The notes: generated by a model from the sequence alone, not told the origin. 52,764 nucleotides of DNA from a virus (IMGVR_UViG_3300036851_000303:1-52764); one strand, 5' to 3'; shown: positions 1 through 52,764, counted from the first letter of the stretch. Translations and numbers: made by a program.

Positions 1-127
1 GGGGCGCCAGCTCTGGAATTGGTCGGGCGCCCCGAGGAAGTGTGGCGGAGGGAGGAGGTCGATCACACCGCCTCCTTCAACTGTTCCAACCCCACCGCCA
101 CCGTAGACCGTCTTCGCGGCTTGGAGC
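1..127. repeat. 127-bp terminal direct repeat (copy 1; circular assembly overlap)
   Basis: Identical to 52638-52764. The helicase start codon and the 63..515 stop codon read through the junction. Confidence 0.95.
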
Positions 128-515
128 ACGGCCGCTTACAAAACGTCGTCATCCCGGTCGGACTCTTCACACTCCTTCTCGGGATGAACGTCTTGCCACA
201 GGTAGGGCATACCGCCGTCTCCGGCAACCGCAGCGTCGCCCCGACTCGGTTCTGCGGCTCCGGTAGCGGCCTTGGCGGCTCAACCCCGACCTCGTTGTAG
301 AACTTGGCTTGGACGTACTGCCATTCGCGGTACATCACCAGTGCCTTGCGAAACCTGACTGCAGTCCCCCCGGTATCCGGGTGCGCTGCCGCGAGCCGCA
401 GCCTCCACGCCCGCCACTGACGTAGGAACTCCGCGTCGTGTACCGAGAGGTAGATGGTGCAGTTGTTTTGCTTCACCACACTCGGTCGGCCGTTGTAGGT
501 CGGAATGAGTTCCAT
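63..515 (-). CDS. J-domain-like (HPD) protein with C-terminal Cys4 zinc finger
   Basis: RLRLAAAHPDTGGTAVRFRKA resembles DnaJ helix II-HPD-helix III. CPTC...CKRPC follows. Its stop overlaps the helicase GTG on the circle. Confidence 0.6.
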   Translation of the reverse strand: MELIPTYNGRPSVVKQNNCTIYLSVHDAEFLRQWRAWRLRLAAAHPDTGGTAVRFRKALVMYREWQYVQAKFYNEVGVEPPRPLPEPQNRVGATLRLPETAVCPTCGKTFIPRRSVKSPTGMTTFCKRPCSKPRRRSTVAVGLEQLKEAV

Positions 516-540
516 CGCTTATTGTGATGTGGGGAGATTG

Positions 541-774
541 CTACTCGGGCGAATTGCCAGCTGTCGCCGCAGCGACCGGATTCGGCTCACGCATTGCGAC
601 CCGGCCCCGACCGCCGCGCGACACCTGGCCCCCCTTGCGACCGGCGATCCGGGCTTCTTCGGGTGTCCACTCGTGGGCGTTGCCTTTCTGGTGGGCGGCA
701 CGACCCCCCTTGGCTGCGATCTCCCGTTGCTTGTCTCGACTCATTGACGCAAATCCGCGGTCACGTACGCTCAT
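541..774 (-). CDS. KGG-repeat general stress protein
   Basis: RGFASMSRDKQREIAAKGG...AHEWTPEEARIAGRKGG is the stress-induced KGG motif. AGGAGG RBS upstream. Confidence 0.85.
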   Translation of the reverse strand: MSVRDRGFASMSRDKQREIAAKGGRAAHQKGNAHEWTPEEARIAGRKGGQVSRGGRGRVAMREPNPVAAATAGNSPE

Positions 775-812
775 TGTCTGTTCCTCCTTTGTTATCTAGG
801 CCTGTGGGGCAA

Positions 813-935
813 TCATTTCAGCCACAGAATCATGGCACCGGCAATAATCATTGTTACGATGAACCCGAGATAGACCCATCCACTGTGCTGCTCCGTGTCG
901 GGCGGGTTGTCATTGCCGCGCAAGATGCTACTCAC
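813..935 (-). CDS. small single-TM membrane protein (40 aa, not in ORF track)
   Basis: GTG 935 overlaps the upstream TGA. Translates MSSILRGNDNPPDTEQHSGWVYLGFIVTMIIAGAMILWLK. Confidence 0.6.
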   Translation of the reverse strand: MSSILRGNDNPPDTEQHSGWVYLGFIVTMIIAGAMILWLK

Positions 936-1240
936 GGCTCTCGCTCCGCACCACCTGTCAGTGATTCGTCAGGATCGGCTTGCTTGACGTGCTTGCCGGC
1001 AACCCGCGCCGCATCCACCTCGTAAATCTTGACGTGCGTGCCGACTTCCCAGTACCGCTTGCAGTGGGGACACTGGAAAAAGTAGAAGAAATCGCCGTCG
1101 AAGTGGCAATGCGCCCCGCACGCACAGTGGATGTCGCAGCACACGTCGGTGCCCTTCCACTGAATCCAGATGTGGGGCTGGCCCTCAAATTGGGGGCTTT
1201 CAATATCGAGATGTGAAGGCGGATGTTTGTAGTCGCTCAT
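932..1240 (-). CDS. Cys/His-rich hypothetical protein (zinc-binding)
   Basis: IQWKGTDVCCDIHCACG...CPHC. ATG 1240 overlaps the upstream TGA. Confidence 0.7.
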   Translation of the reverse strand: MSDYKHPPSHLDIESPQFEGQPHIWIQWKGTDVCCDIHCACGAHCHFDGDFFYFFQCPHCKRYWEVGTHVKIYEVDAARVAGKHVKQADPDESLTGGAEREP

Positions 1241-1449
1241 TTGGCTCGCTCCGCACCACCAGGAGAGATTGAAATAACCGACGGCGCCGCGAATCGCAGA
1301 AGCGCGCCGCAAATGGGACAGCATCCGCCGTGAAGCTGCTGCGACACTGAGCCCGGAAAGACGAATACGCCACAGCGACAATGACGGCCGATCCGGCGAA
1401 TCCGCCGCTCGGTGATAGCCCGCCGTAGGCCGACACGCGGAATCTTCAT
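1237..1449 (-). CDS. small zinc-ribbon hypothetical protein
   Basis: AGGA RBS, CRCG...CPICG. Confidence 0.5.
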   Translation of the reverse strand: MKIPRVGLRRAITERRIRRIGRHCRCGVFVFPGSVSQQLHGGCCPICGALLRFAAPSVISISPGGAERAK

Positions 1450-1471
1450 GGCTGTCCTTCCTGCTTCTCGC

Positions 1472-2014
1472 TCATGCCGCGTCACCAGGAGAGGGGGGTA
1501 AAGGCATCCAATGGGTGGGCTCTGGCTCATGTTCCCGTCGAAGCCTCCCGTAAAGCACCCAATCGTTATCCGTATGAAAGTAACCAACCGTGAACCGATG
1601 ACGCCCGGCGTAGGGCACGGCCAGCAGCACCGTTTGTGGACCGACATATGTTGCTATCGGCAACCACGGGCCGATCCCGGCCTGGGGGGACGCCTGAGGT
1701 TTGGTTCCGTGGCTGGGATCGATAAAGCATGCCGCAATGTGCCCCGTGTCTTGATGCAGTTCAGGCGCGATGCACCAATCGGGTTCCTGTGGGGCCTGGG
1801 GGGCCGCAAGGGCGGCTTCCTGGAGCATTCGTTCCAACTCCTTCAGAACCGACGGTGTGATAGACGGGCTGTTGCCGACATGCTGCCCGCCCTTGCCGCG
1901 TGCCTCGATCAGTGCCCGTTCACGAGACACGAACTGCGACAAACGCTCGATCAACTGGGCCTGCCGCTGGGCCGTCATAGGGATCACAGAAGGGATCACA
2001 CCCTTGTCGGACAT
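1472..2014 (-). CDS. hypothetical protein with DUF551-like C-terminus
   Basis: C-terminal PTHWMPLP motif. The start may instead be ATG 1978. Confidence 0.6.
   Translation of the reverse strand: MSDKGVIPSVIPMTAQRQAQLIERLSQFVSRERALIEARGKGGQHVGNSPSITPSVLKELERMLQEAALAAPQAPQEPDWCIAPELHQDTGHIAACFIDPSHGTKPQASPQAGIGPWLPIATYVGPQTVLLAVPYAGRHRFTVGYFHTDNDWVLYGRLRREHEPEPTHWMPLPPSPGDAA
1980..2003 (+). repeat. integrase arm-type sites, left of core (GGGATCACAGAAGGGATCACACCC)
   Basis: Tandem GGATCACA pair, nearly identical to 2187-2210, flanking the tRNA-like core. Confidence 0.7.
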
Positions 2015-2059
2015 TCAATCCCCCCAGACAACATTAGCGCGTACCCGCCCCCCGCGTTG

Positions 2060-2109
2060 CCTGCCTTGGGCGCAGGGGGTCGCTGGTTCGAATCCAGTCG
2101 CCCCGACCA
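2060..2109 (+). mobile_element. attP core: 3' half of tRNA-Pro(TGG)
   Basis: Anticodon arm CCTGC-CTTGGGC-GCAGG, T-arm GCTGG-TTCGAAT-CCAGT, and CGCCCCGACCA end. No 5' half or D-arm. Lies 300 bp downstream of int. Confidence 0.9.
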
Positions 2110-2186
2110 AATCACCAGTTTCCCGCGCCAATCGATCACGACCGCCCCACATCAGGATACTGGTGGTTACGGCGGGTTCCGAAAAG

Positions 2187-2210
2187 GGGATCACAGAAAG
2201 GATCACACCC
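2187..2210 (+). repeat. integrase arm-type sites, right of core (GGGATCACAGAAAGGATCACACCC)
   Basis: Direct repeat of 1980-2003 with one mismatch. Confidence 0.7.
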
Positions 2211-2412
2211 GCTCCGGGTCCGTTGGCAGTCCCCGCTTGATGCCCCACAGTAGTTGATACGCCTCTCCGTGGTCCGCGTCGATCTTGATACTCATAGAAC
2301 TGCCTTCGTGGTCCTCACGTTCGAGGAACTGGAGCGCGTGTCCGACATGGGGCGTAACCAATGTGAGATGCGTCTCGCCGTCCACGGCACTGATTTGTAC
2401 CAGAATGTTCAT
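2203..2412 (-). CDS. small hypothetical protein between int and attP
   Basis: ATGA overlap with the int stop; MNILVQISAVDGE... Confidence 0.55.
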   Translation of the reverse strand: MNILVQISAVDGETHLTLVTPHVGHALQFLEREDHEGSSMSIKIDADHGEAYQLLWGIKRGLPTDPERV

Positions 2413-3509
2413 ACCCGCTCGAACGGCACCACGACACTCGTCGCGTCCACCGCCTCCTCCTCCACCCTGACCACCGCTTTCACGCTCGCCCTGATTCCAA
2501 GGTCCACGCGATCCATCGCGTCCCGAAGATCGTCCTTCAGCAGATGTGCGTAATGACGCTCCGTCACCGCGACCCCCGCGTGCCCGAGGATCTTGCTCAA
2601 CTTGTAAATGTCTCCACCGCTTTTCAAGTACCGCCACCCGAATGTGTGCCGCATGGTGTGCGGCCCGAGGTGCGGGATGCCGGCGCGTACCGCCGCCTCG
2701 CGAATCACTTCACGCAACCTCTGAGGGTTCTGCGTCCAGAGCTGCCCATCGTCGTCGAGCTGCTGTTGCAGCATCGGTACCAACTCAGCGGGAATCGGCA
2801 CCGTGCGCGTCTTCGAGAACTTGCCCGTCACACGGACAAAGCGTTGAGGAAGGTTAAGATCCGTCGATGCAATACCCCGGCACTCGTCAAGTCGGACACC
2901 GGTACCGAGAAGAAACAGTACGAAACGCTGGAACCGCGGGGACAGTCGTGCGAGGAGGTTCTTCTGCTCGTCGTCCGTGAGGAGCCGTTCGCGGACGGTG
3001 TACGCTTTGCGCTCGATGCCTTTCCACGGGTTCGTGATCTCGTGCCCATCTTCAATCGCCTGCTGCCACAACGCTTGTAGGAAGCTCCGTTCGCGCTGGA
3101 CCGTGTCCTCGCTGATCTTCCCGGGGGTTTTCCGCTTTGGGTTCGCCTGCACGTCGCCGCGCCGCTTGTTCAGATACCGCAGGCAGTCCGTCTTTTTGAT
3201 CTGGTCGAGCGGTGTACTTGGCCCGAAGAACGGCAGCGCGTGTGCCATGATCTGGCGATCCCGCTCGGGCGCCGCCTTCTGACTGCTGTACGTTTTTTCG
3301 TAGAGCGTCCACCACCCACCCAAGGTAGGTACTGTTTTCGTCCACCCGTGCTTGCCCGAGCGGATCTCCGTTTCGAGTTCGGACGCGCGGTGCGCGGCGG
3401 CGTCCTTTGTCCTCTGAGTCGCCACCGGGAATCCGGTCGACAGACGGTACAGCTCCCCCAGGATCTTCTTCTTGAAGTACCACACGCCGCCTCTTTTGAT
3501 CAGGGCCAC
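2409..3509 (-). CDS. int: tyrosine integrase
   Basis: TGVR, GK, HTMRH, LGH and a catalytic Y (TERHY). GTG 3509 follows an AGGGGG RBS. Adjacent attP. Confidence 0.95.
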   Translation of the reverse strand: MALIKRGGVWYFKKKILGELYRLSTGFPVATQRTKDAAAHRASELETEIRSGKHGWTKTVPTLGGWWTLYEKTYSSQKAAPERDRQIMAHALPFFGPSTPLDQIKKTDCLRYLNKRRGDVQANPKRKTPGKISEDTVQRERSFLQALWQQAIEDGHEITNPWKGIERKAYTVRERLLTDDEQKNLLARLSPRFQRFVLFLLGTGVRLDECRGIASTDLNLPQRFVRVTGKFSKTRTVPIPAELVPMLQQQLDDDGQLWTQNPQRLREVIREAAVRAGIPHLGPHTMRHTFGWRYLKSGGDIYKLSKILGHAGVAVTERHYAHLLKDDLRDAMDRVDLGIRASVKAVVRVEEEAVDATSVVVPFERV

Positions 3510-3693
3510 GACGTTTCCCCCTTTCCATCCAGCGGTCGAGTTCCATTCTGTTGAAGTGAATTCGACCGTCCTCACTGCGAACGAAGGGAATCTTATTCCG
3601 ATGCACCAGCAACTTGATCGCGCCAGGCGTGCGATCGATGTAGCTCGCGCACGTTGTCACGGTGAGCCACATCGGCCACTCGGAAATCGGCAT
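3052..3693 (-). CDS. xis: excisionase-like HTH protein (N-terminal ~60 aa; frame runs on into int)
   Basis: WLTVTTCASYIDRTPGAIKLLVHRNKIPFVR..GRIHFNRMELDRW resembles HTH_17/Xis. Directly upstream of int. Confidence 0.7.
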   Translation of the reverse strand: MPISEWPMWLTVTTCASYIDRTPGAIKLLVHRNKIPFVRSEDGRIHFNRMELDRWMERGKRRGPDQKRRRVVLQEEDPGGAVPSVDRIPGGDSEDKGRRRAPRVRTRNGDPLGQARVDENSTYLGWVVDALRKNVQQSEGGARAGSPDHGTRAAVLRAKYTARPDQKDGLPAVSEQAARRRAGEPKAENPREDQRGHGPARTELPTSVVAAGD

Positions 3694-3695
3694 CT

Positions 3696-4079
3696 TTAGT
3701 TGTCGTCCCGCTTCGACCCCGGCACCAAGGGCACATCGTTCACAGGATCAGGATTCAGCACCACCCCGCGCTGTACCAAACTCCGCCCCTGCTCGTCCGT
3801 GATCTCCAGTTGCTCGAAATTGACCCCGAATGCCCGCCCCGCTTGCGTAATGACCGCGCCTAACCCGATGCCCGCCTGCGCGAGCCGCTTCGTCACTTGT
3901 GCAAACACCACCATCTGGGCCTGCGGACTCTCCAGCCCTTCCGTCCCACCGACCCATGCGTTGTACTTCCGCTCCACGAGCGCAATAATTTCCCTGAGCA
4001 TTCGCTGCTCATCCGGCCCTTGCTCGTGGTCTTCCGGGTTCACGACGCCACCTTCGTCGCTGCCCTTATTCGTCGCCAT
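3696..4079 (-). CDS. hypothetical protein
   Basis: 127-aa ORF packed in the operon, GGAG RBS. Confidence 0.7.
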   Translation of the reverse strand: MATNKGSDEGGVVNPEDHEQGPDEQRMLREIIALVERKYNAWVGGTEGLESPQAQMVVFAQVTKRLAQAGIGLGAVITQAGRAFGVNFEQLEITDEQGRSLVQRGVVLNPDPVNDVPLVPGSKRDDN

Positions 4080-4659
4080 TGGTCAGATTTGCTCCATCCC
4101 CGGCGTCTACTTCTAAGAGATGCTTGAACCGGGTCAGCAGCTCTCGTTCGTACCGGTCCCGCCAGTACCCGGCCGGCATCTCCCTAATCTGATGCCGCAT
4201 TTCGGTGACGATCTTCGCCGCCTCTCCTTGGGCGCCTGTGTTGATGTAGTTCTGGATCTGCCGAGTGGCCGTCTCGAAGATCCCCAGGAACTCGATGTTG
4301 TTCTCCTCGGCGGCGAGCAGATCGCGTATCGCATCGATCCGCCGCATCATTGAGGGGATCTCGGCGCGGCGTTCGAGATCGCGGCAGGCGCGGTCAATCG
4401 CGTACCGCACGATGTCGTTGGTCGAGCGGAAGGGGAACTTCTGACTCCGCAGGACGTTGTTCAGCACGGGCATGTACTGCGGGTGGACGCGCAGGGAGAC
4501 GCGCTCGGAGTGCCCGTGGCTGTCCTTGATGGGGATGAGGAACGAGCGTTCGGTCAGCTCCTCATGTGCAGTTTCGATGCTTGAGCGAACAGAATTGTGA
4601 TCTTCTGATGTGGGGTGATGCGTCCCCCGGAGACGTGGTGTGGCTAGCCCGTTCGCCAT
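4066..4659 (-). CDS. ribbon-helix-helix DNA-binding protein, candidate repressor
   Basis: ERVSLRVHPQYMPVLNNVLRSQKFPFRSTNDIVRYAIDRA fits the RHH strand-helix-helix pattern. Long helical C-terminus. Confidence 0.6.
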   Translation of the reverse strand: MANGLATPRLRGTHHPTSEDHNSVRSSIETAHEELTERSFLIPIKDSHGHSERVSLRVHPQYMPVLNNVLRSQKFPFRSTNDIVRYAIDRACRDLERRAEIPSMMRRIDAIRDLLAAEENNIEFLGIFETATRQIQNYINTGAQGEAAKIVTEMRHQIREMPAGYWRDRYERELLTRFKHLLEVDAGDGANLTNGDE

Positions 4660-4665
4660 AAATCG

Positions 4666-5139
4666 CTACAATCCTTGTGATTCGCGGGGAAGACGCCGAC
4701 GACGCCGGTAAACTCGCGCCCTGAGAGTCGAGTCTGCTGGTCGCACCGTGGGATCGGCCGCGTCGACTGTTCGCAAAGGCTGTGCCACCCGGACCCAATC
4801 CGCCATCTCGAACACCTTGCGACGTTGGCGGATGTGAGCTTCGAGCGTACGATCCAGCCGACCTGCCCGCACCCCGACGTGCTCGAAACGGGGATCTTCC
4901 CCATTTGCGCGCCGGGACCACACGTAGTAGAGCTTGTGCAAGTTCCGCCATTCGTTTCGGGTCCAGCCACCGCGATCGATAGCGGCTTCGAGGCGAAGAA
5001 GGAAGGCACGGGCGGAGGAGTGGTCGCCAGGACCGCATACAGGGGCGGTGCCACCAAGCATGGGCCAGTACGCCGCGGACCAGAAGCCGGGGCGGGTGGT
5101 GCGGTCCTGTTGATCGCCGCGCTCGGCGCAGACGCTCAC
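4666..5139 (-). CDS. hypothetical protein
   Basis: GTGA overlap with the stop of 5136..5603. Confidence 0.55.
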   Translation of the reverse strand: MSVCAERGDQQDRTTRPGFWSAAYWPMLGGTAPVCGPGDHSSARAFLLRLEAAIDRGGWTRNEWRNLHKLYYVWSRRANGEDPRFEHVGVRAGRLDRTLEAHIRQRRKVFEMADWVRVAQPLRTVDAADPTVRPADSTLRARVYRRRRRLPRESQGL

Positions 5140-5603
5140 GAGTTGCGATCCCTGCGACGAAGCCAGTAAGAGCCGACGTCCCCTGTGTGATCGTCGTGTT
5201 TTGAGGCTAGGATCGCTACACACCCAGAGTGCTCAGAGTGCCAGTCGGCGGGCGGGTTGCCCGCCTTGATGTAGCACGCACAGCATTGCGATGGGCCGTT
5301 TGAGTCCCAGTGCCGAGCGGGCTGACCACACTCGCACACGAGCGGGACGCGAAAGCGGTCGCCCGGTTTCACGCTGTCGGTACCGATGGTGATTGCCCCG
5401 GTCCCAACGTTTTTGATCTCGATCTCTCTTGTACTGACTGTCGTACCCGATTGGTTCCCGGGTGGCGGAGATCCCGGGTGCTTCTGTTGTGGGCGCACCT
5501 CCCACTCCATGATCCCCTCGTCAGTCGTCGCAAGCATGATGAACTTGTCACCGCGCTTGGTAATCGCCAGATTAGACAAAGCCCAATTAGACAAGTCCCA
5601 CAT
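5136..5603 (-). CDS. hypothetical protein with Cys-rich C-terminus
   Basis: GAGG RBS; CECG...CCAC. Confidence 0.65.
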   Translation of the reverse strand: MWDLSNWALSNLAITKRGDKFIMLATTDEGIMEWEVRPQQKHPGSPPPGNQSGTTVSTREIEIKNVGTGAITIGTDSVKPGDRFRVPLVCECGQPARHWDSNGPSQCCACYIKAGNPPADWHSEHSGCVAILASKHDDHTGDVGSYWLRRRDRNS

Positions 5604-6462
5604 CCTCTCGATGCTCCGCCGCGTAATTACACCCTCTGAACCGGTTCGCGCGATCGTAGTGCGCCGCGATGTTCAACCCGCAATCCGCGCAGTCCCCGAG
5701 CGCCCCGATACTCGCGGGCGGCTTCCGCAGAATCGGCTGCTCGGGTACCACCGGCTCGTCGTAATCATCCGCCTTGTCCCGCCCGCGGAACAGCGAATTG
5801 CGCGTGTCCCTGAGTACCCGCTTCACCTTCTCCGGTGTGGCGCCCGCATCGAGCATCATCTGCTCAACAACATCCAAGGGTAGTACCGCCGCGTCCGGGT
5901 CGAGGTCGCGTACCCGCCCCCGGAGCTTCCCTGGTCGCAGATTCGGTACCGCCTGCACCGGTCGTGGAGGGACCCCGAAATCGCGTAACGCATCCGCCAC
6001 CAACGCGCGGATGAACGAGCGGAGCTGTGCCTCGTCAATCTGTTGCCCGCTTCCCCTGCCGTTTTCGCCGAGACTCGTGGTGCGTCCCGTAGTAGCAGGT
6101 ACCGCCGGCCCCTCAATCGGACGACCATCCGGCCCAACGCGTACCCCTTCGAGGAAGGGTACCAATGTGCCCGTTCTGACGTCTTCAATGAAGTACCCGC
6201 CCCCGCGGTGTACCAGACTCACCGGGGAGTACTCCGCAATCCTGTTGCGCACCGTCCGTGTCGCCAGTCCCCCTGTTCTCAACGTGTACGTGTGATCTGG
6301 GTGCAGCGTCACCACCGGGGTACCTCTGTACCTCACCTGAATGTCGCCCGCCTCGCCCGCTTCACCAGGCGCCCGCCTAATCTCAGTGCCCCGCCGCTTA
6401 TCGACCTGTACGACCACGCGTCGCCCCAAGCGGCGCAGGATCTCCTCGTAGGTCATTGCCAT
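5587..6462 (-). CDS. hypothetical protein
   Basis: Long ORF, GGAGG RBS before ATG 6462, C-terminal CxxC/H/C. Confidence 0.7.
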   Translation of the reverse strand: MAMTYEEILRRLGRRVVVQVDKRRGTEIRRAPGEAGEAGDIQVRYRGTPVVTLHPDHTYTLRTGGLATRTVRNRIAEYSPVSLVHRGGGYFIEDVRTGTLVPFLEGVRVGPDGRPIEGPAVPATTGRTTSLGENGRGSGQQIDEAQLRSFIRALVADALRDFGVPPRPVQAVPNLRPGKLRGRVRDLDPDAAVLPLDVVEQMMLDAGATPEKVKRVLRDTRNSLFRGRDKADDYDEPVVPEQPILRKPPASIGALGDCADCGLNIAAHYDRANRFRGCNYAAEHREDVGLV

Positions 6463-6569
6463 TCGTGTCCTACCTCCGTACACGTCATAACGCCTTTTGT
6501 AGGAAGATCGAACGTCAAAGTGGGATCTTCCGACGCCTGAGTGACGTTAGGAGCAATCGGTGTACCGGC

Positions 6570-6599
6570 GTAGTGTGACACAACGAGACAGTGTGTCAA
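6570..6599 (-). promoter_or_regulatory. leftward sigma70-like promoter overlapped by inverted repeat TGACACA-N9-TGTGTCA
   Basis: TTGACA (6599-6594) with a weak -10. Inverted repeat arms at 6576-6582 and 6592-6598. Confidence 0.5.
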
Positions 6600-6778
6600 G
6601 AGCGTTCGTAGGGGAGTCGGAGGAGTTCTGCACGCTTCGTACGAGACACGTAGATGTCGGCGAGGTCCGGGTTCGGGCCGGTGAGGAGGTAGAGCAGTGC
6701 CCGCTTCGTAAGTAGGGCCGCCCGCTTCCACCAGGGTAGCTCAGGGGCGAGCAGGGTGCGGAGTACAGCAGGGCGCAT
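6596..6778 (-). CDS. small hypothetical protein
   Basis: AGGAGG upstream, directly after a motif-1 copy. Confidence 0.55.
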   Translation of the reverse strand: MRPAVLRTLLAPELPWWKRAALLTKRALLYLLTGPNPDLADIYVSRTKRAELLRLPYERS

Positions 6779-6842
6779 AGGGGTCTAGATGCCTCCTGTG
6801 ATGTGGGGAGATAGCAAGGGACGGGCCATACTAAGCACGAGC

Positions 6843-7067
6843 CTAGTAACCCTCTCCATCGGAAAGCGGCACCAAAGGGCGCCAGTCATCGATCCGGGTT
6901 GCCCGACGCTGCTGCATTCGGATACTACGGGCCATTGCTTCCCGGTTTGACCAGACCTGGTACATGTCATAGGCCCCTAGGCTACGACCAGCGCGCTTTG
7001 CCGTACGCTCTGGGTGTGGGTGCGCGTAGCCGATGCCGGCCGCGAAGCTCAGTGTGTAACGTCTCAT
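6843..7067 (-). CDS. small hypothetical protein
   Basis: AGAGG RBS, MRRYTLSF... Confidence 0.55.
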   Translation of the reverse strand: MRRYTLSFAAGIGYAHPHPERTAKRAGRSLGAYDMYQVWSNREAMARSIRMQQRRATRIDDWRPLVPLSDGEGY

Positions 7068-7081
7068 GCCCGCCTCTCTTT

Positions 7082-7228
7082 TCAACCGTAGTAGTACCCG
7101 TCGTAATACCCAGCCGCGTACCCCGGCAGCCGGCTCGTGAGCGCCATCGGCGAGGGCGCTAGGCGGAGGTACCGATCCAGTCGCCCGGCGTGGTGCCCGT
7201 CGCGGTAGTAGGCGAGGAGGAGGATCAC
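7082..7228 (-). CDS. small hypothetical protein (GYxxGYxxG tail)
   Basis: GTGA overlap with the upstream stop. Confidence 0.5.
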   Translation of the reverse strand: MILLLAYYRDGHHAGRLDRYLRLAPSPMALTSRLPGYAAGYYDGYYYG

Positions 7229-7659
7229 TCTTCCCAACCGGCCGCGTTGTGCTTGTGGTACCGTCCGTGGCCTTTCGGGAGGGTGCAACGCATTCCCGAT
7301 AATGTGGCGTCGCACTGATCGTCCGTCGTGGTGCCGTCGATGCGGGCGAGCAGGACGCGAGCGTCTGTCTGCCAATCGCCCGGTATGTCCACCTGATCGG
7401 GGTCTGCGTCTGCGATAGCTTGCAGTAGCTCGCGCATCTCCGGCGCGGCTGCAATCAGGCGGGCGTTGGCCTGCCCTTCGGGATGCGTCAACAGGTGGCG
7501 CGTCCAGTCCTCGCGCACTGTGAACACAACGGGATCATTGCAGTGAATCGGCCGATGGTCAGTCACGAGTTGTAAATCGCCTTCATGTGCGCCCGTTCCG
7601 GTATTGACCGTCGTGCGTCCCCAGCTCCACGGCCCCGGCGTATGCTTCGCTGCACTCAT
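7225..7659 (-). CDS. HTPGPW...ANARLIAAAP-type phage protein
   Basis: Both motifs present; a common small phage family of unknown function. Confidence 0.75.
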   Translation of the reverse strand: MSAAKHTPGPWSWGRTTVNTGTGAHEGDLQLVTDHRPIHCNDPVVFTVREDWTRHLLTHPEGQANARLIAAAPEMRELLQAIADADPDQVDIPGDWQTDARVLLARIDGTTTDDQCDATLSGMRCTLPKGHGRYHKHNAAGWEE

Positions 7660-7988
7660 ACTCCCCCCTTCCGTACCGCCTCCAACAATTCCCTGACCCG
7701 TACCGGCACACTGCCCGGTAGCTCCAGATCAATGCCCTTCAGGTACCCCATATCCAGCCACCATTCGACGACTCTGAGCAGCTCGACGCCCGCTTCGTAC
7801 AAACTCGGTGCGCACGCCATCATCCGCCCGTTCGCGTCGTGCTCAGTCGGGAGTGTGTACGGTGTCACATGATCGATGTGCGCCAAAGGAACGGTCAACG
7901 CGCGATCGGCGTAGATCGTTCCGGCGCTGTAGTACCACGGCCCGTGTGTAAATCCGGCCTGATGTGGGGAGATAGGCGTTTGCGCCAT
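7656..7988 (-). CDS. paralog of the HTPGPW/ANARLIAAAP family
   Basis: FTHGPW...DANGRMMACAPSLYEA. Confidence 0.7.
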   Translation of the reverse strand: MAQTPISPHQAGFTHGPWYYSAGTIYADRALTVPLAHIDHVTPYTLPTEHDANGRMMACAPSLYEAGVELLRVVEWWLDMGYLKGIDLELPGSVPVRVRELLEAVRKGGV

Positions 7989-8611
7989 CAGAGCCACCTA
8001 TGGCGCAAGGCGTACCCGTCCCTGTGCTTGACACCAGGTCCGCGATGATCGGCGCTCGGGATCTCGCGGAACTGCTGGCAGTCGCATCCCCCGACTTCGC
8101 ATCGGCCGCGCTGCTTCGCGTCATCCCACGATGTGGCGTCGATGACCTCGTGATTATAGTGCTCATGCCCACACTCGCATTGCCGCCGGCTTCGGGCGTT
8201 CTGATGTTCGGGCGAGGGGCAATTATCCCCTGTGCAGTCGTACTCCGGGTAAATCGCGTACGACAGGGAGTGTACAAGGTGAAACCCCATATCCATGCCG
8301 CAACCGCCGACGATCAGTCCGTCGCCCTGCTTCGCCTGCGACAGACCAAGAGCCGCGGCCACCGCGTGATTCGGATGGATAAAATCTACCTTTGGATCAC
8401 TGAGACTGAGCCCGCCTAGCTCCTTGCCAGTCTTACGATCGACGCTCGGTATTTGGTGCCGCTCGATCTGCGGTATTACGACGCGAATGCGCCGCGACAT
8501 ACCTGACCGCGAGACGTGGTCAAGAATTGTGTAGACGGTATCCCCTGATTTGATCCATTCGCGCAGTCGCGCAATCGCTTCGGCGCGATCGGACTTGCTG
8601 TAACGTGCCAT
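7988..8611 (-). CDS. conserved-looking phage hypothetical protein with Cys-rich C-terminus
   Basis: VSRSGMSRRI and GCGMDMGF blocks. AGGAGG RBS fused to motif 1. Confidence 0.75.
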   Translation of the reverse strand: MARYSKSDRAEAIARLREWIKSGDTVYTILDHVSRSGMSRRIRVVIPQIERHQIPSVDRKTGKELGGLSLSDPKVDFIHPNHAVAAALGLSQAKQGDGLIVGGCGMDMGFHLVHSLSYAIYPEYDCTGDNCPSPEHQNARSRRQCECGHEHYNHEVIDATSWDDAKQRGRCEVGGCDCQQFREIPSADHRGPGVKHRDGYALRHRWL

Positions 8612-8637
8612 CGTTGCCTCCTGATGTGGGGAGTTAC

Positions 8638-8871
8638 CTAAGCAGGCTCCCCCTGTGCAATCTTCCCCGTCGTCGTGTCGCGCAACTTCAGGCCGGCGCC
8701 AATGGCCGCCATCAAGATCGCGATCCCGCACCTGTGCTCACAGTCAACCGCGCGTTCGGGATTGGTGTGGCTGTCGGGTACGTGACACGCCATCCACAGG
8801 CGCCCTACTTCGGTACGCGGGCGGATGGAGATGATCGTGCCGTGGTTCGTGGTGTCGAGATCAGCTCGCAT
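8638..8871 (-). CDS. small hypothetical protein
   Basis: GGAGG RBS, MRADLDTTNHG... Confidence 0.65.
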   Translation of the reverse strand: MRADLDTTNHGTIISIRPRTEVGRLWMACHVPDSHTNPERAVDCEHRCGIAILMAAIGAGLKLRDTTTGKIAQGEPA

Positions 8872-8964
8872 CCTAGTCCTCCCCCTACTTCGCCCCGCAA
8901 CGGGGACACGTTGAGCCGGCCCACACAGGCCAGCGGTAGTCGCACTTCCAGCAGATACGCTCAT

Positions 8965-9174
8965 TCATGCGACCACCTCCCGCACGAAGTACCCACGACC
9001 CGTGAGACGACTGCGAAGATCAAGTACGCGTACGCGCGTTTGCAGCGGTACACGACGCCAGTACCCAGCCCACTGCCCCCGCTGGACGAAGTACATCAAC
9101 TCGGTTTTAGGTGTAGGCGCGGGGTTGGAAATACGCCCACTTGTGACAGAAGCTAACCACTTACTCTGTGGCAT
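8965..9174 (-). CDS. small basic hypothetical protein
   Basis: GGAGG RBS, MPQSKWLASV... Confidence 0.55.
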   Translation of the reverse strand: MPQSKWLASVTSGRISNPAPTPKTELMYFVQRGQWAGYWRRVPLQTRVRVLDLRSRLTGRGYFVREVVA

Positions 9175-9472
9175 CGTCGTCCTCCTCCTCCTCCTCGTAC
9201 ACTGGCGCGCAGCACTCGCCGGCCTCTTCCGCCGTCCGATGGTCCTGCCCGCATTCGTGGCACTTGTACCGCCGGCCATTCGGGCACCCGTGTTCGTGTG
9301 TGGCGTGACCGTTGACCGCGAGTGCTTCACACTGTGAGCACCCGATCTGAATAGCGAACTCCTGATCGGACGGGTCAACATCGTCGGTATAGTCGGCCGA
9401 CGCAATCTCGGAATTGTCGAACCCGCGATCGATCAGACTGTCGAGCAGGGCGTGTGCTTTGGCGGCGTTCAT
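9161..9472 (-). CDS. acidic zinc-finger hypothetical protein
   Basis: CSQC..HEHGC..CHEC, poly-acidic tail (DNA-mimic-like charge). Confidence 0.7.
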   Translation of the reverse strand: MNAAKAHALLDSLIDRGFDNSEIASADYTDDVDPSDQEFAIQIGCSQCEALAVNGHATHEHGCPNGRRYKCHECGQDHRTAEEAGECCAPVYEEEEEDDDATE

Positions 9473-9954
9473 GACTGTTCACCTGATGTGGGGAGAATGA
9501 GCCGCGCGAAACGATACATGAGCCGATCGCGCGGCTCGTCGTACGACTCCTCGATCTGTTCCGTTAGAACGTGGTGAAACGTTTCCGAGAGGCAGTCCTT
9601 GATGTCGTTTCGATTGCGGCCTGTGATCGTCAGGTCAACTTGGCCTATGAACGATGGGCGAGCTGTGATCGTGTGCTCCGTCCATCCGTCGTACATCCCG
9701 CCATCGTTCATATGGTGAAATGACGCGTGGATAACGATCTTCTCCTCAGTGCACTCGTCAAGGTCAATCGTGCACCCCGAGTCGATACCCGAGCCGGAAG
9801 GTAGTACGTCCTTACACATCCGCTCAACAGCATCGGCGTGCTTATTGAGCCATTCCGTATTGCCCGATGCCTTGCAGCGGTGATAGGCGCCGATGGCGCC
9901 AGCCAGGAGCTTGTACAGCGGCTCGACTCTGGATCTACCTGCGACAGCGGTCAT
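9469..9954 (-). CDS. conserved-looking phage hypothetical protein
   Basis: LPSGSGID...FHHMNDGGMYDGWT; GGAGG RBS. Confidence 0.75.
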   Translation of the reverse strand: MTAVAGRSRVEPLYKLLAGAIGAYHRCKASGNTEWLNKHADAVERMCKDVLPSGSGIDSGCTIDLDECTEEKIVIHASFHHMNDGGMYDGWTEHTITARPSFIGQVDLTITGRNRNDIKDCLSETFHHVLTEQIEESYDEPRDRLMYRFARLILPTSGEQS

Positions 9955-10122
9955 GGTGCCTCCCGTACCTGATCTGATGTGGGGTGATACTCTACCGTAC
10001 CAGCTCCGACAATGGCGCGCGTACACCCCTAGTGCGCGCAGCATCGGCGGCCGAGTCGATTGCTCGGCCGAGTGTGTAGATCATGGCGACTGTGAAGATG
10101 AGTAGCGCGAGGAAGAGGCGCA

Positions 10123-10392
10123 TCACTCCACCCAGTCAGCGCAACCCGCGTCATTTAGATCGCACGTCACTAAGCCCTGGTCCATTCGCGTGAATGCATC
10201 AGTCCACAGCTCGTCGCGTTGAAGGGCGGTCGTTGGACGTGCAGTGATTACTAGCTCGTGAATGTCCCCCGGCCAGTGCTTGCCGCGCGGCGCAGCGATA
10301 CGGATCGTGAACACAGACCCGGTCTGTTCCCATTCGACAGAGGCGCCGATGCGCTCAGCCTCTCTGTAAACCGCGTTCTTGGGGAACCTCAT
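10123..10392 (-). CDS. first leftward (early) hypothetical protein
   Basis: GGAGG RBS, MRFPKNAV... Confidence 0.65.
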   Translation of the reverse strand: MRFPKNAVYREAERIGASVEWEQTGSVFTIRIAAPRGKHWPGDIHELVITARPTTALQRDELWTDAFTRMDQGLVTCDLNDAGCADWVE

Positions 10393-10496
10393 ATCGCCTC
10401 CATCTGGGATCCCGGGATCTAATCTATACCTCAATCGTCCCACATCAGACCCCTGCAGTACGTGTACCTCCCCACAATCGTCCAAACACTAGCATA

Positions 10497-10525
10497 ATCA
10501 TTGCCTCCAACCGTCCTATCGTCAA
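10497..10525 (-). promoter_or_regulatory. leftward early sigma70 promoter
   Basis: TTGACG-17 bp-AATGAT at the head of the leftward arm. Motif-1 variants at 10439 and 10468 just downstream. Confidence 0.6.
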
Positions 10526-10801
10526 CCCTTTGACGCTGTTCTACCGGGTTTCCCCGCGTCCGAACGCGTAACCGCCTGCTGCTCAACGACTTAGCATGGT
10601 GTCGGAATACCGACACTCCAAACGCCAATATCGTCAACATATTGACGCTTCTACCTCATCCGTAGGGCGCACAGGGATCACACGTACGCGAGCCGACACC
10701 CAATATCGAGCGAATCACTCAGCGTTCGGCCCAAGGTTCGCGCCCATGTCGGGCGCAGGGGGGCGAGGGGCGGGGGGACCCCCCGGCGATGTGACTCCGA
10801 C

Positions 10802-10836
10802 TCGACCGGGGTGGGGGTGTCCCGGTCGAATTTTTT
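10802..10836 (+). terminator. GC hairpin plus T-run
   Basis: TCGACCGGG...CCCGGTCGA followed by ATTTTTT. Confidence 0.55.
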
Positions 10837-10861
10837 GTAGGAGGATACGGTCGGGCTACAG

Positions 10862-10970
10862 TGGGTATCTGGGTATCGGGATCAGGGGGATCTAGGACTA
10901 GGGATCAGGGAATCAGGGATCAGGTACCTAGGGGGATCCGGGATCGGGGATCACTGCCACCAGGGATCTA
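10862..10970 (+). repeat. cluster of short GGGATC/GGGTATC direct repeats (candidate pac or origin iterons)
   Basis: Repeated GGGATC(A/T)G units in non-coding DNA upstream of terS. Confidence 0.5.
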
Positions 10971-11220
10971 ATAGGGTACGTCAGTCATATATAAGTACAA
11001 GAAGGAGAACAGGATCTACGATTGGGAATCCCGGGCGAGTACGTGGGTACCGGGGGGTACGGGGGACGGAGGGTGTGGGAGGGTGCGAGGGTGGAGCCGC
11101 GGTCCTCTGGTACCCCAGGATGGGCAACGCGAGGAGGATGCGCGCAGTAGGCGCCCCGAGGTCCGGTACCGCAGCTCCGACTCCTAGTCTACCACCATCT
11201 CCCCACATCAGACCCTACTC

Positions 11221-11235
11221 TGGTATGATTCTTGC
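11221..11235 (+). promoter_or_regulatory. rightward promoter for terS (extended -10 TGnTATGAT; also fits sigma54 TGGTATG-N4-TTGC)
   Basis: TATGAT ends 6 nt before GTG 11236, suggesting a leaderless mRNA. Motif 1 at 11201 sits in the -35 region. Confidence 0.5.
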
Positions 11236-12009
11236 GTGGAGCAGTACGCGAACCTCCTATATCCCGATCCCCGCGAAGGTCAGGGTCGTACCGTACTGGG
11301 GGGTACGGGGGGTACGCGAAACCCCTCTAATCAGGGGGTTTCGTCACACACGTGGTCCCGCCCCCGGCGCAAGCTCCCGCCTGAGCCCCCCAACGCTATC
11401 CCGGTATCGCAGATCCCCGACGCGCTCCTCCCCCCGGATCCCGGTCCCGCGTCCGAGCTGGTGAAGGTCGGGGAAGTGTGCGGGTACGAGGTCCACGCGC
11501 GGCGTACGGTAGTCGAGCAGGCGGCTCGGTTCCAAGAGGCGCTTGGGAAGGACCGCTGGCCCGGTGATGCACTGCTGGCAACGATCATGGCGCTCCGCAT
11601 CGGGATCAAGCCCACCCCCACCTACCGCGAGATCGCGCGGATGCTCAATATGTCCGAGCGGCATGTCCTCCGCATCGCCAAGCGCGGGAAGAAGGATCAA
11701 GTCGTCGAGCGGGAACTCAATCGGCTCGATCGCGAGGGGCTCCCGATGGCGGTCGAGAACGTGCTCGAAGGGCTGCAGGAGCGCGACAAGGACTACACGC
11801 TGGAGTACCTCAAAGGCCGCGGGGTGTTCCGGCAGAAGCACGAGACGGTACAAGACCCGAACGCGGTCGCAGCCTTCACCGGGCTCGTGGTGCAGTTCGT
11901 CCACGACGGGAGCGCCGCAGAGATCAAGGCCGGCGCCATCATCGCCAACCCGAATCGCGCCCTGGCGCCGGTACCAGCGGCGGTACGTACCCCGGACTCG
12001 CGTGAGTAA
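11236..12009 (+). CDS. terS: terminase small subunit (HTH)
   Basis: HTH TYREIARMLNMSERHVLRI; directly upstream of and overlapping terL. Confidence 0.7.
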   Translation: MEQYANLLYPDPREGQGRTVLGGTGGTRNPSNQGVSSHTWSRPRRKLPPEPPNAIPVSQIPDALLPPDPGPASELVKVGEVCGYEVHARRTVVEQAARFQEALGKDRWPGDALLATIMALRIGIKPTPTYREIARMLNMSERHVLRIAKRGKKDQVVERELNRLDREGLPMAVENVLEGLQERDKDYTLEYLKGRGVFRQKHETVQDPNAVAAFTGLVVQFVHDGSAAEIKAGAIIANPNRALAPVPAAVRTPDSRE

Positions 12010-13666
12010 AACTCGTACCGCGAACAAGGACGTCTACCTCCCGCCGATCAACCGATCCCTCACGCACGACAGCGAGGGGAACGAGATCAACCCGAAGCTC
12101 GGGCCGACGATCTCGCTCGCACTCCGCGGGCAGCCGCTCGTCCAACTGCTGTACAACCCCGTACAGGAGTCGTTCCTCAAATCCATCCTCCTGCGGCGGT
12201 GCGAGTTCTGCATCGAGATCGACCCCGGGACAGGCGAGCCCGCGGGTTTCCTGTTCCCCGTCGATTTCGCGCGGAAGGAGTTCGCGCAGCACTGCCCCCG
12301 GTGCGACCGCAAGGGGCTCCGCGTCTATCAGAACCTCCTGATCCGCGCCGGCCGGCGGTTTGGCAAGACGCGCATCGGCACCCTGGCGACCATTCTCGAA
12401 TCGCAAATCCCGAATACGAACCACTGGATCTGCGCGCCCACGTACCCGCTCCTCGACGAGTTCGCGATCCCGACCTTCTTCAAGCAACTCCCGCAGCGGC
12501 TCGTGGACGAGGGGTACTGGAAAGAGAGCGACCGGCACCTGTGGTTGCCCAACGGTAGCGAAATTAAGTTCGTCTCCCTCGACGACCCCGAGCGTGGCCG
12601 CGGATCCGGCCTCGACACCCTCTGCCTCGACGAAGCGGCGCTCCTCGTCAAGAAGGCGTGGGAAGTCGCGTCGCCGGCTCTGACCGACAAGGCGGGTGCG
12701 GCCTGGGTCATCACCACTCCCCAAGGTGGCGACTGGACCGAGGACGTGTTCGAGGAACCAGCGAAGGCGGGAGAGCCCGGGTACTGGTTCGCCGAAGCGA
12801 CCACCCTCGACGCGCCGCACATCCGGCACGAGGAGGTCGAGAAGAAGCGCAAGTCGATGTCGCCGGAGATGTTCGCGCAGGAGTACATGGCTCAGCGCGT
12901 CATCTTCACGGGCGCGATCTTCGGGGATCTGCTGGAGAAGTGCGCGGTCGATGATTCAACGGACGACGGATTCGCGGTCCTGAAATCGCTGATTCCCGAA
13001 TGGCCGGATATTGACCCCTCGCGATCAGGCATCATCGGCCTTGACCCCGGCGCGGATCACCCGTTCGGTGGAGTGAGCATCGTATCGACCCCCAAGGGAC
13101 TCGTAGCGATCGATGAGTACTGCGAGCGCTACAAGCCGGCCGCCGAACACAAACGCAGCATCCGTGCGATGGCGCAGGCCGCTAGTGTGCGGCACGCGAT
13201 CGACCGCTCGCAACTCCAGATGCAGATCGAGCTGGCGCAACCGCCGCACCGGATCTTCTCCACGCCAGCCGAGAACGACGTCGTTGCCGGCATCGAGCGC
13301 GTGAAGTCGTGGGCGATCGTCGGGCGGCTGTTCATTGTGAAATCCCGGTGCCCGAAGCTCCTGAAGCAGTCGACGCGGTACCGCTGGAAGGATACGAAGT
13401 CCGCGAAGGACGAAGGACTCGGGCGCCAGGAGCCGATCAAGAAGGACGACGACATTCTCGACGCGCTGCGGTACGCGCTCATGTTGTGGCCGCAGCTCCC
13501 CGAGCAGTTCGTCGCGGCGATCGTCACCGAAACGCCCAAGGTGCGCGACCTCAGTCTGCTCCCCGACAAGCAGCGCGCGGAAATTGAGCGTATTCGGCGG
13601 AGTGACGCGGCCCACGACTCAGAGGAACAAGAAGTAGTAGCAGGGATGGCTGAGTTCTATGCCTAA
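12002..13666 (+). CDS. terL: terminase large subunit
   Basis: Walker A GRRFGKT, APTY, GRG..LCLDEAA Walker B, TTP coupling motif, nuclease GLDPG and DDILDALRY. Confidence 0.95.
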   Translation: MSKTRTANKDVYLPPINRSLTHDSEGNEINPKLGPTISLALRGQPLVQLLYNPVQESFLKSILLRRCEFCIEIDPGTGEPAGFLFPVDFARKEFAQHCPRCDRKGLRVYQNLLIRAGRRFGKTRIGTLATILESQIPNTNHWICAPTYPLLDEFAIPTFFKQLPQRLVDEGYWKESDRHLWLPNGSEIKFVSLDDPERGRGSGLDTLCLDEAALLVKKAWEVASPALTDKAGAAWVITTPQGGDWTEDVFEEPAKAGEPGYWFAEATTLDAPHIRHEEVEKKRKSMSPEMFAQEYMAQRVIFTGAIFGDLLEKCAVDDSTDDGFAVLKSLIPEWPDIDPSRSGIIGLDPGADHPFGGVSIVSTPKGLVAIDEYCERYKPAAEHKRSIRAMAQAASVRHAIDRSQLQMQIELAQPPHRIFSTPAENDVVAGIERVKSWAIVGRLFIVKSRCPKLLKQSTRYRWKDTKSAKDEGLGRQEPIKKDDDILDALRYALMLWPQLPEQFVAAIVTETPKVRDLSLLPDKQRAEIERIRRSDAAHDSEEQEVVAGMAEFYA

Positions 13667-13820
13667 AGCCCTTGAGCGAAAACTGCAACGGGAGGCGGCG
13701 GTGCGCGGCTTCGATGAGGCACGGACGAACGCGTACGTGTACGGGACGCTCCGCAAGACCGGATGGAAGCCAGCGCGCGAGAAACGCACGCGAGGAGGAA
13801 AGCGACATCATGTGGGTTAA
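13659..13820 (+). CDS. small basic protein (not in ORF track)
   Basis: MPKALERKLQREAAVRGFDEARTNAYVYGTLRKTGWKP...; overlaps the terL stop and the next start. Confidence 0.6.
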   Translation: MPKALERKLQREAAVRGFDEARTNAYVYGTLRKTGWKPAREKRTRGGKRHHVG

Positions 13821-14118
13821 GCGGCAAGTGTTCATCGATCTCATCGCTCGGGCGGCCTCGCTCTCGTCGACCGCGGAGTGGCTGCGGATTCGCGTCAACC
13901 AGCTCGAACGCGAGAACGCGGTGCTCAAAAATCAGAAGTTCCACCTCCCCGTCGACGTCCCCGAGATCGAACGCGTGGAGCCGCCCGAGCCTCTTCCTGG
14001 CCGGGTTGGGGTAAGGGACGCTGGTCCGCAGCCGCCGTCTGTGCAGGATCTCCTCGTCGGCAATATCAACATGGAAGACATGGGCGACGAGGAAGCGCGT
14101 CGTCAGGGCATCGAGTAA
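13810..14118 (+). CDS. coiled-coil hypothetical protein
   Basis: GAGGAGG RBS, MWVKRQVF... Confidence 0.7.
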   Translation: MWVKRQVFIDLIARAASLSSTAEWLRIRVNQLERENAVLKNQKFHLPVDVPEIERVEPPEPLPGRVGVRDAGPQPPSVQDLLVGNINMEDMGDEEARRQGIE

Positions 14119-14121
14119 CCA

Positions 14122-16431
14122 ATGGCTCAACCTCAGACCGGCGGCGCCGTCGCCGAACCCATTCAGGGCACGAACTCACCCACATCGGGCAAGGTGCTCC
14201 CGTTCCAGCCGAAACCCGACGCGTACCAGAACCTCGAACGGCAAGTCGAGGTCTTCAAGGAGGTCCTGAAGCAGTCCCAGGAGTCCCGCGCCGTGTTCGA
14301 GCGCGCGTGGTGGCGGATCCTGATGTACCTGCTCAAGCGGCAGTGGATCTTCTTCGACACCAAGCGGAATCAGTGGCGGGACAAGCGCCTCGCGAAGTGG
14401 ATGCCGCGGCCCACGAACTCGAAGATGAACGAGGGGCAGCAGACCTTGCGGTCGATCTTCGCCGCGATTCAGGTGGGGACGATCTCGCGCCCGAACGGGA
14501 CCGATCCGCTCAACGTAACGACGGCGGAAGTCTCGGATGCGTTGGAGCCGCTGATCCGCGAGGAACACGACATGGCGGCGGTGACGCGGGATCAGGACTT
14601 CTGGCTCACGGGACTCGGGAACGTCATTCTGCACCCGTGGTGGAACCCGGATGAGGGCGAAGTCACGATGATCCCTGACGCGGAGTGCCTCGATTGCGGG
14701 CTCGTGCATCCCGCCGGCACCTTGGATCTCGCGGAGCCTGCGTGCGAGAGCTGCGGCAGCCCCAATGTGCAGCCCATCGAGGGGTCGGAGCAACCGATCT
14801 CCCGCGGCAAAGGCGACACCGACGTGTGCTCGCCGCTTGAAATCCTGGTGCCGAGTGGGTACCAGCAGTGGAAGGATGTACGGGAACTGATCCGCGTCCG
14901 GTGGCGGAGTAAGTCGTACGGCGAGGCGCACTACCCGCCCGACGTGCTCGCCAAGATCCAGTGGGTCAAGGCACCGCAGGAGCGTAGTCTCCAACTATTG
15001 AAAGCACTCGCGTCGCAGTCCGACCTCACGGCGACACCCTTCATGTCGGGCGGGACCGGCGATATGTCCGAGAACGAGGGGTGCGTCGAGTACGAGATGT
15101 GGCTCAAGACGCGGCCGGAGTTCCCGAAGGGGTACCTCGGGCGCTTTGTCGGCGAAGGCGATCATGTGCTCGCGATTCAAGATCCGCAGCAGTCGTTGCC
15201 GGGGCCGATCCCGTACACCGACAAGTACAAGCGCCCCCTGTGGCCGTGGATCCACATCGGGTACGACACGTTCGGGGGGCGCCTGTGGTCGCGCGGGCCG
15301 ATGGAGGATCTCATCCCGCTTGTCGACAAGCTGAATCGGCTCGACGCGCGCATCGAACTCGCCACCGATCGCATGTCAAATGGGATCTGGCTGGAGCCGA
15401 AGGGGAGTGAGGTCGAGCGGCTCACCGGAGAACCCGGGATCATCGTCCGGTACAACGCGCTCGGGACCAACGGGCTCGGCAAACCGGAACGGATCGACGG
15501 GCAGAACATCCCGGCGAGCCTCTTCGCGTTACGGCAGCAGTACGTCGACGAGATCGAGCAGGCGATCGGCACCCATGACGTGTTGAAGGGGGAGCGTCCG
15601 CCGAATGTCGAAGCGTTCTCCGCGATTCAAGCCCTCATCGAGCAGGGCCAGCGGCGATTCACGACGGTATTTCAGGAGCGCGGGCGCGGACACCGCGAGT
15701 GGTACGCGATTGCGCTCGAACTCGAACGCGATTTCGGCCCCGAGGAGCGCGTGAAGGCTATTCTCGGCTCGAACCGGACGTGGTCGCACGAAGCGTTCAA
15801 GAAGGCGGACCTCCAAGGGAGCGTCACGATTCTGGTGGAGGACGGGAGCACCGTCCCCAAGACCGCGCTCGGCAAGCGCGCCGCGATCGATCACGCGAAC
15901 CAGCTCGCGCTCATCAACCCGCAGGATCCCGACCAACTGTACGCGGTCCTCAGCGAACTCGGGCTGAAGAACCTGATCCCGCGTATCGACAAATCGGTCT
16001 CCGCGGCCCTCCGCGAGCAGCACTTGTACGAGCAGTGGATCGCCGGCGGTCGACAGGAAGGCACCAACCCGCTTGTCCGCATCGACTACGTCGACGACGA
16101 TCCCGTCCACGTCGCGCAGCACAAGATGTGGGCGACCTCGGACGCGATTCGCGATCTCATGCTGGCGGACCCGACTGCGATGCAGGAGATCCAGATGCAC
16201 ATCTGGGAGCACGAGAACGGCGTGTTCCAGCAGGCGATGATCGCCGGCATGGCGGATGGAAAAGGCGGGCCAGGGGGCGGGACGCCCCCCGGGGATGGCT
16301 CAGGAGGGGAGGGTGCGGGCGCGAGCGGTGGAGGACCGCAAGGGAGTAGTGCGCCAGGCGGCGGGCAAAGTATGAGGAACTCCAACAGGGAGAGCGCGAA
16401 TCCTGCTGACGCGACTCCGCGCGCGGCCTAG
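14122..16431 (+). CDS. portal protein
   Basis: 769 aa after terL, with P22-like portal features (WSRGPMEDLIPL..LN, G..DVLKG) and a disordered C-terminus. Confidence 0.85.
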   Translation: MAQPQTGGAVAEPIQGTNSPTSGKVLPFQPKPDAYQNLERQVEVFKEVLKQSQESRAVFERAWWRILMYLLKRQWIFFDTKRNQWRDKRLAKWMPRPTNSKMNEGQQTLRSIFAAIQVGTISRPNGTDPLNVTTAEVSDALEPLIREEHDMAAVTRDQDFWLTGLGNVILHPWWNPDEGEVTMIPDAECLDCGLVHPAGTLDLAEPACESCGSPNVQPIEGSEQPISRGKGDTDVCSPLEILVPSGYQQWKDVRELIRVRWRSKSYGEAHYPPDVLAKIQWVKAPQERSLQLLKALASQSDLTATPFMSGGTGDMSENEGCVEYEMWLKTRPEFPKGYLGRFVGEGDHVLAIQDPQQSLPGPIPYTDKYKRPLWPWIHIGYDTFGGRLWSRGPMEDLIPLVDKLNRLDARIELATDRMSNGIWLEPKGSEVERLTGEPGIIVRYNALGTNGLGKPERIDGQNIPASLFALRQQYVDEIEQAIGTHDVLKGERPPNVEAFSAIQALIEQGQRRFTTVFQERGRGHREWYAIALELERDFGPEERVKAILGSNRTWSHEAFKKADLQGSVTILVEDGSTVPKTALGKRAAIDHANQLALINPQDPDQLYAVLSELGLKNLIPRIDKSVSAALREQHLYEQWIAGGRQEGTNPLVRIDYVDDDPVHVAQHKMWATSDAIRDLMLADPTAMQEIQMHIWEHENGVFQQAMIAGMADGKGGPGGGTPPGDGSGGEGAGASGGGPQGSSAPGGGQSMRNSNRESANPADATPRAA

Positions 16432-16475
16432 GACGTTCATTGGTGTGTGCCGTTCATTATAATGAACAACTGTGC

Positions 16476-16841
16476 TTAATAATGAACAACCTTGCTCTGA
16501 TTGAGCTTGACGATCACGTCGGCGATGTAGCCCCCGACGATCTCCGGCTGCGGGTTGTACCCCTGCACGTTCTCGTCGCCCCAGTACTTGTCGTACCGCC
16601 ACCCCGTCCGAAACGTCATCAGCCGATCTGAGAACGGGCGCGGCACCACGATCGACACAAACGGCAGGTTGCGTGGGACTGATCGCGCGACCATCAACTG
16701 CCACTGGCCGTTCTCGCTGCTCCAGAGTCGGTACTGCGGCTCGTCGGGCGACTTGAACGAGAGTTTTCGCTGTACGGCCGCTGCGGGTTTGCCGAGGATG
16801 CGTGGGTCCGTTCCCTGGTTGACGTATCCCTGATCAGGCAT
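16476..16841 (-). CDS. hypothetical protein (reverse cassette)
   Basis: 121-aa ORF antisense within the morphogenesis arm. Confidence 0.65.
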   Translation of the reverse strand: MPDQGYVNQGTDPRILGKPAAAVQRKLSFKSPDEPQYRLWSSENGQWQLMVARSVPRNLPFVSIVVPRPFSDRLMTFRTGWRYDKYWGDENVQGYNPQPEIVGGYIADVIVKLNQSKVVHY

Positions 16842-16883
16842 TTGTAGCCGTTACCCCAACCCGGCCAGATAGAGCGTTCGTAG

Positions 16884-17291
16884 TCACGCGCGTCCTTGTC
16901 CAGCGTGCCAACAGCGATGGCAATTCGCGCAGAGTACGACGCATTTCGCTTTCTCGCGATTGAACTTCTCATCCGACGCAGCCAAAATCAGCACCGCGAT
17001 CTTCGCTTCTTTCGTCGCGGGATCGATGTGGTGTAAGTCTAGACACGCGATTCGATCTTCGCCACAAATTACACAGGGGCCAAGTTCTGCTCGTCGGCGC
17101 CACGCGCGTTCTGATGCCCGGATTGCGCGATTTTTCCAGTCGTCTAGATGCTCGCGGTAATTTTTATGGTGAATCCTTTTCGTGCAGGTTCTACATGCCC
17201 GTCTACCGTTTCGCGAATAGATGTACGTGTTGGCCTTGTCGAAAGGGTGTCCGTGCTTGCAGTGTGTCTTCTTGGCGTTGAATCTAGACAT
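16884..17291 (-). CDS. HNH endonuclease
   Basis: KTHCKHGH..CRTC N-terminus; CVICG..LDLHHIDP..CVVLCANCHRCWH. Confidence 0.9.
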   Translation of the reverse strand: MSRFNAKKTHCKHGHPFDKANTYIYSRNGRRACRTCTKRIHHKNYREHLDDWKNRAIRASERAWRRRAELGPCVICGEDRIACLDLHHIDPATKEAKIAVLILAASDEKFNREKAKCVVLCANCHRCWHAGQGRA

Positions 17292-17778
17292 GCCATACTA
17301 CGCGGTACGCGGGAGAGCTGAGGAACATACCGGGACTGACGGCATCTGCGTCGTAGCCGTCAGCGAACGGTTGTATACCGCCATGTCTCTGCCACCGAGT
17401 TAAGAACTCGGAACAAAACATTTTTTGGTTCTCGCGTCCTTGTAGTCTCGCTATAAAAAAGGCAGTCAAACCGAGCCAGTCGTACTCCTGCCCGTCGACC
17501 GTGTCGAACCACGCCATCGCTGATCCAAGGTTGAACGACGCGCACGGACGCACCACCGCGTACAGCCCCTCCAGTCGTAGAGGGTAGTTCGCGACTCCGA
17601 GTCCGTCGCGCGCCGCGACGCTCCGTCCCCCACCCACGTACCCCTCGCAGTGACTCACGACCGACCACGTCTTGATCTGAATGAGCCGCGACAGTACCCC
17701 ACGGCTACGGTAACAGAGCACGTCACCGGACCGGATCTTGACAATTTGATGTGGGGGGCTTGGTGGCCTGACTTGCAT
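17284..17778 (-). CDS. permuted papain-like NlpC/P60 (YiiX/YebB-like) amidase
   Basis: GDVL..SH..G..YDW..FCSE: His precedes the catalytic Cys. Confidence 0.8.
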   Translation of the reverse strand: MQVRPPSPPHQIVKIRSGDVLCYRSRGVLSRLIQIKTWSVVSHCEGYVGGGRSVAARDGLGVANYPLRLEGLYAVVRPCASFNLGSAMAWFDTVDGQEYDWLGLTAFFIARLQGRENQKMFCSEFLTRWQRHGGIQPFADGYDADAVSPGMFLSSPAYRVVWHV

Positions 17779-17801
17779 CCTAGCAAGTATCGTGCCAGAA
17801 T
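17773..17801 (+). promoter_or_regulatory. rightward sigma70 promoter overlapped by a reverse sigma54 consensus
   Basis: TTGCAT-17-CAGAAT on +; TGGCACG-ATAC-TTGCT on -. Confidence 0.55.
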
Positions 17802-17887
17802 CAGGACGTGAAGACAACGTCCCCAGGCGAGTACGGGCTCGCGGCGACGGCCTCAAAAACCGCCGCAAATCAACGGTAAGGGAAGAC

Positions 17888-18844
17888 ATGGCTAACGAGA
17901 ACCCTCAGGACGGCACCCCCGCCGCAGCTTCGTCCAGCGGCACACCGGCAGGCGCGACCACCGGAACCTCCCCACATCAGACTTCGACTGCGACCGGTAG
18001 CACATCTGGTGCCACCTCTGCAGTCGCCTCTGGTGGGCAGTCCGCAGCTCAGCAGACAACCGGACAGAGTGGGTCTACCTCTGCCGGAACTGCCGCCGCT
18101 GCCGGTACCGGCAAGCCTGACGAGGATCGGTCACAGTGGCATCCACCTCATGTAAATCGACGGCTGAGCAAGGAAAACGCTGAGCTGAAGCGCAAGTTCG
18201 AACAGGCGCAGCAGCAGCTCGCGGCCGTGACTGGCATTCAGCCACCGGCGGCTCCCCACTCCCCCCACCTTCCACCCGGCGTGACGCTGGAAATGGTCGA
18301 GGCGGCTCGTGCTGAGTTCGCCCTCGTCCATCCGCGCCTCGCGCGCCTCGCGGAACTCGACGACGAGAAGCTCGACCGACTGCTGAAGTTTGTCGACACC
18401 GGCATCACGTCGTTCGAGAGCAGCGAGGAAAACCAGTGGAAGCGGCACGGCGCGGCGGTGATGCGCTCGCTACAGTCGGAAGTCAAAACGCAGGTCGGCG
18501 AACTCACCGAGCGCGGGATGGGGAAACTCATCGCGACGTTCAACTCGCTCTTGCGGACTGACGACGACTTCTTCGAGCGGTACGCCAACGGCGACCCGCA
18601 GCTCGTCGTCGATTTCGTGAACGAATACAAAACCGACGTGCTCGACCCGTATCACACGAGTCGCGCGTCTGCCTCCACCACCACGGTCGCGCGTACTCGC
18701 ACCCTTCCTCGGGCTGGCGCGTCCTCGACCGTCGTTCCTGCGGGCGCTGCCGGTGAGCCGGCGCTCGACCCGAAGGATCCCGACGCCATCCACAAGCGCG
18801 CATTCCAGCGCATGGAGCAGCGGCGGAAGGCCGTGGCGGCCTAG
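17888..18844 (+). CDS. capsid scaffolding protein
   Basis: Low-complexity N-terminus and coiled coil; immediately upstream of the major capsid gene. Confidence 0.75.
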   Translation: MANENPQDGTPAAASSSGTPAGATTGTSPHQTSTATGSTSGATSAVASGGQSAAQQTTGQSGSTSAGTAAAAGTGKPDEDRSQWHPPHVNRRLSKENAELKRKFEQAQQQLAAVTGIQPPAAPHSPHLPPGVTLEMVEAARAEFALVHPRLARLAELDDEKLDRLLKFVDTGITSFESSEENQWKRHGAAVMRSLQSEVKTQVGELTERGMGKLIATFNSLLRTDDDFFERYANGDPQLVVDFVNEYKTDVLDPYHTSRASASTTTVARTRTLPRAGASSTVVPAGAAGEPALDPKDPDAIHKRAFQRMEQRRKAVAA

Positions 18845-18868
18845 CCCGAATCTGAGGTTTCTCCCCAA

Positions 18869-20182
18869 ATGGCAACTGGCACCAACACACAGGTATTCGA
18901 CGGCGCCCTGAAGGACGACTACGAAGATTTCGTCGCGGACGGCGTCAGCAACAAGAACAAGTTCAAGGAGATCTTCAAGGCGCAGCAGATCCCGCACGGA
19001 GGCCGCTCGAAGAAGTTCACGACCCACGTCGGCCGTAACGCGGGCGTCATGGCGTCTGGCGAAGACGGCGGGATCGCCGCGGCCGGCGCGCAGAAGTACG
19101 TCCAGTCGGAAGTGCGGACCAAGAAGGTCATGGGCCGCGTCCGCTACACCCAGGAGATCCTCGACGACTCGATGGGCGACGAGAACTCGTTCGTCGACGC
19201 GCGTAAGGACGAGATGAACCGGCTCATCGACGACTTCGCGCGGAAAGAGGAGCACTACTGGTGCTCGCTCCGCGGCATCCTCGCGTACCTCTCGGGCGAC
19301 CCGGGTACCGATGCGGACGAGGTCGAACTCGACAACCCCGGTGGGTTCACGCACGCGAGCTTCGGTAACCGGTTCGTGGCACGCGACATGTTCGTCGGCG
19401 CGGTCAACCCGTCCACGGGTGCGCTGCGTGCGGGCGTCGTGAAGGTCAGCTCGGTCAACTCGGATGGCACCGGGTTTACCCCTGACGCTTCGATCAACGC
19501 GGCTTGGGCCGACAACGACTACCTCGTGCAGTGTGCGACCTCCGCCACAACCGACGTGGGCGACTCCAGCTTCGAGCAGGCCCCTACGTCGATCCTCGAA
19601 CTCATCGACGACGGCACCTACAAGACGAACTACTTCAGCGTCGACCGCGATATCTACGAGACGCCGGTCAACGCGTACGTGAAGGCGACAACCGGCGCCC
19701 TCTCGTTCGACGTGCTCCAGCAGGCGAGTGACGTGGCCGATCAGCGGTTGGGCGGGCGCATCGACAAGCTCGTGATGCATCACAGCACCCGCCGGCTCTA
19801 CATCCAGCTCACGGAAGCGGATCGCCGGTACTCCACCAGCGGCTCGCTCCGCAAGCCGGACGGCGGCACCGCGGCGTTCCAGCAGGAAGAGGATCTGACG
19901 ATGGGGAACGTCCCGATCATCGCGATCCGCGACTTCCCGCTCGACGTCATCGTCGGACTTGACTCGGCCAATATGGGCGCGAAGCAGTACGTGTCCGAAA
20001 AGGGCCGCTGGGTCGACGACGACGGCAGCATTCTGGTCCGCGACGGCACGGGCAACTCCGCCAAGCACGCGTTCGAGGCGTGGTACTTCCGGCGTCACGA
20101 GAATTACGTGGCGTACCCCGCGAAGTGCATCCGTCTCGATGGCGTGACGGGTCAGTCGCTCGTGGTGGTTCGTAGCGAGTAG
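18869..20182 (+). CDS. major capsid protein
   Basis: 437 aa, strongly biased codons, position after scaffold, followed by a long hairpin. Confidence 0.85.
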   Translation: MATGTNTQVFDGALKDDYEDFVADGVSNKNKFKEIFKAQQIPHGGRSKKFTTHVGRNAGVMASGEDGGIAAAGAQKYVQSEVRTKKVMGRVRYTQEILDDSMGDENSFVDARKDEMNRLIDDFARKEEHYWCSLRGILAYLSGDPGTDADEVELDNPGGFTHASFGNRFVARDMFVGAVNPSTGALRAGVVKVSSVNSDGTGFTPDASINAAWADNDYLVQCATSATTDVGDSSFEQAPTSILELIDDGTYKTNYFSVDRDIYETPVNAYVKATTGALSFDVLQQASDVADQRLGGRIDKLVMHHSTRRLYIQLTEADRRYSTSGSLRKPDGGTAAFQQEEDLTMGNVPIIAIRDFPLDVIVGLDSANMGAKQYVSEKGRWVDDDGSILVRDGTGNSAKHAFEAWYFRRHENYVAYPAKCIRLDGVTGQSLVVVRSE

Positions 20183-20190
20183 TCAATCGG

Positions 20191-20226
20191 GTAACAGGGC
20201 CATGTTAATTAACACGGCCCTGTTAC
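20191..20226 (+). terminator. 36-bp near-perfect palindrome after the capsid gene
   Basis: GTAACAGGGCC-A-TGTTAATTAACA-C-GGCCCTGTTAC. Confidence 0.6.
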
Positions 20227-20257
20227 TTCAAAGGGCAGTAGAGGAGAGAGGAAATCA

Positions 20258-20713
20258 ATGGCACGCCGCACCGAAATCGTCACCGTCGTCAACCGCACCA
20301 GCGCACCGATCCAGTACATGTACGACGCCGCCGAGCACATCCTGCAGCCTGGCGAGAACGCGATTCCCGTACAGCATGTCAGGTTCGCGCGGACGCAGAA
20401 CATCGTCATGGGGAGCGAGAATCCCCTCAACCCCGCGCAGTACGTGTCGCTGATCGGCGTCAAGGCTGCGCCCGGCAAGAAGCAGATCGACGATATCACC
20501 AAGATCGAGTTCGTGGTCGACGACAAGCGGCGCATCCACGCGATGTTCGAGGACGGTACCACCATGCCGGTCGGCATCGAGCGGATCGACCGCAGCCGTC
20601 TTGGGCAGGAACTCCAGAATGTCGTGATCGAGCGGAACCGGATCCCGCTGCGGTCCTTCGAGGTCGAGCGCACGTCGCTCCACGACTCCGCGGCCGGCGC
20701 GATCGGCGGGTAA
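20258..20713 (+). CDS. hypothetical (morphogenesis region)
   Basis: GAGG RBS, operon packing. Confidence 0.75.
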   Translation: MARRTEIVTVVNRTSAPIQYMYDAAEHILQPGENAIPVQHVRFARTQNIVMGSENPLNPAQYVSLIGVKAAPGKKQIDDITKIEFVVDDKRRIHAMFEDGTTMPVGIERIDRSRLGQELQNVVIERNRIPLRSFEVERTSLHDSAAGAIGG

Positions 20714-21372
20714 TGGGCGTCGCTCTGGCCGCGATCCCCGCGAACTGGCTCTGCGAGCCAGGGCGGAATCCGTTCAATCTCCAGCCGCCACCGGAGACGT
20801 TTCGGCGGGAACTCGCAGCGTACGACCCCGACATCGTCATCTTCCCGTCCGCCCAGCGGTTCGGGTACTGGCTCACGCGGCGTCGGAGGCTCACCAAGGG
20901 CATCCAGACGGTCCTGAATCTCACGAAGGACTCCGCGGTCATGGCGCGGAACGACCTGATCCCGGTCACGCTGTTCGGCGGACACATCACCTGGGGCGCG
21001 AACGTCCTTCAGTGGCTTGCTGACCGCGACGTGTGGCGGCACGGTGGTGCGGATCGCGCTGCCGACATCGCTGACGAGCAGGACAAGCAGGCGGACGCTG
21101 CCTATAACCGCTGGCGCGACGGCGAGAACACGGCCCGCGCCAAGAGTATGTATCGCACCTACAAGAGGCGCGTTGGCGAGTCCATCGTTGTTGGCGACAC
21201 CGCCCGCGGCTATACCCCGATCAAGCGTGGCGCACGTACCGAATCCGACGTACGCCGCGATCTCACTCTCAGTACGGGCTCGGCGCCCGTGCCCCCGACT
21301 GCTCCGTCTGTCGTCCTCCCCGGTGGGTGGGGACAGACCGCCTCGGGCCTCGTCACCCCGCCGACTACCTAA
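20713..21372 (+). CDS. hypothetical (morphogenesis region)
   Basis: TAATG overlap. Confidence 0.75.
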   Translation: MGVALAAIPANWLCEPGRNPFNLQPPPETFRRELAAYDPDIVIFPSAQRFGYWLTRRRRLTKGIQTVLNLTKDSAVMARNDLIPVTLFGGHITWGANVLQWLADRDVWRHGGADRAADIADEQDKQADAAYNRWRDGENTARAKSMYRTYKRRVGESIVVGDTARGYTPIKRGARTESDVRRDLTLSTGSAPVPPTAPSVVLPGGWGQTASGLVTPPTT

Positions 21373-21385
21373 CAAGGATCAGTAA

Positions 21386-21856
21386 ATGGCTATTTCTGTT
21401 GAAGGCATCCACCTTGCGAAGCGCAAGGTATTCAACTACCTCTCCAGTAGCACGAGGGGCAATCCCTTCGTCCACGAGCAGATGCGGGCGGTGTTCTCGT
21501 ACTTGGCGCAGCACGGCGTCAACCCGGATCTGCAGTTTGTTCCGTACGCGGATCTTTCTGCCGACACGGTGATCGCCGACGCCGCGTGCAAGATCTACGC
21601 GATATTCGGCAAGAAACGGAACACTGCCACCGACGCGTTCTTCAAGGGGAACGATTCGGCGACGGTGACATCGGGAACCGACGACGACATCAACCTGTCG
21701 TTTCTCATTGCGAACCAAGTGCAAGTCTGGATCGATCCGGCCGGATGGGCGATGGCGAATGGCTTCACCATCGCTAGCGACACGGCCGCGAACGGCACCA
21801 CGAGCACGACGGCGGGCGACGGGCCTGACGGGTTCGTGCTACTCGGCAACCCGTAA
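21386..21856 (+). CDS. putative virion structural/decoration protein
   Basis: Thr/Ala/Gly-rich beta-type sequence, AAGGA RBS. Confidence 0.65.
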   Translation: MAISVEGIHLAKRKVFNYLSSSTRGNPFVHEQMRAVFSYLAQHGVNPDLQFVPYADLSADTVIADAACKIYAIFGKKRNTATDAFFKGNDSATVTSGTDDDINLSFLIANQVQVWIDPAGWAMANGFTIASDTAANGTTSTTAGDGPDGFVLLGNP

Positions 21857-21865
21857 TCGCTGTGG

Positions 21866-21895
21866 GTGTGGGGAGGGTAGATACCTCCCCACATC
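21866..21895. promoter_or_regulatory. hairpin built from two inverted motif-1 variants
   Basis: GTGTGGGGAGG-GTAGATA-CCTCCCCACATC, intergenic. Confidence 0.6.
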
Positions 21896-21958
21896 TCGTT
21901 TCGTAACTTGCGGGTCGAGCCGAGGCCGTACCCGCCCTTTTGTGAAGGATTTACCTCG

Positions 21959-22582
21959 ATGCCTGCTGGTAATGTTGTTCGCTCCTCTTCATTGATCGGC
22001 CCTGCCGGTCGCCCCAACGCCAACTCTGTTCGTGTCGATGGCGATACGGACACCTTCAAGTTCGGAACCGGTGCGTCCGGTACGACTGAGAAGGAAGCCG
22101 CGGATCTCACGTCCACACAGACCGTCTCGGGTAAGACGCTGACGAACCCCGTCATCAACAGTGCGATGGTCGCGGGCGGCTCCACACTTACCCTGACTGC
22201 CGCCTCGCACGACGGCAAAACTATCGCGCTCGACACTGCCGCTGGCACGACGATCACGCTCCCGGCGGCCTCGGGTTCCGGCGCGCGGTTCCGCTTCGTC
22301 GTGACCGTCGCCGCGACCTCAAACCAGCACCGGATCAACGTCGTCGGCAATGACGCCTTCTTCGGCAACATCTTCGGTGCCCAGGATGGCGGCGTGACCG
22401 TTGAGGCATGGGAGGCTGCGGCAGACGCGGACCAGATCAACCTGAATGGCACCACGACCGGTGGCCTCAAGGGCGACTGGATCGAACTCGAAGACATGGT
22501 CGCCGATGGCTGGTCGGTGCGTGGACTGATTGCGCAGACCGGTGTGCAGGCGACGCCGTTCTCGACGGGCCAGGTTAGCTAA
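21959..22582 (+). CDS. putative head fibre/decoration protein
   Basis: TQTVSGKTLTNP and ITLPAASGSG fibre-type motifs. Confidence 0.65.
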   Translation: MPAGNVVRSSSLIGPAGRPNANSVRVDGDTDTFKFGTGASGTTEKEAADLTSTQTVSGKTLTNPVINSAMVAGGSTLTLTAASHDGKTIALDTAAGTTITLPAASGSGARFRFVVTVAATSNQHRINVVGNDAFFGNIFGAQDGGVTVEAWEAAADADQINLNGTTTGGLKGDWIELEDMVADGWSVRGLIAQTGVQATPFSTGQVS

Positions 22583-22584
22583 TC

Positions 22585-22968
22585 ATGAGTGAAGGCTATC
22601 TGCGCCAGCGCCGTTTCTACGAAGATCGCAGCAAGGATTCGTTCCTTGCTGCGACCGATACCGGCAAGGCCGATATCGCGACCGTCCGCAACGCGAGCCA
22701 CACGCTGTACATCCAGCGGATTGTCTACGTCCCGAGTACCGTCAGCGCGACGGCGCTCACGATTCAGGATGATGCTGGTACGCCACTCGTGATTGGCTTG
22801 ATCCCCGCGTCCCAGGCCACGCCGTACGTGATCGAGTTCGGTCCCACTGGTCGCGCGTTGACCGAGGGCAAGAACCTAGACATCACTGCGGCCGGTGCTG
22901 GGCCGGCGGGGACGATTCACGTCGAGGCGTACAACAAGCTCACTGCTGCGGCTGTCACGGCTCCGTAA
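22585..22968 (+). CDS. putative virion protein
   Basis: Beta-rich, operon packing. Confidence 0.6.
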   Translation: MSEGYLRQRRFYEDRSKDSFLAATDTGKADIATVRNASHTLYIQRIVYVPSTVSATALTIQDDAGTPLVIGLIPASQATPYVIEFGPTGRALTEGKNLDITAAGAGPAGTIHVEAYNKLTAAAVTAP

Positions 22969-22977
22969 GGCTGCCGC

Positions 22978-23280
22978 ATGGGCGTTGTGCGTTCTGTCGC
23001 GAGGTCGGCGACCACGATCGACACAGTCTCGTGGACGGCGATTACTGCGCCGATCCACGGCAACCGTGTCGTACTGACGCCGCGGGCGGGTACCGCAGCA
23101 GTGAAGTTCCGCACTAACGACGGGAGTGCGGCAACTGAGTTCACCGTGAATGCAGGGATCCAAAAGATGTACGACATGCCGTCGAGTGACGGGCGTCCGT
23201 TCGGGTTCACGTCGGACGAGACGGTGATTTACGCCCAGGCGGTTAGCGGGACCGGCCCGGTAGATGCGGATTGGAGTTAG
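22978..23280 (+). CDS. putative virion protein
   Basis: Beta-rich, operon packing. Confidence 0.6.
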   Translation: MGVVRSVARSATTIDTVSWTAITAPIHGNRVVLTPRAGTAAVKFRTNDGSAATEFTVNAGIQKMYDMPSSDGRPFGFTSDETVIYAQAVSGTGPVDADWS

Positions 23281-25843
23281 ACCGGTGTTTGTGCGAATTA
23301 CAGGTGCATCAGAACTAGTCCCGACCGTGCGAGCCGCGCTCGCGAGTGTCGGGGTAACGGTCGTACCTGACCGGTTGGCGCGACTCGCGCAATACACGGT
23401 GGACATCAACGATACCGACGATGCCGTCATCGTGTTCGATTCGGTCGATAGCCCTCGGGAGCGGCAGATCCTTGCGACGATTCGCGGGCTGGCGGGCGCA
23501 GTACGAATCTGGGACGAAGGGGGGAACCGTGACACCGATACGCTCAAACTGTTGGTCCCGAGGACCGCGAAAGCATCGGAGGCAGTCGTGAAAGGGCTCG
23601 TGCGTTCGTTGCAATCCCCACCGCGCCGTTGGAAGAAGGCGCTCGGTATTACCGCGCTTGTGGGCACGCTTTTACTGCTGGCCGCGAGCGCATTTGCCCA
23701 GACGAGTGAAGTCACGATCGTGCAAGGCAGCAACACCGCGACCGTGAAGGACACTGGATCGAGTGATTCGCTGTCGGTCGCCGTCGTAGACGCAAGCGGG
23801 AACCAAATTACGAGCTTCGGCGGTGGGACGACTGACGCCGACGACGGGTCGATCGCGGGCGGGCAAACGGTCGGGCTCAGCGCAGCACTGGCAAATGTCT
23901 GGAGCGGGGCCGCGTGGGTGCGGCTCACGCAGGGTCAGGCAACTATGGCGGCATCGCTGCCAGTCGTGATAGCCAGTAATCAGTCGTCGCTCTCGGTGTC
24001 ACAGGGGAGCGAGTGGTCCGTGTGGGCGGCCAGCAATGTCTTGCACGGCGAGCCCGATGCTGATGGCCCAATAAAGATCGGCGGACTTGCAAGTGCGGCA
24101 GTGCCAACCGCTGTGGACAATGGGGATCGAGTGAATGCCTGGTTCGCGCTGAATGGGCAGCAAGCAACGATGTTAGCAACATCAGACGGCAATTTGATTG
24201 ACAACGCGACAGGAACAGCGAGCGCGACAGCGAGAGGCTTACTAATCCGCGGACACCAAGCAGCAATTACGGCAGTGACAGGTACACTGACGGTAGGTGG
24301 CGCTGCGCTCACGGCATCGAACCTTACAGGGATGGGAAGCGTTGTCGTGTCGTTGATAGCTGATAACGCCAGTGACAGCGTTGAATTTCAAGTCTCAGTC
24401 GATGCGGGGGCCAACTGGAGCGAGACGGCGTGTTTTGAAATGGCTCGTGGCGGTGTGTCACAAGTAGTGTTAGGCACGATATCGACTGAGGCAGCCGTGC
24501 CGGATACAGCCAGAGCGATTTGGAGTTGCAGCTTAGAAGGAGGCATCACTGATTTTCGGGTGGTGGATTTGACTGGCGTCGGAGTAATCACAGTAAGAAT
24601 TCATCCCGCCGCGGAACCGGCCGTGCGGTTCGTAGGTGTCGCTGGCACGACATATAACGATGTGCCAGACGTAGGGCCGCCCGTCAAAATCGGTGGTCGA
24701 GCCTCTTCGACCGCTCCGACAGCCGTCGCGACTGGCGATCGCGTGAACGCATGGTTCGGGCTCAATGGTCAATTGTTCAATCGACAGACCGATGGGACGA
24801 ATTTCATGCCGATGATGGACGCAGCAGCACGTCGCGGGTTCATGCAACCATCGGATGGAACTGACAATGCACAGGTAACAGCGACAGCAGGAGGCTCACT
24901 CCAAGTGGAATGTGCGGCTGGCTGTGGCGGCGCGGCAACATTCGTCGATGGTGGCGCTGGTTTTACGCAAGAGAGCAGCAGCGTGAATGCGCCCGCGGGA
25001 TTTATTTTCGATGATGCGATCGGAACAACGCTTACTGAAAATGACATCGCCGCGGCACGAATCACGGCGGCGCGCGCGCAAGTCATGCGTGTCGAGGGAG
25101 CGACGCGCGGCACTTACGCAACACTCACGGGCACATCGGTAGACGTGAACTGCACAGGCGGGTGTGGGTCACCGGCTGCCAGCAACCTCGTCACAATTCA
25201 ATTACCTGTCGAGAGCGTGGCCGCGCCCACCGCGGCGGTCTGGTATCTCAAACGGCAGTGGACGGTTCCGGGGGCTTCTGGCATCTTCATCCCGACGCGG
25301 GCATGGGCCGCAGCTGCGACGGCGGGCACGGAAACGCTAATCGGCGGCGCGTTGAGCATGGGCTCGTTCAACGTCTCGACCAACGCGTTCACCGATGGTA
25401 GTTCCGTTGCTGCCCCTCGGTCGTTCGGCCGCCTGATCGGATGCGTAACGACAGTGATGTCGGCAACGGCCACGACCATCACGGTGACCTACACCGACGA
25501 CCAGGGCAATACAGGCAACACGACGACAGGCGTGGCGTTCGCGGCCTCGTCTCCGGTCGGCAACTGCTACGACTTCCCGCTGGCGACGACGACCGGGCAG
25601 ATGCGAGACAACGGCGTGCGCGATGTGACAGCGGTCAGCGACACCGCGGCGCCAACCGGCGTCGTGGAACTCTTCGGCTTCAATACGACCCTTGACGCCC
25701 GCGCGCCGACAGCGAACGTCATCGAATGGTCAACGTCGGACATCGGGCAGATTGCGAACCCAGAGCAGATGATGATCTTGTTCAAGCAGGCGGCAACGAC
25801 GGCACAGAACCGACATGCGGGATTTACCGGCGCTGTCCGGTAG
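23264..25843 (+). CDS. large fibre/spike-like protein with internal signal-peptide-like segment
   Basis: 859 aa, Ala/Thr/Gly-rich, duplicated KIGG..PTAV..GDRVNAWF.LNGQ module. Confidence 0.7.
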   Translation: MRIGVRPVFVRITGASELVPTVRAALASVGVTVVPDRLARLAQYTVDINDTDDAVIVFDSVDSPRERQILATIRGLAGAVRIWDEGGNRDTDTLKLLVPRTAKASEAVVKGLVRSLQSPPRRWKKALGITALVGTLLLLAASAFAQTSEVTIVQGSNTATVKDTGSSDSLSVAVVDASGNQITSFGGGTTDADDGSIAGGQTVGLSAALANVWSGAAWVRLTQGQATMAASLPVVIASNQSSLSVSQGSEWSVWAASNVLHGEPDADGPIKIGGLASAAVPTAVDNGDRVNAWFALNGQQATMLATSDGNLIDNATGTASATARGLLIRGHQAAITAVTGTLTVGGAALTASNLTGMGSVVVSLIADNASDSVEFQVSVDAGANWSETACFEMARGGVSQVVLGTISTEAAVPDTARAIWSCSLEGGITDFRVVDLTGVGVITVRIHPAAEPAVRFVGVAGTTYNDVPDVGPPVKIGGRASSTAPTAVATGDRVNAWFGLNGQLFNRQTDGTNFMPMMDAAARRGFMQPSDGTDNAQVTATAGGSLQVECAAGCGGAATFVDGGAGFTQESSSVNAPAGFIFDDAIGTTLTENDIAAARITAARAQVMRVEGATRGTYATLTGTSVDVNCTGGCGSPAASNLVTIQLPVESVAAPTAAVWYLKRQWTVPGASGIFIPTRAWAAAATAGTETLIGGALSMGSFNVSTNAFTDGSSVAAPRSFGRLIGCVTTVMSATATTITVTYTDDQGNTGNTTTGVAFAASSPVGNCYDFPLATTTGQMRDNGVRDVTAVSDTAAPTGVVELFGFNTTLDARAPTANVIEWSTSDIGQIANPEQMMILFKQAATTAQNRHAGFTGAVR

Positions 25844-25853
25844 GGGGTGACAC

Positions 25854-26105
25854 ATGCGTGCACGATGCACTTGGGCTGAGTTCCTAAATCTGATGGATAC
25901 GTTGAGCATGGTGGGGGCCGTCATCATTTATTCTGTCGCGCAGAATGCGGATGGGCAAGATGTCATCGCGGCAGTGATTGTAAAAACGACCAAGCTGGGC
26001 TCAACCTCTATCGTGCTGGATGGCGAGGTGCCGGAGAATGAGTTTCTGGCCGCGTCCCTCCTCACAGCAGCCAGCAAAGTCAAGGTCACAGAAGTCGTCA
26101 GTTAG
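25854..26105 (+). CDS. hypothetical (possible fibre chaperone)
   Basis: AGGGGG RBS, follows the fibre gene. Confidence 0.55.
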   Translation: MRARCTWAEFLNLMDTLSMVGAVIIYSVAQNADGQDVIAAVIVKTTKLGSTSIVLDGEVPENEFLAASLLTAASKVKVTEVVS

Positions 26106-26133
26106 CGGACTAGCGGACTAGGCACGTAGATAG

Positions 26134-26841
26134 ATGGCGACCCTGATCTCCACGAATATCACGAATGCGCGGAAGCATCTCCGCGAGACGACCGCGAGTT
26201 TCTGGTCGGACGCGGAGCTGCTTGTTCACGCGCTCTCGGGGTGCAGTGACGCGTGGCGGCGGGTGGTGGATCTCCATCAGGAGCATTTCCTCACCATCGA
26301 CATCACGAACGTGACGATGGCGGCGGATACCGCGACCCTGAGTGGCATCCCGTCCAACTGCTTCCGCGTCGTCAGCATTGAGGCACGCGACCTGACCTCG
26401 TCAAGCGCGAATCTCGGGCTGGAGTTCTCGCCGCGGGACTGGAACCACCCGGATATGGCGAACGCGCGTCGGCACGCCAACATCGACCCCAAGGGGCAGA
26501 CGGTGTACTACACCGTGATCGGGCAGGGGCCGCCAGTCGGGACGCTGACGGTGCGCGTGGCCCCGAAGGTGACGTCGGCTGTGAATCTGACGCTCGCGTT
26601 CATTCCGACGCACGGCGCTGATAGCTCCGACGACAACAACCCGATCCCGGGCGAATCAGACTTGGCGCTTGAAGCGTGGATCGTTGCCCACGCCCGCGCG
26701 AAGGAGCGGAAGGACGGGAGCCCCGATCCTGAGTTCATGGCGATCTACGAGTCGCAGATGGCGAAGATCCTGACCGCACTGACGCCGCGTCAAGAGCAGG
26801 AACTCGAAACCGTTGAGGGGATGTTCGAGGGGTACTTCTAA
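26134..26841 (+). CDS. head-tail adaptor protein
   Basis: Helical N-terminus (FWSDAEL), beta core and helical C-terminus; size and position typical of podovirus adaptors. Confidence 0.65.
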   Translation: MATLISTNITNARKHLRETTASFWSDAELLVHALSGCSDAWRRVVDLHQEHFLTIDITNVTMAADTATLSGIPSNCFRVVSIEARDLTSSSANLGLEFSPRDWNHPDMANARRHANIDPKGQTVYYTVIGQGPPVGTLTVRVAPKVTSAVNLTLAFIPTHGADSSDDNNPIPGESDLALEAWIVAHARAKERKDGSPDPEFMAIYESQMAKILTALTPRQEQELETVEGMFEGYF

Positions 26842-26868
26842 ACGGCGGATCAATCTCCCCACATCACA

Positions 26869-28221
26869 ATGGCCGACCGCCAGTCCACCCCCGCTGACGA
26901 CGACGTCATCCGTAACTACGAGTTCGGCGCCGATGGTGTCGATCTCGTCACGGATCCGCTCCATCTGTCGACGAAAGCGTTGACCCAGGCACAGAACGCC
27001 GAGATGGCGCCGGATGAGTCCAAGGGTGGGCGGCTCGTGCTCAGTAAGCGGGGTGGGCTGGCGATCCTCAACGGGTCGGCGCTCGCGGGGACAGTACTTG
27101 GGCTCCTCGGACTCCCACTGAAGACGACGTACACCAAGACGCTGTACGCCGCTCGGCAGACCGAAGACACGAATAGCTTTACGAAGACCACGAACGGGAC
27201 GACGTGGGCGGACACGAGCACCCCGCTCGACCCTGCCGCGAACGACAAGTATCAGGACAACACGAACGAGCAGACACAGCGCCGGCACGCCTCGTTCAAG
27301 AATTTCATCGTCTACCCCGGCGACGGGTACACCCAGGACACCGACAACCCGACTATCGCGTTGTGGGACGGGACGGAAGCGTCGACTGTCACCACCGTCC
27401 CCATCGGCCCGAGCAGCAACGGTAACCCCCCGTTCGTCATCACCGACGTGCTGACCGCGAACGGGACGACCTACCTCGCCATCAGCGATCCCGGCGGGTC
27501 CGCTCCTGATCGCCCTGGGCGCGTGCTCGCCATCGACCTCACCACGGGGACGATGCGCCAGATCGCGAGTGCGTTCGGGGGTGGTACCGGGGAAGTCTCG
27601 GGGGGCGCCCCAGCGTGCCTTACGTTCTACATGAACCAGCTCTGGGTCGGGCTCAACGGCGAGTCCACCACGGATGGGATCGGGAAGATCGTCCGGTGCT
27701 ACCCCGACGTCGATACGAGCTGGACAACGGACGTGTCGAACCTGCGCTCGCACATCACCTCCCTCGTCGCGTTCAAGGGGGATCTGTACGCCACCACGCG
27801 GTCGTCGGTATCGGCGGGTGCCACGATCACGAAGCGCAGCGTGACGGCGGGGACGTGGGCGACACAGGTGACGAGCGGTGGTGGGGCGGGCGGAACGGGG
27901 CACTACGCGCACCTGATTGTGTACAGCAGTGCGCTCTACGCGGTGGAGTACCACTCGACGACCCCGATTATCCACATCGTCACGTCCACGGACGGCGCGA
28001 GCTGGTCAACGAGTCGTGATGTCGATTCAGTGGATGGCGGGGTAGCGGGGAACCTCCCCGGCGGGTCAGTCCTCTTCGGGAGCGATCTCTACGTCTCCTT
28101 CCGCTCCCTCAGCGTGAGCGCGACAGACGGGTTCATCATGCGCCGCGCGAGTGGCTCGTGGACAAAGGTACTCACGGATAACATCGGCGGCCCGATGGCG
28201 GTCCTGACGGAGACGTCGTAA
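26869..28221 (+). CDS. beta-propeller tail protein
   Basis: Repeated TTNGTTW/STDGASW Asp-box-like and FKGDLYA blade motifs. Confidence 0.65.
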   Translation: MADRQSTPADDDVIRNYEFGADGVDLVTDPLHLSTKALTQAQNAEMAPDESKGGRLVLSKRGGLAILNGSALAGTVLGLLGLPLKTTYTKTLYAARQTEDTNSFTKTTNGTTWADTSTPLDPAANDKYQDNTNEQTQRRHASFKNFIVYPGDGYTQDTDNPTIALWDGTEASTVTTVPIGPSSNGNPPFVITDVLTANGTTYLAISDPGGSAPDRPGRVLAIDLTTGTMRQIASAFGGGTGEVSGGAPACLTFYMNQLWVGLNGESTTDGIGKIVRCYPDVDTSWTTDVSNLRSHITSLVAFKGDLYATTRSSVSAGATITKRSVTAGTWATQVTSGGGAGGTGHYAHLIVYSSALYAVEYHSTTPIIHIVTSTDGASWSTSRDVDSVDGGVAGNLPGGSVLFGSDLYVSFRSLSVSATDGFIMRRASGSWTKVLTDNIGGPMAVLTETS

Positions 28222-29825
28222 TGGCATTTCTCATCGCTCAGGGCGCGGGATCGCTCTACAAAATCGACCTCACCACGGGCACCGAGACAGCGCTCACCCT
28301 TCCGACCGGGGTGACGCTCTCGACGACGCGAAAGCCGAAGTTCGCGGTGCTGAAGAACTTCGTCGTCATGGTCAATTCGCCTTCGCGGAACCTCGCCATC
28401 GACGCGGAAGGCACCGTACGCGTCCTCGTCCCCGTCCCTCCGACTCACGGCCCTGATCCGAGCGTCACTGGAACCGGCCTCACGGGGTCGTTCAAGTACT
28501 ACCAGGACTTTTTCGTGAAGGACAGCGACGGCAACGTCCTGATGCGGTCGCCTCTGAGCGACTTCTACAAGGAGATTTCGCCTGCGAACCAGAGCGTCCT
28601 GCTGTCCGACATCGCGAACTCTCCTGACTCCGTCACCGGCAAGGGCATCTACCGGAACCTCACAGGCGGCACCGCGAAGTTCCACCTCCTCGACATCGAG
28701 GACAACACCACACGGAGCATTCTTGACGGCGCCTCCGACGATACCCTCGAACTCCTGCCCTCGATGGCGGACGAACTCCTCTCCCCGCCTGGCACCGTCC
28801 CCGGCGTGCGGATGAAGACCATCGTCGAGTGGAAGTCTCGGCTGTTCGGGGTGTCGAACATCGACCCAGATACCGTCTGGATCACAGAGCAGAACAAGCC
28901 GTGGGCGTGGACGCACAAGCTCGTCGCGCACCCGAGCGGGAGCGACCACATCGGCATCGTCGGCTTCGCGCCGCGCCGGGACCATCTGGGCATCATCAAG
29001 CGCAACGGAGTGTGGCAGATTTCCGCGCAATCGGGCAGCACGGGCATCGATCTCGACGACGTGTCGGTGCAGCAGATCTCCCCCCGCGGCGGTAGCCTCT
29101 CCCCAGACACGATTGTCGTGTGGAACGACCGCGCGTGGTGGCTCGGGAACGACGGGTGGTACGAGTGGTCGTACGAGGGGGTCAAGAACATCAGCGACGA
29201 ACTCGTGGCCCCGTGGTTCACCAGCGACACATACTTCACCCGCTCCCGGTTCCCGAACGCGTTCGCCAAGATGAACGAGGCACGGCAGTGCGTCGAGCTG
29301 CATCTCGCCGCAGCGGGGTCGAGTGTTGAAGATCGGTGGGTGCAGTTCAGCCTCCTGACGCGGAAGTTCTACGGGCCGCACAAGACCGGCCTCTTCACGC
29401 CGAGCCACGCGGCACATCTGGTGGACGAGAACGGCCTCCCGGTGTGCATCGTCGGCGGCTCGAATGGGGTCGTGTACACCGCGAACTCCGCCAACGCCCG
29501 TGACGGCGCCGCGACCGCGATCGACATGGACTGCTACGGGCCGTTCCACCACGGGGGCAACCCGGACGCGTTCCACCACTTCGGCGAACTGTCGTTCCTC
29601 AGCAAGATCCAGGGAAGCGGGAACCTCACGATTACGCCGTACGTGGGCGGACTGGACGCGTCTGCTGGAGCCACGATCTCGCACGACATGACGCTTGGGC
29701 GACAGCTCCTCCGCCGGCTCGGACAGGGGCGGTTGGTGCGGCTGCGGGTGCAGCAAGCCACCGTCAACGTCGCGGCGGTGCCGTACGGGTACGAGTTCCC
29801 AGCCTTTGAGATTGCGCGGCGTTAG
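28221..29825 (+). CDS. tail nozzle/stabilization protein (P22 gp10/T7 gp12-like)
   Basis: WKSRLFG..DTVW, AWWLGNDG propeller motifs; position after the adaptor. Confidence 0.65.
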   Translation: MAFLIAQGAGSLYKIDLTTGTETALTLPTGVTLSTTRKPKFAVLKNFVVMVNSPSRNLAIDAEGTVRVLVPVPPTHGPDPSVTGTGLTGSFKYYQDFFVKDSDGNVLMRSPLSDFYKEISPANQSVLLSDIANSPDSVTGKGIYRNLTGGTAKFHLLDIEDNTTRSILDGASDDTLELLPSMADELLSPPGTVPGVRMKTIVEWKSRLFGVSNIDPDTVWITEQNKPWAWTHKLVAHPSGSDHIGIVGFAPRRDHLGIIKRNGVWQISAQSGSTGIDLDDVSVQQISPRGGSLSPDTIVVWNDRAWWLGNDGWYEWSYEGVKNISDELVAPWFTSDTYFTRSRFPNAFAKMNEARQCVELHLAAAGSSVEDRWVQFSLLTRKFYGPHKTGLFTPSHAAHLVDENGLPVCIVGGSNGVVYTANSANARDGAATAIDMDCYGPFHHGGNPDAFHHFGELSFLSKIQGSGNLTITPYVGGLDASAGATISHDMTLGRQLLRRLGQGRLVRLRVQQATVNVAAVPYGYEFPAFEIARR

Positions 29826-30800
29826 ATGAGCGACAAACTCATTACCGTCAAGCCGTACACCCTCGCGGGCACCCGCGAGATGGAGGACGCCGATCAGATG
29901 TTCGGGATCCTCTTCAACAACATGGCGAAGTTGAAGGCGGCGGTCGGGCTGACGGGCGATGACGACGATACGGATACCGGTATCAACGTCACCGAATGGC
30001 TCAAAGGTCCGTGGACACTCGACAAGGTCAAGCCCACTGACAACATCGCGGTCATTCGTCAGGATCCCGTCAGCGGTACCACGTACGATGATTTCGCACC
30101 GGAGGGGATCGATACCGCCGTCGCGATCGAATTAGAGCCTACCGGTAACATCACGATCACTGGCATCAAGCAGTACGCGCGCATTCGACGACTGCTCGGG
30201 ATCATCAACCGCGACTCCTCGGCGCAGATCACACTGACCGACGAGGGCGCGGGAAGTATCGCCCGGTACCGTTTCGACCTCCCTGACAATCTCAGTGTTG
30301 TTATTGGGCCGAAACAGGCCGCGTGGATGTACTACAACATCGGGTCCGAGCGGTGGCAGTTGTTCATCACGCCGCATGTGTCTGGTGGGTTGGCCAGCAG
30401 TGCATCAACATTCGGGACCGCGTCCGTTACTCTCACTCATACGCAGATGCAGTCGCTGAATACCTCGCCCGTGCAGATCAAGGCGGCCGAGTCGGGCAAG
30501 ATCATCGTGCCGTTTCACTGGACGATGCAGCAGGAGATGGGCGCGACGATCTTCAGTGCGGCACCAGTCGTCACACCCGCGTACGCCGGATCCAGCACGG
30601 CGCTGTGCGCGTCACTGTCTGTCTCGAATGTGGCAAACCGCAACCAGACGCAACACGACATCGGCTCAGCGTTTTCGGGTGGCGCGGGGACCAGTTACTC
30701 CAATACCGCTGTAAACATCCGCAGTTCGGCGGATCGGACCGATGGATCGGGGACATTCACGTTCTCGATTGCGTACCACCTGATCGATTCGGTGTTTTAG
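29826..30800 (+). CDS. tail fibre/spike protein
   Basis: Beta-rich Ser/Thr C-terminal domain, tail module position. Confidence 0.55.
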   Translation: MSDKLITVKPYTLAGTREMEDADQMFGILFNNMAKLKAAVGLTGDDDDTDTGINVTEWLKGPWTLDKVKPTDNIAVIRQDPVSGTTYDDFAPEGIDTAVAIELEPTGNITITGIKQYARIRRLLGIINRDSSAQITLTDEGAGSIARYRFDLPDNLSVVIGPKQAAWMYYNIGSERWQLFITPHVSGGLASSASTFGTASVTLTHTQMQSLNTSPVQIKAAESGKIIVPFHWTMQQEMGATIFSAAPVVTPAYAGSSTALCASLSVSNVANRNQTQHDIGSAFSGGAGTSYSNTAVNIRSSADRTDGSGTFTFSIAYHLIDSVF

Positions 30801-30806
30801 GGTTCG

Positions 30807-30825
30807 GCAAGAATCGTGCCAGAAT
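30807..30825. promoter_or_regulatory. second copy of GCAAGwATCGTGCCAGAAT (reverse sigma54 site / forward -10)
   Basis: 18/19 identical to 17783-17801; intergenic, 8 nt before ATG 30834. Confidence 0.55.
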
Positions 30826-30833
30826 AGAAACAT

Positions 30834-31106
30834 ATGGGACGCGAAGCTCGGCGGAAAGCGGCGGAACGGCAGATCAAGAAGGTTGAGGCGTGGAAGGCGG
30901 GGGTGCCAACGCTGGTGCAACTTACGCAGGACGCGTACAAAGCACTGCAAACGGCGATGGAGAACTCGGTCAAGGTCGAAGGTGTTATCGTGCAACTCCG
31001 TCGCGCCGCCGAGCAACAGCGCCGTGACGCGATGATCGCCGCTGGCCTGATCCCCGGCCACACGTACCGAATGAACGCGGATCGGCTGACCGCGGAACTG
31101 GTGTAA
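30834..31106 (+). CDS. small coiled-coil protein
   Basis: 90-aa helical ORF. Confidence 0.6.
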   Translation: MGREARRKAAERQIKKVEAWKAGVPTLVQLTQDAYKALQTAMENSVKVEGVIVQLRRAAEQQRRDAMIAAGLIPGHTYRMNADRLTAELV

Positions 31107-31110
31107 CGGC

Positions 31111-31941
31111 ATGGCAGGTAAGGTTCTTCCGTCGAGTGGGATCAGTCCGGCGAGGGTCCGTAGCGATAGGCCTCAATCTATCGGGATCGGCGCCCCCGCC
31201 CCTACAGCAGGAGTGGCGTACAACCCTGGACAGGACCTGTCAGGGCGCGATCGTACTTACGGCGTACAGCGAGAGCAAGAGGCGGCAATGGCACCGCAGT
31301 GGGCGTCGTACGCGCATTACGAGAACGCGGAAGCGGAGCGGGCGCGCGCTAGCAACGAGCGGATGGCGCAACAGCAAGTGCCGTTGGCGCGCACGTCGTC
31401 AGGCCCCGGGTCGTCTACGCTGTCGATACCGCAGCTCCCGCCGCCAAAGGTCCCCGGGCCGTCGTATCAGGAAGTGTGGGCGCGTGAGGACAAGCTGCGG
31501 GCGGAGGACCGTAGTCGAATGAGCGCGGGCCGCGAGAAAGCCCTCGCGGGGTTGCAGGGGATCTTGTCCGAGAGTTCGGCTCCGGTCCCGTTCAACCGTC
31601 AGGATTCGCCGGAGTTGGAGGGCGCGAACGCGCTCGCGTACGGGCGTGCGAAGGACCGCATTGGGCGGGAACGACTGAACGCGGTACGGTCATTCCAAGG
31701 CGTCATGGATACCCGCGGACTAGCCGGAAGCACGGGACGGAGTTTCGAGAGCGGCGGGGTCGGCAACATCCTCGCAGGCGGCCTCGATGAACTCGGCGAC
31801 GTGTCGCTCGCGCAGGCGCAGGATACGGTCGGGCGGAATCGCGCGGTGTACGACCAGCAGGTACAAGCGCAGGAACGGCGGAAGCAAATTGCACTCAGTG
31901 CGCTGGCGGCGTTGTACCAGCAGTACGGGATGGCGGTGTAA
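31111..31941 (+). CDS. putative DNA ejection (internal virion) protein
   Basis: Ala/Gln/Gly-rich helical protein after the tail genes. Confidence 0.55.
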   Translation: MAGKVLPSSGISPARVRSDRPQSIGIGAPAPTAGVAYNPGQDLSGRDRTYGVQREQEAAMAPQWASYAHYENAEAERARASNERMAQQQVPLARTSSGPGSSTLSIPQLPPPKVPGPSYQEVWAREDKLRAEDRSRMSAGREKALAGLQGILSESSAPVPFNRQDSPELEGANALAYGRAKDRIGRERLNAVRSFQGVMDTRGLAGSTGRSFESGGVGNILAGGLDELGDVSLAQAQDTVGRNRAVYDQQVQAQERRKQIALSALAALYQQYGMAV

Positions 31942-32789
31942 TGACGAACGCGTTCTCAATGTCGCTTGATGCCAGGTCGCGGGCGCGACAGGCACGGAAC
32001 TCGCGATCCATCCACGAACCAAGGCCGATTAACAGCCTCCCAGACCCGCGGTGGGACACGTATTTTCAGATGCTGCAGGATCGCGGGGTCTCGAAAATGG
32101 CGGATGCGTCGGTCGGGGCGAAACGTGGGATGTTCCCGGCGGCTCGCGCGCCGTACGCACCCACAGGACCAAACGCGATCCGCCCACAGAAACCGATTCA
32201 GTCTCATCCAACCATTGGTGGTGATATGCGCTCCATGATGCCGACGACAACCTACGGCGCCGACGCGGAAATCGCTCGTCGCAGTCGCGAACTCGCGCTC
32301 CAAGGGCTTGAGGCTGGGCGGGAGCAGTTCCGCCTCGCGGGTGAGCCGCAGGCATGGCAGCAGCAGCGGCGGAACATCGGTGCGCACGGGACGATCGAGG
32401 CGCCAAACGAGTTCGCGTTGCGGATGGGGCGAGAAGGTGCGGCGGAGCTGACCGATCCGAGTACCCCGCGTGGGGCACTGCGCGAGCAGGAAGTCGGCGA
32501 GAAGCTGGAGGGCATCTACCGCCAGAACGTCTTGCCGGCGCAGATCGGCGCGCAGTCGCGGCTCGGGGTTGCCGACATCAATGCCGGGGCGGATCGGTAC
32601 GCGGCGGATCGGCGGACTGAGGCTGCGCAGGCTGGGGACATGGAACAGCGGCGCGCGGCGGCACTGCGGGCGTTGACGGATCTCATTGGGTTCGATACCA
32701 GTGAGTTCGAGGACACCGAGCTTGACGAACTCGAAGACGCGCGGCGTCGAGCGCGCAACCTGTACGGCGACGACATCGAACTCCGGTAG
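31941..32789 (+). CDS. putative DNA ejection protein
   Basis: Helical, low complexity, TAATG overlap. Confidence 0.55.
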   Translation: MTNAFSMSLDARSRARQARNSRSIHEPRPINSLPDPRWDTYFQMLQDRGVSKMADASVGAKRGMFPAARAPYAPTGPNAIRPQKPIQSHPTIGGDMRSMMPTTTYGADAEIARRSRELALQGLEAGREQFRLAGEPQAWQQQRRNIGAHGTIEAPNEFALRMGREGAAELTDPSTPRGALREQEVGEKLEGIYRQNVLPAQIGAQSRLGVADINAGADRYAADRRTEAAQAGDMEQRRAAALRALTDLIGFDTSEFEDTELDELEDARRRARNLYGDDIELR

Positions 32790-32791
32790 TC

Positions 32792-35455
32792 ATGCCGTCG
32801 CGCACCTACACTAACGCTGACGCGAATCGCCAGTACGGCAAGGGTCGCACCGAGTTCGGCTCGTGGATGCGCCCTCTGAGCGGGCGGGTGGATCCGTACG
32901 CGGGGCTGGAGGACACCCCCGACATCGACAGCGTCATTCGCGACGCCAAGGATACGTACCGGCGTACAGCCGGGCGGGGCGCTGGTGTGGTCGACGAGAC
33001 ACTGCGTCGGCTGGACTACGACCGCGCTGAAGAGAGCGCACGCCGCAAGTCGAACCCGCTCACGTCACTGGTGACGTCGGTGTTCTCGCCCGAGCAGCGC
33101 GAGTCTGTGGCGCGGCGGATTGAGGGCGATAGTCGGAACAAGGAGGGCGTCTGGCCTCGGTTGCGGAGCTTTGCTGCTGGCGCGGTCGGTGGCGCCGGAG
33201 AGGGCTCTGAGTGGGGCGGCGCGATGGGCGAGATTTCGCCCCTGAACGTTGCCACCGGGTTCGGTGTCACCAAGAACCTCCCCGCGATCTCGGCGGTACG
33301 TGGGATGTCTCGTGCGGCCCAGCGGGTTGCGCGTCGTTCGACCCCGCGGAGCTGGGCACAGGGGATGGAAGAACTCGGCGATATCGCGGTTCCGTCTTAT
33401 AATCCCCCCACATCAGGCGTAACGGATGGAGGGGGTATGGCTCGCAATCGCGGTGGGTTCATGTCCTGGCTACGGGGGAACGGCGACCAGACGGGGAAGA
33501 CACTGGATCCGCGGAAGGCACTGGATCCGAATACGTGGAGCGGCGTCCCTGACCGTCCTGCTCCGGTACGGCGCGCCGCTGATGTACCGCCGACGCGCGA
33601 CGATGGCTCGCGGCTCGCGTCACAGTTGGGCCTTGGGCGGCTCCGTCCACGCGAAACCCCGACTGTTGAAGAGGCGTTGACCGACGCACTCGAAGCGGCT
33701 CGCGCGCCACAGCAGCCCACGCGTGTCTCCATGCCCACCGCTGCTGAAGTCGTCCCTCGCAGCGGCACGGCATCCGGCGCGGAGTCCCTCGCGCGTCGTG
33801 CTGAACAGGCGAGTCGCGCCCCGCAGCCGACACTGAACGAATGGGAACTGATGGACGACCCCGTCTTGAGCGTGGTCGACGATATTCCCACGCCGCAGGC
33901 CGCCACCGCCGATCCGAACGAGATGGCGTCGTTCCTGAATCGGTTTATGAATCTGCGGGGCGCTGGGCCGCGTCGCGCACTCGCAGGGGAGGCACCGCCG
34001 GCCGCTGTCACACCGACACCAGATGCGCCGGTCCCATCTCTGCGCGACGTGTTCGCCGGGGAGCGCCCGATGCAACGTGGTGGCGGGCAGCTCGCCCCAC
34101 AGACCGACCCCGCCCGTCTCCTCCCCGCGTTCGGCGAAACCGCGGAAGGCATGGCCCCGCAGCGGCTCGGGATCGGGCGGCCGACGCGCACCCTGCGACC
34201 GGAAGCCACGACCATGCAGCTCGCGAATGAGCTGGCGCAGTCGCAGCTCGGGCCGGGCGCGCGCGTGAAGTCGTTGAAGTCGTACCTGCGCCCCGAGGGG
34301 AGTGACGAACTGTCGAAGGCGCTTCGGCAGCGGGCGCATATCGCGGACTCCGGGGCGAAGCGACAGGGGATTGGGAGCGAGGCGGGCCAGATCGATCCCG
34401 CCCTCCTCGGGTTCGCGGCGCGTACCGGCGGCGGTGCGCTCGTCGGGAGTGCGAAACCGGAGTGGGTCGGCGCCGACGAGGGTGAGCACGTCGAAGGCGG
34501 CGTGAAGGGTGGGCTCCTTGGCGCCGTAGCCCCGAGTATTGCTCGTGGCCTTGGGCGCATCGCGAAGGCCGTGCCGCAAGGACTCCGTCCGCTTGGTCGC
34601 CAGATCATCGACGAAGTGCAGAACCTCCGGTACATGGGGGCGTTGTCGGGGCGCGCTATCCCGAAGTCGATCGCGGGCAACATCGGGGCGCCGTTTATTG
34701 CTGCGGCGGAACGAGGGACCACGGCACCAATTCGGGAGTTCTTCAACCCACGCACCGTGCGTACGTGGTTACGCGAACTGCGTAACCCAACTGTCGATGC
34801 TCACACGATGGAGCAGCAGGCGTCGCCCAATCTGTTCGGGCGCATCCTGGGTGCGGGTGACGTCGCGACGACGGAAGCTCTGGAGCGCGTGCCGGGGATC
34901 TCGGGTGAAGACGCGGCGCGGTATCTGCTGCGGACGCCTACGGGCAAGCTCGGGTTTACTGGTCCAGTCGACAAGGTGCTGAAGTCGCGGCTCGGTAAAG
35001 CGGGCCTGATGTTCCAAACGACGCCGCTCAACCAAGCGGTACACGGGGCGAGTGCGGTAGCTGGCGTCAACGCACCGCAGGGTGTGTCACCCAATCGTAT
35101 GCGTGCCCTCGCAGGACTGGCGGCGACCGCTGGTGGCGCCCAGGTCGGACTGACCGAGGATTTCGACGATCCGCTCGACATCGCCATGACGGCACCACTC
35201 CTCGGGCCGTACTCAGTTCCGTACCTTGCAGCAGCCGCGGCAGCGAAGGTCGCCGAGCGCGGGATCGGAGAGGCGCGCGAGATCGCCCGCGGCATCTCGC
35301 CGGCCCCGGAACTCGGGATGGACGTCATCAACCCGAAGCAGTACCTCCGCCCGATCCTGCGACCGGCGATCGATACCTACTTCCCCGAGAAGTCCGCGGG
35401 GCAAGGTCGAACCCGCCGCGCCAAGGCATCCCGTAGTCGTCGTCCTCGACAGTAG
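32792..35455 (+). CDS. large putative DNA ejection protein
   Basis: 887 aa, Ala/Gly/Arg-rich with glycine-zipper segments. Confidence 0.6.
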   Translation: MPSRTYTNADANRQYGKGRTEFGSWMRPLSGRVDPYAGLEDTPDIDSVIRDAKDTYRRTAGRGAGVVDETLRRLDYDRAEESARRKSNPLTSLVTSVFSPEQRESVARRIEGDSRNKEGVWPRLRSFAAGAVGGAGEGSEWGGAMGEISPLNVATGFGVTKNLPAISAVRGMSRAAQRVARRSTPRSWAQGMEELGDIAVPSYNPPTSGVTDGGGMARNRGGFMSWLRGNGDQTGKTLDPRKALDPNTWSGVPDRPAPVRRAADVPPTRDDGSRLASQLGLGRLRPRETPTVEEALTDALEAARAPQQPTRVSMPTAAEVVPRSGTASGAESLARRAEQASRAPQPTLNEWELMDDPVLSVVDDIPTPQAATADPNEMASFLNRFMNLRGAGPRRALAGEAPPAAVTPTPDAPVPSLRDVFAGERPMQRGGGQLAPQTDPARLLPAFGETAEGMAPQRLGIGRPTRTLRPEATTMQLANELAQSQLGPGARVKSLKSYLRPEGSDELSKALRQRAHIADSGAKRQGIGSEAGQIDPALLGFAARTGGGALVGSAKPEWVGADEGEHVEGGVKGGLLGAVAPSIARGLGRIAKAVPQGLRPLGRQIIDEVQNLRYMGALSGRAIPKSIAGNIGAPFIAAAERGTTAPIREFFNPRTVRTWLRELRNPTVDAHTMEQQASPNLFGRILGAGDVATTEALERVPGISGEDAARYLLRTPTGKLGFTGPVDKVLKSRLGKAGLMFQTTPLNQAVHGASAVAGVNAPQGVSPNRMRALAGLAATAGGAQVGLTEDFDDPLDIAMTAPLLGPYSVPYLAAAAAAKVAERGIGEAREIARGISPAPELGMDVINPKQYLRPILRPAIDTYFPEKSAGQGRTRRAKASRSRRPRQ

Positions 35456-35460
35456 GCCCC

Positions 35461-35709
35461 ATGTTGGAACCCTCGAATCAGGAACTCCTCACACATATCC
35501 TCTACATCAAGGAGCGGGTCGACGAGCACACGACCGACGTACGCACCATGCTGACGACGCAGGGTGATCACGAGACGCGGATCACAGTCTTGGAGGAACG
35601 GACCCCCGCTCAATCTGGCCGGGTTGGGGTAGGGGGCATCGTGCGGGCTGCGGGGGCGTTTATTGGTGGGGTAGTTTCGGGCTGGCTTGGCGGGAAGGCC
35701 GGCGGGTAG
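35461..35709 (+). CDS. holin-like protein (coiled coil plus C-terminal TM)
   Basis: HETRITVLE followed by a hydrophobic Gly-rich helix; upstream of the lysin. Confidence 0.5.
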   Translation: MLEPSNQELLTHILYIKERVDEHTTDVRTMLTTQGDHETRITVLEERTPAQSGRVGVGGIVRAAGAFIGGVVSGWLGGKAGG

Positions 35710-35830
35710 CACCCCACAACCCCGCTGCTGCGAGTCCTCCCCACAACAGCGCAAACGCCCAATCCCCTTGAGCGGCGCCTATGCCTACGAAGATCGCGAA
35801 CGGGGTGAGGGCGAGACACCACTTCCACAT
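35660..35830 (-). CDS. small two-TM membrane protein, antisense moron
   Basis: MWKWCLALTPFAIFVGIGAAQGDWAFALLWGGLAAAGLWG; TAGAAT 7 nt before the ATG. Confidence 0.55.
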   Translation of the reverse strand: MWKWCLALTPFAIFVGIGAAQGDWAFALLWGGLAAAGLWGATRRPSRQASPKLPHQ

Positions 35831-35970
35831 GCCGCGCATTCTACACCCGTTAGTATGGTCGAGTTGCACCCTCGTAGCGGATACCCCAACCCGGCCAGAT
35901 AGAGTCGAGCTGTAACCTCCCCACATCAGGATCGTTGACGGCATGAGCCTTGCGACTAGGCCGAACACCC

Positions 35971-36519
35971 ATGAACGCTGAGGATCGCGCCAAGTTACGA
36001 AAACAGTTGGTCTTACACGAAGGTCGTCGAGCTTACCCGTATAAGTGCACGGCGGGGAAGTGGACGATCGGCGTCGGGTTCAATTTCGAGGACCGCGGCC
36101 TTGATGCGCTCTCGAAAGCGATAGGCCGCGAGGTCAATTTCAACGATCTCGTCAGCCGCGGGCTCACCGACGCCGAGATCGACCGCGCGCTTGATCACGA
36201 CATCAACTACTTCGAGGAGCGGGTCCGACACTACTTCCCGCAGTACGACCAACTCGATCCCGTGCGGCAGCGGGTCATTGTCGACTTCGCGTTCAACCTC
36301 GGGAAGCGGGCGCTTGGGTTCACGGCTGCTCTCGCCGCGCTGAAGAACGCCGTCGACTGTAAGAGCCTAGAACGACAGCGGCTCTACTACTGCGAGTGCG
36401 GTGCGCACATGATGAACTCACTGTGGGCGACTCAGGTCGGCGACGGCGCCGGAAAGAGGTACGACCGCGCCGAGCGCCTCGTGAATATGATGCGTTCTGG
36501 TCAGGACTACTCGCGGTGA
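35971..36519 (+). CDS. endolysin, GH24 (T4-like) lysozyme
   Basis: HEG..YPYKCTAGKWTIGVG, FNLG, SLWATQVG..RA.RL. Confidence 0.9.
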   Translation: MNAEDRAKLRKQLVLHEGRRAYPYKCTAGKWTIGVGFNFEDRGLDALSKAIGREVNFNDLVSRGLTDAEIDRALDHDINYFEERVRHYFPQYDQLDPVRQRVIVDFAFNLGKRALGFTAALAALKNAVDCKSLERQRLYYCECGAHMMNSLWATQVGDGAGKRYDRAERLVNMMRSGQDYSR

Positions 36520-36831
36520 ATGTCGGTCGCCAGTCGCATTGCCGCGCGTGCTCGTCAGTGGAAGCGGGGCGTTCGTCCGCGTTGTCGCACATGCGAGGCA
36601 CGTACGGTCGAACGCTCCGCTTGGGTCAATCGGGACCACTACATTTGTGGCCCGTGTTACCGGCAGTTGCCGAGAGTCAAACGAATTCACGACAGTCCGA
36701 AAACACGGGCCGCCCATAGCCGAGCCTACAAGAAATACACCTCGCGCCCAGAGATCAGGGACCACAGACGATGGCATCGACGCAGTTACGAACGACGAAG
36801 AAGACTGGCAACAAGCGTTTCGAGGATCTGA
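36520..36831 (+). CDS. basic zinc-finger protein
   Basis: CRTC..CGPC, Arg-rich. Confidence 0.55.
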   Translation: MSVASRIAARARQWKRGVRPRCRTCEARTVERSAWVNRDHYICGPCYRQLPRVKRIHDSPKTRAAHSRAYKKYTSRPEIRDHRRWHRRSYERRRRLATSVSRI

Positions 36832-37673
36832 TCGAATCGACCGTCCAGTACATGGACAAGCTCGCAGGGCGGATGCGACCAAATGAACATCCCATGACCT
36901 CGGGGATGGTGTACGGCGAGCAGGCGAAGTACGTCTCGTGGCAGATCCCCGACAAGAAGTTCTCGTCGATCGAGCTGATGCAGATTACCGATGTGCAGTT
37001 TGGGCACGTTACCACCAAATACGATCGCGTGATCGAGTACAGGGATTGGGTGCTCGCAAAACCCAATCGCTTTATGTTTTGGACAGGGGACAATGTCGAC
37101 GCGTGGGCTCTCTGGTCGCCAGGCCGCGCCTTCGACCAGATCGCTGATCCGCAGTCCCAGGTCTATAAGTTCTGCGAAGTGTGGGCGCCCGCGCGCCACC
37201 GCATCCTTGGGTACGTTGGCGGCAACCACGAGCGTCGGGCGATCCCCGCGTTTGGCGACCTCGGTACCCTCATCGCGACCCTGCTGAAGATCCCGTACTC
37301 CAACGGGCGGCAAATCATCGACATCTACTTCGGCAAACACCAACCGTTCCAGACGATGCTGTGGCACGGGGTCGGTGGCGCGCGCACCAAGGGAACAGTG
37401 GCGCAGATCCTCTCCCGGTTCATGGCGCACGGGAACGCGCACCTGTACCTCATGGGGCATGTGCATCAGCCCTTGGTGCTACCACTGTGGAAGGAGGTCG
37501 CGGACCCTGCTCGACACCGGGTGCAGTTGCGGAAGTCAATCGGGGTCGTGGGTAGCTCGTTCATGGAGACGTGGAACAGCTACGGCGAGATTTCGGGGTA
37601 TGGCGCGAGCGACGTACTGATGGGGAACGCGCGGTTGGAGAACACCGGTAAATGGGAGGTAAGCCTCCGATGA
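36771..37673 (+). CDS. calcineurin-like metallophosphoesterase
   Basis: TDVQFG, GDNVD, GNHE, WHG, GHVH motifs. Confidence 0.85.
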   Translation: MASTQLRTTKKTGNKRFEDLIESTVQYMDKLAGRMRPNEHPMTSGMVYGEQAKYVSWQIPDKKFSSIELMQITDVQFGHVTTKYDRVIEYRDWVLAKPNRFMFWTGDNVDAWALWSPGRAFDQIADPQSQVYKFCEVWAPARHRILGYVGGNHERRAIPAFGDLGTLIATLLKIPYSNGRQIIDIYFGKHQPFQTMLWHGVGGARTKGTVAQILSRFMAHGNAHLYLMGHVHQPLVLPLWKEVADPARHRVQLRKSIGVVGSSFMETWNSYGEISGYGASDVLMGNARLENTGKWEVSLR

Positions 37674-38017
37674 GGTATCTCCCCACATCACTCTTCCTGT
37701 TGGCGCTCCTCGCGACGCCTGCCGCGGCGCAGACCATTGACGCCGGCTCCGAGGTCGGCCGCGTGTTCAACGTCGCCGACGGTACCTACGTCCGTGCCGT
37801 ATCCCTTAATCTCACGATCGCGTTCGGCGACGTCTACATCTCCTCGACCAACTACTTCGAGAACGGCTCCCGCTGGTTCGAGCACGACTTGATGTGGGGG
37901 TGGGAGAAGACTCGGGGGCGCGTTACCTTCTCCGCCTCTGGCGGGTACTTCATCTGGCGGTACGGCATCAAGGATTGGTCCGGGTCGCTTGGGTTCCGTG
38001 TGCGCCTCCGTGAATGA
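37670..38017 (+). CDS. secreted beta-strand protein (outer-membrane-like)
   Basis: Signal peptide LFLLALLATPAAA-Q; amphipathic aromatic strands. Confidence 0.65.
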   Translation: MRYLPTSLFLLALLATPAAAQTIDAGSEVGRVFNVADGTYVRAVSLNLTIAFGDVYISSTNYFENGSRWFEHDLMWGWEKTRGRVTFSASGGYFIWRYGIKDWSGSLGFRVRLRE

Positions 38018-38193
38018 CGAAGCGATTCTGCGACCGCTGTCTGAAGGATCTCCCGTCCGCCCCCGCAGACACGACGACGTTCATGCTGAAGGAAGGCGAC
38101 CAAACGTGGCGAGTGGTGGTCAGCGTTGCGCGAGAGCGCGATCTCTGCAAGCCATGCCGTAAGGAGATCATCACGAAGGGGCAACCAGCATGA
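38014..38193 (+). CDS. small zinc-finger protein (not in ORF track)
   Basis: MTKRFCDRC...DLCKPC; ATGA overlaps at both ends. Confidence 0.65.
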   Translation: MTKRFCDRCLKDLPSAPADTTTFMLKEGDQTWRVVVSVARERDLCKPCRKEIITKGQPA

Positions 38194-38747
38194 CGGATGG
38201 CGCCCTCGCGTGGATCGGCCAAGTCGTCGAGTGGTTCGGGCGGTTCATTCCGCGGTGGATCATCCTGAACACGACTGAGGGTGCGGTCGCCTTCGTCCGC
38301 GGTGCTCACCCGGTCGAACTCGGCCCCGGGGTGCATTGGTACTGGCCGGCGTGGACGGAGATCAAGGCGTGGGTCGTGGCGCGGCAGTCCATCAATCTGA
38401 CGACGCAGACGATCACGACGAAGGACGACAAGGTGCTCGCTGTCGGCGCGGTCATCGTGTTCCGAGTCACCGACGCGCTCACCCTGATCACGAAGACCTT
38501 TGATCCTGACGTGACGATTCGCGCGGTCGCAGCCGGGGCGATACACGCTGCCTGCTCGGGTGTCGAGTGGGCGGAGCTGAAGATGGCGAAAGACGACGGG
38601 AGCCTCGACACAATGCTGCGGCGAGAGCTGCAGCGGCGGCTCGGGCGACGGTTCGGTATCAAAGTGCTGGACGCGACGCTGACGGATTTCGCGCCGTGTC
38701 GAGTGCTGAAGGTGATTCAAACGACGGCATCGGATACGGAAAGTTAG
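38190..38747 (+). CDS. SPFH/band 7 domain protein
   Basis: LGPGVHWYWP, QTITTKDDK..V..VI.FRVTD, FGIKV. Confidence 0.85.
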   Translation: MTDGALAWIGQVVEWFGRFIPRWIILNTTEGAVAFVRGAHPVELGPGVHWYWPAWTEIKAWVVARQSINLTTQTITTKDDKVLAVGAVIVFRVTDALTLITKTFDPDVTIRAVAAGAIHAACSGVEWAELKMAKDDGSLDTMLRRELQRRLGRRFGIKVLDATLTDFAPCRVLKVIQTTASDTES

Positions 38748-38757
38748 AGGAGGACAA

Positions 38758-39126
38758 GTGATAAACGAGATCATCGAAGGGCTGCGGCAGGCGTTTCCCC
38801 ACGGACACCCGGATTTCCTGCCGACGACGGTGCGGGAGATGGAGTTGCACAGCCTGAAGAACCACGACTACGCGAAGGGTGGACACGCGCTCGGGAACTT
38901 CACCCGCGTCGCCGCGATCCTGGCGAACTACCCGAACCTGAAGCTCTCTGACCAGCGTGTCGTCGCGCTCGTGTACGCGCTGAAGCAACTCGACGCGGTC
39001 CTCTGGGGCCTGAACAGCAACATCCAGCACAAGGTCGAGGGGCTGAACGACCGACTGCAGGACATTTCTGTTTACTCGAAGATCGTCATGTGCATGAACA
39101 CGGAGGCGGCACGGGACCGTGGGTAA
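38758..39126 (+). CDS. nucleotide-modification-associated domain 1 (DUF1599/MazG-like) protein
   Basis: KNHDY..LGNF...EGLNDRLQDISVY pattern. Confidence 0.65.
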   Translation: MINEIIEGLRQAFPHGHPDFLPTTVREMELHSLKNHDYAKGGHALGNFTRVAAILANYPNLKLSDQRVVALVYALKQLDAVLWGLNSNIQHKVEGLNDRLQDISVYSKIVMCMNTEAARDRG

Positions 39127-39385
39127 CTGGCGCGAGTACGGCCAAATCTTCACGCGCGGCTTCACTATCGTCTTCCTGACTGCCACGAACGTCTACCAGG
39201 TGTCACACGCGCACTACCTCGGGGCGTTCGTCGTCGGGTTCCTGATCTCGGCGGTTTGGTGGAGCAACGCCCGCAAGAGCAACCGTTCTGAACTCCCGCT
39301 CGCGGGGCCGTGTTACGCGCTTGGGGCCGGGGCTGGAACGGTCGTCGGTATGGTCCTGTCGACCCTGTTCTACAATGGTCTGTAG
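39119..39385 (+). CDS. small multi-TM membrane protein
   Basis: Three hydrophobic segments in 88 aa. Confidence 0.7.
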   Translation: MGNWREYGQIFTRGFTIVFLTATNVYQVSHAHYLGAFVVGFLISAVWWSNARKSNRSELPLAGPCYALGAGAGTVVGMVLSTLFYNGL

Positions 39386-39419
39386 GGATGTCCGCTGGTA
39401 GGCAGGAACGAGCCTACCG

Positions 39420-39848
39420 GTGGTCCGCCTCGCCGCGATTCTGAGCCTCTCCCTCCACCTGATCGCGTGCGGCGCGACCCGAGCGCCAGGACCGCCCCCC
39501 GCCCCCACGCTCCCTGACGTTCCCCCGATCCGCGTCCGCGTTTACCCGCGCATCGGGATCCCGCCGATCGATCGCGTCAACATCCAGATCCTCATCGTCC
39601 GCCACCCCGACAACCGGAAGTACTGCCTTGAGGTCGACGGGCCGCACCTGTACTCCTCGTCGTGCGAGAACCTGTCGGGGATGACGGCGCCGTTCCTTTA
39701 CCCGCGATATGTGCTCGGGCTGGCGCAGGCGGGGAAGTACACCGTCACTGCGACGCTGTACCGCGCTCCCGATGTGGAGAAGCCGTACCGCGTCGCGTCG
39801 GATGTGGTGTACGCAGGGACGATGTCGCTGGCGGGGATTGCGGACTAG
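39420..39848 (+). CDS. putative lipoprotein
   Basis: Lipobox LIAC followed by a Pro-rich linker. Confidence 0.6.
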   Translation: MVRLAAILSLSLHLIACGATRAPGPPPAPTLPDVPPIRVRVYPRIGIPPIDRVNIQILIVRHPDNRKYCLEVDGPHLYSSSCENLSGMTAPFLYPRYVLGLAQAGKYTVTATLYRAPDVEKPYRVASDVVYAGTMSLAGIAD

Positions 39849-39851
39849 GGG

Positions 39852-40121
39852 CTAGTCGTCGTTCATTACGGTGCCGCCTGTATCGGTTACGCGCTTTGGC
39901 GTAGCGGTTGTTGTGGTAACGGGATCTCCGCCGCACGCAACGGTCTTGCGATAATCGAAGTACCCACACGTCGAACAGCGGAACTCTAGCCCCTCGACGT
40001 GCGGAAGGTTGTCGGACGTATGCGGCCACGTCCCCGGAAGAGTGAGCCACGAGTTGTAGTAACGAACGTACTTCGGCCCCTCCCACTTACCGCCGCCGCA
40101 CTTCGGACACTGCTTACTCAC
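39852..40121 (-). CDS. zinc-ribbon protein
   Basis: CPKCG..CSTCG; last gene of the leftward arm. Confidence 0.65.
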   Translation of the reverse strand: MSKQCPKCGGGKWEGPKYVRYYNSWLTLPGTWPHTSDNLPHVEGLEFRCSTCGYFDYRKTVACGGDPVTTTTATPKRVTDTGGTVMNDD

Positions 40122-40432
40122 GACTGCTGCCCAACCTCTCTAACGTCAACGCGCGGGAAGTGAACTGTGCGTTTCGATCGCGCGATCGTAGTGGGGTCTA
40201 CACCGTTCTCAATGAGCAACGTATCGTCAATGAATGTTCGACTGCCCATGCCTACTGTGACACTCCACTTATCTACTCGGCCTTTCTCAATGCCGTGAGC
40301 AACGAAAAGAGCGCCGATTTCGTTGTTAAGTTCGTCAATACGTGCCTCGGCGGTGTTACGTTCTGCGGTTCTCCGCTGGCGCTCGGTGACGAGCGGGTGG
40401 AGCTGCGCGTAGAGTTCGGGATCAAGTGACAC
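40118..40432 (-). CDS. coiled-coil hypothetical protein
   Basis: GTG 40432 after GGAGG. Confidence 0.6.
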   Translation of the reverse strand: MSLDPELYAQLHPLVTERQRRTAERNTAEARIDELNNEIGALFVAHGIEKGRVDKWSVTVGMGSRTFIDDTLLIENGVDPTTIARSKRTVHFPRVDVREVGQQS

Positions 40433-40827
40433 TAGACTTCCCTCCAATCGAAAGCGCGGTCCTCGTCGCTGTACGTCGGGGGCACCACCACTTTTTGAAA
40501 CACGATGATCGGAAAGTAGTACCACGCCTCAAACCGGTGAAACTTGTACTCGGGTCCAGTTAGGGCACGGACCAGAATCGTGCCATCTTCGTCAACCCAC
40601 TTCGCTTCACGCGGGTATCCGCTCCGAGTGTTGCCACCGACTTTGAACTCGATTCCAAGGCGGGACAATTCGTCTCGGGCGATCTCTTCGGCGCGCGGCG
40701 TGAGGAACTGCCTGAGTACCTCGGGTTCGCGGTAGCTTGTTACCTGCTCTCCCGAGATTTCGACTTTGACCATGACCTTCTGACATCCGGGGAACCAGCA
40801 CACGTACCACTTCAAGTTCAAGTTCAT
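40432..40827 (-). CDS. hypothetical protein
   Basis: AAGGAG RBS, MNLNLKWY... Confidence 0.65.
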   Translation of the reverse strand: MNLNLKWYVCWFPGCQKVMVKVEISGEQVTSYREPEVLRQFLTPRAEEIARDELSRLGIEFKVGGNTRSGYPREAKWVDEDGTILVRALTGPEYKFHRFEAWYYFPIIVFQKVVVPPTYSDEDRAFDWREV

Positions 40828-40979
40828 TTCTCCTTCCGCAGTCGCCGAATAAGTGCTCGTTGCTCGTTGATCGTTGCCAAGAGGCGCACGAGCACGGAAA
40901 CCGCTACCCACTGTGACTCACTCTGTTTCGTGGCAACGATTTTCTCGGCAACTGCTTCCGCCAATTTCCGTGAAATCAC
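40824..40979 (-). CDS. small hypothetical protein
   Basis: GTGA overlap with the pol stop. Confidence 0.5.
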   Translation of the reverse strand: MISRKLAEAVAEKIVATKQSESQWVAVSVLVRLLATINEQRALIRRLRKEK

Positions 40980-42256
40980 ACTTCCCCCCACGTTTGGCCC
41001 TGGCTGGAGCCAGAGCACGTAATCGGTACCGCGAACATCTGGTACTCCGCGAGCGCCTCCTTGATTTCCATATCCAAGATGTCGTACGCCCACGTCTCGA
41101 ACTCGAACAGCAGTGCGTCGTGCGTGGGCAGCAGCAACTCTACCCAGATCCCCGCGGCACGCATTTTCTCGATCCGCTGCCACACGCTCCCCATCCATAG
41201 CCGGAAGATGTCGGCCGCCCCTGACTGAATCGGCGTCGCCTGGGCTTGGCGGAGTGCCTCCGCCTGTATCTGCTCGTTCGGGCTGTTCGCGGCCGGGAGC
41301 CAGCGACGGCGTCCCCGCCAGTTGGTGACGTAGCCGTACCGCTTTGCCTCTAGGTGCTTGCCCTCGATGTACTGCGCGCACCCCGGGTATCCCTTCATCC
41401 ACTCGTCGATGAAGGCGTCGCACGCTTCTACTGTCGTCTGCATTCCGTTCTTGAGGAGCTGGCCGGCGAGTCCGTTCCCGGTGATCCCCATGAGGATCCC
41501 GAAGTTGACGGCCTTGGCCGTGAACCGTTCGTGCTTGGTGATGTCGTCGATGGGCTTCTTGTAGATAACGTTTGCCGCAGTGGCTTTGTGCTTGTCGACC
41601 CCGGAGTTGATCTCGGCGATCATCAGCTCATCGCCTGAGTCGAACGCCATCACCTTCATCTCGACTTGGTCTAAGTCCCACTCGGCGAGACAATGACCAT
41701 CTGCGGGCACGAACCCATGCCTGACAAGCAGCCCAAGATCCGAATGTTTAGGGAACGCCAGAACATTAGGGTCTTTTGCCGCGAGGCGTCCTGTATCAGT
41801 CCGTGTGTACAGGATGCGCGCGTGAAGTCGACCATCGGTGCCGAGCAGTTCGAGCATGGGGTCCGCATAACGAGTCTTGAGGGTGTCGATCTCCCGCCGC
41901 TTGAGGATCTTGTCGATCGCGCCTTTGACTTCGGGGCGCGTCTTCGGGTCTTTACTGATGGCTTCAAGGTATTTGTCCTGTGTTGACCCCCGCCCCGTCT
42001 GCGTGCGCTTCTTCGCCCGCGCGTGGAGCTGGCGGTAGATCCAATCCGCGACCTGATCGCTGCTCCCGGGGTTCTCGGGGCCGCCCATCGCGTGGATCTC
42101 GGTGTCGAGGTCGGAGCGGAGGTCGCCAAGGTAGACGGAGAGGTCGCGGAAGTGGGCGAGATCGGCGAGGAGTCCTACGTCCTCCATGCGGCGGATGATC
42201 GGGAGGAGGCCCGCGTCGGATTCGGCGAGAGACCACGGGAGGCGGGGGACGCTCAA
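40976..42256 (-). CDS. polA: DNA polymerase family A, polymerase-domain gene
   Basis: TGRL, motif A DLDQVEMK, motif B RFTAKAVNFGILMG, QSGAAD, motif C THDALL. TTG start after AGGGAG overlaps the upstream TGA. Confidence 0.9.
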   Translation of the reverse strand: MSVPRLPWSLAESDAGLLPIIRRMEDVGLLADLAHFRDLSVYLGDLRSDLDTEIHAMGGPENPGSSDQVADWIYRQLHARAKKRTQTGRGSTQDKYLEAISKDPKTRPEVKGAIDKILKRREIDTLKTRYADPMLELLGTDGRLHARILYTRTDTGRLAAKDPNVLAFPKHSDLGLLVRHGFVPADGHCLAEWDLDQVEMKVMAFDSGDELMIAEINSGVDKHKATAANVIYKKPIDDITKHERFTAKAVNFGILMGITGNGLAGQLLKNGMQTTVEACDAFIDEWMKGYPGCAQYIEGKHLEAKRYGYVTNWRGRRRWLPAANSPNEQIQAEALRQAQATPIQSGAADIFRLWMGSVWQRIEKMRAAGIWVELLLPTHDALLFEFETWAYDILDMEIKEALAEYQMFAVPITCSGSSQGQTWGEV

Positions 42257-43491
42257 TCGAAGCACTCCCTCAGCTTGAAGAACACCCTCCGCGTCGCGTC
42301 CGCGTCCGCACACGCGTAGGAGAGCACGTCCTCGAACGGCACATCGTCGAGCGTTGCGACCGGCATCTCGTACGGGCCAACCGCCTCATGAATCCCAGGT
42401 TGCTGGTCTCCCCAGAGCGCCCGCGGTCCTCGGGGCGACTTCAGACACCGCTGCACCGCTTTCCACACGGGGTGCTTCTTCTCTTTCGGGTGCGCGGGGG
42501 AGAATAGATCCTCAATTTGTTCGAGGAACGATGCCGCGAGCCGCTCGTTCGCCGGCCCCACCAGATCCTCGTAGTCCCGCATCCGCATCCCGCACAGCCG
42601 GTACGCCAGGGTCTTGAGCCCCTGCGGGAGCCGGCCGGCGAGATACGCGAGCTGCATCGTGTCGAGGACTTGTACGCGGCTCGGGTCGATGTGGACGCCC
42701 ATCGCATCGAGGACGCGGAGATCGTGGGGGGCGTAGTGCATGACGACGGTGGGGCGGTACTCGTCAATCGACCGCTGAAAGCACGCGAGGCTCTTGGGCG
42801 ACGTGGCACGAATCAGGGTAGCGTGCCGCATGTGCCCCGAGAACGTCAGGCACCACGGGTGCTCGACGCTACCCTCGGTGTCGATGGTGACGACGCCGTC
42901 CGCGAACTGCGGGTGACGATCAATCAGTCCGGCGTCGCTCTGCCACGAGTAATAGACGGGGCCGGTGTCGACCGTGTGCAGCGCGAGGTCGCCCCGCAGG
43001 TACCGCGCCAACGCTTCAAAGTCCCGCACCGTCAGCGCGTAGAACTCGGGCTGATGAAGCCCCGCCGCTGGGTGATGCACCGGCACCACCGTCCCTTCCC
43101 ACCGCGCACCCTGGTACTCCACCGAGGCGTGGTGTGGTAGTCCCCCGCACAGCTCCATGCTGGCCCACGGGCCGAGGAAGTAGCGGGTACTAATCAGCCC
43201 GAGGGGAACGATGACCTCCGGCCCCGCCCCGACGATCTCGCCCCAGAGGTCCGCGAGGTCGCGCTCGATCTCCTCCGGTTTGGGGTCGCGGTTGTTCGGG
43301 GGGCGCTCGCGACAGACGTTGGTGATGAAGACGTCGTCGCGCTCCAAGCGGCATGTGCGGCGGAGCCAGTAGTCCAGCTCGTTGCCGGCTTTGCCGACGA
43401 AGGGGATGCCGCGCTTGGCCTTTTCCTCGCCAGGCGCTTCTCCAACGAGCATCACGCGGGCCATTGGGTTGCCGACGCCGTCAACCCTCAT
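42253..43491 (-). CDS. uracil-DNA glycosylase (family 4-like) fused to 3'-5' exonuclease (N-terminal half of polA)
   Basis: [23 protein letters not shown]; ExoI IDTEG, ExoII HYAPHD, ExoIII YACAD. Confidence 0.9.
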
Positions 43492-43678
43492 TGATCAACT
43501 CGCGAAGCTCGCGCGCTAGGCGCGACAGCTTGGCTCGGGTTTCAAGAATGCGGTTCTGGTCACGACGGTTGAACGTCTGGCACGCGTGGACGTACAGTTC
43601 CTCGGCCTCGGTATCGAGTGCCTGTGCGGCAGCGCGCACCGGCTTTCGCAGGTACTCAACGCGCACGCGGGACCACAT
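43481..43678 (-). CDS. small hypothetical protein
   Basis: Operon packing. Confidence 0.5.
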
Positions 43679-44216
43679 GAACGTCGGACGGGATACCGTC
43701 CTTGATCCACACCATCCACGCGCACGTCACCGAATCGGTCTTCCCGTTGCCCGTGAAGGAGATCCGGGGAAGGACAACTAGGTGCGTCGGTGGAAAGGTG
43801 TGCAAGAACTCAGCGCGGTTCGCGACCGGTTCAAGGAACGAGAGCCGTAGGAGCATCGCGACGCCGAGCCGCGCGTGTTCGTACGCGAGGGGGACGATCT
43901 GATGCGCGCGAGAGAACGGTGGGTTCGAGACAGCCCAATCGAAGACACGCGGTACGTCGCCCGATCGCGGGTCGTATAGCCCGAGCTGCCACCACTGCAC
44001 GTCGGCCGCGTCCTCGTGTGTGTCAGCCGGCATTGCGGGGTCGATGTCGTTCGTCGCGACGTCGCATCCGTGGCAGATCAGCGGAACTGCGATATTCCCT
44101 GAGCCGGCGCACGGCTCCAGTACGCGATGATGTGGGGAGATGGGTACGCGTTTCAGCAGTTCCGCGACCGCACTCTCAGGCGTGAAGTACTGGTCGTGCT
44201 TCCTACGTGGCGACAT
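43656..44216 (-). CDS. amino-DNA methyltransferase (NPPF)
   Basis: DQYFTP, LEPCAGSG (SAM binding), NPPF, LLRLSFLE. Confidence 0.9.
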   Translation of the reverse strand: MSPRRKHDQYFTPESAVAELLKRVPISPHHRVLEPCAGSGNIAVPLICHGCDVATNDIDPAMPADTHEDAADVQWWQLGLYDPRSGDVPRVFDWAVSNPPFSRAHQIVPLAYEHARLGVAMLLRLSFLEPVANRAEFLHTFPPTHLVVLPRISFTGNGKTDSVTCAWMVWIKDGIPSDVHVVPRAR

Positions 44217-44466
44217 CGACGACGACCCCCTTCCCGACTTGCTGGTACACCGCGAGGTCCGTCTCTCGGGTCGGGGCGAACGTCCCATCCGCCAACACGT
44301 AATGGCAGTGCAGCTCGGCGTCTACCACATGCATGTCAACCCGATCGTGGTATGTCACCCGCCGTGGTCGCCTCACCGCTAGCCGCTCGGTATACGTCTG
44401 CGGCGGCGGGAACGGCACCTCCACCTCCCGACTCTTGCCCTTGGCGTCCAGCAGGATCGCGCGCAT
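44203..44466 (-). CDS. hypothetical protein
   Basis: MRAILLDAKG..., operon packing. Confidence 0.5.
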   Translation of the reverse strand: MRAILLDAKGKSREVEVPFPPPQTYTERLAVRRPRRVTYHDRVDMHVVDAELHCHYVLADGTFAPTRETDLAVYQQVGKGVVVDVAT

Positions 44467-44471
44467 CGGGC

Positions 44472-44897
44472 TCACGCGGCCTGCTCGACGGGGCGGCGCC
44501 GCCGGTGCTCGATGTAGAACGGCAGGATCATCTCGAACGTCTTCGGGTCGAACGCGTGGCGCGCGACCGGGATCCCCTCGTCGTGCAGCAGGCGCATCAT
44601 CGCCCACGCACCAGACGGATTCCACGAATGCACAATCGCGTGAGTCTGGGTGTCGATGCGGTCGCGGACACGGAGGAGGAACTGGTAGCCGGTATTGGGG
44701 TCATGGCTCTCAACGTAGGTGCGTCCCCCGAGATCGTGGTCGAGCAGGAGGAGGTCGTACGGTGGGGCGAAGATAAAGAGCGCAGAGTCGGCATCTGTCG
44801 CCAGATGGATCTCGTCCGTGTCTCCGATGTGTTCAGACAGGGTACGGAGGAAGAACCCAATACGGACGGGGTCGTCTTCGAGGATGAAAATTCTCAT
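44472..44897 (-). CDS. cyclic-phosphate processing receiver (REC-like) domain protein
   Basis: IFILEDD, LDHDLGG, TGY, VHSWNP signature. Confidence 0.8.
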   Translation of the reverse strand: MRIFILEDDPVRIGFFLRTLSEHIGDTDEIHLATDADSALFIFAPPYDLLLLDHDLGGRTYVESHDPNTGYQFLLRVRDRIDTQTHAIVHSWNPSGAWAMMRLLHDEGIPVARHAFDPKTFEMILPFYIEHRRRRPVEQAA

Positions 44898-45109
44898 TGC
44901 ACCAGGCCCAGCCGCTGAGTGGCTTGGTTCATGTAGATCGCGATCTCGCGAAGTACGTCGTAACGCCCACGGTCGTACTCGCCTGCACGCGAACTCGGAA
45001 CCAACTGTGTACGGAGCTGCGAGAGCTTGTTCTCCAGCGTGGTACGAAATTCGTTGTGCGCTCGGGCGGCGCGCAACATCTGCGGTATGTCGTCAACGTC
45101 TATGGTCAT
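44894..45109 (-). CDS. small hypothetical protein
   Basis: ATGA overlaps on both sides. Confidence 0.55.
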   Translation of the reverse strand: MTIDVDDIPQMLRAARAHNEFRTTLENKLSQLRTQLVPSSRAGEYDRGRYDVLREIAIYMNQATQRLGLVQ

Positions 45110-45831
45110 TCGCGTCCTATCGCCTCGGTGATTCGGGAGGCAAGTGTCTTGCCGATCCCCTTCACTCCGAGCCACGTTTTCACATCGGCGTTGATCATTT
45201 CGAGCGTGCTCCCGAACGCTGCGGCAACTGCCTCGCTCCGGTCGTGCCCTACCCCTGGCAATTCAGCGGCAATACGACGGCGAAGGGGAGGGGGTACGAG
45301 GAAAGCTGTATCCGGTCCCCGGTGGAGAGCAAGATGTGAGCGGTGCTTGTCCCAGGCTTTGTCGTTCCACCACCCGTACAAATCGGCGACGACGCGGGCG
45401 GTTTCCTCGCGGGAGTAGGTACGTCGGACACGGACGCCTGCCTTTACTTCGAGAGTGGTGAGGTAGTTCGAGACTTCGCGGTACATGAACCGCCGCCGGC
45501 CGAGTTCGAGCGGTCCCCACTCGCGACCCCGGGGGATTTCGAGTACTCCATCATCGCCAGGGCGCCAGAGCCCCTCGACGATCAACCAGACGTGGTCGTA
45601 CTGGCGGAGGAGTCCGGGGAGCTGGTGTCCCGAGAGGCGCTCGACGTTCAGGAGGTCACGGAGCTTCTTGATCTCGACGCCGATGGAGAGGGAGTTCTCG
45701 CCCTCAGGGCCGTGACCGAAGAAGGCGCAGTCGGCGAAGTCGATCCTGGGGATGACCTCGACGGTCAGGCCGAGACGCTGGAGCAGGGGTTCGAGATCCC
45801 CGGAGCCTACTCGGGCGTCGAGGTAGAGCAC
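45106..45831 (-). CDS. ERCC4/XPF-family nuclease with tandem HhH
   Basis: D.R, ADC, VEIKK..DL, LIVEG; LPGVG and VKGIG HhH motifs. Confidence 0.85.
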   Translation of the reverse strand: MLYLDARVGSGDLEPLLQRLGLTVEVIPRIDFADCAFFGHGPEGENSLSIGVEIKKLRDLLNVERLSGHQLPGLLRQYDHVWLIVEGLWRPGDDGVLEIPRGREWGPLELGRRRFMYREVSNYLTTLEVKAGVRVRRTYSREETARVVADLYGWWNDKAWDKHRSHLALHRGPDTAFLVPPPLRRRIAAELPGVGHDRSEAVAAAFGSTLEMINADVKTWLGVKGIGKTLASRITEAIGRE

Positions 45832-46349
45832 ACCTGTTCCCAGCACGTAAACCAACGTGCGCGCTGCCCTCGCCCACACCCGACCGCGACGACCGCGACC
45901 TCCTGCCAGTCCTTCGGCGGGCGCGGCCACTCGTAATGGATGATGCCTACTCGACCGCCGGGACGAACCGCGGCGCAACAGTTACGCAGGACTTCCGATG
46001 CCGATGGAAATACTCCAGCGCCAACGGCGTAATGAGTCGCGTCCTCGGGCGAATAGGGAGGGTCCGCAAGTACTGCAGCCCAATAGCCCCCGGCAGGAAG
46101 GGGCTCACGTACATCTTGGCAATAGTCGGGAGCCAAAGTGGGATCCAGATCAACGGTACAGTCATTGGGACCGAGTCCTCGGTAGGGGTAGTCACGGACT
46201 TTGCCACTGCAGACGTGCAGGACGGGATCGTCGAGATGCACCCCGAGGAGCGCGCGGGCGCGGTGGAGGAAGCCGGCGGGGTACGCGCCGTAGTACGCGA
46301 CCTTGGGGCGCGCGAGGATCCAGATGTCGGTCAAGGGGCGGTAATTCAC
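45807..46349 (-). CDS. second amino-methyltransferase (DPPY)
   Basis: YYGAYP, VLHVCSG, DPPYS; GTGA overlap. Confidence 0.75.
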   Translation of the reverse strand: MNYRPLTDIWILARPKVAYYGAYPAGFLHRARALLGVHLDDPVLHVCSGKVRDYPYRGLGPNDCTVDLDPTLAPDYCQDVREPLPAGGYWAAVLADPPYSPEDATHYAVGAGVFPSASEVLRNCCAAVRPGGRVGIIHYEWPRPPKDWQEVAVVAVGCGRGQRARWFTCWEQVCSTSTPE

Positions 46350-46672
46350 CGCTCCACCTCCAGCACCAACCTGACTCGTACTCCCCGCGCCGCGAGTTCG
46401 CGTAGCCGCATACACACGACCGCTTGGGGGGGTGCCGCGATCATGAATCCCTGCTTTGGGTTGAAGCCAATCGTGGCGTAGCACTCCTCGCGCTCGGTTT
46501 CCGTTTGACTGAGTGGCCCCATCGCCAACGTATACGCCTCGGCGGACGCGGTCTGCCCGTCCACGCGTTGCGGGCACGCGAAATCCCAGAGAGCGCCTGC
46601 GAAGACGCCCGCGAGGGCGAGGTACACCGGGAGGCGGTAGGAGTACGGGCGGAACGAGACGCGGGTCTTCAT
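46346..46672 (-). CDS. membrane-anchored hypothetical protein
   Basis: N-terminal TM segment. Confidence 0.55.
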   Translation of the reverse strand: MKTRVSFRPYSYRLPVYLALAGVFAGALWDFACPQRVDGQTASAEAYTLAMGPLSQTETEREECYATIGFNPKQGFMIAAPPQAVVCMRLRELAARGVRVRLVLEVER

Positions 46673-46758
46673 CCCCGGAACAGGAAATAGAGCACCATGA
46701 GCCCCGCAATGGCGTACGCGACTGTCTCAATCAGCGCATTGATCTCTGCTGGTGTCAT
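46669..46758 (-). CDS. 29-aa single-TM peptide
   Basis: MTPAEINALIETVAYAIAGLMVLYFLFRG, ATGA overlaps. Confidence 0.5.
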   Translation of the reverse strand: MTPAEINALIETVAYAIAGLMVLYFLFRG

Positions 46759-47585
46759 GCCCTGCACTCCGCCATGAACGCGGGCGCCCACATCTTCCGC
46801 CCCGGCACCTCGAACTCGATCCCTGAGTCGTCCCGCGTCGTCAGGTTGTCCCGCACCACTCGACAGAACGTCTTCCCCTCGCGCCGATCCAGCAAGCACA
46901 AGGTCTGCGCGTAGTACGGCAGCCGCGGCGCCCCCTCGATCCCCACGTCAATCCCGAACTCGCTTCGTACCTCCTTCCGCCCCTCGCTCTCCTTGCGGAA
47001 GCTGTCGGCGCGGGGAGGCTTCGCGATGGTGGTCGTCAGCAACACGTTGAGCGTCTCGTGCTGCGAGATCCGCTCCAAGAAGGCCCCGTCGTGGGCGCCT
47101 TTCGTGATACTCCACAAATCGTCGGGGCGCGGGGTCACAGGCGGCGCGTTCTTCAGATTCAGGTTCTCGCGCTGCATCTTCTCCTTGCGCCGTTCGAGGT
47201 AGATCGCTTTATCGAGTCCGGTGACGGCGTTGTACCCGAGGTCTTGTGCTTTCTCCCAAACCCGAGACATGCTCTCCACCGCGAGCCAGTCGCCAGGCGT
47301 CGCCATCTGGAGGATCTGATCCGTCGCCTCAGTGATGTCGTTCATCACGGGGCAGTGGTAGTACGCGATGTTCTTGGGTGCGTCGGTGCCCCACGACTTC
47401 AGGACTGGCGGGAGCTTGTTCTCTGTGTCGATCACCCAGAACTGGTTGCCGGGGTGGAACGCTTCCATGAAGGCCGCGAGGGAGACGAGGGCGGATGATT
47501 TGCCGCTGCCGTCCTTCCCCGCCACGATAATCATTTCCCGCGACGGCAGGGCGAGGAGTTCAGCGAGTGTGAGCGGTGCGTTCAT
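46755..47585 (-). CDS. RecA-like P-loop ATPase (Sak4/AAA_24-like)
   Basis: GKDGSGKS, IDTE, AVESMS; next to an exonuclease. Confidence 0.75.
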   Translation of the reverse strand: MNAPLTLAELLALPSREMIIVAGKDGSGKSSALVSLAAFMEAFHPGNQFWVIDTENKLPPVLKSWGTDAPKNIAYYHCPVMNDITEATDQILQMATPGDWLAVESMSRVWEKAQDLGYNAVTGLDKAIYLERRKEKMQRENLNLKNAPPVTPRPDDLWSITKGAHDGAFLERISQHETLNVLLTTTIAKPPRADSFRKESEGRKEVRSEFGIDVGIEGAPRLPYYAQTLCLLDRREGKTFCRVVRDNLTTRDDSGIEFEVPGRKMWAPAFMAECRA

Positions 47586-47591
47586 GTTGTC

Positions 47592-47903
47592 CTAACTCTG
47601 ATCGGGATGGAACGTCTCCATCGTTTGACCGAACTTGCCCTTGGGCTTCGGGAAAGTCTCTCGGTAGAGCGCGTATTTCGGGGTGACCTTAATCAGCCCC
47701 GCGAACTCCACCACGCGCCCGAGGAACTCGAACGGCATCAGGTGCTCCGGTAGCTGGTTCCCGATCTGCCCCGTATGGCCGATGATGCAGTGCATCCCTT
47801 TGTGCTGTCCCTGCGTCGCCTCAAAGACGAGCCGCTTAACCACACAACATCCCTTTTCTGATGGCGTGCTGGAGGAGCATCGCCCAATTTCGGAGCTGGT
47901 CAT
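47592..47903 (-). CDS. hypothetical protein
   Basis: ORF between ATPase and exonuclease; the true start is probably near 47845. Confidence 0.55.
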   Translation of the reverse strand: MTSSEIGRCSSSTPSEKGCCVVKRLVFEATQGQHKGMHCIIGHTGQIGNQLPEHLMPFEFLGRVVEFAGLIKVTPKYALYRETFPKPKGKFGQTMETFHPDQS

Positions 47904-48480
47904 CGGGCGGAATCTCGAAGATCCACGACAGCAGTTGCGGTCCCGTCCCGCCCATGCCCTTGCTGTAATCCCCGTTGACGAAGAACACGATGAGCTGCGC
48001 CTCGACCATGCCGAGCCCGGGGTACGCTTGGTTCAGCATGTAGAGGTAGCCCTTCATCTGCACGAACCAGTGCCAGAACTTCCGGTGCGGAGTGAACAGG
48101 CCGTTCTCGATGGTCCCGATCCCACCGCGCGACGACATCCACGTCGCCTTGTACTCGGTGAGCCGCCACGGCGAGGGGGTGATGTCGATCCCGTCTGGGG
48201 AGCCGATGATCCCGTCGCACTCCACTTCGCCAGGCCGTAGGAGTCCGGGGTGCCGTGCCGAGAGTCCGAGTTCGAGAATCTGCTCGAACGCCGAGCCGGT
48301 TTCGACCCGGATCAGATCCATCGGCTTGTCGGGGTCGAACCGCTTCCGATCCATCTCGACGCAGATGGACTTGTAGATGTCGGACAGGTGCAAGCCACCG
48401 CTGCGGACGTGCGGCACGTTCAGCTCGTGCCGCACGATGAGATCGGCGGGAGAGATGTCGACGGTCGAGACTAGCTGCAT
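47836..48480 (-). CDS. PD-(D/E)XK exonuclease
   Basis: HLSD..C, GSPDG, EYK, QMKGY. Confidence 0.8.
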   Translation of the reverse strand: MQLVSTVDISPADLIVRHELNVPHVRSGGLHLSDIYKSICVEMDRKRFDPDKPMDLIRVETGSAFEQILELGLSARHPGLLRPGEVECDGIIGSPDGIDITPSPWRLTEYKATWMSSRGGIGTIENGLFTPHRKFWHWFVQMKGYLYMLNQAYPGLGMVEAQLIVFFVNGDYSKGMGGTGPQLLSWIFEIPPDDQLRNWAMLLQHAIRKGMLCG

Positions 48481-48483
48481 CCC

Positions 48484-48750
48484 TCACAGCTTTTCGAGAT
48501 TGACGCGGTAAGAGCCATGAAGCCGGTAGTAGGTCGTGTCGACCCACCACACCAATTCGCCGCCACTCTTCCCTATCTCTGGGCAGAAGGAGGGACACGC
48601 AATCACACGACCCGTGAGGCGATCCCCGCATAGGTGACGAACGCTGGCGCCGGGCCGTAGCGCAGCACGTTGCTGGGCAAGCTCCCCTTTCAGGGCGTCA
48701 ATTTCGTCTTGAAGGGAGAGGATCTTGTCTTCAATCTGACGTGCCGTCAT
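48484..48750 (-). CDS. hypothetical protein
   Basis: Operon packing. Confidence 0.6.
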   Translation of the reverse strand: MTARQIEDKILSLQDEIDALKGELAQQRAALRPGASVRHLCGDRLTGRVIACPSFCPEIGKSGGELVWWVDTTYYRLHGSYRVNLEKL

Positions 48751-49001
48751 GAGCAGAACCTCCGCACGTTGTAGAACGCTTCAGAGACGTCGGGGTTGTT
48801 GATGTAGCGGAGCAGGAGCTTCTCGGCTTCCTCACGCATCGGATCGGTGTTGATGGTGTCCTCTGCCACGATGGCGAGCATCTGGAGTTGCTCGATCATG
48901 TCGTCACGCCGAACCGGTGTGAGCACGTCGTTGAGGTACGCCAGTCGCCGCTGATCGCTCAACTGCTCCCAGGCTTCCCGCGCACGGTCCCGTCGCGCCA
49001 C
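48747..49001 (-). CDS. hypothetical protein
   Basis: Operon packing. Confidence 0.6.
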   Translation of the reverse strand: MARRDRAREAWEQLSDQRRLAYLNDVLTPVRRDDMIEQLQMLAIVAEDTINTDPMREEAEKLLLRYINNPDVSEAFYNVRRFCS

Positions 49002-49007
49002 CGCGGC

Positions 49008-49175
49008 TTATCGCTCCCCGCGGTCGAGAATCCCAACAGTCGAGCTTTGCATCGCTTCACCGGTAGCAGGAACTTCGATAGTGGCGGACGGGCTGAACGG
49101 GGTCGCCATGTCGTCGCAGGCCGCCGTCATCAGAGCGCCGAGGATGATGAGCACGTAGAAAAGTGGTGTTCGCAT
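49008..49175 (-). CDS. small putative lipoprotein
   Basis: MRTPLFYVLIILGALMTAACDD lipobox; GGGAG RBS. Confidence 0.65.
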   Translation of the reverse strand: MRTPLFYVLIILGALMTAACDDMATPFSPSATIEVPATGEAMQSSTVGILDRGER

Positions 49176-49202
49176 TGTTGTTACTCCCAGTAATCTCAGT
49201 TT

Positions 49203-49236
49203 GAAAAACGGGGCGGAGTTTCTCCGGCGCCGCCCC
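49203..49236 (-). terminator. intrinsic terminator inside the leftward arm
   Basis: GGGGCGG...CCGCCCC followed by GTTTTTC on the minus strand. Confidence 0.65.
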
Positions 49237-49424
49237 TCACCGTCGCGTGTTCTCTTCTTCAACCCCGGTTTGTCGGGTCACGCAGTTTGGTATGCGGGCG
49301 GGCGGAGCGAACCCCGCACCCCGTTGCCGTACCCCAACCCGGCCAGAAAGAGCAGCTCCGGGGGATACCGCCCGCACAAATTCGATTTCAGTCGCGTAAA
49401 GCAACTGAAATCGTTACTTTCCGT

Positions 49425-50327
49425 CTACGCAGCCGGCGCGAGCGTCACCTTCGTCCCGTCGAACGCCACTGTTCCCACCATCGCGTCGCCCTTCATCACC
49501 GGGGCGCCGACGATGGTCGGGAGGAACTCGCTGGCATTCTGCGAGAGGAGCTTCGTCGCGTTGAGACGATTCGGGTTCTGCGACAGGATACGGAACGAGA
49601 GCGGGCCGAGCTTGGCCTTCTCGACTGCACCCGCGTTCTTGTCGTCGGCGAGGAGCTGCACGACGGCGTCGAGGGCGGCATCGCGGGCGCCGTTGTCGGC
49701 CATCGGGCCGCCAGCAGCAGGAGTCGCGGTGCCCGGATTCGGGGCCGCACTCTTGGCAGTCGCCTTGGGCGCGGCCGTCGTTGCCGGTTTCACCGTGTTC
49801 TCCCACGGCAACGCGACGATCTGATCGACGAGCACGATCGTCCGCTCCTTCTTGCTGTCGTCCTTCTTCTGGCCCTCGACCATACGCGTCTTGTCTTGGG
49901 CCTCCGACCGCAGCTTGACCCGCATCCCCTCGAACACGCTCAGGTCGTCGCCGATCCGGTCCTGCGGGAACCCGCCCTGCCCTGACACATGCGGCGCGTT
50001 GACGATGGAGTTGACGAACTGCAACGCGTTCGAGTCCTTCGGCAGACCCTTCTTGTTGCCGAAGACCTTGAACCGCTTCCCGTCGTCACTCGGGATCCGG
50101 TGCTCGGGGTTGCCGGCGGAGTAGTGCTGAATGCGCGGCTGCTTGTCGGCCGCGAACGAGTCGACGTGGAACTGCACTGCGATGGCGGGGACGGCGGGTG
50201 TGACCTTGCCGTCGTAATCGGTCGTCGCGGCGCGGCAGGAAACGATGGTCGCCTCAACCCCGTCGAGATACGCGGAAACGTCGGCATTCCCGGGGAGAAG
50301 ACTTGCGTAGGTTGCGGTTTCGCTCAT
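49425..50327 (-). CDS. putative ssDNA-binding/replication accessory protein
   Basis: OB-like beta N-domain, Ala/Pro linker, highly biased codons, in the recombination module. Confidence 0.5.
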   Translation of the reverse strand: MSETATYASLLPGNADVSAYLDGVEATIVSCRAATTDYDGKVTPAVPAIAVQFHVDSFAADKQPRIQHYSAGNPEHRIPSDDGKRFKVFGNKKGLPKDSNALQFVNSIVNAPHVSGQGGFPQDRIGDDLSVFEGMRVKLRSEAQDKTRMVEGQKKDDSKKERTIVLVDQIVALPWENTVKPATTAAPKATAKSAAPNPGTATPAAGGPMADNGARDAALDAVVQLLADDKNAGAVEKAKLGPLSFRILSQNPNRLNATKLLSQNASEFLPTIVGAPVMKGDAMVGTVAFDGTKVTLAPAA

Positions 50328-50356
50328 GTGTGTGCGTTGCCCCTTCTAATAGACGG

Positions 50357-50767
50357 TCAGATGTTCTGATGTGGGGAGATAGCGACATCTGTGCCAACCT
50401 CCCCGGTTTCAACGAGAGACGGTGAGTCGGGCACCGGGATCTCGGGACTCGGGATCCCAGGATCTTCGGTGGTTTCTGGCCGGGTTGGGGTAGCGGCAGC
50501 ATCGGCGGGGGGTGCTGGCAGCACCATTGTGTCGCGCCCGCACCGGTTGCAGCGGAGCAGGTTGGCGATGACCCGCTGCATGTGTTTGACTGGCTTCAGG
50601 CGACCGCCGCACCCGCAGAAGTGGTGTCCAGCCTCGCGTGCGCGACGGATCGCGTGCGCTTCAGCGGCGTCGACCATGCGGCGGATACTGGCGTGCGCGC
50701 GGCGCCGTGCGAGTTGGCGACGGGCGGCAGCGTTCGCGGTGGAGCGGCGTTTGCGGCTAGCGGGCAC
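50357..50767 (-). CDS. zinc-finger hypothetical protein
   Basis: CGCGG..CNRCG, basic N-terminus and acidic C-terminus. Confidence 0.6.
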   Translation of the reverse strand: MPASRKRRSTANAAARRQLARRRAHASIRRMVDAAEAHAIRRAREAGHHFCGCGGRLKPVKHMQRVIANLLRCNRCGRDTMVLPAPPADAAATPTRPETTEDPGIPSPEIPVPDSPSLVETGEVGTDVAISPHQNI

Positions 50768-51050
50768 GACGACCGATTGATTCTCCGCCGAGTGGTGCGG
50801 TGGTAGCGGAGTCGTACTGGTTTGGGTTTACAGCGTCGGTCCCCGCCTGTGTTCCGCCGTCGTAGGCAGACGCGTCGTGTAGGACGTGGGGTCGGTAGAT
50901 TCGGTAGAACTTCTCTTCCGTTTGCTCTGGGCGGTCGATGTAGTTTTCTAATTCGTTGAGCATGTCGGCCTTGTCCATGAAAACAAGAGTCTGACAGGCT
51001 ACCTGCACTACAAACCCGTTGAACACCCTACGAATTGTTACTTCGCGCAT
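50757..51050 (-). CDS. hypothetical protein
   Basis: MREVTIRRVFNGFVVQV..; CAGGAGG RBS. Confidence 0.7.
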   Translation of the reverse strand: MREVTIRRVFNGFVVQVACQTLVFMDKADMLNELENYIDRPEQTEEKFYRIYRPHVLHDASAYDGGTQAGTDAVNPNQYDSATTAPLGGESIGRRAR

Positions 51051-52703
51051 TTACGTGGCCTCCTGAGCGGACAACTTCGGCAACGGCTGCGGCAAGGTGT
51101 CCGAGATCCTGATTACAGCTTCATGGAACCATTTCGGCGCGAGATCCTTGTACTTCCCGAGGAACCACACCGCGTGCCCGTCGACAATGAACGTCTCGCA
51201 CGAGTCATCGGGGGCGCGCATCCCTCTCCCGACCGCCTGCACCAACTCCTGCATCGCGAGGTACGCGGAGTAGTCCGCATCCTCCGCCGTCCGTGCCTTC
51301 AGGATCGGATCCCGCGAATCGGGAAACGGCACCTTCGTCACGATCTGGTACTCGCATGTGTCGTACGCGAAGTCGTACCCCGTCGTCACGCTCGGGCTCA
51401 CGAGGATCGTCCCCGGCCCTGCCTTCTTGAACTCCTCAATCACCTGGCGCGTCGTGTAGGAGTCGTGCGAGATCATCGCGTCCCGGTATCGCAACATCTG
51501 TACCAACTGGTTCCGCCGCTTGTAGCTCACCGTATGGATGATGCCCTTACGGTCCCGACGCCACCCGAGGATCGTGTCGATAAGCGCGACCCACCGCCGC
51601 ACATCGTCGTCGTCCATGCGGAAGTCGACCCGGGGCGCAGACTTCACGAGGTACACCGGCCGACGTTCCTTCGCGAATCCGCTACTCGCCTCGTAGTAGT
51701 CGACGTCCGCCTTGTCCAGCCCCAGCAGATCCGCCGTCTTCGGACGGAAGGTCGCCGACATCAGAATGACCTTCTCCACCCCGCGGAACAGCGCCTTCTC
51801 TGCGTACCCAGCGACCCAGATCGGGTCGAACACCACGCGATCCGTCTCCTCGTGGAAGATCCAGTCGTCGGGGTGCATCCCGGCGATCGACTGCAGCAAT
51901 CGGTGCATGTAGGTGAGCTTGATGAACCGCCCCACGTCTCGCGCGCTCCGGGGACGTGACACCCCCGCGGCATCGTCCGACTCGTTCCCCTCGCGTTCGA
52001 GTTGGTGCCCGAGTCGCTCCGCGTGTCGGCGTGCCCACGTACTCCACACAACCATCTGCTCGGGCTGCGACCCGATCGGGAGCGGAGGGATCGTCGCGCT
52101 CAGGTAGTGGGTGACGTCCTGGTACCGCAGTTCAGTAGAGAGGAACCCCGCGAGTTCGTCAGGCGCCGCATGTGCCTCGTCGAGCACGAGAATGTCGAAC
52201 TTCCCGAGCCCCTGGCCGAAGCGGTACTGCGTCATCCAGTACGCGTAGTTGGTGACGAGGAGCTGGGCCTGCTGGGCGCGGCGGAGGGTGTCGTAGTACA
52301 GGCACCCCGCGTCCTTCAGGCTGCAGGCGACCTTCGCACGACAGGGACCGCGGTCACAGGTCGCGGGGTACTCGACCGCACCCGCCAGCTCGCCATCGGG
52401 GCGTACCGCCAAGCACTCGTAAGCCGACTGGCCCATCGCGACCGTCAACCCGAGTTCCACAAATTCGCGGGCGATCTGGTCTTGAAGCGCCTTCGTTGAT
52501 GTGAGGATCGCGGTGCGCTTTCCAGTGAGGATCTGGAGCATCACGGCGAGGAGGCTCTTGCCGGCGCCAGTCGGAAGCACGAGCCCCGCGAACCGCTTCT
52601 CGGTGTCGATGGCGCGGAGGAGTGCCTCGGCCTGGTCGGGGCGCCAGCTCTGGAATTGGTCGGGCGCCCCGAGGAAGTGTGGCGGAGGGAGGAGGTCGAT
52701 CAC
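51051..52703 (-). CDS. DinG/XPD-family ATP-dependent helicase
   Basis: PTGAGKS, LQDQ, Fe-S-like Cys cluster, DEAH, SAT, KVPFP, QAVGRGMR. Confidence 0.9.
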   Translation of the reverse strand: MIDLLPPPHFLGAPDQFQSWRPDQAEALLRAIDTEKRFAGLVLPTGAGKSLLAVMLQILTGKRTAILTSTKALQDQIAREFVELGLTVAMGQSAYECLAVRPDGELAGAVEYPATCDRGPCRAKVACSLKDAGCLYYDTLRRAQQAQLLVTNYAYWMTQYRFGQGLGKFDILVLDEAHAAPDELAGFLSTELRYQDVTHYLSATIPPLPIGSQPEQMVVWSTWARRHAERLGHQLEREGNESDDAAGVSRPRSARDVGRFIKLTYMHRLLQSIAGMHPDDWIFHEETDRVVFDPIWVAGYAEKALFRGVEKVILMSATFRPKTADLLGLDKADVDYYEASSGFAKERRPVYLVKSAPRVDFRMDDDDVRRWVALIDTILGWRRDRKGIIHTVSYKRRNQLVQMLRYRDAMISHDSYTTRQVIEEFKKAGPGTILVSPSVTTGYDFAYDTCEYQIVTKVPFPDSRDPILKARTAEDADYSAYLAMQELVQAVGRGMRAPDDSCETFIVDGHAVWFLGKYKDLAPKWFHEAVIRISDTLPQPLPKLSAQEAT

Positions 52704-52764
52704 ACCGCCTCCTTCAACTGTTCCAACCCCACCGCCACCGTAGACCGTCTTCGCGGCTTGGAGC
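52638..52764. repeat. 127-bp terminal direct repeat (copy 2)
   Basis: Identical to 1-127. Confidence 0.95.

Follow-up and report, generated by a model that had tools for sequence, protein, structure and literature searches.

A gene-oriented asymmetric motif at start codons of an uncultured soil phage as a candidate stoperator-like system

The genome of a soil phage carries a short asymmetric motif that is strongly over-represented, is read in the direction of the local genes and lies close to their start codons. With a probability of roughly 0.4, the copies are sites for a phage DNA-binding regulator and would act as operators and polar roadblocks, by analogy with the stoperators of phage L5. 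Protein binding, a DNA rather than an RNA target and a transcription block are all what we infer from the sites. The sequence-only reading of this DNA had proposed a stoperator system, and the copy number, site length, asymmetry, co-orientation, position at gene junctions, temperate lifestyle and rarity in the host clade agree with that proposal, whereas a binder of the L5 or R4 type was not found. A broader version, which we put forward tentatively, is an independently evolved genome-wide polar control with a regulator outside the Cluster A type and a 15-bp word at about 17 gene starts, or an mRNA start-associated code. Under this broader version, the same word would work as an operator where it meets promoters of the sigma54 and sigma70 types, and would protect against transcription running in from a host tRNA gene.

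To our knowledge, polar genome-wide repressor sites are experimentally known only in actinobacteriophages, and the oriented repeats of other phages (T1, Nostoc phages) are still unexplained. A clear case in a phage of another phylum, lacking a homologue of the known repressors, would suggest that this mode of prophage silencing arose repeatedly. It would also give a compact, highly specific 15-bp protein–DNA (or protein–RNA) pair for study, and the close coupling to start codons may make it easier to settle whether transcription or translation is the target of such repeats.

Phage Genome and Host

The whole stretch of DNA that was analysed (the window, 52,764 nt) represents a complete 52.7-kb phage that has an integrase and, at attP, part of a tRNA-Pro. 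The tyrosine integrase is encoded at positions 2409–3575 on the minus strand. The attP core (2052–2109, plus strand) corresponds to the 3′ part of a tRNA-Pro(TGG), with the tRNA identity assigned by eye; the ARAGORN tool found no complete tRNA. Since the genome contains both an integrase gene and the attP tRNA part, its content indicates that the phage is temperate. The host is likely a member of the Acidobacteriota (Vicinamibacteria). Both phage and host are uncultured.

The concern that the motif might be equally common in host DNA was not borne out: five host-clade genomes of 4.8–6.8 Mb, which are proxies for the clade and not the true host, contain 3–10 copies each. In tRNA-Pro-bearing loci (868 kb), 2 copies were found against 1.95 expected.

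Motif Sequence and Abundance

Exact copies of CCCCACATCA occur 18 times in the window, against 0.18 expected (mean of 100 shuffles of the window); the largest count in a shuffle was 2, and none of the 100 shuffles reached 18. The 18 copies listed in the sequence-only reading were all recovered at the positions given there, and the enrichment claimed for them holds against this expectation. Seven copies are located on the plus strand and 11 on the minus strand. The sequence CCCCACATCA is the core of an asymmetric site of 15–16 bp, ATCTCCCCACATCAG(R). Information content is restricted to 16 asymmetric positions and the flanks show no conservation; thus, no elements like a −35 or −10 pair are present. 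Rich in C, the motif has neither an A+T-rich stretch nor a purine-rich Shine–Dalgarno (SD) sequence, and the pattern read backwards has no occurrence in the window. A search with the 15-mer allowing up to 3 mismatches gave 20 matches, against 1.12 expected, and a weight-matrix scan of the window gave 17 strong and 2 intermediate sites.

The additional variants that had been claimed are a mixed group. The one at 1169 is a copy with one mismatch on the minus strand, the one at 14179 has two mismatches and the one at 35739 is weak. Those at 10434–10449 and 10466–10480 were both found, but are directed against the leftward early transcript that contains them. The copy counted at 37890 (37888–37903, minus strand, antisense within gene 37670–38017) has the exact 10-mer core, but its flanks are poor and it scores 13.7 bits, against at least 20 for the others; on sequence grounds it is a doubtful member, perhaps a weak copy or one that arose by chance.

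Orientation of the Sites

Among the strong and intermediate sites, 17 of 19 are co-oriented with the local genes. The same was confirmed for 16 of the 18 exact copies, the two exceptions being those named earlier, 2145(+) and 37890(−). A flip within the reverse cassette (17747(−)/17970(+)) had also been described and was verified, the minus-strand gene concerned (17284–17778) being backed by a PHROG match (E = 1.9e-17). Because both sites of this divergent pair, 17745(−) and 17966(+), are co-oriented with their genes, orientation is tied to transcription and not to replication: it follows the genes of the 1.4-kb reversed cassette and not the arm or the replication direction.

This flip argues against a strand-specific DNA signal unrelated to expression, such as a site cut by a nicking HNH endonuclease or a signal for recombination or packaging, which would also leave the tie to start codons without explanation. 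Phages with site-specific nicks have strand-specific consensus sites and offer a parallel, and two HNH-like genes are present here, although both matches are weak (63–515 to phrog_1271, E = 0.0066; 16884–17291 to HNH_2, E = 0.0037). We regard such a signal as very improbable.

Placement Relative to Gene Starts

The distance to the start codon, one of the statistics proposed in the sequence-only reading, departs from random placement. Of the 17 co-oriented sites, 16 begin between −60 and +80 nt from a start codon (observed range −56 to +78, in both genome arms), while in 20,000 trials of random placement the number of sites in this interval averaged 3.3 and never exceeded 12. Eleven sites lie upstream of starts with gaps of 2–42 nt, several directly against the SD or ATG, and six are intragenic, all within the first 32 codons. 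The junction positions described for the copies were verified.

On the minus strand, upstream sites were found at 523–538 (27.4 bits), between the stop of gene 541–774 and ATG 515 with a 9-nt gap and no SD; at 6797–6812 (27.4 bits), intergenic, 20 nt before ATG 6778; at 8620–8635 (24.3 bits), between a stop at 8638 and the SD (GGAGG) of the ATG at 8611; at 9482–9497 (23.9 bits), in the C-terminal tail of gene 9469–9954 and 11 nt before ATG 9472; at 9973–9988 (26.3 bits), in the intergenic space that follows a TAG stop, 20 nt ahead of ATG 9954; and at 50365–50380 (28.8 bits), in the C-terminal tail of 50357–50767 and 39 nt before ATG 50327. On the plus strand, the site at 11197–11212 (28.8 bits) is upstream of the first right-arm gene (11236–12009, likely small terminase), the variant at 21883–21898 (17.4 bits) is intergenic and upstream of TTG 21908, and the site at 26853–26868 (27.4 bits) is located between stop 26841 and ATG 26869, leaving a 2-nt gap and no SD. 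The site at 33402–33417 (25.0 bits) lies within the ORF for an 887-aa protein, with TATAAT ahead of it and, 21 nt further on, an in-frame ATG (33437) that has a strong SD, and the site at 35915–35930 (25.4 bits) is in the 260-nt intergenic region ahead of the endolysin gene (ATG 35971).

The intragenic sites are located in codons 14–19 of the gene for a putatively ribbon-helix-helix (RHH)-like protein (4604–4619, minus strand, 26.3 bits, encoding HHPTSE); in codons 6–10 of gene 7656–7988, whose ATG overlaps the upstream stop (7958–7973, minus, 27.7 bits); in codons 7–12 of gene 17284–17778 of the reversed cassette (17745–17760, minus, 20.5 bits); at +78 in the low-complexity N-terminal region of gene 17888–18844 (17966–17981, plus, 26.5 bits); in codons 3–8 of the signal-peptide-encoding gene 37670–38017 (37677–37692, plus, 24.4 bits); and at about codons 26–31 of a DNA-methyltransferase-like gene (44126–44141, minus, 22.7 bits). 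Where the motif overlaps coding sequence, it falls in N- or C-terminal tails. It had been described as read in different frames, and two were confirmed, the ISPHQ type and the LPTS type.

A pure roadblock would not need so close a link to gene starts, which counts against the roadblock reading, and the restriction of the six intragenic sites to the first 32 codons fits a role at the level of translation equally well. The motif always occupies the sense strand of the neighbouring gene, so it could be an RNA-level element associated with starts, an alternative also named in the sequence-only reading: a G-less, C-rich single strand, AUCUCCCCACAUCAG, in the mRNA, through which a phage RNA-binding protein or a pairing phage RNA would regulate about 16 genes, either in the initiation of translation or in the stability of their mRNA. 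Such an element could be likened to the start-associated sequences (SAS) of Cluster K, a precedent as far as the available text of that report goes (PMC3203893), or to a multi-target translational repressor.

The leftward early leader holds two imperfect complements of the motif, with 10–11 contiguous pairs in a hand alignment. In antisense-RNA immunity of the P4 CI and P1 c4 type, a small structured RNA bears the complement of repeated target sites. Folding of this leader was no better than that of shuffles (z = −0.11) and Rfam gave no matches. SD use was the same in motif genes (5/16) and other genes (18/57). Sites at +40, +75 and +78 are outside the region covered by the ribosome, the footprint of which at initiation does not reach them, and no gene start on the same strand lies near the sites 2141(+), 10434(+) and 10466(+). 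We consider an RNA-level element unlikely.

Promoters and the Early Control Region

Those three sites are strong or intermediate and lie in non-coding control DNA, at the attP–integrase junction and in the early promoter region. The site at 2141–2156 (plus strand, 21.5 bits) is between attP and the integrase gene, 36 nt downstream of the tRNA-Pro 3′ part; it is co-oriented with that part and opposite in direction to the minus-strand genes around it. The leftward arm is headed by a sigma70-like promoter (TTGACG, 17 nt, AATGAT; 10497–10525, minus strand), flanked by the two variant sites. One of them (10434–10449, plus, 18.9 bits) is read in the opposing direction within the leader of the early leftward transcript, and the other, ACCTCCCCACAATCG (10466–10480, plus), is 17–31 bp from the −10 hexamer. 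That these variants oppose the leftward transcript also counts against a roadblock. The early promoter region additionally carries two dyad-symmetric operator-like repeats.

At 6797 and 50365, a sigma54-like −24/−12 element (6814–6828 and 50382–50396, respectively) ends 1 nt before the motif, and an exact sigma54-like match is located 23 nt upstream of the site at 17745–17760. These promoter overlaps were called from consensus matches alone; RpoN was found in all five host-clade genomes. As the elements abut the sites at 6797 and 50365, an RNA from the predicted start would lack most of the motif. Together with the three sites in non-coding control DNA, these two abutting promoters favour a function at the DNA level over one at the RNA level.

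The motif may alternatively form the core of a promoter, or of a transcription start element, that is specific to the phage; host RNA polymerase would read it with an undetected phage sigma-like or appropriating factor, giving short or leaderless 5′ UTRs. Co-orientation and the position 2–42 nt upstream of 11 starts would suit a promoter, and a single short element lacking a −35 box has a precedent in the T4 late promoters. Other uncultured phages with the 9469–9954 family have dispersed, oriented, promoter-like cassettes before most early genes; in one of them, the cassette is present in 15 plus-strand copies, each followed by an SD and ATG. However, six sites closely follow a start codon and so could not act as a promoter for the gene concerned, the C-rich motif offers no A+T-rich stretch to melt, and the sequence on either side of the 16 bp is not conserved. 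Pfam/PHROG scans of 68 of the 74 modelled genes revealed no RNA polymerase or sigma family, and the 859-aa and 887-aa ORFans contain no DxDGD-type motif. A novel factor is conceivable because most of the phage proteins match no family. We nevertheless judge the promoter explanation improbable.

Under the preferred stoperator-like reading, a single phage-encoded sequence-specific DNA-binding regulator would recognise the motif. This regulator would most probably be the repressor of lysogeny or a protein that acts together with that repressor, and it would bind the asymmetric 15–16-bp site as a monomer or a head-to-tail pair. Where a site overlaps a promoter, it would serve as an operator: two are beside the sigma54-like elements and two flank the early leftward promoter. 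Elsewhere, with one site per gene or gene group, the bound protein would be a polar roadblock halting RNA polymerase that moves in the gene direction. The attP-adjacent site would face transcription that runs on from the tRNA-Pro gene of the host into the prophage.

Search for the Binding Protein

Scans with Pfam and/or PHROGs (68 of the 74 modelled genes) detected no helix-turn-helix (HTH), RHH or repressor family. A homologue of L5 gp71 was absent in a tblastn search against the window (best E 0.034, over 26 residues on a non-coding strand), and there was no homologue of R4 gp47 or gp52, the two R4 genes annotated as 'DNA binding protein'. The statement that the phage has no CI-type repressor agrees with the lack of a detected HTH protein, but the dyad-symmetric repeats near the early promoter leave it doubtful.

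The candidate regulator named in the sequence-only reading, the putatively RHH-like protein (4066–4659, minus strand), has an exact sigma54-like match upstream of its gene (4773–4787). Language-model leads for this protein are sub-threshold, and its structural model is of low confidence and gave no fold match, in a fold comparison that covered this protein only. Conservation of the motif in related phages, suggested earlier as a check, was not observed: relatives found via the capsid, the terminase, the RHH-like protein and the 9469–9954 family lack the motif, so protein and site show no co-variation. Pro-Thr-Ser, which the motif encodes, is seemingly kept in homologues that are only 48–66% identical; specificity would then be conserved, in contrast to Cluster A, where immunity specificities diverge fast.

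Comparison with Known Systems

According to the available text of the sources, the L5/Cluster A sites are asymmetric, 13–14 bp long, present in 20–30 copies, oriented with transcription and located at promoters and in short intergenic spaces, and the repressor is monomeric with an N-terminal HTH and a Stoperator domain (PMC9283540, PMC6550527). Measured against this description (L5, Bxb1, TipsytheTRex), the phage studied here is similar in its about 20 asymmetric copies (15–16 bp), genome-wide spread, transcription orientation, temperate character with an integrase, and sites at short gene junctions and at putative promoters, the latter called from consensus matches. It differs in that a homologue of the HTH and Stoperator-domain repressor is absent, the host belongs to a different phylum, the phages are unrelated and one third of the sites are in the first codons of genes. 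Binding of the repressor, with a polar block to elongation, is described for Cluster A and is predicted for the sites here.

In the portion of the report available for the Streptomyces phage R4, intergenic repressor sites are reported to block RNA polymerase genome-wide (PMC10276819), which makes it a second phage group with sites of the stoperator type; its two 'DNA binding protein' genes have no similarity in our phage. The coliphage T1 and Citrobacter phage Stevie carry 22-bp repeats of unknown function, as given in the accessible part of the report (PMC4319613). These are likewise asymmetric, present in 16 to 20 copies, mostly intergenic and in one orientation relative to transcription, but the phages are lytic and unrelated to this one, and the repeat is longer and A+T-rich.

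The SAS of Cluster K mycobacteriophages is described, in the same partial text as above, as an asymmetric 13-bp oriented repeat at gene starts, its function and its binder both unknown. It resembles the motif in its single orientation, its location at gene starts and its near-absence from the host (clade proxies in our case). Unlike the motif, the SAS has an SD core 3–7 bp upstream of the start, whereas here the upstream gaps are 2–42 nt and six of the sites come after the start. The SAS is found only in the non-structural half of the genome, while the motif is present in both arms.

Genome organization and probable host

The virus record comprises 52,764 bp (62.7% G+C) with a direct terminal repeat of 127 bp, and its estimated completeness is 100%. 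A gene model was built from codon usage and supplemented with family scans (Pfam and/or PHROGs), which revealed genes for the large terminase, portal protein, major capsid protein, helicase and a split family-A DNA polymerase, as well as a tyrosine integrase, an ERCC4-type nuclease, a methyltransferase-like gene and a lysozyme. The circular map consists of two gene arms, namely a leftward arm running from about 10,500 via 1/52,764 to about 39,850 and a rightward arm that starts at about 10,600 and ends at 39,850. A small reversed cassette is embedded in the latter at 16,476–17,778, and a PHROG match (E 1.9e-17) was obtained for the first cassette gene. The DNA polymerase at 40976–43491(-) is encoded in two overlapping frames, the upstream of which encodes a uracil-DNA-glycosylase-like domain fused to the 3'-5' exonuclease domain. 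Pfam assigns a KGG stress-protein repeat (E 1.1e-12) to the 77-aa product of the gene at 541–774(-), an uncommon cargo for a phage. An SD core (GGAG/GAGG/AGGA, 4–18 nt before the start) was found in only 23 of the 73 modelled genes, and the well-supported genes lacking it include 26869 and 515.

The 3' part of a tRNA, recognized by eye as tRNA-Pro(TGG), adjoins the integrase gene; ARAGORN did not find a complete tRNA in the window. This attP part has a 50-base exact match in at least 120 stretches of species-representative genomes, and the titles of the 80 matches listed belong mostly to Acidobacteriota or Vicinamibacteria MAGs, with a few otherwise labelled. Of 401 sampled genomes from the host-clade class, 3 contain capsid homologues, and one of these 3 (G252, unpublished) has seven syntenic structural genes. 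The integrase with its adjoining tRNA part, the tRNA matches and the capsid homologues indicate that the phage is temperate and that its host is probably an acidobacterium. No cultured relative was found among the 50,697 phage records compared, the best portal match being 30% identical.

Number and shape of the repeated motif

The sequence-only reading had counted 18 exact copies of the asymmetric motif CCCCACATCA, and all of them were found in place, compared with 0.18 in dinucleotide-preserving shuffles; the pattern read backwards has no copy in the window. In the 18 aligned copies the information is confined to 16 positions, ATCTCCCCACATCAG(R), and no conserved flanks were found within 30 nt on either side. 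Scanning with a weight matrix derived from the 18 copies (9-bit cut-off) gave 21 matches, against 1–6 in 20 mononucleotide shuffles. They fall into a strong class of 17 sites (at least 20 bits), two intermediate sites of 17–19 bits, 10434(+) and 21883(+), and two weak sites, 35735(+) and 37888(-), the latter being an exact core at 37890 with poor flanks. An additional variant copy is located at 10466–10480. The motif is thereby confirmed as far beyond chance. A look-up of sequencing runs for the phage listed no RNA run and a single run, the probable source DNA, in which the phage is one contig with zero variants at the motif sites.

A host-type motif, such as a Chi-like sequence or a host promoter, was rejected, as far as proxy genomes show, by the frequency of the motif in host-clade DNA, which was low, in line with the stoperator analogy. 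Five host-clade genomes with the same tRNA-Pro, which serve as clade proxies (4.8–6.8 Mb each), contain 6, 10, 3, 9 and 10 copies, that is, 38 copies in 29.1 Mb or about 1.3 per Mb vs. 341 per Mb in the phage. The flanks of tRNA-Pro (868 kb) contain 2 copies vs. 1.95 expected.

Orientation and position relative to genes

At 17 of the 19 strong or intermediate sites, the C-rich strand is sense for the local genes. The sites directed against the local genes are 2141(+) and 10434(+), together with the neighbour of the latter, 10466(+). The sites 17745(-) and 17966(+) form a divergent pair, 220 bp apart, in which each is co-oriented with its own gene, so that orientation tracks transcription and not the direction of the arm or of replication. 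The flip inside the reversed cassette, proposed from the sequence alone, is thus borne out by this pair and by the PHROG-backed cassette gene.

Start codons were adjusted by eye from six-frame translations, and offsets were then measured. All but one of the 17 co-oriented sites start at -60 to +80 nt relative to a same-strand start codon, whereas random placement put a mean of 3.3 and a maximum of 12 sites in this zone (20,000 trials). Ten sites are located upstream of starts (11 including 33402), with a core-to-start gap of 2 to 42 nt; they often directly follow the preceding gene's stop or fall within its final codons. Six sites are intragenic, all within the first 32 codons (+7, +15, +18, +40, +75 and +78). 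The translated copies use two frames, giving ISPHQ-type and LPTS-type peptides; the conserved entity is therefore the nucleic acid, in agreement with the sequence-only reading. The SD core is used equally by motif genes (5/16) and other genes (18/57).

An 887-aa frame has the 17th co-oriented site, 33402, in its middle; 21 nt further on there is an in-frame ATG with a strong SD. The segment 33390–33440(+) of this frame consists of a perfect TATAAT, the motif, GGAGGGGG and the ATG at 33437, which may be an internal start for a shorter product.

Possible function at the DNA or RNA level

We consider it most likely, with a probability of about 0.4, that the motif represents the sites of a putative phage DNA-binding regulator serving as operator and polar roadblock, as in L5-type phages, through an unrelated protein. 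Three groups of sites favour a function at the DNA level over one at the RNA level. Firstly, site 2141(+) occupies the non-coding stretch that separates attP from the integrase gene. It follows the tRNA part by 36 nt and has the same orientation; in a lysogen, transcription leaving the rebuilt host tRNA gene would run towards this site. Secondly, the leftward arm begins with the sole good sigma70-like promoter, and 10434(+) and 10466(+) are located beside it, about 760–800 nt from the nearest rightward gene.

The third group is located near sigma54-like elements, for which the -24/-12 consensus TGGCAC-N5-TTGC was used. Three exact matches were found in the window, and 9 matches with at most one mismatch vs. 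2.96 expected, a number reached by 1 of 100 shuffles; the minus strand carries 7 of these 9. Exact elements are located at 4773–4787(-), upstream of the gene holding site 4604, and at 17783–17797(-), 23 nt upstream of site 17745. The elements at 6814–6828(-) and 50382–50396(-) end exactly 1 nt before the motif copies 6797 and 50365, respectively, and further consensus matches are located at 30807–30821(-) and 51491–51505(-). If 6814 and 50382 are promoters, the motif would occupy approximately -11 to +4, an operator position mostly outside the transcript. RpoN is present in all five host-clade genomes, and a gene for a sigma54 activator ATPase was not found in the phage. Both the sigma70-like and the sigma54-like promoters are putative, being consensus matches only, and for the 17783 element the inferred transcript start conflicts with the gene model, as it falls after the ATG assigned to the cassette gene.

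A less probable reading, which we regard as tentative, is that the motif is a start-associated element acting in mRNA. It would account for the very tight tie to start codons, and two sequences imperfectly complementary to the motif would be present in the early leader; however, the leader of the leftward early transcript folds no better than shuffles and an Rfam search gave zero matches in the window. The fold of a putative 183-nt rightward RNA is also no better than shuffles. Pairing of the motif CUCC with a downstream SD was considered by eye and dropped, an SD being present at some sites only and the stems having 4–5 pairs.

Long repeated words at gene junctions are usually read as promoters. 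We consider it unlikely that this motif is itself a promoter element, because it is C-rich, has no A+T-rich part and has six copies just after a start codon. Families of RNA polymerases, sigma factors, HTH or RHH proteins were not found in the 68 of 74 modelled genes scanned with Pfam and/or PHROGs, a set that leaves out six small genes and in which most proteins match nothing. A YonO-like RNA polymerase hidden among the large ORFans was dropped as a candidate, since a DxDGD-type motif is absent from both of them; these two proteins look structural.

The candidate binding protein

The sequence-only reading named the protein encoded at 4066–4659 as an RHH-like binder. This protein has no match in Pfam or PHROGs. 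Its language-model neighbours, which are below the 0.9 bar and can be taken as a lead only, belong to NikA, MetJ and CopG clusters. Modelling with AlphaFold (11 sequences) led to a mean pLDDT of 67, with a disordered N-terminus (residues 1–34), a strand-helix-helix segment and long helices, and the best E value of a Foldseek search of this model against the PDB was no better than 0.4. The RHH assignment is thus unverified, its support being the language-model leads. The gene is the first of an apparent lysogeny module, followed by a 127-aa ORF and the integrase gene.

Ten homologues of this protein were found (48–73% identical), nine of which span the otherwise variable N-terminal region. The motif-encoded Pro-Thr-Ser is present at the aligned position in 4 of these 9, and HTS, PTL, PPS or PTPS in 4 others, a lead suggesting that relatives may keep the motif at this spot.

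Another word, GGATCACA, has 7 copies, all on the plus strand, vs. 1.66 expected. Two tandem pairs, at 1981–2000 and 2188–2207, flank the attP core (about -70 and +80), one copy is located in the early control region (10675–10682) and others at 28879 and 35579. The pairs resemble arm-type sites for an integrase or excision factor. If the 4066–4659 protein is RHH-like, GGATCACA would be no less plausible than the 15-bp motif as its target.

Search for the motif in related phages

Conservation in related phages was not found: the motif is absent from every relative whose DNA was examined via the capsid, terminase, 4066–4659 and 9469–9954 proteins, the last being encoded by another gene of the leftward arm. 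Capsid relatives were found in three viral loci (34–51% identity) and in none of the species-representative genomes; the stretches examined in these loci and in the three genomes of the host-clade class contain neither the motif nor a comparable repeat. The terminase relatives are three fragments of 1–1.7 kb without the motif. Distant 4066–4659 homologues (six viral loci and one genome locus) have neither the motif nor a repeated word at the equivalent place, and a repeated word in one locus, L380, proved to be an extended SD. The protein encoded at 7656–7988 has no homologue except itself. A search for the exact 14-mer in the viral and genome collections gave, among the matches listed, single matches judged to be due to chance and two entries with two copies. 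Two-copy patterns with fixed spacing led only to the tandem repeat of L369 and to the 42.5% G+C contig L370, both of them unrelated.

In the 80 viral loci of the 9469–9954 family (1.26 Mb), the core 10-mer occurs once each in two loci. The motif peptide is not encoded in the C-terminal tails of the closest homologues of the 9469–9954 protein. Two members of the family have dispersed repeats of their own. Locus L447, at 3577–15510(+), contains 15 plus-strand copies of a conserved, promoter-like cassette (about 50 bp) that terminates in an SD and ATG in every copy, and locus L403, at 922–9266, contains 21 copies of GTTAACCTTAA (15 plus, 6 minus), partly in tandem. Repeated words at early gene junctions are thus not rare in uncultured phages.

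The IMG/VR contig L385 (42,345 bp) encodes a 34%-identical homologue of the 4066–4659 protein. TCCCCAC has 19 copies in 20.4 kb of it (5 plus, 14 minus) vs. about 3.4 estimated by hand, and often extends to TGGTCCCCAC.

Comparison with known systems

In the accounts cited for Cluster A mycobacteriophages, a monomeric repressor with HTH and Stoperator domains blocks elongation in one direction only (PMC9283540, PMC6550527). The phage studied here shares sequence-level features of such sites, namely copy number, asymmetry and co-orientation with transcription, and to this extent the proposed stoperator-like system is supported in part; homology to the L5-type repressor was not found, and the RHH binder proposed in its place is the unverified protein discussed earlier. 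R4-like Streptomyces phages are reported to follow the same stoperator logic as Cluster A (PMC10276819), and the two R4 genes annotated as 'DNA binding protein' have no match in the window. The phages T1 and Stevie contain 16–20 oriented asymmetric 22-bp repeats with no assigned role (PMC4319613). For Nostoc phages, 21–43 asymmetric intergenic motifs are described, with a suggested stoperator role (PMC4916379). The SAS of Cluster K phages is associated with starts, as is the present motif, but it has an SD and is located 3–7 bp from the ATG (PMC3203893), whereas the motif has no SD and no such fixed distance. Among the 24 papers listed by a full-text search of the stoperator literature, none deals with Acidobacteriota.

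Second repeat and control region

The window also contains a second repeat, TACCCCAACCCGGCCAGA (about 20 bp), with six exact core copies that show no bias in orientation, at 13999–14011(-), 16854–16866(+), 35617–35629(-), 35884–35896(+), 49332–49344(+) and 50478–50490(-). No invertase gene was found in the window. The copies form three inverted pairs, which flank the portal gene with one cassette gene, the pre-endolysin region and the gene at 49425–50327, respectively.

The control region at 10380–11240 contains the sigma70-like leftward promoter and two copies, at 10520 and 10632, of the dyad repeat CGTCAA-N4-TTGACG. At 10802–10829 there is a strong terminator (12-pair stem, T run), which precedes the first late gene by about 400 nt; this layout is reminiscent of a late promoter whose terminator is subject to antitermination. 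The terminator is followed by a run of GGGATC-type iterons at 10860–10975, possibly a pac or ori.
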